64,000 nucleotides of DNA, from the NCBI GenBank assembly GCA_002104905.1, contig MCFE01000078.1:117023-181022 (forward strand), given 5' to 3'. The translations under genes and the position numbers were made by a program. The notes under the pieces are model-generated. The model was not told the DNA's origin and ran no database searches. It saw only the letters and a program-made list of their open reading frames with translations. The stretch is from Basidiobolus meristosporus CBS 931.73 (taxonomy: Eukaryota > Fungi > Basidiobolomycota). Shown in pieces: positions 1 to 64,000 of the stretch (position 1 is its first letter; every line of letters starts with the position of its first letter).

Positions 1-204
1 TTGGGGATCTCCCAGTCGGCGCGACACTTTGTATTAGGCAAGCAGGATGAATATGTACTCATTGAGAGTTTGGAGCACAAGAAAGAGCTGAATGGTGAGG
101 GGGCGATGATGGACGCGGGAATGGGGATAACAGGGGACGGGTTTGAAGAAGTCCAGCTTTACGGCTTTGACTCGGACCTGCCACCAGCATACGACCAGGT
201 ATAG
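1..204 (+). CDS. 3' end of a paralog of the small membrane protein gene at 3257-3727 (starts before the window)
   Basis: Translation is identical to the C-terminal ~67 aa of ORF 3257..3727; nucleotides 1-~520 match 3524-~4050 with a few substitutions. Confidence 0.65.
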   Translation: MGISQSARHFVLGKQDEYVLIESLEHKKELNGEGAMMDAGMGITGDGFEEVQLYGFDSDLPPAYDQV

Positions 205-587
205 ACAGCCTTTAGATCGAGGAGTGCCCAAACCTACCGTAAATACCCTCCGCAATTACCCTACCATTACATTAATTTGACATGCCATTGAACCAACCAC
301 AATAAAACGATTTGTGTCGAGTACATTTGAAGCTTGATGTGATAAAGAATGAGGATATACTCCAATTCCGTAGAGGTAACAGTTATCGCATGACACTGCG
401 TTACCAGATGAGCAGAACTGGAAGGCCCAAGTTGGGATTCTCTTGACAACGGGAACGCGGAATCAGAAACGGGATTTTCTAAAGCCGAACTTAATGTTGT
501 CTTGGATTTTAGTTCACGAAGAAACAACCATGGACAGGCCAGTGAATTTATAGGGATCCCTATAATTAGTGAACCTCATGGGATTTC
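1..587. repeat. Local duplication: 1-~520 = 3524-~4050, and 353-587 = 4328-4560
   Basis: Near-identical sequence blocks seen directly; the same antisense ORFs recur at 267, 3790 and 4320. Confidence 0.9.
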
Positions 588-1029
588 GCGGATCAGCAGA
601 ATTTATGTATCAATCAGAAAATTTGCAGTACATGCCCAAATTATGATGGTGGCTGGAATGAATTATGCGGTAAGAGTTATAGCTAAGGGATCCTCAAATA
701 AATATGATCTCGTATATATTTTACGGAAGCAACACCAAAATCTTGACAATCCTTTATATTTTATCATTATTACTATACAGCTATGATGCTGAAAATAAAA
801 ACACTCTTTGGTATGGGATTGCACGGGGAAGATTTGATGTTGAATGGAAAGTGTAGAAATGACCGTGGCTTGCTACATTAAGGCAACAATATTATGGTTG
901 AAGTATGTTTAATTGCAATACAATAGTAAATGCTTCGGCACAGAGAACATCGCTAATTCATACTATAAATAAAATTTCAAGAATTACAAAGCTCTTTGAT
1001 ATTGTTGTAATTGAAGAGGCTGCTTGTCA

Positions 1030-1350
1030 TTGAGTGTGTACGACGCGATTTGATGACGTTTCTCTACCACTAAATCCCAAGGCCATACTTCTGCGTAATG
1101 ATCTCTAGATTTTCTTACTTACCTACCGCTCTCGTAACGGGTCATGGTGATGCACAGCTCGATTCTATCAGCCTCTTTACCAGCTTGCACAGGAGTGTAG
1201 TTCTCGGCGGTGGCTACATCACTGAACTCAACCCAACGAAGTTGTTTGGCCTCTCCGCAAAGATATAGCTGCTAGAAATAGTAGCCTTCCAAACATTAAA
1301 TACGATGGAGAGGCGCTTGCTGTGTTCGGATGCCTTCCCAATCTGATCAG
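1030..1350 (-). pseudogene. Degenerate tandem copy of the DM9-repeat gene
   Basis: Shares blocks with 1690-2030 (ggagtgtagttctcggcggtggct; aacccaacgaagttg; aaggccatac). Downstream flank 880-1030 also resembles 1520-1680. No intact ORF. Confidence 0.75.
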
Positions 1351-1681
1351 TTTAGTGTGAATTTAGCTTTAGCCCACATGAAAACTATCTTACTGATGTC
1401 TCAAATATCCGTATTGCTACTACACAAAAACATGGCTTCAAGTGTTCAACTACCGTAACGATCTCAAGTATGGACAATTTGATGTAGATTAGGAAGGCTC
1501 AAGAATAATGGTGACTTGTGACATCAAGGCAGCAATGTGTTACTTTAAGCTTGTTTAATTACATTATAACAGTGAATACTTCGGGACAGAGAACAACGCT
1601 AATTTGTATTACAGCCATGAATCCAAAGATTACAAGTATCTTTGACTGACCTATGACTCAAGCGCCTATTGGTCGTTGAGC

Positions 1682-2146
1682 TTATGCAACGCAAAGCACG
1701 TAGTAGATGTTTGATGACTTGGCTTTACCACCATATCCAAAGGCCATACCTTCTGCTAGGTGGGCTCCAGATTTGCCGACCTGCTCACCACCCTCGTAAC
1801 GGGTCTTGGTGATGTAGAGTTCGTTCCCATCGGCCTCCTTTCCTGCTTGCAAAGGAGTGTAGTTCTCGGCGGTGGCTGCTCCGCTGCACTCGACCCAACG
1901 AAGTTGCTTGGCATCTCCGCAGAGGACATAATAGTCATGGATAATCACCTCCTTGTTACCGTATGCGATAGAGAGGCCCTTGATATGTTCAGCAACCTTT
2001 CCGACTTGCTCACCACCCTCGTAGCGTTGACGCCCGATGTATAGAGGTTGACCGTCGGCTTCGACTCCTCCCTGGACAGCATTAGGTGGGATTTCACCAT
2101 CCTTGGCATAGACCCATTGAACAGATTGAGATTGAGCAGACGGCAT
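1682..2146 (-). CDS. DM9-repeat / DUF3421 protein (two repeats, lectin-like)
   Basis: WV...G.IPPNAVQGG.E.DG.PLYIGR...GK motif occurs twice in 154 aa; intact and intronless. Confidence 0.85.
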   Translation of the reverse strand: MPSAQSQSVQWVYAKDGEIPPNAVQGGVEADGQPLYIGRQRYEGGEQVGKVAEHIKGLSIAYGNKEVIIHDYYVLCGDAKQLRWVECSGAATAENYTPLQAGKEADGNELYITKTRYEGGEQVGKSGAHLAEGMAFGYGGKAKSSNIYYVLCVA

Positions 2147-3256
2147 GATTGTGGACGATTTAGAGTTTAGTACAAATCCAGCTAGTTGTCAGACTATTCA
2201 CCACGAGCCGCCATTTATATGGACATCTTCCCGAGATCTTCGTCTTCGTCATCATATGGTGTATGAAATGCAGAGTTCTGTGAGCTGACACGGATGCCAA
2301 CTCAATTGGTTAATTATATTCGATAACGGTGGCTGAGCTCCTTATTTTGTATTCTTAAAGCCTTGATACTTCACTAACCTCACCACGAACAATAGTGGGT
2401 GACGTCAACCCCTCATTAAGTCATCACTGCTAAAATGCCATCGGACCTGATTGAAACAATCACATATGTCACCTGTGCTAACCGTGCAAACCACTTGAGG
2501 TAACAAATAATTGAAAAGCAACATAAGATCTTAGTTTAATCAGATAACATAGCCGTATTTCTTACTCAGTTCAAGGTTTCTCGCATAGTCGTACCGCGGA
2601 CAGTCAGCCAGTTGGAATTAGTATGGCTGTAGAGCACTAATATGCGACATTTTACTTACATCAAGAAGGCAACTAAGGTCAGGGCTCGGGCCTCAGTATA
2701 TATATAAAATCATACAATTAGAACGCTACTTAAAATTGCCATACTCCAGTTTAGTCCTACATGGTAAGGTAATGCGGACCCAGATTTCCGCCGCTGGAGG
2801 TGGAATGCACTGTTCTCCAGGTTTGCCTATCCCCGCTATCTGGTGGTGTGACTCAATTCAAGCACTCTTGCTGGGCCTGTACGGCAGTATGGAGATATTC
2901 AGAGATTCTGATTAGTGTAATGCATTGCATTGCATCGCATCTCACTGCCTTTGGCCTCTCTTCCCACTTGCATCCACACTCACGCCCACATCGACCACAT
3001 CTTTGTCATTCCACCACACCATGTACCTGTCACTCATTCCATACATTGTGCACTGTGTTGTGCGCACATCCGACCACCACCACCACTGCTGCTGCTGCCG
3101 CCGCCGCCGCCGCCTTCAACATGGTTATCATAAAAAGGGCAAGCTCGCGCCACATTCCATCCCACACACACCTCCTGTTGTCATCAGTTGATTAGTGAAG
3201 AGTCGTCTCTCAAGAGCGAACACCCCGCATCCTGATTAAGCTGGACCTATTGAGCA

Positions 3257-3727
3257 ATGCACACACCGTACTACTTTACTGCTGCCATCACTTTCGCATC
3301 CCACAGACTCACGATGGTCTCGGGTATGGCAGAGCCCAACACCCCGATGATTGAGCCGATGGTTGTTCCCGGCATAAAGTTGCAATCCATTCTCAGCTCA
3401 CCACTCGCGTCACCGCTTCCTCACTTTTTCACCTCCATATCTGACAGCCTGGCCACGGTTGTCCTTGGAATGCTTATGCTCTCGATCATTGTCACTACCC
3501 TGCTCCTACTCTATCACGCACTTTTGGGGATCTCCCAGTCGGCGCGACACTTTGTATTAGGCAAGCAGGATGAATATGTACTCATTGAGAGTCTGGAGCA
3601 CAAGAAAGAGCTGAATGGTGAGGGGGCGATGATGGACGCGGGAATGGGGATAACAGGGGACGGGTTTGAAGAAGTCCAGCTTTACGGCTTTGACTCGGAC
3701 CTGCCGCCAGCATACGACCAGGTATAG
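3257..3727 (+). CDS. Small hypothetical single-pass membrane protein
   Basis: Hydrophobic segment TVVLGMLMLSIIVTTLLLLYHALLG and a C-terminal PPAY motif; a duplicated copy exists at 1-204. Start codon uncertain (could be 3319). Confidence 0.6.
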   Translation: MHTPYYFTAAITFASHRLTMVSGMAEPNTPMIEPMVVPGIKLQSILSSPLASPLPHFFTSISDSLATVVLGMLMLSIIVTTLLLLYHALLGISQSARHFVLGKQDEYVLIESLEHKKELNGEGAMMDAGMGITGDGFEEVQLYGFDSDLPPAYDQV

Positions 3728-4232
3728 ACAGCCTTTAGATCGAGGAATGCCCAAACCTACCGTAAACACCCTCCGCAATTACCCTACCATTACATTAATT
3801 TGACATGCCATTGAACCAACCACAATAAAACGATTTGTGTCGAGTACATTTGAAGCTTGATGTGATAAAGAATGAGGATATACTCCAATTCCGTAGAGGT
3901 AACAGTCATCGCATGACACTGCGTTACCAGATGAGCAGAACTGGAAGGCCCAAGTTGGGATTCTCTTGACAACGGGAACGCGGAATCAGAAACGGGATTT
4001 TCTAAAGCCGAACTTAATGTTGTCTTGGATTTTAGTTCACGAAGTACAACCAAGAACGTACGCCGCATTATAAATATATCCACAGCATTGTCAAATTGTG
4101 GGATTTATATTAGCAGCCAAATTTGAATGATATTCCTTTTGACCCTGTCACAACATCCCCCAAATATCCTGATCTAGCGATGTTTGTTTGGGTTGCACTC
4201 GAGTGTACTCATGACTGCTTAGAAAACAGAAT

Positions 4233-4258
4233 CACACACACACACACACACACACACA
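4233..4258. repeat. (CA)n microsatellite
   Basis: About 12 CA units seen directly. Confidence 0.95.
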
Positions 4259-4846
4259 GAGACTAGCAGTGGCTTTCATTTTGTCGAATTTTTCAAGTTT
4301 ATATGTATTCGTAGGTAGTTTATGTAGGGATATACTCCAATTCCGTAATGGCAACGGTCATCGCATGACACTGCGTTACCAGATGAGCAGAACTGGAAGG
4401 CCCAAGTTGGGATTCTCTTGACAACGGGAACGCGGAATCAGAAACGGGATTTTCTAAAGCCGAACTTAATGTTGTCTTGGATTTTAGTTCACGAAGAAAC
4501 AACCATGGACAGGCCAGTGAATTTATAGGGATCCATATAATTAGTGAACCTCATGGGATTGGATTGGATGCGAAATTTCCTGATCAACCGTTACAGTTCC
4601 AATTCCCCTGTATAACAGGTGGACAGAAGAACCCTTGAATCTGAACCTTGGTCCTTCCACACTACGCACCATCATCCTTCACTCATATCCAACCAACCAT
4701 TTTGTTACCAACGATAAATGTTATAGACAATTACCCATTCTTTATTGAAAACATCGATTATTTGTACATAAAATCAGGGTCTAAATTAGATCATTGAATA
4801 ATGGTTACAATTCATCAAGGATGAATGAATGGGTCGGATAGGTAAT

Positions 4847-7036
4847 TTAGTAACTTCTGCCGAACAAGGTCCAGCGCTTAGCGTCAGCACCACAAGCGGC
4901 ACACTTGGTGACCCCGGGGACGATGGGCTTGTCTTGGGGTTGCTCTAAGGGGATGCAGAGGGATTTGGCTCCCATGGATGGGGCTCTCTCGTCCTCAGCC
5001 TCATCCTCTTGCTCCTCGTTACGGGAGCTCTTCTCCTTAATGTCATCCTCACATTGGACTTCCTCACACCAGGGGATCATCACGGAGCAGCGGGAGTTCA
5101 AGGCAGGAACGAAGTCCTTCCACTCGGTGACGTATTTCACGTGTGCGTCGCGAACAGCCTTGGCACTCTCGAACATATCCTTTTGAATGGTTTGCAAAAG
5201 AGCAGGAACATCGGTAGCAAGAGAAGCCATGGGAATAGGTGCCTTCTTACCGTTGTCACGACGGACTGAGAGAGTGGACTTCTTGGCAAGGTCCATGGGG
5301 CCGATTTCAAGACGAAGTGGAGTACCACGGAGTTCCCAGTGGTTGAACTTGTATCCGGGAGTGTAGTTCTCTCTCAAATCAGCCTTGGCTCTAACGCCGA
5401 CAGACTTGAGGATCTTCACAACCTCCTTGACACCCTCCTCAACGTTACGTCTGTCTTCGTCGGTACTCTTAACGGTAAGACCGCAAGGAACGACGATGAC
5501 TTGGGTGGAGGCAACTCTAGGTGGGATAATCAAACCCTTGTCGTCACCGTGAACCATCACCATGACACCAATGGTACGGGTGGTGATGCCCCAGGAGTTC
5601 TGCCAGACGAACAACTTCTTGGCTTCAGCGTCATCACCGGCATTGGCAGGAGCGTTAGGGTCTTCAACGGTGATGTTGAACATCTTGGCGAAGTTTTGTC
5701 CCAAGCAGTGACTGGTGGCACCCTGAATACCACGTCCGGTGGTGGGGATGAAGCCTTCCACGGTGGTGGTGTAGAGGCCACCGGCGAACTTCTCCTTCTC
5801 GGATTTGATGCCCTTAATGACGGGAACAGCCAAAAGGTCCTCGTAGACTTGGCGGTAGAGATCCAAGATCTGGAAGACTTCCTCACTAGCAAGTTCCTTG
5901 GTCAGGTGAGCGGTGTGGCCCTCCTGCCAGAGAAATTCTCTGGTACGAAGGAAAGGTTGAGGGTGCTTGAATTCCCAACGAACAACATTACACCATTGGT
6001 TAATCTTGAGAGGAAGGTCACGATGACTACGAATCCACTTGGCAAAGTAAGGATACATGACAGTCTCGGAGGTGGGACGGATGGCAATGGGCTCATCTAA
6101 ATCAGAGGAACCAGCCTTGGTGACCCAAGCGACCTCAGGAGCGAATCCTTCGACGTGATCCTTCTCCTTCTCAAGAACCTTAGATGAGACAAACATAGGG
6201 AAGTAGGTGTTCTCGACACCCAACTCTTGGATCTCGGCATCGAAGAAATCGGTGATGTATTTCCAGATGTTGTAGGCCAAGGGTCTGATAATGTAACATC
6301 CGCTGACGTCGTAGTACTCGAGCATTTCACTCTTGGTGACCACCTGTTGGTACCACTTGGGGAAATCGACCTCCTTTTTATACTCGATTCCAATCTTGAC
6401 GCTGTCTTCCTCTGGCTTGGGCTTTTGGGCTTTGGTGGCGGCCTTAGGTGCCTTAGGTTGCTGAGGCTTGGCGGCAGGGGCTTCGGCAGCCAAGGCCTTG
6501 AAGTCAACTTCAGTGTATTTGGCGGAGGAGCTCTCGAGATATTTCTTGATCTCAGCGAGAGTAAGGAAAGTGGTCTTTTCGGAGGCAGATGGATGGAACC
6601 CGATGAGGGTTCCCTGGTCAACACTTAAAAGAGCAGCATCGACGACGAGATGAACGTTGCTGATGTTCTCGGCCGAGACGTTTTCAAGAGCAAAAGGAGA
6701 GGTAGCCTCCTTGGTAACCCCAAAGAAACTGCTCAACAAATCCTCGTTGGCAAAACGAAGATCCTTCAAACTGAGTTTTTTACCCAAGGCGGACATGTTG
6801 GTCTCGGTGGATTCCAAGGCAACAACCATCACGGGGGTCACTGGAGCATTCTTGGCGGTCTTGGGCTTGAGAACCAAGGTCTTGGTCAAGACATAGGTGC
6901 TGGGAAGGGAGGCTTGATCGCATTGGCCTAGAGCCTCGCTCCATTCAGCATTGTTCTTGACAGGTTCGTGGTCCACAACCTTAGGTGAAATGCTAAGCGA
7001 AGTGAAACGGTCAACAACAGATTGAAAAGTAGCCAT
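4847..7036 (-). CDS. Prolyl-tRNA synthetase (eukaryote/archaeal type) with N-terminal YbaK/ProX-like domain
   Basis: Motifs [81 protein letters not shown] and C-terminal FGRSY; 729-aa intronless ORF. Confidence 0.97.
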
Positions 7037-7470
7037 GGAGGAAGAAACTGGTTGTGTCGAAGGAAAGTTTATTTCAGTTCCAAGCGTTTACCAGAGGCAC
7101 TACCCTCTCTTGAATCAATCCCAAGAGAAAAAAAACCAATTAGAGGGCACATGCCCGGAGTAAGTATTTTTTTCGACCAGTAACTGGTCAGTTGGTTAGG
7201 TGGGAATTTTTAGTAACTTGGGTAAATCAGGCATGATTTGTGATTTTATTAATCGAATGGACGGCTAGCCAAATTAGACGTCGGTTGATTATCCTGATCG
7301 ATGGTGGCTTGCTGCATAGGTGAACTCTAATATATTAATTTACAAAGTACAGGGAAATACAAAGAGAGTAAAATAATAGAAAACATGGATACAATGGTGA
7401 GACCGAACTTAAATACATCAAACATGCTTAACTTTACATAGAATAGGGCCGATTCACTTTCTGACTCCCG

Positions 7471-8585
7471 TCATACCATGGCCGACTTCTCCGGGCCGTT
7501 ATCTGAAGGCACGGTAGTGATTTCGCCACCGAGGCTATTTTTCGCCCGGATCTTGTTCCTTAGTGCCTCCATAACCTCCGCATGAGATAGTGACCGACCA
7601 CGTTTTTTCGCGGTGCTCTCCTGATAGATAGGCTCTAGACCATTGTCTGACTTACTATCGAGTTGTGAAGAGCCTCGTTTTTTCGGTGGTGAAGGAAACT
7701 GCCTTGGGGTGCGTAAGGGCTGCGAGCTTGCGCGATTGGCCAAAGTACTGTTAATTATCAACCTGTTTGCCGGATGAGTGGTGTTTTGGAGTACTGTTGT
7801 CTGCCGATGCAGATTTGTCGGAGTCCCGATGGCACTGAGGCGGGCTGCACCCACCAGTGAGGTGGACTTCGAAGGCGTCGTAGATCCTGGGATAAGTCCA
7901 GACAGGGCTCCGTATGAATCTATCACAACCCTAAATATACCGCTAGTCAGTCAGGCAGGCTGAAATACAAGCATCCGGGTCAGAATATATTACCTTGACG
8001 TATACAAATCATCAGCTATGTGGTGGATATGAAAGTAGGTAAGCATCCGATATTAACAGGTGAATGTGCAATTACTATATATACCGATGGGAGTCGAATA
8101 ACCAACACCTATCCTTCGTTGCTCTCTCACAATCTCCAGATCGAGCAACCTTGACTCGAGAATGAGTTTTTCAGCGGCGCGTCGCTCTGCTTCACATACT
8201 CTCTGCAATCAACATGTCAGTTAAACCAATCATCGGCCGGAAGAGTATCTGGCAATCTTACATTATCTTCCGCGATTTTCGCATCGAGCACAAGCTGTAA
8301 CAAATCAGGCTTATCAGCATACTGTCGAAGAATCTCCCGCAGAGAGCAATGGGCGAAGGTGAGGGCACCCGTGAGTTGAGCGCTGGCATCCACACTTGCC
8401 TGCAAATACACTTGCATCAAGTGTGTCTGCACCTCTTGTGCTTGGTGGTGCTGAGTATGCTGGAATTGTTCTTGTTGTAGTTGTAGATGCAATTGCTGCT
8501 GTATGTCAGGGTGAGCCTGACCCTCGGAAAAATAATGATGTTCGATAGCCGTCGAGGCAGGCGTGGTGGGTGGAAAGTTATTCAT
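7471..8585 (-). CDS. Multi-exon hypothetical protein (Gln-rich N-terminus, coiled-coil LREILRQYADKPDLLQLVLDAKIAED...RLLDLE, low-complexity C-terminus)
   Basis: ATG at 8585; GT donor after EDN (~8261); next exon RVCEAERRAAEKLILESRLLDLE; last exon in ORF 7471..7926. Middle exon boundaries not fully resolved. Confidence 0.6.
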
Positions 8586-10035
8586 ATCTGTCGCAGTAAA
8601 CGCTGCAAACTTTATCACACAACCTCCGGGCAAAGCAACCAACGACAGACAAAGAAGATAAAAATAAGGGATCCTAGGAGGGGTAGGGAATTATTTATAT
8701 TTGAAACCGACGATTATTTTGGATTAGCTTGGACTGCTGGATAATGCACGCATTTATTATCGCTACAATACCCGCGAATTTACCGTTTCAAGACGTGGTT
8801 TGAATGCTTCAAAAAGACACCGGAGGGGATTCCCATCGATTGGTCGGTATATATATTGGAGCTGGTCTCAACGCCAATTTCCATAACAACTAGGATACTT
8901 CCACTAATACAGTAGTTCGGCACACTGGTGGGATAATTGGCGGATATTTATAGATAGCGACAAGCAATGAGTATTTGGAAGCGGTGGGCTCCCCAGTTCA
9001 GTGAAGGACAGTCTAAAAGATCCAAATCGACCAGAGGAAAACAAAGCGAATCCACAATACGTCATAGTCATCTGACTAGTCGGCATATGATGCATCCACC
9101 TACTAGCCGTCCAGATGTAACCTAGGGTTGTTTATCGCACAAACCCATGCGCATGTTTTTGATGCCAACCTTACTTTTCATCTTGTCAGTGGCACTACTT
9201 TTCCCATGTGTGCGACTGCTAAATGGATACAGACCTGCCCTTTACAACTTGTAAATTTTGTGGAGCGGTTCCCACTGTAATATATCCGTAACCAGCTGCT
9301 TCCGTGCGTCATCAACATTAGCAGAGACACGGGTGATTGGAATATTCAAAGCAGCTGCTGAGGACCCAACACAGAGCGTATCTGTCTAATCCAGCATGAG
9401 CGGATCTTAACGACGTACATGAGGGTATCACCAGGGCACCTAGAGCTCGGCCAGTCTTACTCATTTCAGACATTGAACGACCATGGTACCAAATGAAACA
9501 CATGCAGCAACAAGTACTAATTATACACAGGCTGGAGGCGAAAGTTGATCTTCCATTTGGCGGCGTGGCATACTACAATGCAGCCTTAGAAAAGTCACAA
9601 ATAGCGACCAAGCATATTGCACTTGCAAAGGGTATTACCTTAGGCCCATGTCCAGCGAAAAGTACCTTGCAGCTACTGCCAGGGTGATTTGGATCCGAAG
9701 CCTACCGTTGGTGGATTCAATACCGCAGGACATCCGAAGGCCCATACGGTATACTTATGATCGAGTAAATAGCCACCCCCTAAGCAAAGTGGTCCACATC
9801 ATCAATCCAGAAAACGAAACGCGAGTAGAAACGACGTTCGGCGACACTGATGCCAATTTTGGACTCAGTTCAGGTGCACCAGTCGACCGCGCCAACATCA
9901 CGTTCGTCGCTGGTTTGTATGAGGGCAGCCCACTCATTCGTAGCATAGAAATCAACAAAACAACCAGCTTCTGATTATATCGAATATGGAGGAATTTATT
10001 TTCTGGATTTTTAGCAGGGAAAGTACGAAGTGGAC

Positions 10036-10417
10036 TTATTTCTTGCCAGACTTCTTGATACCACCACCAACTACATAAGCAAAAGAGGTTGAGTAGGTGG
10101 ACAGAGGGATGCGAGGGGATGGAGCACTTACGTAGTGGGCCTCCACCCTTGGCCTTGGCTTGGAGTTCCTTCAACTTCTTTTGCTCCTCCTTTTGCTTTT
10201 GCTTGAAGGCAAGATCGTCCTACAAATCACAGAAGAACCGGGTTAATCATAGGCCTGCAGCGAAACCCCAGTTTCCCTATCACGTACTTCATCCATATCT
10301 TGTTGCTTCTTCTTGGGAGCCTTAAGAGGCTTAAGTTTTCCACCTGTCAACGAATCAGATTAACGTCGCTCCTTGCGGCCATGAAGGATACTCCCACTTA
10401 CCTTGTCTTCCTGACAT
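10036..10417 (-). CDS. TMA7: Translation machinery-associated protein 7 (4 exons)
   Basis: Exons 10417-10402, 10343-10288, 10219-10132, 10070-10036 with GT-AG introns splice to [64 protein letters not shown]. Confidence 0.95.
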
Positions 10418-10819
10418 ACTTGAAACTGGTGATAGATGGCTACTGAGGGTGGAATATTTAAATCATCAATATCTGATCACACTTCAAGAAAACCGAAAAA
10501 AAAAATGGCACAAAAATCATGGCGAGTGTTTGCTAATGGTCCCGAGTCCTTATTCCAATGAATGTTCCAGAATAGACATTACCAAGTCTGATCAATTCAC
10601 TTGGTCTGGTAAAATGATCTGGATTGAACATTTATTTTGGGTGATTCCGGCTATGGTGCATGTGTGAGGCAGGCGCCGATATCGAGGCTACCTGGGGGCA
10701 TATTAGAGGGAATATTTTTGGTGGTCGGATAATGAACAGGTCATGGAGGTGGTGACATGTATTCTAGAGTCGAAGGGAGGCAGTATGAGAGTGGTTTGCC
10801 ACGACGCCCACTTACAAGG

Positions 10820-12732
10820 CTATTTTTTCGCATCTTCATAACGTGCGCTCGGTTTCGGCGGGAGTGGGTGGGGCTTGTAATTATTGCTATGATTGTGACT
10901 CTTGGAATGTCCGTGTCTATCTCGGCGCTCCTGGTATGAAGAGCTGCCGTTTCGTTTATTGTCGTAAGGTTGTCGGAAGGAGCCATAGGGGTCGTTACGA
11001 TTGGCCTGATGGTTGCCACCTTCCCGCGATTTCTCCTCCTGCTTTTGTCTTCTTCTATTGAATTCATGACTGGCCTCATAAACGGGTAAGCTTCGAAAAA
11101 ACACAGTCAGTCATGATGAAGCGTGGCAACTAGTGGATAAATACTCACTCGCTAGGGTTGGCTGGTAGAGGTTCATACCAGAAATAATCGTGGTCCAGAG
11201 CCTCTCTGGCGGTCAACCTTTTCTTAGGGTCGAGAACCAATATCTTATTCAGCAAATCCACAGCATGTGCTCCATACCTAGCATACGAAAGAAAGGGTGA
11301 AGAAGGGTCAGTAAGCGCAGGTAGCAGTCCCGGAGATCTGGCGCTCACCGCTCAAACTCGTCCTTTAACTTGCGGGCATAGAACTTGAAGGATTTGATGC
11401 TCTCGCACCCTCCAAGTTCTCTCCAACCAGGCATCGAATCCTCCGATGGTGAGCCGCAGAGTCGGAATATCCGATCCAGTTGGTCAATATCCGAGCTACC
11501 AGGCAGAATTGGCTTCCCCTTCAATATCTCACCAAACACACACCTACATGCATCAACGGGTAAATAAGTGGTTGTCAATGTGGTATCCACCTTCACATAT
11601 TACCCCACACCCCACATATCGATAGCTGTCGTGTACTTCTTCTCGCCCATCAGCAGTTCAGGTGGGCGATACCACCTAGTGACAACACAGTTCGTATACT
11701 CCTTCTGAAGCTCAACGTCATACGGACGGGCCAAACCAAAATCTGCTATCTTGAGCACACCTTGGTTATTGATCAGCAGGTTGGCCGCTAGAAACACGTT
11801 AGTTTGGCCATTAGTTCCGAGGACAAGTTTGAACTCAGAGGTTCTATTTACCTTTCATATCTCGATGAAGGATTTTGTTCTGTGGAGATTGGAGAGTCGC
11901 TGTCAGTCAGTGAAAACACCACCCCTTTGATAACAATAAATGCGTACATTATGTAGATACATCATTCCCTCTAGCAACTGACGCATGTATAGTTTGATTT
12001 GTGGCACTGTAAAGGAAACGTTTGGATTTTCCAATAAACCGGCCAAGTCATGGTCCATGTAGGGAAACACCATGTAGATAGCACCACGCTGCCGATGGAG
12101 CCGATTACCTGATGCGAAAAATTGTCCGGTTTCAACACTGAAAGAGTAAGGAAGAAGCCTAGACAACAATACCCCTCAGTATCGCCATGTCCGTAAGATT
12201 GATGACGTTGATGTGGTTCAATGACTTGAGGATTTTGATTTCACGTAAAGCCGTGATGGGTACCTGAGTACGTAGACACGAAATGAGCAAACTATCATAG
12301 CGAAGTTCACGAGCGAAGGCTGAACATAGCGCTACTAACCCCCTCTTTCTCATTATGCATGAGGATCCGCTTTAAAGCCACTACCTCGCCAGAAACCTTA
12401 TGCCGTGCTTTGTGTACCTCCCTTAGATTGTAATGAGCACGTTGAATTGCAGCGAAAAAACAATCGTTGACCCCTAGGATGACTCACCCAAAAGTACCCT
12501 CGCCCAGTTTCTTCTCTATCTCGTAATCCTCGTAGCGTGAGCAGCCGGTGAATTTCTTTGAGTCTCTCTGTTTGTATAGTGGAGAAGCGGTGCTTGGACT
12601 GCTGGATATATACGGGGAAACCGGGACAGTTTGTGAGGTCCCATTGGAGGCGTTGGAAGGGCTAGTTCCATAGCTTGGTGGGTGTTTGTGCTCATGTTGG
12701 TCCTCAATTGAATCATCACCAGATCTCTTCAT
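10820..12732 (-). CDS. BUR1: CDK9-family kinase BUR1/SGV1 (multi-exon)
   Basis: Exon pieces [111 protein letters not shown]. Confidence 0.9.
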
Positions 12733-13276
12733 TGTTTTACGAGCCCTACAAAAACAGTCTCTGGAGTAGAGGTTTGCCAAAAACAATCAACAGTATGGTG
12801 AGCGACCAAAAATGAAGGTCACACAGCTTGTAGAAAGGCAAGGTGATCTTTCGACAGAGTTTTAGAGGGAATTTTTTCTAGGGTTTTTTTTGTTCTTGGG
12901 TTTAGATTTAATGTACCGCGTTAACGTGAGCAGATCAAGTCTACTTCGAAGATTAATCACTTTGATTGAAACCGACTTTAAGAAATGAATCAATCAATGT
13001 CATCCCGCAGGTATGCTTAATGAATGTGGTAACTTATCGTCAAACCCGGCTGGTCATTGGCTGCTTAGATGAGAGTAACACTGACTCCTACAATATGTAA
13101 ATGCGACCGAATGAGTGTTTAGGTTTCCCTGTGAATATAATCATCGGATAAACCAACCTATAAAATTCCACTCAAGACTGGCAATCCAAGTGACTGCAGG
13201 CACCTATATAGTCCCTGTGTGTTTCTCAACCACTTGAGCTCCATTGCCGTTTTTGTCTGAAGCGTGCCTTTGGAGG

Positions 13277-14515
13277 ATGGAGTACATTCACAATTCCAAA
13301 GCAGAAAATACTGGCGGGAAGTTTGAATTGTCAAACCAGAATGGTATCCAGTTATTTGAAAAGGGCTCGACGGTTGCCGATTTGTTCTTTGGCTCGGTTC
13401 GCTGCTTAGGGTGGCTTATTTTGCCCTTTTTCATTCCCCTAATAAGCCCATTTCTGTACTCTAGGTTGCCGGAATGTTGGGCAAACTTGTTGAGTATCCA
13501 CTCGACACAGTTAAGGTTCGACTTCAATCACAGTCAGTAAGTGACAAAATGTTCGAAGGGCCTTTGGACTGCCTGAGAAAGACTATCCAACGCGAAGGCT
13601 TCTACGGGCTGTACCGGGTAGGTTCGGCATTCCATCTAGTACTCACCAAGGTAAAATATAACAATGTCACGGTTTCTTTGTTAGGGGCTTTCCTCGCCAC
13701 TAGTCGGCGCGATGCTAGAGAACTCTGCGTTATTTGTGGGCTACGCTCAAGGACAGAAGCTAATTCGGAGATTTCTCCGCCGAGAACACGAGTCGGAAAA
13801 CAAAGAGCTACTCCCGGAATTGACTCTACCCGAACTGTGTTTGGCAGGAGGATTCTCCGGAATCGCTGCCGCCTTCGTTTTGACTCCGATAGAGCTCATC
13901 AAATGCAAATTGCAGGTTCAGGAAGCCCGCATCTACGAAAGCACTATTTCCAATGAAAGTCATCCTCGGCGATTTAAAGGACCCCTCTCGATCGTTTCTC
14001 ACACGTTGAAGCACGAGGGATTGGTCGGATTCTATCGTGGAAACCTGCCGACGCTCTTCCGGGAGATTGGCGGTGGTGCTGCATGGTTTGGAGCGTACGA
14101 AGCTACCTGCCGGTGGTTTATCGCGCGGAAGCAGAAGCATGAAAGACCTAGTGAGCCGCTCACTAAAAGCTCCCTTGGCGCTGGTCAGCTGATGCTAGCG
14201 GGGGCACTGGGTGGGATGTCATACAACTTCATCTTGTTCCCGGCCGACGTTATCAAATCCCAGATGCAAACAGAAGTGCATGGGAGCAATCGCAGCATTG
14301 TGCAGATATCTAGAGAACTCTATGTAGCAGAAGGTATTCGAGGGTTCTATCGTGGCTGCGGTATCACCATGGCCAAAAGTGCGCCAACAAGCGCCATCAT
14401 CTTTTTCACACACGTAAGTAGAATGAGCTCCGCCGACGCTTCGAAACCTCAAAGGCTAACTTCTATTCTACCGTTATAGGAAACTCTCACCCGGTATTTC
14501 ACTTCAGCCTATTAG
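13277..14515 (+). CDS. Mitochondrial carrier, ornithine/amino-acid transporter type (ORT1-like), multi-exon
   Basis: Three carrier signatures (YPLDTVKVRLQ, TPIELIKCKLQ, FPADVIKSQMQ), REIGGGAAWFGAYE, and GT-AG introns. Confidence 0.88.
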
Positions 14516-14745
14516 ATGCTGATATCCTGTACTGCATAGAATTGATTGTGCACCAAGTGGTTGAATTGTGGTCCCAAAGCGTTGCACCAATAAAACCTAA
14601 ACGCTGGGCTCGTTGAATACAAGGTCAGGAATTACTTTAATCTAAGTGGGAGCATTATACAAGCGCTGATTTCTCGGGGCAAATGAAGAATGCACTTTCA
14701 TCCGCCAATATATTGTTTGTTATTCTAATAAATACATGCTCACGT

Positions 14746-16654
14746 TCATGGTAAACAGCAGACTACTGGGGAAATTATGGACACATTGGCGCTCCTCAGG
14801 AGCTCCTTAAACACCGCAGCAGAGCGGCGGATGATTGTGAGGAGAGCTAGGAGCGGAGGAAGTGGATAAGCACAAACGCCAAAAATAGGTTGAGACTGCA
14901 TAACGTTAACAAGGTCGGAGCAGAGGTCGAGGCGGACTAAGCAATGCAAAGAAAGTAAATATGGCGGCAAAGTGTGTTTCCATTCAATGTAGTGTACGCT
15001 TACCGCCAACAGGATGAACACAACATAGATATTCCAAGGAATGGTGAAGAAGTTCATGATGGTGGAGCGGGATTCTTCTGGTATATACGCGCTACGCAAG
15101 GTCCCAATCATTGGATAATACATGCCGCATCCAAACTCGAAGATGTTGAAGCAAAAGAAGATCCAGTTCTGCGTCTAAAGAGCAAGGCAACGTTCAGTTG
15201 GAGAAGTTCGGTAGACACCAGCCAAAACACAAACCGAGATTATTTTGGTGCTGATCAGTGCGGAGCCGGAGATGAAGAAAGTGATTTTTCCAACGGTTTT
15301 GGGGTCCCACCGCGAGTTGGTCAGGAACTGGAAAACCGAAGACCCAATCATCATCGAGACCATGAAGCTGGAGAAGATGATTCCGTAAGGTAGCTCACTG
15401 CTCACTTTACGAGAGATTCGCTTTAGTAACTTCTCGTGGGTGAAATCGAAATCCCCAACAAACTTACCATCTGCTGCCTCAAGTATGGGCCCCCACAAAG
15501 AAATTAGGCTGAACATGGCGCCCTCAAACAGAGCCTGTATGGCCCCAACTAGGGCAACTTTTCGATCTACAGTCGAGATTAGCATGTCTTTGCATTGTGT
15601 ACCAGGCTAAAGAGTTCGTTACCGTGAATGATATGCTTGATCCCGCGATACAGCGAATCTTTGGTAGTTTCAAATTTCTGCGGAATCGCAATTAGAGACC
15701 AAGAACAAACACGTAAAATGGGTCCACAATCACCTCAGTGCCACCGTAGTTCTCGCTCCAATAGATAACTATCAACACGGCTCCGAGCATGAAGCATCCA
15801 ACCGCGGCAAAGAAGGGAGCTGCTTCCCCGAACCTCCCTACAGCGGTATCCGCGAACAAACCACAGCTGATTGCAGTAACTCCGTTCAGAAATGTGGCCC
15901 ACGAGAAGGTGGTTGACAAGGCCAGCGGCGAGAATTCTTTTCATAATGGGAGATGGTAAGCAACCCTAGCCACAAGGCAGACAAAACTAACTATGGCACT
16001 GGCTGACCTTCTTTGAGATGTTGACTAACCATCCAACTTTCGAAGATAGAATACAAAAGTGAGGTACTGATACCGCCCAAAATTTTTCCGACGAATAACA
16101 CAACGAAATTCGGAAAGGTGGCAAAGGTGCTCGAAATCGAGTAAAGCGCCGTGAACCATAAACAAACCCGCTTTCTTCCGCTACAAATATAGAAGCCTAG
16201 TCAATCATGTGCTCGTGCCGATTGGCCACACCAGCAAAAGTATGAACTGTCGCTTACTAATTATCCGCCAGAGAGCCCAGCAGCGCGCCAACCAAAGCGC
16301 TTGTGAGGTATCCGGTGATAAACAAGATTGAAATGTTATACATATCTAGGCCGTGCTTTTTGTACAGTGCGTATATGTAGGGCCCCTGAAGCCAGTCACC
16401 GGCTAGAGTGAGAACTGCCGTTAGAAGGAGGATTCAGGGCTGAAGCAAATTGTAAGTGTACCCATGACTAAACAGTATACTATCAAGTATTTGTTGCGGA
16501 ATGAGCGGTATTTCGCAGGATCATGCTTCGGCCTGGAGCTATTAGGATCTTCTTCGTCAAGAGGCAAAGGCTCTCCGCTCGCAAAACGGGCATTTACAAA
16601 CGCGAGTAAAACCGCCGGCACCGTGAGGCCGATAAAAGTTTCAGTAAATACCAT
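14746..16654 (-). CDS. MFS transporter, MFSD5 / molybdate-anion transporter (DUF791) type, multi-exon
   Basis: YRSFRNKYLIVYCLVMG, FSWATFLNGVTAI, QALFEGAMF, LPYGIIFSSFMVSMMIGS, YYPMIGTLRSAYIPEESRSTIMNFF. 3' end approximate. Confidence 0.85.
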
Positions 16655-16883
16655 GAAATTCAAGGAGAAGAGGCACTGACGGAAAAAGAGAGCAAAATGA
16701 TTAGGAAAACCAAAAAAAAATCAACTGACATCTGCATCTAGTAGCGAAATTCCGAAGTCTAAATTCGTTAAAGTACCCCTCAAAATAGCAATCACCATCA
16801 TCCAAATGACAAAATAAATGGATTTTATTGATCATTAGAAGTAAGACTGCAATCGAGATGGAAGAGTGGGGTTGATGGATGAT

Positions 16884-18996
16884 TTACAAGAAAGGCTCAA
16901 CTGAGAACTCGAGAGCAGAGCAGGGGAAGGGAATCTCGAAGTTACCCAGGACCTCAGGATGTAAAACACCGAATGCACCAATGACTGACGCTTCCCCACC
17001 AGCAGGGCGATAGAAAATATCAGCGCTACGGCCAGGGAAGAAGGTGGGGTTTTCAGACTCGGCGATGTAGTAGCCAGTCGACTTGGATGAGGCGGAAACC
17101 AGATTGACGTTAAGCATTTGCATGATGCGATTAAGAAGACCATGAATCACTTCGAAGTTATCGGTCTTGTTGCAATAGAGAGCGCATGCGTGACGCTCGT
17201 TGCGAGCACGACGTTCCTGAGTGTCGTCCTTGAAAACGACATCGGAGACCTCGAAGATCTTGATAGGAAGGGGCTGCTTCTTGTTGGAGCAAACGGTCTT
17301 CAATATGCCGGTAAGAAGAGCATTACGGACGACTTGGTATTCTACGGTCTTGGGGTTGGCAAGTTTAACCGCGGTATTGCCATCATCCTTCTTGTTAAGG
17401 TAGGCAAAGTTCTCGTCGTGGGAGCACAAGATCAATGGGAGGACTTCAGAGAACCCGGCCAAAGCAAATTCTCTTCTAATCAAGTCACTCAGCTTGTTAA
17501 CTGGCAGGGCACTTCCGATGGTGGTGGTCTTGGGGAAAGTCTTGGGGATGTTGTTGAATCCGTATGCGATAGCAACGTCTTCCATGATATCGCAAGGATG
17601 GAGGATATCACTTCTAGTGGGTGGGATCTCCACACTGATTTCTTTGGTTTCTTTATCAGTAACGCTAGCGTTGAGAGACATCCTGTTCAAGTGCTCAGCA
17701 ACCTCCTCAGGGGAAAGGTTGATGCCAACCATGCTGTTGATATAATCGGCATCGGTCTTGACAGTGCGGGAGCTAAGGTCTGGGTAGGTGTAGGTCTTAC
17801 CGTCGGGGTATACAACCTCAACTGGCTCGATACTCCACTTGTCGCCGCAATATTGCGAGAACATGGTAACCATAGTGTTCAAAACGATCTTTGCCTTTGT
17901 CAAATCAGTAGCAGTACACTCAATGAAGACATTCTTGGTGGTAAGCTTAATCTTAGAATGATCACCGTTGATGATGGGTGGAAGGGAGAGAACAGTACGC
18001 TTGGAGTCGTAAATGACGGGATAGACAGGGGAGTCCTTGATGATGGGCAAGAACTTAGAAAGATGCTTGTCCTTCTCGTAGAAAGCCATAAGCTGCTCTC
18101 CATCCATGCTCTGAGTTTGATTCAAGGGAATGAATTTGATTTCTTTAGGTTGTAAGGCTTCGTAGGTGAATGGGCCTTCAACAGTATCCAGATCATGGGT
18201 ACCAATGGCAACCAAAGTACGCTTTCTAAAGATTTGGGTAAACGAGCAAATCGAATACGTTTAGTCAAGGGTCAGATGTTGATCAACTCGACGGGAACTG
18301 ACCTGCAGATGTTGTTGTGCAGCTTGTCTTGCAAATCAATGAAGTTGTTGTAGTTCTCTTGGGTGAAGGTCATGTTACGCAAGATAGCACCGACAACGTA
18401 AGGTCTGATTTGAGCAGTCTAGAGAAATCCCAAGGTCACCACTACCGTCGACGCAAAGAATTAAGGAGAAATCTAATAACCTCAGGGCGAACAATCAACT
18501 GTTGAAGTTTGCCATCCTTGGGAGGGACTAATTTGTAGGTAGGAGGCTTAATCTTGTTTTGGAAAATCAGCAAGGCGCGAGAGAGACCCTCGGTACACAA
18601 CAAATCATATCTGAGAGATAGTTAGTGTTTCTATAAAAAAGGTGCATCTAGTTCAAATAACCACCTGTTGGCAGGAATGTCAATCTTCAGTAAAGGACGC
18701 TCGGAAAGATCTCCAGTATCTGTGCTGTTTCCCATCTTCGCGGCGATTTCTGCCTCTGAAGTCTATGAAGTAGGCTATAAGAGAGTGATGCGCAACAAAG
18801 TAAACAAGCCAGACGTACATCTTCTTCAAGCTCGATACCGAAGTCGAAGCATAATTCACGGAATTCGTCAGTGGCTTTAAATGAACAGTTGTCAGCGATG
18901 GGTCCCTTACTCTTTCAAAGAGTATCCAGAAAACTCACAATATTGGGTTCCAAGAATTTCGTAGAAAATTTCTTTATCGACGTTAACAGTAGGCAT
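16884..18996 (-). CDS. FRS1: Phenylalanyl-tRNA synthetase beta subunit (multi-exon)
   Basis: Exons give MPTVNVDK..., [91 protein letters not shown] and C-terminal EPFL. Confidence 0.95.
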
Positions 18997-19696
18997 GATT
19001 TAAGTCCTGAGGAGTTGAGAAGACCTGGAGTTCTCTACGTGGCTAAATACCAACAAAAGCTGCAAAATTAGCGCGATAAGATACTCCTCTGGCGATAGAG
19101 ATAATATTGAAAAAAAATCAAAAAAATTGTATGCTCTTCTCGATTCCTATGTTCTGATTGGCCACTGGGTGCTAACTACCACCAGTACACCAAGTTGTCC
19201 AGACGTCCCGACCCTAGCCCTAACCCTAACCGCCATAATCTTTAACTGATGATACTTTGAGAGGTATGGAGGCACCTAATACTTCTTAACCACTGCAGAT
19301 CCTATCTTCTTGGCAACTTGGCTGATATTGATTCTAGAGTAGATGAACCTATCTCACCACGAATTCTACACAATGTTTGCTTTATAAATATGACCCAGTC
19401 ATTGGATGTATACCTGCCACCACCCATATACCACAGTATCCCAATTCGCCTAATGCGTCACTTGGTGATGCATATGTAGGCTTACCTACTTCCATATACC
19501 AATGACTTGGATTCCCACATCATAGCCCATTCTTACTTAATATGTATGTGCTTGTGATCTCTAAAATTTGGAAACTGTGGAATACTGGTCGTTTCACAGC
19601 TGCAAACTTACCTGCTCAATCCAAGCCATCGATGGATTTGTTGTGTATAAAAGATGTTTATGAGATCGTGGAGAACCTATCAAAAGAGAAGTCAGC

Positions 19697-20665
19697 ATGA
19701 CAGCTGCCACCTCTAGCATTCCTTCCCACGTCAGTCGCATATTGCATTTGACCAATGGCTGTAAAATCAGCTACTCTGTAGTTGGTCCGAACGACGGATA
19801 TCCTGTAATATTCTTTCAGGGGCTTTCAGGCCATCGATTAACCACTCTTCTCTTTGACCAACTACTTGAGAAATATCATCTTCGCTTAATTTCCCCCGAT
19901 AGACCGGGTAATGGTCTTTCAGATGAACAAACCAAGGAGGAGAAACATCCACTTTGCTGTCCAAGTAAGTACTCCTAAGAGTATGACTCGAGTTACTTGA
20001 ACTAAATATCGCCTGAAGCCATCATTGCTCAGCTCCTAGAGGACCTTGGTATCGATCACTTTGCCATCTTAGCCCAGTCATTTGGCACTGTGTTTGCTTT
20101 GGCGACAACATTGAAGCTTCCTGAGAAGATCGTTGGTCCAATACAACTAGTTTCTCCTTGGATTCCATTGTCTGAGCCAGCTACCAACCCCAGCTTGCGC
20201 AACTTGCGCCATGTCCCTAATTTCCTACTTAGTGCTTCTCTAAGGACTATGGCGTGTATGCCAAAGTTAGCGCTTTCCTTCGGTTCCGTCAATGCCATGA
20301 CTACTGGCTGGAGTGCAAATGAGAAGAAGATCTACACTCCAGGCTTCTCTTCCACATATCAAGAAATATTGGCGGTGAGCACTAAAGAGAGAAGCAGTTA
20401 TGCAGCTGATGTGATTGCCTGTCTTGAAAAGGAACAACCGTTTGGGTTCTCCTACTACGAAGTAGACTACCCCATCAATATTTACCACGGTGATAAGGAT
20501 GGTATGATCCCGTTGGAAGCAGTGAACAGGATGAAATCAAAAATGTCCAACGCCACTTTGTATGTGCAGCCTGAAGGGACACACAACCTGCTGTTTGATG
20601 TCGAGATCTTGGAAATGATATTTTCGAACCTCCATGACATTTTCAAAACAAAAGCACTTTCTTAG
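19697..20665 (+). CDS. Alpha/beta-hydrolase fold protein (one intron ~19965-20020)
   Basis: RLISPDRPGNGLS, nucleophile elbow AQSFG, acid HGDKDGMIP, His in EGTHNLL. Confidence 0.85.
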
Positions 20666-20707
20666 TCTATTTCTGAATGCATTTGTGATTTCCAGATATT
20701 CTACCCA

Positions 20708-20732
20708 ATATATATATATATATATATATATA
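20708..20732. repeat. (TA)n microsatellite at the end of the core gene block
   Basis: About 12 TA units seen directly. Confidence 0.95.
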
Positions 20733-23700
20733 CCGCAGTTCAAGTATCGTCCCATTCATCTTTGCAGCTGCTCGCCCTTCATGACAATACGCTCAATCCC
20801 AACAAACATCTGACCTCGGACTTGAGTGCTAGCCCTACATTTTCTGCTTGTACGGGATCCTAGATCAGCCGTCTTGAAATATGGCAGTTTCAAGAATGAG
20901 ATCCTATCAGTTGTCATGATGAGAGGGTTTTCATTAGGGTTAGTGATGTTATGGGGCTCAAATATACCTTAGATCCTATAAATATCGCTGCATGTCCATC
21001 CAATGAATCAGGTATTCTTGAGTAATTAGGCTACAGCTATTGGCAAACACAGTGTTGCAGTAGGTAGGTCTGGGCCAGTGGAAGGCTATGAAATCAATAC
21101 GATGTTTACAAACTTCCATCAAGGATTTAGAAGCGATCTATCATTCCTGATGTTGTGTGTTATTTGTCACGACATTGACAACCGTGTTGGAATTGCTATC
21201 TTACACGCATTACATAGAACTAAGCTCGCTAGTGGAGAGCTTGAATTCCTACGGCTTCACCCATGAAGGGTATGTTGCTTTCACTTGCACCAAGATGGTG
21301 TTCAGAGAATTGACAACTATCAATCTAATGGATTGCACAAGACCTGGCATGCTCAACATCATCTTTTGGATATCCGAGAAAGCTTTCCTACTCTACCGGA
21401 GTATAACAATATGAATATTCCAATATGCGAGATAAGAGCAGTGTTCAAATGGAGGTAAAGATAATGCCAGGTCTAAATGTCTAGTGCGTCCATTCCTAAT
21501 TCATACACAATTTGGTGCGGGTGCTTTGTATCATTTCTTTTTCGTATTCAAGAATAATCATAGACCTCCATAGGCGAGTGCTGTTTCTCCTTTAAGAACG
21601 GGTACCACTTTGCCATAGAGTCGATACAGTCAGTTGTTTCTGAAATTGTTCAAGTATATACTGGTGTTTGCTCTTGTCTGTGCAACCATCTTCATCCAGC
21701 GGCCATCTCCTACTCTATTAACGAGGTTCCCGCACAATTCCCCAACTTGACCTACATTTACATTTTATTCAATCAGGGCAAACAAGGAGTAAGAGTCTAG
21801 GATTGCAGTAGCGAAATCTTCTAGAGCAGTTTGGCACTGCCTTAACGGCTTCATAATGGATGAATTCGATGATGAGAAGATGCCCAGTTTATTAGCAACG
21901 GTAATACAGACGTTGTTACATATAGCAAGTCATCCATTGCTTACCCTGAACTCACTGCCGTATTTACTATAATTAGAAACTTGAAGTACCTTGGATGTAT
22001 ATTATTTGCATGACAAAAGTTACACAAAAATACTATACTGACGCTTCCAAGAGAATTTATTGTCAACCAGTTGTGTGATTGTATGTTCCGTCCCCAATTT
22101 TTCTTGGGATGTTTTATGTTATATAGACAGTACTACTTCGAAGTTCACGAGGTACTATTTACGCTTTGATTTCAATCTGAGTCCGTTTATTTTAAGTTTG
22201 CGAACACAAACAATAAGACCATTTCCCAGCCCATTGCCTGTATCTTCACTTCTGGTCCGTTCTGTTGCCTATTTACATAGATGCAGTCCTGTCTTGGATG
22301 GCTGAAATCTCACACACTATTTGTTTTGAGTACTCCAAGAGTCATTGATCGTTTTAGTACGTTGGTGGACCTCTGGTTTCTCTTTCTATGGGCACTATAG
22401 AGTAAGGTATGAATGACAAATGTCCGTCAATCACTACTACAGTATAATGTACATCAAATTAATGTTAAATAGCTATCAGAGTTCTAAGCAAACAAGGGAT
22501 TTGGATAGAGATCTAATGTAAAACATGTGACATACACATACAGCCAAAAAATTGGATGGCTCATAATTTCTCAGAAAACAGGTAGCCAGGCTTCGTACTT
22601 GGTACGTTATTTCTTCAATACTCACTTACATACTAACTCCAAGTTATTGGATAGCCCCCAACGCCAATTGCTACAAGTGGGCACAAACTCCTTTAATATC
22701 ACATTGTTTTTAGTATTTGAACACTCAAAGATGATGTTTTACTACGATCTCCTAACTGTAGGCTCCTAATGACCAGTATTCTCCAAACAAATAGGACATA
22801 CATTAGCAATAATTGCCCTCTACCACAAGAAATACAGTCTTGTGTAGGTTGGAAATCGAGCCATTTTGAACAATGAATAGAGTTGCAGCACGTTGCAAAC
22901 TACAATAATTCGCAAATTACACCTACAAGACAGCGATAACTAAAATACTCAAATCATGGCTATATGCATTGACGGTGAACAGACATTAAGGTCGGTATAC
23001 TTAGTTGCGCATGCATATGCAATCATCGCCATTCATTTAACAATATATTTTTCTGGATTAGATTCCATCTGAGACCAAGAATAGGTAACACCTTGAAAAG
23101 CTCAGACTATCCTTAAATTGGCCTGATGGTTAATGAGTGCGATCATCATTCTAAACTAATATATTACTGCGGCTAGTGAGTTTTTTAGGACTGTTAATGG
23201 TGATCTAGTTCAATTCTTAGTGTTGGTTGATAAACGTTGCTTACGATATTTCAGGTATATGTGCGAAGTGGTCAACTGACTATTTACTTTAGGGAATCGT
23301 CTGGTAATGATCTTGATCCAAACGGGACGAAATCTGCACCTATCAGTGCTAGAATACTGCATGTTTCAAGAAAATGCTTGGTGATTTTGGCCACCCAGCA
23401 ATACGAGTCGACAAAACAGACAGCAGTCACGTCGGGAAAATTGATGAGTCAAGTTTCGAGTTGGCTGTAATGCCGACAAAGATGAGCGCAGAATGAACTA
23501 CCGCCTAAAGCATCCGTTGCAATTCAACTACAGGTATTGACAACATCACCAACAACAGTTGCCTTGAATACGGATTCCATTCTCGTCTTTCAGATTGGCT
23601 CTCTGCGCTACGGCCAGTCTTTTCGCTTCACCATCATACAACTGATAGGTGCCACATCAGCGAACTCGCATGACTCGCAATTGGACATCAAGTTCAAACA

Positions 23701-23808
23701 TGGCGTCCAAGATGCCATGTTACAGTTTGATTTTAGATAAATGCAGCTCGCTATCTGCTTTTATCTCCTGATATTTATATACCATTGACCCATTAAAGAG
23801 CATACTTC

Positions 23809-25502
23809 ATGGGTGATAAGTCGCAAGATACACCCCCATCCCCCACGCGTTCATCTTCCACCAAACCCTTAACTGACACTTCATACTGCGATGGCGATGG
23901 TTTCGAAACAAACATGCCCAGTGGTATGCTCTACGAGGATGAGGAGAGCAGCTGCCAAATTGCTATCGCAGAACAGGAGCATGCCGCTCAACGAAAACGT
24001 GACGAAGAAGCCAATATGGCAATGATGAGAGGCACATCCGGAAAAATCTTAGGATTGTGTACTCCTTCAACAGACTCGGACGATCAATCGACCTACTCCG
24101 GATTTGGCCACACAGTCAGACTTCACGCCAAACTGATGCGTGTCCAAGGCGGAGAAGATCAGAAAGTAACCAACATGGAGCTGTTTTTTGATCTGGTTTA
24201 CGTATATGCGAGTAAGTAGCGCTTTACAGCTCTGCTTTGATTACGTGTGAGAGGATGACAGGCAATGCATTGACCTGGACGTTGCATTTATAAAATAGTC
24301 AGCGCCATTTCCGAGACTATGGTCGAGAATCTAGTCTGGGAAACAGTACTCGAGATGCTGATTGTCACACTAGCGGTATGGTGGGCGTGGATCTACACCA
24401 CATGGACCACGAATTGGTAACCCCATTTAACATGCAGAGTAAAGGCCAATTCTTATTGTTACCATCAGGTTCAACCCCGATTCGTATCTGGTGCGGTTGC
24501 TGCTGTTGGCACTCATGCTCGCGAGTCTAATCCTCTCTGCGGTTATTCCAGACGCATTTGACGGGCAAAGTATGTTGTTTGCCTGCATGTTTGTCTTCAT
24601 CCAAGTAGGGCGGACCATTATTGTTGTCATCTGCCTACACGGCCATCGGCTCCAAATGAATTTCATTCGTATCCTGGTCTGGGAGGTTGTGGCCTCCATC
24701 TGCTGGATCGTTGGTGCAGCAGTTGGTGGCACACCTCGGAATATTATATGGGCTGTAGCCGTTGTTATTGATTATATCTCTCCCCGAGCTGGGTTTTATA
24801 CGCCTGGGCTTGGTCGGTCCGTTACTTTGGACTGGACAATACACGGTGGACACATTGCTGGTAGGGCGATTGCTTTTATGGTGATCAGTCATATAAAACT
24901 TATGCTTTCTGCTTGTAGAGCGCTGTTCGTTATTCATTATTATTGCGCTTGGTGAGTCGATTGTGGTTACAGGTGAAGCATTCCGAGAAGCACTTCACGA
25001 CCCCGCTGGCGTGGGGGCGTTCTTTATCGCGTTTCTTGGATCCGTATCTATGTGGTGGATCTATTTTCATTCCAGCTCTACTGAGGCAACTGAATATGTC
25101 GAAAACTCGGATGACCCGGGGAAGATGGGCCGCATGGGTTACACGTATCTACACTGCTTAATGGTAATCGGTATAATTTGGTGCGCAGTTGCCGATCGGC
25201 TCAGCATTGAAGAACCGCGCTTGATACCTGCGCATGAGAACAAGATGACTGATGTGGCCATTATGATCGGAGGGCCCGCCATCTTTGTACTTGGCCACGC
25301 CCTATTTCGCTTGACCTTTAATCCCAAAATCCCTTATGCTCATGTCTGTTCATTTGTGGTCTTGATTTGCCTCACTCCCATGGCTATCCATGTTCCATTA
25401 TGGGGGACAGCCTTGGCAACCACTGCCGTACTACTCTCTCTTGGTATTTATGAATCTTATTGGAGATGTGTTATTGTGCGTGGGCATGTACCTCAAAGCT
25501 AG
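23809..25502 (+). CDS. ltrA: Low temperature requirement protein A (LtrA) family membrane protein, 4 exons
   Basis: VTNMELFFDLVYVYA, WWAWIYTTWTTNWFNPD, QVGRT, HIAERCSLFIIIALGES, YTYLH. Introns 24212-24298, 24417-24468 and ~24861-24918 restore the frame. Confidence 0.9.
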
Positions 25503-26489
25503 ATATCAAACATTAAATGCAGTATTATGATGATTTTTACACAATGTCATGACTTTGTGTATATCATGCACTTGTTGAATAGTATACCAAGAACATTGTC
25601 ATTCCACAGAGAGCATGTACAGAAGTCAGTATGCTATTGCAGCAGAGCTGGGAAGCTACTAGCCATTGACTACAATATGATACTAATTGAAAACAGATAT
25701 ACTTAAGATAGAGAGAATATGTTTGAGCAAAAGCTTTGCACTGGGAGCAATGCATTTGCTCATCAAGTTGCACATGGTGCATTTTAAGTAAAATGAGCCC
25801 TTTGTGATACTGGAAAATTTTGAAAGAATTGGCAAGATATTACAGAGTATCTGCTACCCAAAGTACTTCTCACAAGCTCCAATCAATATTCATATGCATA
25901 TGCAACAAAACAAATGCAAGGACTGGATGAACTGGACATATATTTATTCAAGTGGCCTTACAAAGTAATTTCTACCACAATTACATTGAAAGCATTTGCT
26001 GCAATATTCTGAGGAGTATTAGAAGTGATGTTGAGAACTAGTGGACTTACATATTATTCACTTGTAGATTTATTGATCAGGAGTATGGTATTTATACTTT
26101 TGATAAAGTAAGACAAACAAGCATGTATAGTATGTTAAGGAAGATCCCAAGAGTATGTGTGCAATGCTTGGGGTCTTTTCAACAACTTTGAGAAAGGTCA
26201 TAATCTGGGTGCCTGATAATTTGGTGAAAATATTATAAGTGGATCCTGACATGAAATTTGGTCAGGACAGAATGCTAATAACAGAATAATATCTACGTGA
26301 CTAAGTTAGCATGGATATTTAGGTGATAGCTTAATAATTACAACTCAGAATACCATTGCTGTATCAGCTTAATTACAGCTTTCCCAAAAGCAACAACCCA
26401 CAACATCTCAGGTACTTGCTTCACAGAAGACAAGCCTACCATCTTTCCAGGGGGAGATTAGGCCAACTACCACTCATGCCAAACTTGGT

Positions 26490-27550
26490 AATCAGTTGCT
26501 AATTACTTCCACCAAGAATTGCAACCTAAAGTTTGAAGCAGCAACACAAGCTCAACACCAGCAAAGTACAAACAGAATACTAGCTGAATGCCAACTAAAA
26601 ATCTAATGATTCCAGCTTTGATATTTTTCATAGGGACTGTTTCTATCACATTGACCAACAGAGTAAATCTCTTGATTAGATTTTTCATTTCTGCTGCTTG
26701 GAGCATCTTTGTAGCAATATATTTTTGTCTAAGATATGTTATCTTGGCAGCCAAACATGACTGGTGGGTATCTTCTAATGCCTTCCAAGCATTCTTTGCC
26801 ATTTTGCTGTTAAGCATTGACTTAAGAAATTGTCTTGAACATCAAGGAAAATACAGTCAAAGGCACTTTACTCTTTCTTGTGATACTTTAAGGCTTCTTC
26901 TGCTACACCTTCATGAGGGCATTTATCTCCTGTGACAATATCCCAAAGTCCTCTTTCCTGTGACAGCATCTTTATCTTTGTCTTCCAGACTTGGCAGTTG
27001 AATCCATCCAACTATTCAGCACAGGGAGAAATTTCAGTAAAAGCAGTGGTGGACATCCAGAGAGCAACAGCTTGGGGATTTCAACCTGCTGTCAGAGTAT
27101 TGAAGATATTGGAAGTGGTTGGCAAAACAAGAAGATTATGTGGATTTCAAATAATGATTTATTTTGTGTCAAAGTGGTATTTCTACTTTGACATGGTTTT
27201 GGCAAAACAAGCACGTATAATATGCGTAGGAAGGTTCAAAAAGCATGGGTGCAAAGACAACTTTGAGAATCTTTATGTCCTAGGTACCTGATGTTTTGGT
27301 GAAAATATTCTAAGCAAATCCCAACCAGTAATCTGGTCATAGTTCTCAAAGACTTGTAGAATATGATCTTGGTCACCAAGTTAGGAGAATACTCAAGTAT
27401 ACTACAGAATTTACAACACTGGGAGCATGTTTTAATAGAGAAGATATTGTATGTATATCCTGATAAGGAATTTGGCCAGAATCTCCAAGGTTTGTAGGTA
27501 ATGATCTAAGTGACCAAGTTATGTGAATATATAGGTGTAACTACAAAATT
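26490..27550 (-). mobile_element. Decayed Ty1/Copia fragment (LTR + gag), same family as the 54998 element
   Basis: KNAWKALEDTHQSCLAAK matches KNAWKALEDTYQSCSAAK at 55.6 kb; reverse complement of 27085-27550 aligns by eye to the LTR at 54998-55347. Multiple stops. Confidence 0.85.
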
Positions 27551-28376
27551 TACCACACATACAGACCAGCCACAACACATTGGAGAAGCCAGAGGTTACC
27601 AAGTAGTTTAGAAGATAATTCAATTCCAAGCTAAATTGGCCCTAACTTGGTCAAGCGGCTCCAAACCTTTCATATAACATCTATAATTAGGTAAATGTCA
27701 GCTTGATCAAACTCCAAGGTATGGGATTTGACTATGTACTCTAATTCCCATATTTGTCAATAGAATTTAGCAAAGTAGTAATAGTGACAACTACTTAGGT
27801 TTATTTACTCATGGTTTACTCACATCGAACTAGTCCACTTTGGTTAGATCATATTATAAGAACTTTGAAATATCCATATCATCTCAACACTATTAAAGGA
27901 TAGTACAGCATGGTTCTAGTTGTTACGGAATTGAGTCACATGGTATATACACTCCCAATGACCCTGTTCCAAAACGGTTCTCAATCGTAGCTTGACCAAA
28001 GACGGTTTGGGCATCCTTTCAGTTTGCAACCTCTATGATCAGTACATGGCTTTATCAATTTAGTAACGTTGTGTCTCCGTATCGGTGATTGTATCTCTGG
28101 TGTATAGAAGCTACCGAACCTTCTAGGTAGTGTAATGTATACTTCGAAATCCACGCTCGGCGTGCTCGTTTCAGCGTACACCATTGTAGCTGATCCCAGA
28201 ATTCATTCGACTGAGGTGATTAGTGACTTCCATATCAAGCGTTATCTGGAGGCGAGAATTGAGAATGGCTTATCTGCGTTTTCTGCATTTAATATTGACG
28301 GGTTAGGATGAAGAATATGCACAATGGAATGCGGAAAAAACATATAATCAGGGTTGAAGAATTGATGGTCATCAAA

Positions 28377-31034
28377 ATGAGGTCTACTGTCGCGCTGGTA
28401 GCCAGCGTATTATTTCTCATCAGTGTTGAGGCACTACCGCAGCCACAACTAAATAATGACATCGGTTCTGGAGAAGCACAGCAGTCATCGATATCAACAG
28501 ATAGATATACACCTGTCCCAACCAAGCTGGTGAAGACAGGTATATGCTCTGCGCCACCAGTTCCCGCAGCTTACACCTCAATCAAGCAAAGACCCACCTC
28601 CAAAAGTACGAAAGAAAGCCCAACAGGGAGCACCTTCGCATCCAATCACCTTACTCCCACATCTAAATTGCGGCTATTAACCACACATTCGGTGCAGAAA
28701 AGTGAATGTTTTCGACCACCGATACCCTCAACACAGGCCGCTGAGCCTCGACCCACCTTGAACAATTCAAGCAGGACGGTGAGCGGTACAACTGCATACA
28801 AAGCGTCACCAATACGAACACGTTCGGTGCCGACAAGTGAATGCTCTCAACCACCAGGACCTCCAACATATTCCACCACTAGCACAGCAAATACCGAGAA
28901 GAGCACACATGTGAAGGCAACAGTAGTGCCCTCATATTCTGCGCGGCAGAGCGAATGCTCTCAGCCACCATCACCCCCAACGTACGCCTCCATTAATCCT
29001 AGACCTACTGCAAAGAGCACTAACGGACTGGAATCCAGAAGCAACATTGAATCCAAGCATGTTACTTCTACACCCAGGGTGTCACTATTGCCAAACCACT
29101 CAGTACAGCAAACCGAATGCTCACAACCACCCGCTCCCCCAGCGTATACTTCCGTTAAACCTGGACCTGCTGAAAAGAGCGCTCAGGAAAGGGTAACAGG
29201 GAGTGAAATCGATTCGAAGCGTCCCACTTCTACATCCAAAGCGCCACTAGTGCCCACACACTCAGCGAAGCAAAGTAAATGCTCACAACCGCCTGCACCC
29301 CCAACGTATACCTCCTCAAGGCTTGGACCTACCGTAAAGAGCGCTCAAGTTAAGCCAACAAGGAGTGGAGTCGACCCAATGCACGGTACTCTTATGTCAA
29401 AAGCGTCACTAGTACCCACGCATTCTGAGCATCAGACCAGGTGCTTGAAGCCACCAGCCCCCCAAACGTATACTTCCCTTGAGCCGAGATCCACTGCACA
29501 GAGCACTCACCGGCTGGCCTCCAGAAGCAACATTGATTCCCCGCATGTTGCTTCTACATCCGTGGTTCCACTAGTGCCCACGCACTCTGTGCAGCAAAGC
29601 GAATGTTCACCGCCACCGGCTCCCCCAACCTATACTTCCATTAAACGTAGCCCTACTGTAAAGAGCGCTCAGGCAAAGGTAACAGGGAGTGAAATCAATC
29701 CGAAGCATGCTACTTCTACATCCACAGCGCCATTAGTGCCCACGCACCATGGGCAGCAAAGCGAGTGCTCACAGCCACCTGCTCCCCCAGCGTATACTAC
29801 CATTAAGCCTAGACCTACTGCTGAGAGCACTCAAAGAAGAGTACCAGGGAGTGAAGTCAATTTCAGGCATGCTTCTTCTGTGTTCAAGACTTCAGTGGTG
29901 CCCACGCATTCTGTGCAGCAGAGCGAATGTTCACCGCCACCAGCTCCCTCAACTTATGCTTCCATTAAGCCAAGACCTACCGCCAAGAGCGCTCATAGAA
30001 TAACAACAGAGGGTGTAATTGATGCCAAGCATGCTTCTTCTGCGTCCCAGACTTCATCAGCCCCCCAAACGTATACTTCCATTAAGCCGAGATCCACTGC
30101 AGAGAGCACTCACCGGCTGGCCTCCAGAAGCAACATTGATTCCCCGCATGTTGCTTCTACATCCCAGGCTTCACTATTGCCCACGCATTCTGTGCAGCAA
30201 AGCAAATGCTCACCACCACCGGCTCCCCCAACGTATACCTCCTTTAAGCCTATACCTACCGTAAAAGGCACCCAAACAGTGGCAACAGAGAGCGAGGTCG
30301 ACTCTATACACGCATCTCCTACTTCAAAGGCCTCACTAGTACCCACGCATTCTGAGCATCAGACCAACTGCTCGCAGCCACCTGCTCCCCCGACGTATAC
30401 CTCCATTAAACCTAGACCTAGTGCAAAGAGCGCCAAGGGAAGAGCAGGAGGGAGTGAAGTCAATTCGAAGCATGCTGCTTCTACATCCAAAGCGCCACTG
30501 GTGCCCATGCACTCAGAGAAGCAAACTGAATGCTCACAGCCACCTGCGCCCCCAACGTATACTTCCATTAAGCCTGGACCGACCGTAAAGAGCACTCAAG
30601 GAGGGGTGACAGGGAATGAAGCCGATACCATGCACGCTACTTCTACATCGAAAGCGTCACCAGTACCTACCCATTCCGAGAGCCAGAGCAACTGCTCACA
30701 GCCGCCCACCCCACCTATTCATACTTCCATTATGTCTAGTCCTACTGCAAAGAGTACTCAGAGAAGGGCCACAGGGAGTGACATTGGTTCCAGGCATGCC
30801 ACTTCTACGTCCGAAGGCAAATTGGTGCCTACACCATCGGTCAAGCAAAGTGAAAGCGCTCAATCTACTTTGCCCTCAACACATGCCACTGGACCTGCTA
30901 TGAAGAGCCCCGGTGACAGGACCACCACTATTTCTACGCCCAAAGTGCCATCAATGCCGACACATTCGGCGCAGAATAGTGAGTGCCCTCAACCACCTAC
31001 ACCACCAACGTACGTTGCTGAGCCGTCCCTATGA
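28377..31034 (+). CDS. Secreted Pro/Ser/Thr-rich 54-aa tandem-repeat protein, copy 1
   Basis: Signal-peptide-like MRSTVALVASVLFLISVEA from ATG 28377; 162-bp repeats HS.QQSECSQPPAPPTYTSIKP; 15 Cys-containing modules. Confidence 0.85.
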   Translation: MRSTVALVASVLFLISVEALPQPQLNNDIGSGEAQQSSISTDRYTPVPTKLVKTGICSAPPVPAAYTSIKQRPTSKSTKESPTGSTFASNHLTPTSKLRLLTTHSVQKSECFRPPIPSTQAAEPRPTLNNSSRTVSGTTAYKASPIRTRSVPTSECSQPPGPPTYSTTSTANTEKSTHVKATVVPSYSARQSECSQPPSPPTYASINPRPTAKSTNGLESRSNIESKHVTSTPRVSLLPNHSVQQTECSQPPAPPAYTSVKPGPAEKSAQERVTGSEIDSKRPTSTSKAPLVPTHSAKQSKCSQPPAPPTYTSSRLGPTVKSAQVKPTRSGVDPMHGTLMSKASLVPTHSEHQTRCLKPPAPQTYTSLEPRSTAQSTHRLASRSNIDSPHVASTSVVPLVPTHSVQQSECSPPPAPPTYTSIKRSPTVKSAQAKVTGSEINPKHATSTSTAPLVPTHHGQQSECSQPPAPPAYTTIKPRPTAESTQRRVPGSEVNFRHASSVFKTSVVPTHSVQQSECSPPPAPSTYASIKPRPTAKSAHRITTEGVIDAKHASSASQTSSAPQTYTSIKPRSTAESTHRLASRSNIDSPHVASTSQASLLPTHSVQQSKCSPPPAPPTYTSFKPIPTVKGTQTVATESEVDSIHASPTSKASLVPTHSEHQTNCSQPPAPPTYTSIKPRPSAKSAKGRAGGSEVNSKHAASTSKAPLVPMHSEKQTECSQPPAPPTYTSIKPGPTVKSTQGGVTGNEADTMHATSTSKASPVPTHSESQSNCSQPPTPPIHTSIMSSPTAKSTQRRATGSDIGSRHATSTSEGKLVPTPSVKQSESAQSTLPSTHATGPAMKSPGDRTTTISTPKVPSMPTHSAQNSECPQPPTPPTYVAEPSL

Positions 31035-31494
31035 AGCGGTAGTGGGAAGTCTAAGGCTAGTGATAGCAATACGCTGCGTCCAAAGCAATAGTGCTCACGC
31101 TCCCTTACTCTGCAGAAAAGTGTATGGTGCCAGTCACGTTTACCCCCACTAAGCTTGAGTGTATCTTGGAGTGGACTATGTCCATCACTGGTACAGAAAT
31201 CATGGGTATAGAAAAAGCGATTTAATAAATACACCAAGCAATTTTAGGATATCAACTAACTACTTCGTCAACGATGTGCTGCGTGCCATTGAGGAAACAA
31301 AATGTGGTCTGGGTTATGTTGATTGATCCCAAAATACAGGTTTTCCTAAGATATCCAAGCGAAATGGAGTAGTGATTAGTCGGCATCAGCGTCTCTCATT
31401 GGGCATGCACTGAGTGATGGAGTAATTCAGAGTGATTAATAATTGATATCTAGTGTTTATTAATGATTGATGTACAGCGTATATTGGTGGAAAT

Positions 31495-32301
31495 TCAAGC
31501 TTTGTTGAACTTGTCGGTGAATGTGTTAACTGTGCAGTAATTGTAAGAATACCAACTGGCGTCATTACGGTTGCAGTACTGGGAAGTCTTGTTGTATCCG
31601 CCCACTGACATCCATGTACCAACACCGTTGTTAGTGATTCCGTAGCCCCAGCATTGGGATTGGTCAACTTGTGTGAAGTCCATGTAGAAGCCGAAGTTGG
31701 GGTAGTTGAAGTCATCGTCCAGCACGCGGTAGGTCATTTCACTGAAGATCCCGGCGGCCATTTGGTTAGTTGGATTCAATATCTTTTGGACCATCTGGTA
31801 ATCCGATAGCAAGTTGTAGCGGCCAAAGTTGCGTCCTCGAATGCTGCTGACGAGCTGCCATTCACTTCCGTCCTTGACATAGGTGGTGAATACGGCATCA
31901 TTGTGAATGAATTCAAGATCAAGTCGGAGGCGGTACTGAACCCCAGCGCGCCAATCGAATGGGATACCAGCATTGATCCAGCCAGAGCCGGTGGAATCTC
32001 CATTTTCACCCACTTTCACCAGCTCCACCGAGGTGTCACCCCCGTTGTTATTCATCCAGAACCTGAGTGATTTTTTGTCGTTATAGTCGTTGGCAAGGTA
32101 GAAGCTGCCGATGTTGAAGTGGAAAGCGACCCACTGAGCTGACTGGACATCATAGCCTTGCGGGACCTCAAGGTTGGTCTCGACTCTGACAATGGGTGGA
32201 ATATTACCCTCCGGGAAGTAGACGTAGTTCAGCAGATTCGATGCCTTTGCCAGCATCGGCAGGATGGTAATGGCACCGGCGAGGATAGTCTTGAACAGCA
32301 T
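31495..32301 (-). CDS. Secreted 268-aa protein, DUF3472-like beta-sandwich (tentative), copy 1
   Basis: Signal-peptide-like MLFKTILAGAITILPMLAKA; intact intronless ORF conserved in four copies; PFDWRAGVQYRL...WQLVSSIR resembles the DUF3472 pattern from memory. Confidence 0.8.
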   Translation of the reverse strand: MLFKTILAGAITILPMLAKASNLLNYVYFPEGNIPPIVRVETNLEVPQGYDVQSAQWVAFHFNIGSFYLANDYNDKKSLRFWMNNNGGDTSVELVKVGENGDSTGSGWINAGIPFDWRAGVQYRLRLDLEFIHNDAVFTTYVKDGSEWQLVSSIRGRNFGRYNLLSDYQMVQKILNPTNQMAAGIFSEMTYRVLDDDFNYPNFGFYMDFTQVDQSQCWGYGITNNGVGTWMSVGGYNKTSQYCNRNDASWYSYNYCTVNTFTDKFNKA

Positions 32302-35300
32302 TTTGATGGTGCTTGATTATCCTCGTCGACGAGTTTATATATACGAGTCCTAATGCGATGGCTTCCGTTTATGACTTTGGATCTATTCATGCCCTTGTTT
32401 AGAAGATGAACCGTCAATGCCGTTATCAGGCTGTTTATCAGAACGAGCTCTTGGAAGGGAATAAATCCTCACCTATCTGCCTGAATTAATCAGAGATCAT
32501 TGTTCGGAAACTTCCTTCCGTGTGATTAGCAACATTCTAATGTCCAACTTTGGGCACTCTTCTACGTAGATTATGCGCCTTGGAATTTCTCTGGATTACC
32601 ACCCCTTCCAGCTTATCTTTGTTTCATATAAATATAATAATACGAGAGTCGTTCCCATCACTGGAGGAGAATTGAGCACTCCATATGGAGGACAGTGGTC
32701 CAAGGACTCGGATGTTTTCCATGTATGATCATTAGTAAATATATCTGCGATAAATTAAGCAATTGATTCCAGATCTGTGATAGTGTCGGAAGTTATTACC
32801 TGATTCATCAAGCATTCATTTGTGAAATGCCCAGACTTCTGCAGTAAAAACCCATCTAGAGCTCACTAATCAGGAAAAGCTATTCCAAATAACGAAAATT
32901 AGAGTGAGCCATCCCAATTGAAACCAGCCGGAATAGATTGCCCTAATTCGATGTGATGCTGAATGAAACGGGCAAGTGTTTGGCTTTCATTGCTCATCAG
33001 TAAAGCTCCGATTGTTCTATATGCTGTGATACCCATCTTCATAAATATATTAGAAATCAATCGAACGTCCTCTTAGAGGTTTAGAAGAGTTGCAGAAGGA
33101 CGGAATGGTGATAACTTCTTCAAAGCTTAAAATGGCCAGGAAGCTTTGAATGTACCCTTCTATGGCGCATTTCTTATTTGTTTTTCTCAAAAATAGCTTC
33201 ACATGTTTGCACCTTATTCTTGTCCTGAAAAGTGAAAATACTCCTAAATCGCATGGCAACCGCCAACATTCACATTATCCAGAAGACACACACTACACTC
33301 TCAACTTCCATGTAGTACTTTGCAGATGAAATAAACATCAATTGACTAGGCAGTGAGTGAGACTGATCAGCAATAGAAGCTCATCCTTTAGCAGACACTA
33401 AGAAACCATAATCACATCCGCAATTTAGTATTGAAGGCATGAAGTATATGCAAATTGGTACATGTGTTATAAGCAATCGGGTATTGCACCCTCCACATGT
33501 TGTTTGATCCGTAGAAAATATTGCCATTGCTAAAACCTGAAATCGGCTTTAAATTGATTACTCTAGTTGTTTTACATACAGACGTTAAGTGAGCGATCCA
33601 TGTTCTTTTGCGGCTCGGCGACACTTCCCACCATCATTGTAGCAAACTAGCATGATCTGTGATGGCAAAGGTTGGGAAACTACAGATTACTTGGGAGCAA
33701 TGTGATTCAAAAGAGAGCGCTCGTGGCTACTCCCCATCATACCTCCTGGAAACTGATTTGAAACGAGATTAACCAAGTTAGTCTGGTCCTCTTCGGTCTC
33801 AACTGCGCCTACGCAAGTAGCTGTCCATATTTCATGATGGAGGTAGTCAAAATGGCTTAAAAAGCAAGGGGAGATAAACCCAACAAGGCTGCAATGGTAT
33901 GACAGTACTCCTGTACAATCAATAACAGCTTGAAACAGAAATAGACCCAGGTTGCTTCGAGACGCCACCGAGTCCTAAGGTCACCTGAAACAGTCGAGCC
34001 AGTAGTAACAATAGCATGGGCCTAGACCATAAAGACCAAAATAGTCTGCTTCCATTAGCTTGGATTCAACGCATGGACCTGGCAGAAATGCGCGGATCAC
34101 CCCACCACTCATACAGCAACTGATTAACCTGTTTAGTTCAATAACAATCGCAGTGAGCTTGTTTGCTTCGATACAGCTCGTGATTAGCTTAATTTTCCGG
34201 ACAAAATGATGATAAACTTCCGTACTGGATGCCACCCATCGAAATCCGCTACACACTGTTCTGGATTACTATCCTTGGAATATCTGGCCGAATCTTTTGC
34301 TAATCTCAAAATGGCACGCTGTAAAATTATTTCAACCTGAACCGGCCCGAAGTTTTATCATCTGGATTCTGTTAGCCAAGTCACGTTATTTCCACAACCG
34401 GGATCTCATAAGTTGGGAGTGGCCATTTATGATTGGTATGCATGCTGATGAAAGCCCGAACTATCGCACATGTCAACACTACCCCCTGAACTTGGGAAAA
34501 ATGACATTTGGAGTCTGGGAGTCAATCGTATGCTTTCTATAGTGTGACTTTTACTTCTGCAGAAAATCATTAAGTTATACGTTTAAACGAGCCATCTCAG
34601 TGTAGCGCTAAGAAAGTAGAGGAAGGTCACATGTCCACTCGGCCATATCGTGTAAGGATGGAGTGTTCTGGAAGAATATGAAAAATTAAAATAGGCTATG
34701 TTAACACACAAATGTAAAGCGATAACATTATCATAGGTGGCTATCATATAACAATGCGCTTCCATTGCATGTTGAGTTGGGGATGCGAAATAAAAGGATA
34801 TGGTGTCTTTAAGGGAATGTTAATCACCAATCGCCAAGATATTTATTTCAATCAATAAGATCAACGAAGTCTGGTATCATTGAGGTATTTCTTTACAAGT
34901 AAATGCAGAGATAAATGGTGATGAGAAAGCTGATTTAGATTGTGGTAGGAGCGAAGTGTCCTGCAAAAGAAAAAGTACAAGACCCAAATGTTGACCAAAG
35001 ATAGGTAAACTACCATAAACCCAACTTACTCGAATATTAGGAATAAGCTGCTAATTTAATGCTCAGGGGACAAGACCAAAAAGAATGCATGAAATGCAAT
35101 GGAAGAAACCTGTCATACATCATCACCGCAAGCTGAGAGCCTTATAGTTATACTTCTATTGCATAATATATTAAGCCCGAAAACGCTTACATCATATTTC
35201 ACTCGCAGCTTACCTGGATCGAACCATTCCACTTTGATTAGATCCAATTTTATGAATTCTGAAATATCCACATCATCTCACCACTATTAAAGGATAGTGC

Positions 35301-35770
35301 ATCATGGTTCTAGTTGTTACGGAATCGAGTCACATGGTATATACACTCCCAATGACCCTGTTCCAAAACGGTTCTCAATCGTAGCTTGACCAAAGACGGT
35401 TTGTGCATCCTTTCAGTTCGCAACTCCTATAATCGGTACATAGCATTATTAATTTAGTAATGCTTGATCGACGTATCAGTGATTGTATCTCTAGTGTATA
35501 GAAGCAGCAGAACCTTCTAGGTGGTGTAATGCATACATCGAAATCCACGCTCGGCATGCTCGACTCAACGGACACCGTTGTAGATGATCCCAGGATTCAT
35601 TCGACAGAGGTGATTAGTGACTTCCATATCAAGCGTTATCTGGAGGTGAGAATTGAGAATGGCTTATCTGCGGTGTCTACATTTAATATTGACGTGTTGG
35701 GATGAAGAATGTGCACAATGGAACGCGGAAAAAACATATAATCAGGGTTGAAGACTTGATGGTCATCAAA

Positions 35771-38356
35771 ATGAGGTCTACTGTCGCGCTGGTAGCCGGC
35801 GTATTGTTTGTCATCAGTGTTGAGGCACTACCGCAGCCACAACTAAATAATGACAGTAACTTGTCATTATTGCCATCTACATCCATTGAGCAAGTCGACA
35901 TCGGTTTTGGAGAAGCACAGCAGTCATCGATATCAACAGATAGATATACACCTGTGCCAACCAAGCTGGTGAAGACAGGTATATGCTCTGCGCCACCAGT
36001 CCCCGCAGCTTACACCTCAATCAAGCAAAGACCCACCTCCAAAAGTACGAAAGAAAGCCCAACAGGGAGCACCTTCACATCCAATCACCTTACTCCCACA
36101 TCTAAATTGCGGCTAGTAACCACGCATTCGGTGCAGAAAAGTGAATGTTCTCGACCACCGATACCCTCAACACACGCCACTGAGCCTCGACCCACCTTGA
36201 ACAATTCAAGCAGGACGGTGAGCGGTACAACTGCATACAAAGCGTCACCAATACGAACACGTTCGGTGCCGACAAGTGAATGCTCTCAACCACCAGGACC
36301 TCCAACATATTCCACCACTAGCACAGCAAATACCGAGAAGAGCACACATGTGAAGGCAACAGTAGTGCCCACACATTCTGCGCGGCAGAGCGAATGCTCT
36401 CAGCCACCAGCGCCCCCAACGTATGCCTCCATTAATCCTAGACCTACTGCAAAGAGCACTAACGGACTGGAATCCAGAAGCAACATTGAATCCAAGCATG
36501 TTACTTCTACACCCAGGGTGTCACTATTGCCAAACCACTCAGTACAGCAAACCGAATGCTCACAACCACCCGCTCCCCCAGCGTATACTTCCGTTAAACC
36601 TGGACCTGCTGAAAAGAGCGCTCAGGAAAGGGTAACAGGGAGTGAAATCGATTCGAAGCGTCCCACTTCTACATCCAAAGCGCCACTAGTGCCCACACAC
36701 TCAGCGAAGCAAAGTAAATGCTCACAACCGCCTGCACCCCCAACGTATACCTCCTCAAAGCTTGGACCTACCGTAAAGAGCGCACAAGTAAAGCCAACAA
36801 GGAGTGGAGTCGACCCAATGCACAGTACTCTTATGTCAAAAGCGTCACTAGTACCCACGCATTCTGAGCATCAGACCAGCTGCTCGAAGCCACCAGCCCC
36901 CCAAACATATACTTCCCTTAAGCCGAGATCCACTGCACAGAGCACTCACCGGCTGGCCTCCAGAAGCAACATTGATTCCAAGCATGTTACTTCTACATCC
37001 GTGGTTCCACTAGTGCCCACGCACTCTGTACAGCAAAGCAAATGTTCACCACCACCGGCTCCCCCAACCTATACTTCCATTAAACGTAGCCCTACTGTAA
37101 AGAGCGCTCAGGCAAAGGTAACAGGGAGTGAAATCAATCCCAAGCATGCTACTTCTACATCATCAGCGCCATTGGTGCCAACGCACCATGAGCAGCAAAG
37201 CGAGTGCTCACAGCCACCTGCTCCCCCAGCGTATACTACCATTAAGCCTAGACCTACTGCTGAGAGCACTCAAAGAAGAGTACCAGGGAGTGAAGTCAAT
37301 TTCAGGCATGCTTCTTCTGTGTTCAAGACTTCAGTGGTGCCCACGCATTCTGTGCAGCAGAGCGAATGTTCACCGCCACCAGCTCCCTCAACTTATGCTT
37401 CCATTAAGCGCAGACCTACCGCCAAGAGCGCTCATAGAATAACAACAGAGGGTGTAATTGATGCCATGCATGCTTCTTCTGCGGCCCAGGCTTCACTATT
37501 GCCCACGCATTCTGTGCAGCAAAGCAAATGCTCACCGCCACCGGCTCCCCCAACGTATACCTCCTTTAAGCCTATACCTACCGTAAAAGGCACCCAAACA
37601 GTGGCAACAGAGAGCGAGGTCGACTCTATACACGCATCTCCTACTTCAAAGGCCTCACTAGTACCCACGCATTCTGAGCATCAGACCAACTGCTCGCAGC
37701 CACCTGCTCCCCCGACGTATACCTCCATTAAACCTAGACCTAGTGCAGAGAGCGCCAAGGGAAGAGCAGGAGGGAGTGAAGTCAATTCGAAGCATGCTGC
37801 TTCTACATCCAAAGCGCCACTGGTGCCCATGCACTCAGAGAAGCAAACTGAATGCTCACAGCCACCTAGGCCCCCAACGTATACTTCCATTAAGCCTGGA
37901 CCGACCGTAAAGAGCACTCAAGGAGGGGTGACAGGGAATGAAGCCGATACCATGCGCGCTACTTCTACATCGAAAGCGTCGCCAGTACCTACCCATTCCG
38001 AGAGCCAGAGCAACTGCTCACAGCCGCCCACCCCACCTATCCATACTTCCGATATGTCTAGTCCTACTGCAAAGAGTACTCAGAGAAGGGCCACAGGGAG
38101 TGACATTGGTTCCAGGCATGCCACTTCTACGTCCGAAGGCAAATTGGTGCCTACACCATCGGTCAAGCAAAGTGAAAGCGCTCAATCTACTTTGCCCTCA
38201 ACACATGCCACTGGACCTGCTAGGAAGAGCCCCAGTGACAGGACCACCACTATTTCTGCGCCCAAAGTGTCATCAATGCCGACACATTCGGCGCAGAATA
38301 GTGAGTGCCCTCAACCACCTACACCACCAACGTACGTTGCTGAGCCGTCCCTATGA
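35771..38356 (+). CDS. Secreted 54-aa tandem-repeat protein, copy 2
   Basis: Very close to copy 1; has a 12-aa N-terminal insertion and lacks copy 1's 36-aa partial module. Confidence 0.85.
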   Translation: MRSTVALVAGVLFVISVEALPQPQLNNDSNLSLLPSTSIEQVDIGFGEAQQSSISTDRYTPVPTKLVKTGICSAPPVPAAYTSIKQRPTSKSTKESPTGSTFTSNHLTPTSKLRLVTTHSVQKSECSRPPIPSTHATEPRPTLNNSSRTVSGTTAYKASPIRTRSVPTSECSQPPGPPTYSTTSTANTEKSTHVKATVVPTHSARQSECSQPPAPPTYASINPRPTAKSTNGLESRSNIESKHVTSTPRVSLLPNHSVQQTECSQPPAPPAYTSVKPGPAEKSAQERVTGSEIDSKRPTSTSKAPLVPTHSAKQSKCSQPPAPPTYTSSKLGPTVKSAQVKPTRSGVDPMHSTLMSKASLVPTHSEHQTSCSKPPAPQTYTSLKPRSTAQSTHRLASRSNIDSKHVTSTSVVPLVPTHSVQQSKCSPPPAPPTYTSIKRSPTVKSAQAKVTGSEINPKHATSTSSAPLVPTHHEQQSECSQPPAPPAYTTIKPRPTAESTQRRVPGSEVNFRHASSVFKTSVVPTHSVQQSECSPPPAPSTYASIKRRPTAKSAHRITTEGVIDAMHASSAAQASLLPTHSVQQSKCSPPPAPPTYTSFKPIPTVKGTQTVATESEVDSIHASPTSKASLVPTHSEHQTNCSQPPAPPTYTSIKPRPSAESAKGRAGGSEVNSKHAASTSKAPLVPMHSEKQTECSQPPRPPTYTSIKPGPTVKSTQGGVTGNEADTMRATSTSKASPVPTHSESQSNCSQPPTPPIHTSDMSSPTAKSTQRRATGSDIGSRHATSTSEGKLVPTPSVKQSESAQSTLPSTHATGPARKSPSDRTTTISAPKVSSMPTHSAQNSECPQPPTPPTYVAEPSL

Positions 38357-38858
38357 AGCGGTAGTGGGAAGTCTAAGGCTAGTGATAGCAATATGCTGCG
38401 TCTTAAGCAATAGTGCGCACGCTCCCTTACTCTGCAGAAAAGTGTATGGTGCCAGTCACGTTTACCCTCACTAAGCTTGAGTGTATCTTGGAGTGGACTA
38501 TGTCCATCACTGGTACAGAAATGAAGGGTATAGAAAAAGCGATTTAATAAATACACCAAGCAATTTTAGGATATCAACTAACTACTTCGTCAACGATATG
38601 CTGCGTGCCATTTGAGGAAACAATACGTGGTGTGGGTTATGTTGATTGATCCCAAAATACAGGTTTTCCTAAGATATCCGAGCGAAATGGGGTGGAGTGA
38701 TTAATCGACATCAGTGTCTCTCATTGGTCATGGGCAAAGTGATAGGTGATCAGTGTCTAGTTGAGCATGCACTGGGTAATGGAGTAATTCAGAGTGATTA
38801 ATAATTGATATCTAGTGTTTATTAATGATTGATGTACAGAGTATATATTGGTGGAAAT

Positions 38859-39665
38859 TCAAGCCTTGTTGAACTTTTCAGTGAATTTGTTAACTGTGCA
38901 GTGATTGTAAGAATACCAACTGGCGTCATTACGGTTGCAGTACTGGGAAGTCTTGTTGTATCCGCCCACTGACATCCATGTACCAACACCGTTGTTAGTG
39001 ATTCCGTAGCCCCAGCATTGGGATTGGTCAACTTGTGTGAAGTCCATGTAGAAGCCGAAGTTGGGGTAGTTGAAGTCATCATCCAGCACGCGGTAGGTCA
39101 TTTCACTGAAGATCCCGGCGGCCATTTGGTTAGTTGGATTCAATATCTTTTGGACCATCTGGTAATCCGATAGCAAGTTGTAGCGGCCAAAGTTGCGTCC
39201 TCGAATGCTGCTGACGAGCTGCCATTCACTTCCGTCCTTGACATAGGTGGTGAATACGGCATCATTGTGAATGAATTCAAGATCAAGTCGGAGGCGGTAC
39301 TGAACCCCAGCGCGCCAATCGAATGGGATACCAGCATTGATCCAGCCAGAGCCGGTGGAATCTCCATTTTCACCCACTTTCACCAGCTCCACCGAGGTGT
39401 CACCCCCGTTGTTATTCATCCAGAACCTGAGTGATTTTTTGTCGTTATAGTCGTTGGCAAGGTAGAAGCTGCCGATGTTGAAGTGGAAAGCGACCCACTG
39501 AGCTGACTGGACATCATAGCCTTGCGGGACCTCGAGGTTGGTCTCGACTCTGACAATGGGTGGAATATTACCCTCCGGGAAGTAGACGTAGTTCAGCAGA
39601 TTCGATGCCTTTGCCAGCATCGGCAGGATGGTAATGGCACCGGCGAGGATAGTCTTGAACAGCAT
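38859..39665 (-). CDS. Secreted 268-aa DUF3472-like protein, copy 2
   Basis: Three substitutions versus copy 1, all near the C-terminus. Confidence 0.8.
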   Translation of the reverse strand: MLFKTILAGAITILPMLAKASNLLNYVYFPEGNIPPIVRVETNLEVPQGYDVQSAQWVAFHFNIGSFYLANDYNDKKSLRFWMNNNGGDTSVELVKVGENGDSTGSGWINAGIPFDWRAGVQYRLRLDLEFIHNDAVFTTYVKDGSEWQLVSSIRGRNFGRYNLLSDYQMVQKILNPTNQMAAGIFSEMTYRVLDDDFNYPNFGFYMDFTQVDQSQCWGYGITNNGVGTWMSVGGYNKTSQYCNRNDASWYSYNHCTVNKFTEKFNKA

Positions 39666-42600
39666 TTTGATGGTGCTTGATTATCCTCGTCGACGAGTTT
39701 ATATATACGAGTCCTAATGCGATGGCTTCCGTTTATGACTTTGGATCTATTCATGCCCTTGTCTAGAAGATGAACCGTCAATGCCGTTATCAGGCTGTTT
39801 ATCAGAACGAGCTCTTGGAAGGGAATAAATCCTCACCTATCTGCCTGAATTAATCAGAGATCATTGTTCGGAAACTTCCTTCCGTGTGATTAGCAACATT
39901 CTAATGTCCAACTTTGGGCACTCTTCTACGTAGATTATGCGCCTTGGAATTTCTCTGGATTACCACCCCTTCCAGCTTATCTTTGTTACATATAAATAAC
40001 GAGAGTCGTTGCCATCACTGGAGGAGAATTGAGCACTCCATATGGAGGACAGTGGTCCAAGGACTCGGATGTTTTCCATGTATGATCATTAGTAAATATA
40101 TCTGCGATAAATTAAGCAATTGATTCCAGATCTGTGATTGAGTAGGAAATAATTTCTTGATTCATCAAGCAATAATTTGTGAAAATGCCTAGACTTCTGC
40201 AGTAAAAACCCATCTCCAGCTCGCTAATCGGGAAAAGCTATTCCAAATCACGAAAATTAGAGTGAGCCATCCCAATTGAAACCAGTCGGAATAGATTGCC
40301 CTAATTCGATGTGATGCTGAATGAAACGGGCAAGTGTTTGGCTTTCATTGCTCATCAGTAAAGCTCCGATTGTTCTATATGCTGTGATACCCAACTTCAT
40401 AAATATATTAGAAATCAATCGAACGTCCTCTTAGAGGTTTAGGAGAGTTGCAGAAGGACGGAATGGTGATAACTTCTTCAAAGCTTAAAATGGCCAGGAA
40501 GCTTTGAATGTACCCTTCTATGGCGCATTTCTTATTTGTTTTTCTCAAAAATAGCTTCACATGTTTGCACCTTATTCTTGTCCCGAAAAGTGAAAATACT
40601 CCTAAATCGCATGGCAACCGCCAACATTCACATTATCCAGAAGACACACACTACACTCTCAACTTCCATGTAGTACTTTGCAGATGAAATAAACATCAAT
40701 TGACTAGGCAGTGAGTGAGACTGATCAGCAATAGAAGCTCATCCTTTAGCAGACACTAAGAAATCATTATCACACCCGCAATTTAGTATTGAAGGCATGA
40801 AGTATATGCAAATTGGTACATGTGTTATAAGCAATCGGGTATTGCACCCTCCACATGTTGTTTGATCCGTAGAAAATATTGCCATTGCTAAAACCTGAAA
40901 TCGGCTTTAAATTGATTGCTCCAGTTGTTTTACATACAGACGTTAAGTGAGCGATCCATGTTCTTTTGCGGCTCGGCGACACCTCCCACCATCATTGTAG
41001 CAAACTAGCCTGATCTGTGATGGCAAAGGTTGGAAAACTACAGATTACTTGGGAGCAATGTGCTTCAAAAGAGAGCGCCCGTGGCTAACCCGGCTGAGTT
41101 TACCATGTTCCTTACCAGGATGGTGCAAGCATTTCTTGCCCAATCGATGCTCAAGGTGGAGATTGTCCAGTTAAGACCAATATGGTACTTTTGGCACTTA
41201 ACTCCTTGACTAGGTTGCGATTTGTTCGACTAGCAATACCATGAAGCTATTTAGTGGTGTTCAAGAAATCCCCATCATACTTCCTGGAAGCAGATTTGAA
41301 ACAGGATTAACAAAGTTAGTCTGGTCCACTTTGGTCTCAATTGCGCCTACGCAAGTAGCTATCCATATTTCATGGTGGAGGTAGTCAAAATGGCTCAAGA
41401 AGCAAGGGGAGATAAACCCAACAAGGCTGCAATGGTATGACAGTACTCCTGTACAATCAATAACAGCTTGAAACAGAACTAGACCCAGGTTGCTCCGAGA
41501 CGCCGCCGACTCCTAAGGCCACCTGAAACAGTCGAGCCATTAGTAACAATAGCATGGGCCTAGACCATAAAGACCAAAATAGTCTGCCTCCATTAGCTTG
41601 GAATCAACGCATGGACCTGGCAGAAATATGCGGATCACCCCGCCACTCATACAGCAACTGATTAGCCTGTTTAGTTCAATAATAATCGCAGTGAGCTTGT
41701 TTGCTTCGATACAGCTCGTGATTAGCTTAATTTTCCGGACAAAATGATGATAAACTTCCGTACTGGATGCCACCCATCGAAATCCGCTACACACTGTCCT
41801 GGATTACTATCCTTGGAATATCTGGCCGAATCTTTTGCTAATCTCAAAATGGCACGCTGTAAAATTATTTCAACCTGAACCCGGCCCGAAGTTTTATCAT
41901 CTGGATTCTGTTAGCCAAGTCACGTTATTTCCGCAACCGGGATCTCATAAGTTGGGAGTGGCCATTTATGATTGGTATGCATGCTGATGAAAGCCCGAAC
42001 TATCGCACATGTCAACACTACCCTTTGAACTTGGGAAAAATGACATTTGGAGTCTGGTAGTCAATCGTATGCTTTCTATAGTGTGGCTTTTATTTCTGGC
42101 GAAAATTATTAAGTTATACGTTTAAACGGGCCATCTCAGCGTAGCGATAAGAAGGTTGAGGTCATATGGCTGCTCGGCTATATCGTGTGAGCTAGTGGTG
42201 TTCTGGAAGAATATGAAAAATTAAACTAGCCTATGTTAACACACAGATTTAAAGCGTTAGCATTATCATAGGTGGCTACCATGTAATAATGCGCTTGCAG
42301 TGCATGTTGAGTTGGGGATGTGAAATATAAGCACATGAAGTCTTTAGGGGGATGCTAATCACTAATTGTTAAGATGTTTATTTCAATCAATAAGATCAAC
42401 GAAGTCTGGTATCATTGAGGTATTTCTTTACAAGTAAATGCAGAGATAAATGGTGATGAGAAAGCTGATTTAGAATATTGTACGAGCGAAGTGACCTGCA
42501 ATAGAAACAGTACAAGACCCAAATGATGACCAAAGATTGACAAACTACCATAAACTCAACTTACTTGAATATTAGGAATAAGCTGCTAATTTAATGCTCA

Positions 42601-43071
42601 GGGGACAAGACCAAAAAGAATGCATGAAATGCAATGGAAGAAACCTGTCATTCATGACCACCGCAAGCTGAGAGCCATATAGTCATACTTCTATTGTATA
42701 ATATATTAAGCCCGAAAACGCTTATTTAACGATTCACTCGCAAAGGCATTATCATTTAGCAATACTTTATCTCCATATTGGTGATTGTATCTCTGGTGTA
42801 TAGAAGCTACAGAACCTTCTGGGTAGCGGAACACATGCTTGGAAATCTACGCTTGGCATACTTGTTTCAGCGCACACCATTGTTAATGATCCCAGAATTC
42901 ATTCGACCGTGGTGATTTGTGACTTCCATATCAAGCGTTATCTGGAGGCGAGAATTGAGAATGGCTTATCTGCGCATTCTGCACTTAATAATGACGGGTT
43001 AGGATGAAAAATATGCGCAATGGAACGCGGAAAAACAAATAATCAGAGTCGAAGCCTCGATGGTTATCAAA

Positions 43072-45201
43072 ATGAGGTCTACTGTAGCGCTGGTGGCCAG
43101 CGTAATATTTCTCATCAATGTTGAGGCACTACTGCAGTCACAACTAAATAATGACAGTGACTTGTCACTATTACCACCTACATCCATTGATCAGGTCGAC
43201 ATCGGTTCTGGAGAAGCACAGCAGTCATTGATACCAACAGATAGATATACACCCGTGCTAATCAAGCAGATGCAGACAGGTATATGCTCTACGCCACCAG
43301 TCCCCGAAGCTTACATCTCAATCAAGCAAAGACCCACCTCCAAAAGTACGAAAGAAAGCCCAACAGGGAGCACCTTCGCATCCAATCACCTTACTCCCAC
43401 ATCTAAATTGCGGCTAGTACCCATGCATTTGGTGCAGAAGACTGAATGTTCTCAGCCACCGATACCCTCAACACAAGTCTCTAAGCCTCATCCCACCTTG
43501 AACAAATCAAGTAGGAGGGTGAGTGCTAAAACTAAATCCAAAGCGTCACCAATACGGACACATTCGGTGCCGACAGGCGAATGCTCTCAACCACCGGAAC
43601 CTACAACGTATTCTTCCACTAGGAAAGCAATTAACGAGAAGAGAACACGTGCAAGGGCAACTGTAGTTCATACAAGTTCCGGGCAGCGGAGCGAATACTC
43701 TCAGCCACCAGCGCCTCCAACGTATGCCTCCATTAATCCTAGACCTACTGCAAAGAGCACTAACGTACTGGAATCCAGAAGCAACATTGAATCCAAGCAT
43801 GTTACTTCTACAACCAGGGTGTTACTAGTACCAAATCACTCAGGACAGCAAAGCGAATGCTCACAGCCACCCGCTCCCCCAACGTATATCCCCTTTAGGC
43901 CTAGACCTAACGTGAAGATCACTCAAGCAACGGCAATAGAGAGCAAAGTCAATTCCATGCACCCAAATTCTACTTCAAAGGCCTCACTAGTAAACACGCG
44001 ATCCGAGTAACAGACCAGCTGCTCACAGCCATCTGCTCCCCCAGCATATACTTCCATTAAGCCTGGCAGCTGAGATCACTCAGGGAAGAGTACCAGGGAG
44101 TGAAGTCAATTTCAGGCATGCTTCTTCTGTGTTCAAGACTTCAGTGGTGCCCACGCATTCTGCGCAGCAGAGCGAATGTTCATCACCGCCCGCTCCCCCG
44201 ACGTATGCTTCCATTAAGCCTACACCTATCGCAAAGAGCGCTTAGAGAATAGCAGCAGAAAGTATAATTGATTCCAAGTATGCTTCTTCTACGTCCCACA
44301 CTTCGCTTGTGCCCACGCATTTGGTGCAGCCGAGCAAATGTTCACCGCCACTCGCTCCCGCAACGTATACCTCCTTTAAACTTGGACCTACTGCAAAGAG
44401 CGCTCAGCAAAGGGTAAAAGGGAGCGAAACCAATTAGAGGCATGTTGCTCCTGCATCCAAAGCACCACTAGTACCCACGCACTCGGGGCAGCAATGTGAA
44501 TGTTCACAGCCACCTGCTCCCCCAACATATACCTCCTTTAAGTCTATACCTACCGTAAAAAGCACCCAAACAAGCGCAACAGAGAGCGAAGTCGGCTACA
44601 TACACGCATCTCCTACTTCAACGGCCTCACTAGTATCCACGCATTCTGAGCATCAGACCAACTGCTCGCAGCCACCCGCTCCCCCAATTTACAATTCCGT
44701 TAAATCTGGAGCTACTGCAAAGAGTACTCAGGCAAAGGTAACTGGCAGTGATAACAATCCGAAGCGTGCTACTTCTACATCCAAAGCGCCAATAGTGCCC
44801 ACGCATACAGGGATGCAAACCGAATGCTCACAGCCACCTGCACCCCCAATTAAGCCTGAAACTACCGTTAAGGACTCACAATTAAGGGCAACCACATACG
44901 AAAGCGAGATTGCTTTTACGTCCGAAGGGAAATTGGTAGCTGGACCTTCAATTACGCAAAGGGAAAGCGCTCAATCTACTTTGCCCTCAGCACATGCCAC
45001 TGGACCTGCTATGAAGAGCCCGGTGACAGGACCACCACTATTTCTACGCCCAAAGTGACATCAATGCCGACACATTCAGTACAGGATAGCCAATGCTCCC
45101 AACCACGAACACCACCAACATACGTTGCTGAGCCGTCCCCTAGAAGCGCTAGTGAGAGGTCCAAAGCTAGTAATAGCAGTACGCTGCATCCAAAGCAATA
45201 A
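43072..45201 (+). pseudogene. 54-aa tandem-repeat protein, copy 3 (pseudogene)
   Basis: In-frame TAA at 44008-44010, further stops and deletions downstream; homology continues to the terminal ...LHPKQ-TAA at 45199-45201. Confidence 0.85.
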
Positions 45202-45653
45202 TGTTCACACTTCTTGTGCAGAAATGTGCATGATCTCAGTCATGTTTACCCGAGCAAACACTTCTGCTGAACTTGATTGTACATATAGTTGGCCATGCCC
45301 ATCACTGTTGCAGAAATGAAGGGTACAGAAAAAGCGATTCAATAAATACACCAAGCCATTTCAGGATATTAACTAACTACTTCGTCAACGATGTGCTGCG
45401 TGCCATTTGAGGAAACAATACGTGGTGTGGGTTATGTTGATTGATCCCAAAATACAGGTTTTCCTAAGATATCCAAGCGAAATGGAGTTGAGTGATTAAT
45501 CGACATCCGTGTCTCTCATTGGTCATGGGCTAAGTGATGGGTGATCAGTGTCTCGTTGAGCATGCACTGGGTAATGGAGTAATTCAGGGCGATTAATAAT
45601 TGATATCTAGTGTTTATTAATGATTGATGTACAGAGTATATATTGGTGGAAAT

Positions 45654-46460
45654 TCAAGCTTGGTTGAACTTTTCGGTGAATTTGTTAACTGTGCAGTGAT
45701 TGTAAGAGTACCAACTGGCGTCATTACGGTTGCAGTACTGGGAAGTCTTGTTGTATCCGCCCACTGACATCCATGTACCAACACCGTTGTCAGTGATTCC
45801 GTAGCCCCAGCATTGGGATTGGTCAACTTGTGTGAAGTCCATGTAGAAGCCGAAGTTGGGGTAGTTGAAGTCATCATCCAGCACGCGGTAGGTCATTTCA
45901 CTGAAGATCCCGGCGGCCATTTGGTTAGTTGGATTCAATATCTTTTGGACCATCTGGTAATCCGATAGCAAGTTGTAGCGGCCAAAGTTGCGTCCTCGAA
46001 TGCTGCTGACGAGCTGCCATTCACTTCCGTCCTTGACATAGGTGGTGAATACGGCATCATTGTGAATGAATTCAAGATCAAGTCGGAGGCGGTACTGAAC
46101 CCCAGCGCGCCAATCGAATGGGATACCAGCATTGATCCAGCCAGAGCTGGTGGAATCTCCATCTTCACCCACTTTCACCAGCTCCACCGAAGTGTCACCC
46201 CCGTTGTTATTCATCCAGAACCTGAGTGATTTTTTGTCGTTATAGTCGTTGGCAAGGTAGAAGCTGCCGATGTTGAAGTGAAATGCGACCCACTGAGCTG
46301 ACTGGACATCATAGCCTTGCGGGACCTCAAGGTTGGTCTCGACTCTGACAATGGGTGGAATATTACCCTCCGGGAAGTAGACGTAGTTCAGCAGATTCGA
46401 TGCCTTTGCCAGCATCGGCAGGATGGTAATGGCACCGGCGAGGATAGTCTTGAACAGCAT
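45654..46460 (-). CDS. Secreted 268-aa DUF3472-like protein, copy 3
   Basis: Intact ORF with only a few substitutions relative to the other copies. Confidence 0.8.
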   Translation of the reverse strand: MLFKTILAGAITILPMLAKASNLLNYVYFPEGNIPPIVRVETNLEVPQGYDVQSAQWVAFHFNIGSFYLANDYNDKKSLRFWMNNNGGDTSVELVKVGEDGDSTSSGWINAGIPFDWRAGVQYRLRLDLEFIHNDAVFTTYVKDGSEWQLVSSIRGRNFGRYNLLSDYQMVQKILNPTNQMAAGIFSEMTYRVLDDDFNYPNFGFYMDFTQVDQSQCWGYGITDNGVGTWMSVGGYNKTSQYCNRNDASWYSYNHCTVNKFTEKFNQA

Positions 46461-49400
46461 TTTGATGGTGCTTGATTATCCTCGTCGACGAGTTTATATA
46501 TACGAGTCCTAATGCGATGGCTTCCGTATACAACTTTGGATCTATTCATGCCCTTGTCTAGAAGATAATCCGTCAATGCCGTTATCCGGCTACTTATCAA
46601 ATCAAGCACCTGGCAGGGCATAAATCCTCACCTATCTGCCTGAATTAATCCGTGATCATTGTTCGGAAACTTCCCTCCATGTGATTAGCTACCTTCCAAA
46701 GTCCAATTTGGGCACTTTATACGTATATTTCAGGTGTTTTCATTTTGTTGGACTGCCCCATATTCTAGCTTATCTTTGCACCACACAAGTAACGAGAACC
46801 ATCGCCATCACTCGAGAAGAATTGAGCACTCCATATGGAGGAGTGGTCCAAGGACTTGAATGTTTTCCATTTATGATCATTAGTAAATATATCTGCGATA
46901 AATTAAGCAATTGATTCCAGATCCGTGATAGAGTAGGAAATTCTTATCTGATTCACTGAGCAATCATTTGCGAAAAAGCCCAGACTTCTGCAGGAAAAAT
47001 TCCATCTCGAGCTTACTAATCGGGAAAAGCTATTCCAAACAACGAAAATTAGAGTGAGCTATCACAGTTGAAACCAGTCGGAATAGACTACCCTAATTCG
47101 ATGTGATGCTGAATGAAACGTGCAAGTGTTTGGCTTTCATTGCTCATCAGTAAAGCACCGATTGTTCTATATGCTGTGATACCCAACTTCCTAAATATAT
47201 TAGAAATCAATCGAACGTCCTCTTAGAGGTTTAGGAGAGTTGCAGAAGGACGGAATGGTGATGACTTCTTCAAAGCTTTAAATGGCCAGGAAGCTTTGGA
47301 TGTACCCTTTTGGCGCATTTCTTATTTGTTTTTCTTAAAAATAGCTTCCCTAAATTACGGTGTAACCACCAATATTCACATTGTTCAGATGACATACGCT
47401 GTACTCTCAACCTCTATGTAGTACACTGCAGTTGAATTGAAACATCAATTTACTAGCCGTTGAGTGAGACTGATCAGCATGAGAAACCTACTCTTCAGCA
47501 AACAGAACTGGACCCTGTTACTCTGGGACACTTGCGAACCCTACGGCCGCTTGGAACGGATAACTCAATATCAACAATAGTATGGGCCTAGACCATAAAA
47601 ACCAAATTAGTCTGCCTCCATTAGCTTGGATTCAACGCATGGACCTGGCAGAAATGCGCGGATCACCCCACCACTCATACAGCAACTGATTAGCCTGTTT
47701 AGTTCAATAACAATCGCAGTGAGCTTGTTTGCTTCGATACAGCTCGTGATTAGCTTAATTTTCCGGACACAATGATGATAAACTTCCGTACTGGATGCCA
47801 CCCATCGAAATCCGCTACACACTGTCCTGGATTACTATCCTTGGAATATCTGGCCGAATCTTTTGCTAATCTCAACAAGGCGCGCTGTAAGATTATTTCA
47901 ACCTGAACCCGGCCCGAAGTTTTATCATCTGGATTCTGTTAGCCAAGTCACGTTATTTCCGCAATCGGGATCTCATAAGTTGGGAGTGGCCATTTATGAT
48001 TGGTATGCATGCTGATGAAAGCCCGAACTATCGCACATGTCAACACTACCCTTTGAACTTGGGAAAAATGACATTTGGAGTCCGGTAGTCTATCTTATGC
48101 GTTCTACAGTGTGGCTTTGACTTTTGGCAAAAGCTAGTATGTTGTACATTCATATGAACCGTCTCAGAGTAGTGTTGAAAAATTAGAGGAAGGTCAATCG
48201 GCTATTCGGTCATATTGTTTGTGTGGGTGGGGTGTTTTGGAAGTATGAGAAATTGAACTAGTATTTGTTAACCTATGAATTCAACGCATTAGCATTATCA
48301 TAGGTGATTGCTATATAGCAATGCGCCTCCAGAGCATGTTCAGGTGGGGATGTGAAACAAATGTACATGAAGTCTTTAGGGGGATGGTAATCACTAAGCG
48401 GTAAGATATTAATTTCAATCAATAAGACCAAGGAAGTCCGATATCATAGAGGTGTTTCTTTACAAATAAATGCAGTAATAATTGTGGTGAGAAAGCTTAT
48501 TTAAATTGTGGTAAGACCAAAGTGTCCTGCAAGAGACACAGTATAAGACGCAAATTATGACCAAAGATAGGCAAACTGCCATAAACTCAACTTACTTGAA
48601 TACTAGGAATAAATTGCTAATTTAATACTCCGGGGACAAGACCAAAAAAATGCATGAAATGCAATGGAAGAAACTTGCCATTCAGGATCAGCGGCTAACA
48701 AGATGCTTTAAAGATGAAAATTCCTCACAACTCAGATGCTCCCAAGCAATGCGCTCAAGAACATAATAGGAAGAATCCATGTGGATGCAAATCATTATCG
48801 AAGAAGTGGCATTTACATTCCTAGATAATATGGCAACCAAAATTGAGATATACAGAAGCACATGGTACTATTAGTATTGCATAGCATTGTGCAAGAACAC
48901 AGACTCTGTAAGTGATGAGTCTGGTAAGGAAATAACTTCAGTTTGGAATATGCATTACGGATGCCCATTTGCGAAAAACCATAAATACAAGACAACCTGC
49001 TTTCATTTGGCTGCAAAAATATTTTGTCTTCCGCAAGCACTATCTTCCCACCGCGATGTGCAAAATACATTTTGTTGTATTGCTTCTGTACAAGCTGAGT
49101 TATATAGTCGTACTTCTATTATACAATACATTAAGCCCGAAAATCCCCACAGTATAATTCACTCGCAGCTTACTTGGATCGAACCATTCCACTTTGATTA
49201 GATCCAATTACAAGAACTTTGAAGTGTCCATATCATAGCACCACTATTGAAGGATAGTGCATCATGCTGCTGATTGTTATGGAATAGTGTTACATGGTAG
49301 ATTCACTCCCAATGAGCCTGTTCCAAAACGGTTCTCAATCGTAACTTGACTAAAGATAGTATGGGCATTCGTTCATTGCTTTATCCCTGTGATCAGTACA

Positions 49401-49729
49401 TGGCATTATCAATTTAGTAATGCTTGATCTCCATATTGATGATTGTATCTCTGATGTTAGAAGCTACAGAACCTTCTGGGTAGCGGAACACATGCTTGGA
49501 AATCTACGCTTGGCATACTTGTTTCAGCGCACACCATTGTTGATGATCCCAGAATTCATTCGACCGTGGTGATTAGTGACTTCCATATCAAGCGTTATCT
49601 GGAGGTGAGAATTGAGAATGGCTTATCTGCGTTTTCTGCATTTAATATTGACGGGTTAGGATGAAGAATATGCACAATGGAACGCGGAAAAAACATATAA
49701 TCAGAGTTGGAGCCTTGATGGTCATCAAA

Positions 49730-52213
49730 ATGAGGTCTACTGTCGCGCTGGTAGCCAGCGTATTATTTCTCATCAGTGTTGAGGCACTACCGCAGTCACA
49801 ACTAAATAATGACAGTGGCTTGCCATTATTGCCACCTACATCCATTAATCAGGTCGACATCGGTTCTGGAGAAGCACAGCAGTCATCGATATCAACAGAT
49901 AGATATACACCTGTGCCAACCAAGCTGGTGAAGACAGGTATATGCTCTGCGCCACCAGTCCCCGCAGCTTACACCTCAATCAAGCAAAGACCCACCTCCA
50001 AAAGTACGAAAGAAAGCCCAACAGGGAGCACCTTCGCATCCAATCACCTTACTCCCACATCTAAATTGCGGCTAGTAACCACGCATTCGGTGCAGAAAAG
50101 CGAATGCTCTCAACCACCGATACCCTCAACACACGCCGCTGAGCCTCAACCTGCCTTGAACAAATCAAGCAGGAGGGTGAGTGCTACAACTGCATCCGAA
50201 GCGTCACCAATACGAACACATTCGGCGCCGACAAGCGAATGCTCTCAACCACCGGAACCTCAAACGTATTCTTCCACCAGGACAACAAATACCGAGAAGA
50301 GCACACGTGCGAGGGCAACAGTTGTGCCCACACATTCTGAGCAGCAGAGCCAATGCTCACAGCCACCAGCGCCTCCAACGTATGCCTCCATTAAATCTAG
50401 ACCTACTGCAAAGAGCATTAATGGGCAGGCGTCCAGAAGTAACATTGATTTAAAACATGCAAATTCTATGTCCAAAGCTTCACTGATGCCCACGCATGCG
50501 GTGCAGCAGAGCGAATGTTCACCGCCGCCCGCTCCCTCAACGTATGCTTCCATTAGGCCTAGACCTTCTGCAAAGAGCGCTCGGGAAAGGGTAACAGGTA
50601 ATGAAATCAATTCGAGGCATGCTGCATCTGCATCTGCATCCGAAGCACCACTAGTACCCACGCACTCGGGGCAGCAAACCGAGTGTTCACAGCCACCTGC
50701 TCCCCCAACGTATACCTCCTTTAAGTCTATACCTACCGTAAAAAGCACTCAAACAAGGGCAACAGAGAGCGAAGTCGGCTCTATACATGCAACTCCTACT
50801 TCAAAAGCCTCACTAGTACACACGCGTTCCGAGCAACACACCAGCCTCTCACAGCCACCTGCTCCCTCAACCTTTACTTCAATTGAGCCTCAACTCACTG
50901 CTAAGAGCGCTCAGGAAACAGTAACAGCGAGTAAAATTAATTCGAAGCATGCTACATCTATATCCAACACACCACCAGTGCCCACACACTCAGAGCAGCA
51001 AACTGAATGCTCACAGCCACCTACACCCCCAACGTATACTTCCGTTAAGCCTCAACCCACTGCTAAGAGCGCTCAGGGAAGAGCCGTACGAAGTGAAATC
51101 GAATCCAGAACTGCTACTTCGGTGTCCAAGGCTTCACTGATGCCCACGGATTCCTCTCAGCAGAGCGAATGTTCACAGCCACCAGCTCCCTCGACGTATA
51201 CTTCTATTAAACCTAGAACTACTGCAAAGAGCACTCAGGAAAGGGTAACAGGGAAGGAAATTAATTCGAAGCATGCTACTTCTACATCCCAAGCGCCACT
51301 AGTGCCAACGCACTCGGGGCAGCAGAGCGACTGCGCACAGCCCCCTACTCCCACATTATATACTACCATTAAGCCTAGGCCTTCTGCAAAGAGCTCTCAG
51401 GGAACGGCAGCAAGGAGTGAAATCAATTCCAGGCATGCTTCTGCGTCCCAGGCTTCACTAGTGCCTACGCATTCGGCGCAGCAGAGCATATGTTCACCGC
51501 CACCCGCTCCCCCAACGTATACTTCAATTAAGCCCAAACCTACTGCCAAGAGCGCTCAGGAAAAGGTAACAGGGAGTAAAATCAATTCGGAGCAGGCTAC
51601 ATCTATATCCAACGCACCACCAGTGCCCACACACTCAGGGCAGCAAACTGAATGCTCACAGCCACCTAGGCCCCCAACGTATACTTCCGTTAAGCCTGGA
51701 CCTACCATAAAGAGCACTCAAGGAGGGGTGACAGGGAATGAAGCCGATACCATGCGCGCTACTTCTACATCGAAAGCGTCACCCGCACCCACCCATTCGG
51801 AGAAGCAGAGCAACTGCTCACAGCCGCCCACTCCACCTACCTATACTTCCATTATGTCTAGACCTACTGCAAAGAGTACTCAGAGAAGGGCCACAGGGAG
51901 TGACATTGGTTCCAGGCATGCCACTTCTACGTCCGAAGGGAAATTGGTGCCTAAACCATCGGTTAAGCAAAGTGAAAGCGCTCAATCTACTTTGCCCTCA
52001 ACACATGCCGCTGGACCTGCTATGAAGAACCCCGGTGACAGGACCACCACTATTTCTACCTCCAAAGTGACATCAATGCCGACACATTCAGTACAGGATA
52101 GCGGATGCTCCCAACCACCTACACCCCCAACATACGTTGCTGAGCCGTCCCCAAGAAACGGCAGTGGGATGTCCAAAGCTAGTAATAGCAATACGCTGCG
52201 TCCAAAGCAATAG
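49730..52213 (+). CDS. Secreted 54-aa tandem-repeat protein, copy 4 (divergent central modules, full-length C-terminus)
   Basis: Same signal peptide and termini; 13 Cys modules; ends PRNGSGMSKASNSNTLRPKQ. Confidence 0.85.
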   Translation: MRSTVALVASVLFLISVEALPQSQLNNDSGLPLLPPTSINQVDIGSGEAQQSSISTDRYTPVPTKLVKTGICSAPPVPAAYTSIKQRPTSKSTKESPTGSTFASNHLTPTSKLRLVTTHSVQKSECSQPPIPSTHAAEPQPALNKSSRRVSATTASEASPIRTHSAPTSECSQPPEPQTYSSTRTTNTEKSTRARATVVPTHSEQQSQCSQPPAPPTYASIKSRPTAKSINGQASRSNIDLKHANSMSKASLMPTHAVQQSECSPPPAPSTYASIRPRPSAKSARERVTGNEINSRHAASASASEAPLVPTHSGQQTECSQPPAPPTYTSFKSIPTVKSTQTRATESEVGSIHATPTSKASLVHTRSEQHTSLSQPPAPSTFTSIEPQLTAKSAQETVTASKINSKHATSISNTPPVPTHSEQQTECSQPPTPPTYTSVKPQPTAKSAQGRAVRSEIESRTATSVSKASLMPTDSSQQSECSQPPAPSTYTSIKPRTTAKSTQERVTGKEINSKHATSTSQAPLVPTHSGQQSDCAQPPTPTLYTTIKPRPSAKSSQGTAARSEINSRHASASQASLVPTHSAQQSICSPPPAPPTYTSIKPKPTAKSAQEKVTGSKINSEQATSISNAPPVPTHSGQQTECSQPPRPPTYTSVKPGPTIKSTQGGVTGNEADTMRATSTSKASPAPTHSEKQSNCSQPPTPPTYTSIMSRPTAKSTQRRATGSDIGSRHATSTSEGKLVPKPSVKQSESAQSTLPSTHAAGPAMKNPGDRTTTISTSKVTSMPTHSVQDSGCSQPPTPPTYVAEPSPRNGSGMSKASNSNTLRPKQ

Positions 52214-52670
52214 TGCTCACGCTCCCTTACTGTGCAGAAAAGTGTATGGTCTCAGCCACCTTTACCCCCATAGACACTTCTGTTGAACTTGAGCGTACGT
52301 TGGAGTGGACTATGTCCATCACTGGTACAGAAATCACGGGTATAGAAAAAACGATTTAATAAATACACCAAGCAATTTTAGGATATTAACTAACTTTTTG
52401 GTCTACGATGTGCTGCGTGCCATTTGAGGAAACAATTCGTGGTGTGGGTTATGTTGATTGATCCCAAATAACCGGTTTTCCTAAGATATCCAAGCGAAAT
52501 GGAGTTGAGTGATTAATCGACATCCGTGTCTCTCATTGGTCATGGGCTAAGTGATGGGTGATCAGTGTCTCGTTGAGCATGCACTGGGTAATGGAGTAAT
52601 TCAGAGTGATTAATAATTGATATCTAGTGTTTATTAATGATTGATGTACAGAGTATATATTGGTGGAAAT

Positions 52671-53477
52671 TCAAGCTTGGTTGAACTTTTCAGTGAATTT
52701 GTTAACTGTGCAGTGATTGTAAGAATACCAACTGGCGTCATTACGGTTGCAGTACTGGGAAGTCTTGTTGTATCCGCCCACTGACATCCATGTACCAACA
52801 CCGTTGTCAGTGATTCCGTAGCCCCAGCATTGGGATTGGTCAACTTGTGTGAAGTCCATGTAGAAGCCAAAGTTGGGGTAGTTGAAGTCATCGTCCAGCA
52901 CGCGGTAGGTCATTTCACTGAAGATCCCGGCGGCCATTTGGTTAGTTGGATTCAATATCTTTTGGATCATCTGGTAATCCGATAGCAAGTTGTAGCGGCC
53001 AAAGTTGCGTCCTCGAATGCTGCTGACGAGCTGCCATTCACTTCCGTCCCTGACATAGGTGGTGAATACGGCATCATTGTGAATGAATTCAAGATCAAGT
53101 CGGAGGCGGTACTGAACCCCAGCGCGCCAATCGAATGGGATACCAGCATTGATCCAGCCAGAGCCGGTGGAATCTCCATTTTCACCCACTTTCACCAGCT
53201 CCACCGAAGTGTCACCCCCGTTGTTATTCATCCAGAACCTGAGTGATTTTTTGTCATTATAGTCGTTGGCAAGGTAGAAGCTGCCGATGTTGAAGTGAAA
53301 TGCGACCCACTGAGCTGACTGGACATCATAGCCTTGCGGGACCTCAAGGTTGGTCTCGACTCTGACAATGGGTGGAATATTACCCTCCGGGAAGTAGACG
53401 TAGTTCAGCAGATTCGATGCCTTTGCCAGCATCGGCAGGATGGTAATGGCACCGGCGAGGATAGTCTTGAACAGCAT
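52671..53477 (-). CDS. Secreted 268-aa DUF3472-like protein, copy 4
   Basis: Intact ORF with only a few substitutions relative to the other copies. Confidence 0.8.
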   Translation of the reverse strand: MLFKTILAGAITILPMLAKASNLLNYVYFPEGNIPPIVRVETNLEVPQGYDVQSAQWVAFHFNIGSFYLANDYNDKKSLRFWMNNNGGDTSVELVKVGENGDSTGSGWINAGIPFDWRAGVQYRLRLDLEFIHNDAVFTTYVRDGSEWQLVSSIRGRNFGRYNLLSDYQMIQKILNPTNQMAAGIFSEMTYRVLDDDFNYPNFGFYMDFTQVDQSQCWGYGITDNGVGTWMSVGGYNKTSQYCNRNDASWYSYNHCTVNKFTEKFNQA

Positions 53478-54997
53478 TTTGATGGTGCTTGATTATCCTC
53501 GTCGGCAAGTTTATATATACGAGTCCTAATGCGATGGCTTCCGTATACAACTTTGGATCTATTCATGCCCTTGTCTAGAAGATAATCCGTCAATGCCGTT
53601 ATCCGGCTACTTATCAAATCAAGCACCTGGCAGGGCATAAATCCTCACCTATCTGCCTGAATTAATCCGTGATCATTGTTCGGAAACTTCCCTCCATGTT
53701 ATTAGCTACCTTCCAAAGTCCAATTTGGGCACTTTATACGTATATTTCAGGTGTTTTCATTTTGTTGGACTGCCCCTTATTCTAGCTTATCTTTGCACCA
53801 CACAAGTAACGAGAACCATCGCCATCACTCGAGAAGAATTGAGCACTCCATATGGAGGAGTGGTCCAAGGACTTGGATGTTTTCCATTTATAATCATTAG
53901 TAAATATATCTGCGATAAATTAAGCAATTGATTCCAGATCCGTGATAGAGTAGGAAATTCTTATCTGATTCACTGAGCAATCATTTGCGAAAAAGCCCAG
54001 ACTTCTGCAGGAAAAATTCCATCTCGAGCTTACTAATCGGGAAAAGCTATTCCAAACAACGAAAATTAGAGTGAGCTATCACAGTTGAAACCAGTCGGAA
54101 TAGACTACCCTAATTCGATGTGATGCTGAATGAAACGTCCAAGTGTTTGACTTTCATTGCACATCAGATAGCTCGGATTGATTCATATAATGATATTCTA
54201 AACTGATATCATGGTAAACAATAAAAGGAACTATTAATGGATAATAATGAGTAGAGTTGACAAATTTTGTCGAAGTTATCCAATAGCGACAAGGCTTTGC
54301 ATGTACCTTCTATAGCTCATTTTTGTATATTTTTACCAAAATAACATTAAATGTTTGCACCTTGCACTTATCTTGAAAAGTTTAAGTACTCATAAATCAC
54401 GGTGCAACCACCAATATTCACATTATTCAGATGACAAACGCTATACTCTCAACCTCAATGTAGTACTCTGCAGTCGAATTGAAACATCAATTTATTAGCC
54501 GTTGAGTGAGACTGATCAGCATGAGAAACCTACTCTTCAGCAAACAGAACTAGACCCTTGTTACTCTGGGACATTTGCGAGCCCTAAGGCCGTTTGGAAC
54601 AGTTGACTCAATATCAACAATAGTATGGGCCTAGACCATAAAAGCCAAATTAGTCTGCTCCCATTAGCTTCGATTCAACGCATGGACCTGGCAGAAATAT
54701 GCGGATCACCCCGCCACTCATACAGCAACTGATTAGCCTGTTTAGCTCAATAATAATTGCAATGATTTTGTTTGATTTGATACCGCTCGCCATTAGCTTA
54801 ATTTTCCGGACAAATTGATGATAAACTTCCGTACTGGATGCCACCCATTGAAATCTGCTACACATTGTCCTGGATTACTATCCTGTAATATCCGGCTAAA
54901 ACCTATGTTAGTCTCAAAAACTCACATTGTAATATTATGTCAACCTGCAGCTAGCACAAGGTTGTATTGTCTGGAATCTGTTAGCCAAGTCACTTAG

Positions 54998-55347
54998 TGT
55001 TGTAAAAATTCGTAATTCCACCTAAATATTCACCTAACTTAGTCACTTAGATCATCACCCTTAAAATCCTAGAGAATACTGACCAAATTCCTTGTTGGGA
55101 TTTACTTAGAATATTTTCACCAAAATACCAGGTACCCAGAACATGAAAATTCTCAAAGTTGTCCAAACAGCCCCAAACTTTGCACACATGTTCTTGGGAC
55201 CTTCCTTAACCTATTCTATGTGTTTGTAATGCCAAGACCAGGTAAAAGTATAAATACCACTATTACATTCAATAAATCATTAAGTAAAAATAACATAATC
55301 TACTTGTTCTCCCAATCACTTCCAATATCTCCAAGACTCTTACAACA
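54998..55347 (+). repeat. 5' LTR of the Copia element (350 bp)
   Basis: Starts TGTTGTAA and ends TTACAACA (perfect 8-bp terminal inverted repeat), followed immediately by the PBS. Confidence 0.9.
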
Positions 55348-55359
55348 GGTTATGAGCCC
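55348..55359 (+). promoter_or_regulatory. Primer-binding site GGTTATGAGCCC (copia-type, internal/half tRNAi-Met priming)
   Basis: Directly after the LTR; resembles the Drosophila copia PBS GGTTATGGGCCC. Confidence 0.75.
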
Positions 55360-58103
55360 CAAGCTGTCACTCTCTGCAATGTCTACTACTGCTATTACTG
55401 GAATTTTCCCCTCTGCTGAAAAGTTGGATGGATCTAACTACCAAGTGTGGAAGGTGAAGATGAAGATGCTGCTACAAGAAGGAGGCCTTTGGGATATTGT
55501 CATGGGAGAAGAATGCCCTCCTAAAAACGTGGGAGAGGAAGCCTTAAAGTACCAGAAGAAAGAACAAAGTGCCTTTAACTGCATTTGCCTTAATGTCAAG
55601 GACAAATTGCTAATTCAATGCTCAAGAGCAAAAACGGCAAAGAATGCCTGGAAAGCATTAGAAGACACCTACCAGTCATGTTCAGCTGCTAAGAAAATGT
55701 ATTTGAGATAAAAATTCTTTACTAAAAAGATGCTGCCAGGAGAAGAAATGAAAAATCTAATTAACAGAATTACCCTGCTGGTAGATGGGATGGAATCTGT
55801 GGGCGTACCAACTACTGATGAGGATGTGATAGTTACCATCCTGAATAGCCTGACAGACAAGTTTCAGGGCCTTGTATTAGCCCTAGAGTCCAGAACTGAA
55901 GATTTGACCTTAAATTACATATTTGGAAGGCTCCTGGATGAAGAATTAAGAAAATCAAGCACCAATAGGAAGGAAGAAGAAAATGCTTTAATAAGCAATG
56001 ATAACCAACAAAGGAGGTACCCACAACCCTACAAAGGCAACAGCAACCTATTTTGCAACTACTGCAAAAGGAAAGGACACACATCAGACTGGTGTCTCAA
56101 AAAGAAAGATAATCAGCAAAAGAAGCTTGAATATGGAAATGATGCAACAACTGAAAATAGACTATTCATATCTGCACTAAATATGACCACAAACAAGGAT
56201 TCTCAGACATGGTATATTGACTCTGGAGCATCTCAACACTTTATACACCAAAAAGAACTTTTTACCCCATATCAAGAAATTCCAATTAAGAAGGTTTTCA
56301 TGGGTGATGATAGAACACTTGATGCGGTGGGAGAAGGAACTATCCAAGTAAACCTTAGAAGAGTGAAGGAAGCCATACACTGACCTTTAAAGAAGTACTC
56401 AATGTACCAGAAATAGCCAAGAACCTACTCTCTGTAAGCAAGGCCACAGCAGAAGGACTCAGTTTCAGTATTGACAATTCTGGATGCAGGATTACTGATC
56501 AAAATGGTGCCCATATTGCTTTGGGCATCAGAGATCAGAATCTATACCAGTTGACTTATATTCCATCATATTTGGAAGCCAATATAAGTAACTTAAATGA
56601 AGAAACACCAATGCTTTGGCACAGGAGATTTGGACACATCAATTTTGATTATTTGCGCAAAATGATCAAAGATCAGCTAATTTCTGGAGTGAAAATTGAT
56701 CCCCCAGCTAATTTGGAGCACTGTGAAGCCTGCATATATGGGAAACAAGCCAGGCAACCATTCAAGAGCTCTGGGTTAATCAAAACTAAGAAAAAATTAG
56801 ATCTAATTCACTCAGATCTGAGTGGATCTATGCAAAATTTATCCTTAGGCAGGATGAAGTATTTAATCACTTTTATTGATGATTATACAAGATACACATG
56901 GGTCTACTTCATGGAGAGAAAGGAAGAAGCTCTGTCTAAGCTCAGGGAGTTTAAAGTCATGGTGGAGAGAGAAACTGGTGAAAAAATCAAGAAAATACGC
57001 TCTGACAATGGTGGTGAATATACCTCAAAACTCTTCATCCACTTCTGCAAAATTCATGGGATAAAGCAAGAGACTACTGTACCATACTCCCCACAGCAAA
57101 ATGGAGTAGCAGAACGAGCTAACAGATCAATAATTGATATGGCAAGATCTATGATCCATGATCAAAAATTATCCTATGATTTTTGGGCAGAATCAGTTGC
57201 CACTGCTGTATATCTTAAAAATAAGAGTTATAACAGAATACTTCGTGATTCTACTCCATTTGAAGCATGGTTTGGATACAGACCAAGTGCAGAACATCTA
57301 AGAATATTTGGGTGTACAGCATATGTCAAAAAACTGGCCGGAAATCAGTCAAAATTTGAGCCAAAAAGTGTAAAATGCATATTTTTGGGCTACTGCAATG
57401 AGAGTAAGGCATACAGACTCTACAATACCAAAGCAAAGAAGCTGAGCAAGTCCAGGGATGTGTTGTTTGATGAAAATTCAAAATTTTCACCAAAAATGAC
57501 ACCAGATGATGTCAAAAATTTGATCTCAAGTCCACCAATTGTCAGGATTGAATCAGAGCAAAACAATGAAACTTTTTCACTCCAGAGGACTCTACAACCG
57601 TGGTTCAGCCAGAATCAGTGCCCAGGAATATCCCAGAAGTGATCATTCCAGTATCAAATGCCTGGAGATCCAATTGGGCAAGAAATATCCCAAATTACTA
57701 TATCAATGAGGGTACAAACTTAGTCTATGCCTATTCAGTCCATATTGATGAGCCCCAGACTGTAAAAGAGGCCCTAAATAGCCCTCAGACAAAGTTTTGG
57801 AGATCTGCAATGACTGAGGAATATCAGGCCCTAATGGAAAATCAAACTTGGGACTTAGTCAAATTACCGATCAGCCAAAAATCAATTGGATGCAGATGGG
57901 TCTTCAAGACAAAATACAAGGCTGATGGTACAATTGAAAGATACAAAGCAAGACTTGTAGCCAAAGGATACTCTCAAACAAAAGGACTTGACTATACTGA
58001 GACCTTTGCACTGGTAGCAAAGTTTAATTCCATCAGATTAATATTGGCTATTGCAGCCAAATATAGGTTTTTTACTCATCAAATGGATGTAAAAGGGTTA
58101 GGG

Positions 58104-58176
58104 GGAGGAAAGTCACCAAGTGGTGAAATCTTTATTTACTTATGACAAGTATCTAAAGAAGCCAAGTTAATCTGAA
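58104..58176 (-). mobile_element. 5'-truncated 3' end of SINE-like element B, flanked by TTAGGG on both sides
   Basis: Identical to 62174-62245; preceded by GGGTTAGGG (58095-58103) and followed by TTAGGGTTAGGG (58182-58193). Confidence 0.85.
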
Positions 58177-58251
58177 CACATTTAGGGTTAGGGGGGGAGA
58201 CAGTCACCAACAGGTGAAATCTTTATTTCAGTTGAAACAAAGAAGCCAGCG

Positions 58252-61020
58252 CTACTGTTGTAGCTTTGATACAAGAGTGTGTAGCTGAGGGGAATTTGTA
58301 GGTAAGTTAATAAGAAGTGATGATAGTTCTTCAGTGCTAAACACACTGTTTAGTGGGAAGGGGGGTAGCAAGAGAGGTAAGAATGACTTGTGAACAACAT
58401 TAATGAGGGGAATGTGATAAGGATTGATATTCATCATAAATGGAGTGTGCTGCTGCAGATATTGCTGCCAAAGGTCTGTCAAGTACTTCAGGTAGGCCAG
58501 CTTGGGTTTTTCTGACTGCAGAATAAAGTGAGCAAACTTCTTGACTTCAGGATCTCCAAGTATAGTTCTCCAGCAGGAACCAGGTGTTGTGTGGTGTGTT
58601 CTCTTCCAGGCCTTAATCAGTGGGTTGTTGCAGTTGTGAAGTCTGAGGTATAATCTGGTTCTAAGGTAGAGAAGTCTGATCTTATAGGGCATAAACCCAA
58701 AAGCACCAAGAATAGCATGTCTGTAGGGGCATTCAGGCAAATGAGGCACCAAGGAGGTAATGCACCATACTGCAAACTTGTCAAGCTTAGTGCAGTCTCT
58801 AGAAGTAAGAGAGAGAAGTGGTAAGCCAAATTCCAGGACAGGGAAGACAAACTGCTTGAGTAGAAGGAGGCAGCTGGGAGCTGAAGTTGTAGGAGGAGTA
58901 ACAGCCAACAGCTTGTGGAGTGCCTGTCTTGCCAGGATAATTCTCTTCTTCAGGTGTGCTCCAGAGTCTAGTCCAGTAGGAAGGAAAGGAAAGCCAAGAT
59001 ATGTAGCAGAAACCTGAGCAGGTAGAGTGGAGTTCTCCAGGTTGATGGGAGAGCCCAAAGGTACTGTCTTTGCAATGGAAAGCTGGAGATTATTCTTCTG
59101 CAGATACTGGTGGATGGTCTGGGAGTCTTGTTGCACATTGGAGGAGGATGTTCTGATGTCATCAGCAAAGAGAGTAACCAGGCAGTCAGCTGAGAGTCTT
59201 GGGAAGTCATTCAGGAAGATGGCAAACAGTATAGGACCAAGCACAGAGCCTTGAACCACTCCATTAGGAACTGAGAACACAGCTGATTGCTCACTTGGGT
59301 GCAGAATTCTTGCTTGTGGATCCAGAAACAGAGACCTGACAAGGAGGGTGAGAGAGGTACTGGAGAAGCATTGCAACTTGGACCAAAGCAGATTTCTGTC
59401 AACTGAATCAAAGGCCTTAGTAATATCAAACAGAACAGAGGGATACTTGCACTGGAGAGAGTGATCTTGGCTAAGTATGACTGCATATTCCAAGGAGAGG
59501 CCAGGAACAAAGCCAAACTGTGCAGGATGGAACTTGAGGGAGTCAGAGTAGAGCTGCTGAGCAAGCAGAAGCTCAAACACCTTTCTGCAGGTGGGCAGCA
59601 GAGATATTGGCCTGTAGGAGCTAGGATCCAGATGCTTTCCTTTACCCTTGTACAGTGGCAGAACATTTGCAAAGGACCATTCCTCAGGAGTAGAAAGCTG
59701 GGCTGAGCATTGCTGAAACAGTGGAAGCAGAAGTGCAGACATGGCCTTGGTACTAGTCTTCAGAAGCTCATAGGAGATTGTGTCCACACCTGGAGCAGTA
59801 GAGTTGGGAAGCCTCTTGAGCACATTATGGATTCTCCTTTGATCAAGTGCAAGTGGGATGGGCAGAGTCTTGAAGTCAGGATGAAAGCCAGGAGTTGAGT
59901 ACTGCTTTGTAGAGAAGAAGATGTTAGCCAGCTGTTCTGTTGAAGGTAACTTCCAGGAAGAGGGCCTCATTGCCCTGTAGAGTCTTGATACTGTTCTTGT
60001 GATAGAGTTGGAAGATTGCAGAGGCAAAGAACTCATAATATGATCCCAGAGCTGAGTATGCAGAGTGTGGTGAATTGCCTTGGAGTGGTGTATTGCTGTC
60101 AGGAGGAGTTTCTCTGTTTTTGGGTTAGGGAAACTCAGGTAGCTTTGTTGCAGGGCTGAAACAATGGATTCCCATTTTCTTGAGGTAACAGCAGTAGTCT
60201 TGCATGGCAGTGAGAGGGAGGCAGACACCAGAATCAGATGCTTCACAAAGAGCCAGGCATAGTTGAGATCATCTGGCAGAGAAAGTAGCAAACTGGCAAG
60301 CTTCAAGTAGTTCCCAAAGTCTTTCTTCTGATTCTTGGTAGCTTTGTGGGTGAGCACAGTAAGTTTTGGCAGCTTCTTCTTCACAACTGGTTGCATAGAA
60401 AGGGACCAGGCTGGGTGGTCAGAGGCTCTCAAGGATCCTAGCTCAGCTCCAGAGAATTGCTTGACTTCATTCACAAAGTAGAGGGCAGCAGCAGAAGGGC
60501 AGATCCAGTCAACACATCTTTTCTCAGATTGAGCACCCAGTGCTAGCAGATGGCTTTCTCTCAGGAAGTTCAGTAGGAATGTGGACCTTGGCTTCATTCT
60601 TGCAGTCAGAGTAGTCTTGTTCTAAGGATGGGGAATGTTGAGATCTCCAAGCAAGATAACAGGTGTTGATATAGATTGCTGGTATTGCTGAACTTTCTGG
60701 CATATAACTTGCACTTCCTGAAGGGCAAGACTTGGAGGCAGATAGCAGAGCACCAGACTGATAGTTGGCAACTGGAGAGCAGCACAGTAAGGGGAGTAAA
60801 GAGGAACACAGAGCTGAGGAGTATTGATGGTAGAAGAGATGAAGCAGATGGAGGAGGTATTCTTTGTTCTAGGAGTAGAAAAGTAATATAGATTAGTCAA
60901 AAGTATAGAGGGTAGCTGGACATCAATCAAACACAGGAGGGAAAATCTTGAAAGAAGTCTCTCTAGAGTTGGTCTTGATGGCTGTATGCTGTTGCAGTTA
61001 AGCAACAGAACTTCAGGTAG
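58252..61020 (-). CDS. LINE ORF2 (APE-RT), interrupted by one in-frame TAG at 60622-60624
   Basis: ORFs 60622..61005 and 58252..60597 are in the same frame, 8 codons apart; the TAG sits where APE usually has Trp (GDLNIPHP-W). Confidence 0.8.
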
Positions 61021-62149
61021 TCAGGCAGAGGTTGTAGCTTCTTCAGAGGCAGCATTGACAATGTGACCTGCAGAGTCCCAGAGCTCTTCAAATGGTGCAT
61101 CACTTAAGTCAGCAAGGAGGGAAATGGCATGATTCTTGAGGAAGTATGCCACATCATAGGAGGGGGCTTGTCTCTTGATGGCAGCAAAGAAAGACAGAAT
61201 GGCAACATGGGCTGGAGGCTTGTTGAACAGTAGAGAGTCAGAGGATTCAGATTCTTCAGGCACTATCTTGAAGTCAGTTTTCAGCCAGTTAAGGTTCTTC
61301 TCCACAAAGGCAACAAATGGGTCAGCAATGTTTTGGTCTAGGATAACCTCCAGAATCTTCCCTTTTCTCCAGGCCAGGTTGACAATTCTTGAGAGCTGAA
61401 TATTGCATGCCTTGAGTGCTTTCCTGATGTTTGAGAATGGGAGTCCAGGGAACTTGCTTCAAGTACACCACAGTCCAGGTAGAAGCTGGTGGTAGGTTTG
61501 CTGGGGGCTTGTAAGTCCTTCTGTGTTGCAATGGAGCTGAAGTAGTCAGATTGGAGTCCACATTCTCAGTAGAGGGTTTTCTTGATGTGTCTTGCTGAAT
61601 GGTACTGGAGCTGGATGTGTTGATAATTCTTGCTAGAACCTTGCCTGCATAAGTCTGAGGTATAGCTGAGGTGACTGTAGAGGTGGTGGCAGCTGGTGCA
61701 GGTGGAGAGGCAGAAACTGAAGCAGGAACTGAGGTCACCTGGGAGAAGGCAGTAGAAGCAGGTTTTCTGGGAGGAACAGAGTTCACTATCCAGTTGTTCT
61801 GTAAAACACTGGAGTAGCTTTTCTGTGGAACAGGATCTTGCTCTTGAACAGGAACAGAAGCAGGAGGCTGGGGCTGAGCAGTGGTGGTAAGGCAGTGGCA
61901 CTCCAAGGAAGCTTTTTGCAAGGCATCTCTGGCAGTGTTCAGGGCAGTATTGGCTTCATTCTTGAGCTTCTTGCATTGGGCATCCAGTCTCTTGTTTTCA
62001 ATAGCCAGGGCAGTATTGGCAGCCTCTAAATCAGCAATTCTCTTCTCAACTGCAAGGAATCTCTGAAGAAATGCATCAGTAGAAGTGCTGGCATCTGGGA
62101 GAGCAGTGGCAGGAATAGAGTCCATTGACAGTGGGCTTCCTGGAGGCAA
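61021..62149 (-). CDS. LINE ORF1 with a single-base frameshift near 61445
   Basis: Coiled coil and S/T/P-rich linker. Shifting frame at gttccctggactc gives VYLKQVP-GLPFSNIRKALKACNIQLSRIVNLAW, which continues into ORF 61021..61305. Start codon uncertain. Confidence 0.7.
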
Positions 62150-62173
62150 GGAAAGGGGACAGGCAGATTAGGG

Positions 62174-62676
62174 GAGGAAAGTCACCAAGTGGTGAAATCT
62201 TTATTTACTTATGACAAGTATCTAAAGAAGCCAAGTTAATCTGAAGTAATTCCTAGAAAGCTAGGTCTGAGAGATATCTTCCTGGTAAGCCAGGTCTGAG
62301 AGTTGAGAAGCTGAGTGGTACTATATTTCCTAGTTAGCTAGGTCTGAGAGAGGTTTCCTGGAAAGCCAGGCCTGAGAAGTGAGAATCTGAATATATCTGA
62401 GCTAAGTTATACTGGTTTGCGGTAGCTGGTTGTGGCCGGAAAGGCCAGTAGACTGGGGAACTGAGATGAATTTCTGGGCAATCACTGGCCAAATTTACTA
62501 GCAAATCTGCCATTAGCATTTCAAGGATTTCAGCAATCAGAGCCTTTACTTTGCCAATGGTTGATCAAGCATCTCCAATGAGCACACATCAATTTATTAA
62601 TCAAATTTTGCTGGATCCAGGATTTGAACCACAACCATGGTATGAAGGTTAGGGATAACACAAGGCTAAGTGTTCT
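62174..62676 (-). mobile_element. Candidate non-autonomous SINE-like element B (~500 bp)
   Basis: B-box GGTTCAAATCC (62620-62630), A-box-like TAGCCTTGTG (62659-62668), hairpin repeats, and a 3' tail shared with LINE A ending in telomere repeat. Confidence 0.55.
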
Positions 62677-62690
62677 TGGTTAGGTTAGGG

Positions 62691-62829
62691 GAGACAGTCA
62701 CCAACAGGTGAAATCTTTATTTCAGTTGAAACAAAGAAGCAGCGCTACTGTTGTAGCTTTGATACAAGAGTGTGTAACTGAGGAATTTGTAGGTAAGTTA
62801 ATAAGGAGAGATGCTAGTTCTTCTGTACC
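62691..62829 (-). mobile_element. 5'-truncated 3' end of a LINE A variant, capped by TTAGGG TTTAGGG
   Basis: Aligns to 58197-58335 with several substitutions and indels; telomere-like repeats at 62679-62690 and 62830-62844. Confidence 0.88.
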
Positions 62830-62844
62830 TTAGGGTTTAGGGTT

Positions 62845-63472
62845 CTAGTGCTTTATTGGGAAATTTGCACAAGGAGTGCAATCTTGAAATATGACAAAGT
62901 CATATGAATATAGCAACTATTATAAAATGAAAACTACTTTGCCAGTAAAAGGGGTGAAGGAAACTGTAAAAGCTATAAAGGAAAAGCTGGGGACACAAGA
63001 AATTTACAGTACCATTCATTGCCCTACACTGCAAGTAAGCTCAAGGAACATAAGGGGAAGCTTTACCAGACTGAACTAAAGAATCTTGCTACAGATCACA
63101 AAGGAAACAATGAGGACTGCAGAAGCTTTAAAGGAAACCAAGGTTCCCATAGTGATGGCTGACTGGGAAATCTACAGAAGCATTCACTGATCCAAAAGAA
63201 AGAGGCAAGAGGCTAGAGTAATGTCATCAAAAGAAAATGAACCATAAGCTGAAGTTCAGGCACATGCATCAAGTCCAATCATGCCAAAGACAGCTGCAGA
63301 AGCTTGAAAGGAAACAGAAAGTCTCCATTGGGGTGACTCCAGTGGAAATCCACAGTCAGCCCTTTACATCACCAGAGGTGGGCAGTGTCTGAAAGAAAGG
63401 AAGGAAAGAGCAAGAGAAAAGGGAAGGAGAGAAGAAAAAGGAAGGAGAGAAGAATGGGGTGGGTGGGTGGGA
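62845..63472 (-). other. Unassigned CpG-free segment C between telomere-repeat junctions
   Basis: Minus-strand AATAAA just before CCCTAA repeats, a diverged internal duplication (~63115-63182 vs ~63290-63360), and a purine-rich tract at 63385-63470. Confidence 0.4.
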
Positions 63473-63880
63473 AATCTTATAGGTGAAGGATCTTGTTAAA
63501 GATCACATCACTAGGTTAGGGGAGATTGTTAGGGAAGGAGCATCAGGTCAGAAGACCCAATCTTATAGGTGAAGGATCTTGTTAAAGATCACATCACTAG
63601 GTTAGGGGAGATTGTTAGGGAAGGAGCATCAGGTCAGAAGACCCAATCTTATAGGTGAAGGATCTTGTTAAAGATCACATCACTAGGTTAGGGGAGATTG
63701 TTAGGGAAGGAGCATCAGGTCAGAAGACCCAATCTTATAGGTGAAGGATCTTGTTAAAGATCACATCACTAGGTTAGGGGAGATTGTTAGGGAAGGAGCA
63801 TCAGGTCAGAAGACCCAATCTTATAGGTGAAGGATCTTGTTAAAGATCACATCACTAGGTTAGGGGAGATTGTTAGGGGA
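63473..63880. repeat. Telomere-adjacent tandem repeat, 86-bp unit x ~4.7, identical copies, two TTAGGG per unit
   Basis: tcttat recurs at 63475, 63561, 63647, 63733, 63819. Confidence 0.97.
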
Positions 63881-63882
63881 GA

Positions 63883-64000
63883 TTAGGTTAGGGTTAGGTA
63901 GGTTAGGGTTAGGGTTAGGGTTAGGTTAGGGTTAGGGTTAGGGTTAGGGTTAGGGTTAGGGTTAGGGTTAGGGTTAGGGTTAGGTTAGGGTTAGGGTTAG
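63883..64000 (+). repeat. Telomere (TTAGGG)n with occasional TTAGG/TAGG variants
   Basis: Repeat runs to the end of the window, G-rich strand 5'->3' toward the end. Confidence 0.98.

Follow-up and report, generated by a model that had tools for sequence, protein, structure and literature searches.

Near one chromosome end of Basidiobolus meristosporus CBS 931.73, a fungus of the gut, a tandem segmental duplication (n = 4 units of ~7.3 kb, 9-36 kb from the TTAGGG telomere) has multiplied a block containing two unrelated genes. Each unit holds a convergent, intronless pair whose predicted products both have signal-peptide-like N-termini as judged by eye: a gene built of 54-aa repeats, hereafter gene A, and a gene for a 268-aa protein, hereafter gene B. 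The explanation that we favor overall, and consider probable though far from certain, is a duplicated array in which gene A is mucin-like and gene B encodes a non-catalytic DUF3472 binder kept by gene conversion. Positions refer to the window, which is the whole stretch of 64,000 nucleotides that was analysed (Table 1).

The initial annotation had described four tandem two-gene units in a subtelomeric location, with co-duplication of the two genes and large indels in the intergenic DNA. Self-BLAST boundaries and open reading frames (ORFs) agreed with this description. Both genes were duplicated together, the array is subtelomeric because the window terminates in TTAGGG repeats, and the intergenic DNA showed large indels as well as mosaic identity between units. 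The array ends at a copia-like element whose gag and integrase domains lie from 55730 onward, and an inverted copia relic at 26641-27420 is 78% identical to 55795-54996. Unit 4 holds the pair of genes but is truncated by the retrotransposon. We found no ORF longer than 93 aa in the unit 1 spacer. A single four-fold amplification, as had been proposed, does not describe the array, which consists of two older lineages, units 1 and 2 and units 3 and 4, with mosaic exchange. One old duplication of an ancestral ~7.3-kb block accounts for the ~13% flank divergence and a second duplication of each daughter block for the ~3% divergence, and later unequal crossing-over and gene conversion made the units mosaic.

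Table 1. Features of the array in window coordinates. Unit starts are approximate.
Feature	Coordinates	Strand	Remarks
Unit 1	27824..35217		7.4 kb; 27824-28461 is 91% identical to 35218-35855 and 88% to 49178-49814 (self-BLAST)
Repeat gene (A), unit 1	28377..31034	+	885 aa from MRST start; open frame from 28308
268-aa gene (B), unit 1	31495..32301	-	divergent DUF3472; Gln172 at the HC7 Glu200 position
Unit 1 spacer	32302..35770		non-coding; contains promoters of both genes; units 2 and 3 have similar spacers
Unit 2	35218..42744		nearest to unit 1, 97-98% over genes and most of spacer (self-BLAST)
Repeat gene (A), unit 2	35771..38356	+	861 aa from MRST; in-frame indels of 15 and 39 aa relative to unit 1; pN/pS 0.63
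268-aa gene (B), unit 2	38859..39665	-	intact DUF3472 gene
Unit 3	42745..49102		shorter; contains dead repeat gene (self-BLAST and frame analysis)
Repeat gene (A), unit 3	43072..45201	+	pseudogene
268-aa gene (B), unit 3	45654..46460	-	intact beside dead neighbour
Unit 4	49103..54996		spacer shortened by copia-like element; 35143-37941 matches 49103-51903 (self-BLAST)
Repeat gene (A), unit 4	49730..52213	+	827 aa from MRST; C-terminal tail differs
268-aa gene (B), unit 4	52671..53477	-	intact DUF3472 gene
Copia-type retrotransposon bounding the array	54996..58145	+	Retrotran_gag_2, rve and gag_pre-integrs domains
TTAGGG telomere repeats, window end	63880..64000	+	

Gene A encodes 11-12 modules of 54 aa (period 162 nt) with one Cys per module, and Ser, Thr and Pro together account for 44% of its residues. 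The gene is open in units 1, 2 and 4 (ORFs of 908, 884 and 850 aa), but the first ATG is probably the wrong start. The reading frame probably begins at MRST, as does the public model K493DRAFT_347709, and by eye the N-terminus, MRSTVALVASVLFLISVEA, looks like a signal peptide. That model, a 194-aa fragment on the same contig as all four 268-aa proteins, is the only public annotation of these 2.5-2.7 kb repeat genes, which leaves an annotation gap. Pfam, Atlas and sequence searches returned no relatives of the repeat protein. Judging from its composition, we conclude that gene A probably encodes a secreted, heavily O-glycosylated, mucin-like protein of the wall or matrix. The FLO genes of yeast and the EPA and ALS genes of Candida are subtelomeric adhesin families with variable Ser/Thr-rich repeats. 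Gene A resembles them in its subtelomeric setting, in having Ser/Thr-rich repeats that vary by recombination, and in pseudogenisation. It differs from them in that Pfam and the searches for relatives recognised no N-terminal ligand-binding domain, in that the C-termini in units 1, 2 and 4 are hydrophilic with no GPI-type hydrophobic signal, and in being co-duplicated with an unrelated secreted gene.

Comparison of frames and indels upheld the claim that gene A varies in module number and content and is dead in unit 3. There, the frame is lost near 44003-44069 and regained only near 45013-45055, with shifted-frame stops at 44243 and 44435. In unit 4 the N- and C-terminal parts are conserved and the central modules have diverged, with pS of 0.28 and pN/pS of 0.5 relative to units 1 and 2. 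Central modules are shuffled, and pN/pS among the intact copies is 0.50-0.63. Diversification of this gene by selection had been suggested and found no support; pN/pS values of 0.5-0.6 instead indicate that gene A evolves under weak constraint, that is, relaxed purifying selection together with module shuffling.

The 268-aa protein does have relatives. The protein itself has no Pfam match at E <= 1 and does not reach the PF11958 gathering score; we assign it to DUF3472 through transitive and profile evidence. An exhaustive phmmer search found only eight relatives, and 8/8 are Basidiobolus DUF3472 proteins that exceed the PF11958 cutoff (40-194 bits vs 24.8). The match to one PF11958 member, ORX91636.1 (P0002), had an E-value of 1e-66. 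A profile of 10 canonical DUF3472 members scored 120 bits against residues 3-258 of the 268-aa protein, and ESM Atlas indicates DUF3472 at 0.96. The family profile matched PDB 4qhw at 1e-28 and HC7 of Bacillus cereus at 5e-13. An AlphaFold2 model (pLDDT 76.5) matched by Foldseek at E-values of 9e-13 to 3e-10, a fold match that is not fully independent because the alignment behind the model consists of DUF3472 proteins. VIA returned Z-scores of 24.5 for 4qhw and 23.2-23.5 for HC7 (rmsd 2.3-2.8 over 212-217 residues), and the next tier began at 12.8. In the tree, the window protein (P0001) and P0002 are sisters (support 99/97) within a separate, divergent DUF3472 clade (support 99/99). We conclude that gene B encodes a predicted secreted and very divergent DUF3472 protein with a modelled jelly-roll fold.

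The best match by both structure and profile, 4qhw, is BACCAC_02064 of Bacteroides caccae, a DUF5077-DUF3472 "putative two-domain sugar hydrolase". It differs in having an extra N-terminal domain and in keeping both conserved Glu residues, and its function is itself putative. The canonical Basidiobolus paralogues resemble the 268-aa protein in genus, in family, in being secreted and in the approximate length of the DUF3472 domain. They keep the EGTG and FLEN motifs and pass Pfam at 130-190 bits, and the window protein does neither. Four of them (P0007 and P0013-P0015) are fusions of DUF3472 to hevein (CBM18), a chitin-binding module that is absent from the 268-aa protein. Outside fungi, DUF3472 proteins of centipede venom (PMC7864903) are, like gene B, a case in which a domain found mostly in bacteria was taken up by a eukaryote, duplicated in tandem and added to a secreted repertoire; they differ in being intron-bearing animal genes, often with DUF5077, and a mucin-like neighbour is not described for them.

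According to PMC13003899, which cites Narimatsu et al. 2024 (Nat Catal), HC7 is a di-glutamate mucinase, an enzyme that cuts mucin domains. DUF3472 was given a function only in 2024, with HC7 as the defining member of this enzyme class. HC7 (PDB 8pmu, 8pn3 and 8pn5; B. cereus K8) and the 268-aa protein share the DUF3472 jelly-roll over 212 residues at a structure-based identity of ~12%, and both are secreted; the ligand class of HC7 is mucin-type glycopeptide. The E of "FQEDW", part of the family motif YQFLEN, is not the same residue in the HC7 sequences of 8pmu and 8pn3. The equivalent of this HC7 residue, Glu200, whose catalytic role is proven, is Gln172 (YQMVQK) in 4/4 copies of gene B. The second, presumed catalytic Glu of HC7 lies in the EGTG motif (E131 by our count), with its role deduced from conservation. 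The 268-aa protein has no acid at this position, which aligns with Ile109, or with Gly105 when counted ungapped from Trp117. The loop carrying this Glu, the first of the two in sequence order, is shorter by four residues in the 268-aa protein, and the alignment around it is uncertain because of that deletion. Both Glu residues are also absent from the sister P0002, so the double loss is old. Further differences from the bacterial enzyme are the fungal origin of the 268-aa protein and its single-domain structure, in which we found no further Pfam domain and no accessory module such as CBM5. The partner had been described as binding or processing. The mucinase fold is in keeping with binding, and the replacement of both conserved Glu makes processing unlikely and leaves binding as the more plausible role. 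We conclude from the residue comparison that the 268-aa protein probably binds glycans or glycopeptides without catalysis, as a pseudo-mucinase or lectin. If true, this fungal branch, which lacks both conserved Glu and yet is under selection, would show how an enzyme can turn into a binder in nature, and such binders would be useful as probes for mucin domains.

The earlier idea of a scaffold with a binding or processing partner becomes a concrete hypothesis through HC7, the one characterised DUF3472 enzyme, whose substrates, bound and cleaved, are mucin domains dense in O-glycans. By analogy, a mucin-like gene adjoining a mucinase-fold gene is suggestive of functional pairing; gene B could possibly bind the gene A product, and the neighbour offers a testable ligand hypothesis. 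A stronger version holds that the two are a true pair, in which an acidic pseudo-mucinase specifically binds, cross-links or organises a basic, O-glycosylated polymer, so that the two build a matrix or adhesive coat outside the cell, and that the block was amplified because both genes are needed together. Crystal structures of HC7, which cleaves mucin domains (PMC13003899), contain tri- and tetra-glycopeptides in the cleft (PDB entries), and the neighbour here is mucin-like. Gene B is predicted to be acidic (pI 4.8) and gene A basic (pI 9.8), the Cys count of gene B is odd (3) beside the single Cys of each gene A module, and GATA-type 8-mers occur in both promoters in all units (4 shared vs 0.58 expected). 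None of these three arguments, from opposite charge, Cys and motifs, is strong. The pair was kept through at least two duplication rounds, yet all four adjacencies descend from a single ancestral event (n = 1), and with relatives of gene A found nowhere, no second linked locus is known. In unit 3, moreover, gene A is dead and gene B is intact and converted. Fungal O-glycans are mannose-based, unlike the GalNAc substrates of HC7. We regard a true pair as rather unlikely. Also by analogy, and in our view unlikely, a gut-dwelling fungus might produce both a mucin-like polymer and a lectin for that polymer, the lectin having a mucinase fold without catalytic activity, from a co-amplified module at a chromosome end in which the binder evolves in concert. 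If this were so, no pseudo-mucinase would have been described before it, and the module would be a new kind of secreted system for matrix or adhesion with two components.

Gene B could instead still encode a glycopeptidase or glycosidase with another catalytic arrangement, for example Gln172 plus another acid, that processes the gene A product or glycoproteins of host or prey. A Gln/Glu dyad is catalytic in the eqolisin glutamic peptidases, so Gln172 is not strict proof of inactivity. Glutamic peptidases (Z 12.8 for neprosin and 11.0 for scytalidoglutamic peptidase) and GH16 enzymes share the gene B fold, gene B is under purifying selection, and the sister-clade members P0003, which like P0010 is a B. 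ranarum homologue, and P0004 retain Glu and Asp at the two positions. Against such an activity, both family-conserved Glu are replaced, the loop that should carry one of them is shorter and its aligned residue is not acidic, and PDB titles indicate that E200A alone allowed substrate to be trapped in HC7. The window lineage also has a branch length of 1.09 vs 0.14 for its sister, which fits a change of function. We consider retained catalysis improbable, and a non-catalytic binder remains the preferred reading.

The initial annotation had noted that gene B is intact and near-invariant while its neighbour varies in module number and content, and comparison of the gene B coding sequences (CDSs) with the gene A modules agreed. 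The 268-aa ORF is intact in 4/4 units, with protein identity of 97-99% between copies. Between the two unit clades, the CDSs diverge by 1.4-1.6% (98.4-98.6% identity) and the flanking non-coding DNA by 10-15% (85-90% identity). Gene B is thus more alike between clades than its flanks, the opposite of the outcome that the initial annotation had named as counting against it. Synonymous divergence is 3-4.7%, three to four times below the ~13% of the flanks (5-8 of 169 synonymous sites vs ~145 of 1,130 flank sites; Fisher p = 3e-5 to 2e-3 between clades). Nonsynonymous changes affect 9 of 18 variable codons, with ~14 expected (p = 0.006), and all four gametes are present at codons 59 and 195. Dosage selection had been offered as the cause of this invariance and found no support. 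Because both CDS and synonymous divergence fall below the flanks, the sequences instead indicate that purifying selection and gene conversion, the latter confined to the CDS (± about 50 bp), keep the copies uniform, and the locus is a clean case of such conversion inside a diverging subtelomeric array. Strong purifying selection alone, or an assembly error by which a single gene was multiplied, is very improbable even though nonsynonymous changes are under-represented and subtelomeric repeats are easily mis-assembled, given the low synonymous divergence, the incompatible site patterns, and differences at 18 codons within flanks that are 10-15% apart with indels, which is unlike a collapsed or duplicated assembly.

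Self-BLAST of the window resolved four head-to-tail units, each carrying a convergent pair of genes, and TTAGGG repeats terminate the window, so that both the four-fold two-gene cassette and the subtelomeric location proposed in the initial annotation stand. In every unit a long plus-strand ORF with a 162-nt (54-aa) period, which we call gene A, faces a minus-strand ORF of 268 aa, gene B, that lies 460 bp past the gene A stop. The array is bounded by a copia-like element, of which an inverted relic was also detected. Centromere-proximal of the array are ordinary genes, encoding prolyl-tRNA synthetase, PheRS beta, a mitochondrial carrier, and DM9 and LtrA-like proteins, while a copia-type element followed by more retroelements occupies the distal side. 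Within the 64-kb window neither cassette gene was copied outside the array. A third gene in the 3.4-kb spacer was rejected because an ORF scan found no ORF longer than 93 aa there, and duplication by the assembly was rejected because the flanks are 10-15% different. The array is best filed as co-duplicated gene pairs in a subtelomeric block evolving in concert. As to the surroundings, three successive ORFs match consecutive parts of the LtrA (PF06772) model and are probably one intron-containing gene for an LtrA-like membrane protein, with no other ordinary gene between it and the array. A 530-bp direct repeat with 98.7% identity, unrelated to the cassette, lies near the DM9-repeat gene.

Positions in the window of the array, its genes and neighboring features
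Feature	Position (nt)	Strand	Basis
Direct repeat, first copy	1-530
DM9-repeat gene	1682-2146	minus
Direct repeat, second copy	3524-4052
LtrA-like ORFs	23809-25502	plus	match to PF06772
Inverted relic of copia-like element	26641-27420		self-BLAST
Unit 1, start	~27824		self-BLAST
Unit 2, start	~35218		self-BLAST
Unit 3, start	~42745		self-BLAST
Unit 4, start	~49103		self-BLAST
Array end, at start of copia-like element	54996		self-BLAST
Full gene A	28308-31034	plus
Full gene A	35702-38356	plus
Full gene A	49661-52213	plus
Unit 3 gene A, frame lost	~44003-44069	plus
Unit 3 gene A, frame regained	~45013-45055	plus
GATA-type promoter motifs	32600-32760, 28260-28280 and equivalents
Two gene B flanks compared in units 3 and 4	31000-31440 and 32345-33030 equivalents

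The four gene B products are 97-99% identical, in agreement with their earlier description as nearly invariant. By their flanks the units form two clades, (1,2) and (3,4), between which the 3' flank of gene B differs by 10-13% and the 5' flank by 13-15%. The initial annotation had named coding identity no higher than that of the flanking DNA as evidence against its reading; we found a between-clade CDS divergence of 1.4-1.6%, compared with the 10-15% of the flanks. Synonymous sites of gene B also diverged less between clades (3-4.7%, 5-8 of 169 sites) than flank sites did (~13%, ~145 of 1,130 sites; Fisher p 3e-5 to 2e-3), and thus purifying selection on the protein is not the whole explanation. 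The high-identity block stops ~50 bp beyond the CDS on both sides, and the site patterns of the copies are mutually incompatible: all four gametes are present at codons 59 and 195, and codon 262 pairs units (1,3) against (2,4). Low synonymous divergence and incompatible sites led us to reject purifying selection alone as the cause of near-identity; together with the CDS-bounded identity, they indicate repeated gene conversion restricted to the coding sequence. Purifying selection acts as well, since only 9 of the 18 variable codons are non-synonymous, compared with ~14 expected (p = 0.006). We conclude that the gene B copies are homogenized by repeated gene conversion limited to the coding sequence, plus purifying selection. 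The history of units 3 and 4 is a mosaic, with 2.5% divergence in the 5' flank of gene B and 11.1% in the 3' flank, which places exchange breakpoints at or inside the gene.

Gene A evolves by a different pattern, and its earlier descriptions, as variable and as dead in unit 3, were both upheld. From the likely start MRST..., the same as in a public fragment model, intact copies encode 885, 861 and 827 aa: a signal-like N-terminus, a 170-aa head, 11-12 modules that are 54 aa long and each contain a single Cys plus a Pro-rich "PPAPPTY"-type core, and a hydrophilic tail. Ser, Thr and Pro make up 44% of the product, and its pI is 9.8. No GPI-type signal was found in the tail, and a GPI-anchored adhesin was rejected given the hydrophilic C-termini. 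Indels between intact copies are all in frame and pN/pS is 0.50-0.63, which argues that gene A is a real coding gene. The copy in unit 3 is shorter and loses its frame, with stops following before the frame is regained. Comparison of the clades shows good conservation of the head and tail and strong differences in the central modules, where pS is 0.28 and exceeds flank divergence. This pattern suggests that unequal recombination shuffled the modules, and not that point mutation diversified them. Gene A is thus under weak constraint, with a mucin-like composition. Neither Pfam nor ESM Atlas contained a relative, and word searches with the full-length protein and an N-terminal piece gave none among the 8,000 low-complexity candidates listed, except for a 194-aa spliced fragment model on the same contig, K493DRAFT_347709. 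Because this fragment is the only representative in public protein collections, the full genes are effectively unannotated. Gene A is best filed as an orphan mucin-like gene, the product of which is predicted to be secreted and is likely O-glycosylated.

The 268-aa protein itself had no Pfam match, a word-index search with it returned only itself, and a metagenome scan found no close relatives of its gene. When phmmer was run exhaustively against 1.84 billion representatives, only eight relatives emerged, the top one sharing 42% identity, and those with names are all from B. meristosporus CBS 931.73 or B. ranarum. All eight pass the Pfam gathering cutoff for DUF3472 (PF11958), and a profile built from canonical members only covers the full length of the 268-aa protein with a score of 120 bits. 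ESM Atlas independently indicates DUF3472. The family profile matches solved DUF3472 structures, the Bacteroides caccae DUF5077-DUF3472 protein 4qhw (1e-28) and the Bacillus cereus enzyme HC7 (8pmu, 5e-13). We modeled the protein with AlphaFold from a nine-sequence alignment (pLDDT 76.5, pTM 0.78), setting aside a single-sequence model with a pLDDT of 34. The model matched 4qhw with a Z of 24.5 and the HC7 chains 8pmu, 8pn3 and 8pn5 with 23.2-23.5; the next tier comprised glutamic peptidases and GH16 glucanases (Z 11-13) and galectins (~9). Profile matches and the predicted fold together place gene B in DUF3472. HC7 is the only characterized relative. PMC13003899 describes it as a di-glutamate mucinase and cites Narimatsu et al. 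2024 in Nat Catal. The homologs of B. ranarum include KAK9692826.1 and KAK9681139.1. Its homologs P0003, P0010 and P0008 lie on contigs of only 3.9-6.1 kb, as expected if they too reside in repeated or tandem DNA, where assemblies from short reads tend to break.

To locate Glu200, the proven catalytic residue of HC7, we compared the wild-type (8pmu) and Glu200Ala (8pn3) PDB sequences, which differ at the E of "FQEDW"; the aligned family motif is YQFLEN. A single further Glu is common to HC7, 4qhw and the canonical members from fungi, within "FGxEGTG" (E131 of HC7 by our own count), and would be the second catalytic residue. At the Glu200 position all four window copies have Gln172 (YQMVQK). 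At the second site the loop is shorter by four residues, and neither Ile109, from the alignment, nor Gly105, from a gapless count from Trp117, supplies an acid. Residues 100 and 105, which vary between copies, sit in this remodeled loop, and the variable residue 171 adjoins Gln172. The B. meristosporus paralog P0002, accession ORX91636.1 and locus tag K493DRAFT_339238, likewise lacks both Glu residues and is sister to the window protein, P0001 (99/97); the clade that holds the two is divergent and well supported (99/99). P0003, P0010 and P0004, the last of these corresponding to ORX73419.1 and ORX99532.1, make up the next clade, which retains Glu and Asp at the two sites. The branch to the window lineage is long (1.09 vs 0.14). 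An old loss of the Glu residues, followed by faster evolution of a protein still under constraint, is what characterizes a pseudo-enzyme that has taken on a new role, probably binding. Gene B thus probably represents a non-catalytic, divergent branch of the di-glutamate mucinase fold, with a product that is predicted to be secreted and probably binds glycans or glycopeptides but does not cleave them. In the eqolisin peptidases a Gln/Glu dyad is catalytic, so gene B may retain residual or altered activity.

The functional module proposed in the initial annotation is partly supported, by co-duplication of both genes and by the mucinase fold of one partner; the statement that no described system has this pairing needs correcting, because that partner is a DUF3472 protein. 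The gene B product may act on that of gene A: the ligand class of HC7 fits a mucin-like protein, predicted charges of the two products are opposite, and both have an unpaired Cys. However, the four pairs derive from a single adjacency, gene B is intact in unit 3 where gene A is dead, and fungal O-glycans differ from the substrates of HC7. The promoters add a weak point in favor. GATA-type motifs are kept in both promoters in all four units, with AGATAAGC at ~-317 and CGCAGATA at ~-440 upstream of gene B, and the reverse complement of these two makes up one 11-mer at ~-106 upstream of gene A. The promoters have four 8-mers in common, compared with 0.58 expected, but only two or three independent conserved GATA-type 8- to 11-mers. 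The overlap hints weakly that a GATA factor controls both genes, and we rejected a claim of co-regulation because two or three motifs are too weak for it.

Outside the window, B. meristosporus also encodes canonical DUF3472 domains fused to chitin-binding hevein domains (P0007 and P0013-P0015), in which both Glu residues are kept (EGTG, FLEN). HC7 likewise joins its DUF3472 domain to a CBM5 module, CBM5 being a chitin-binding family. As candidate active mucinases, the fusion proteins would target mucins associated with chitin, for example in the insect peritrophic matrix.
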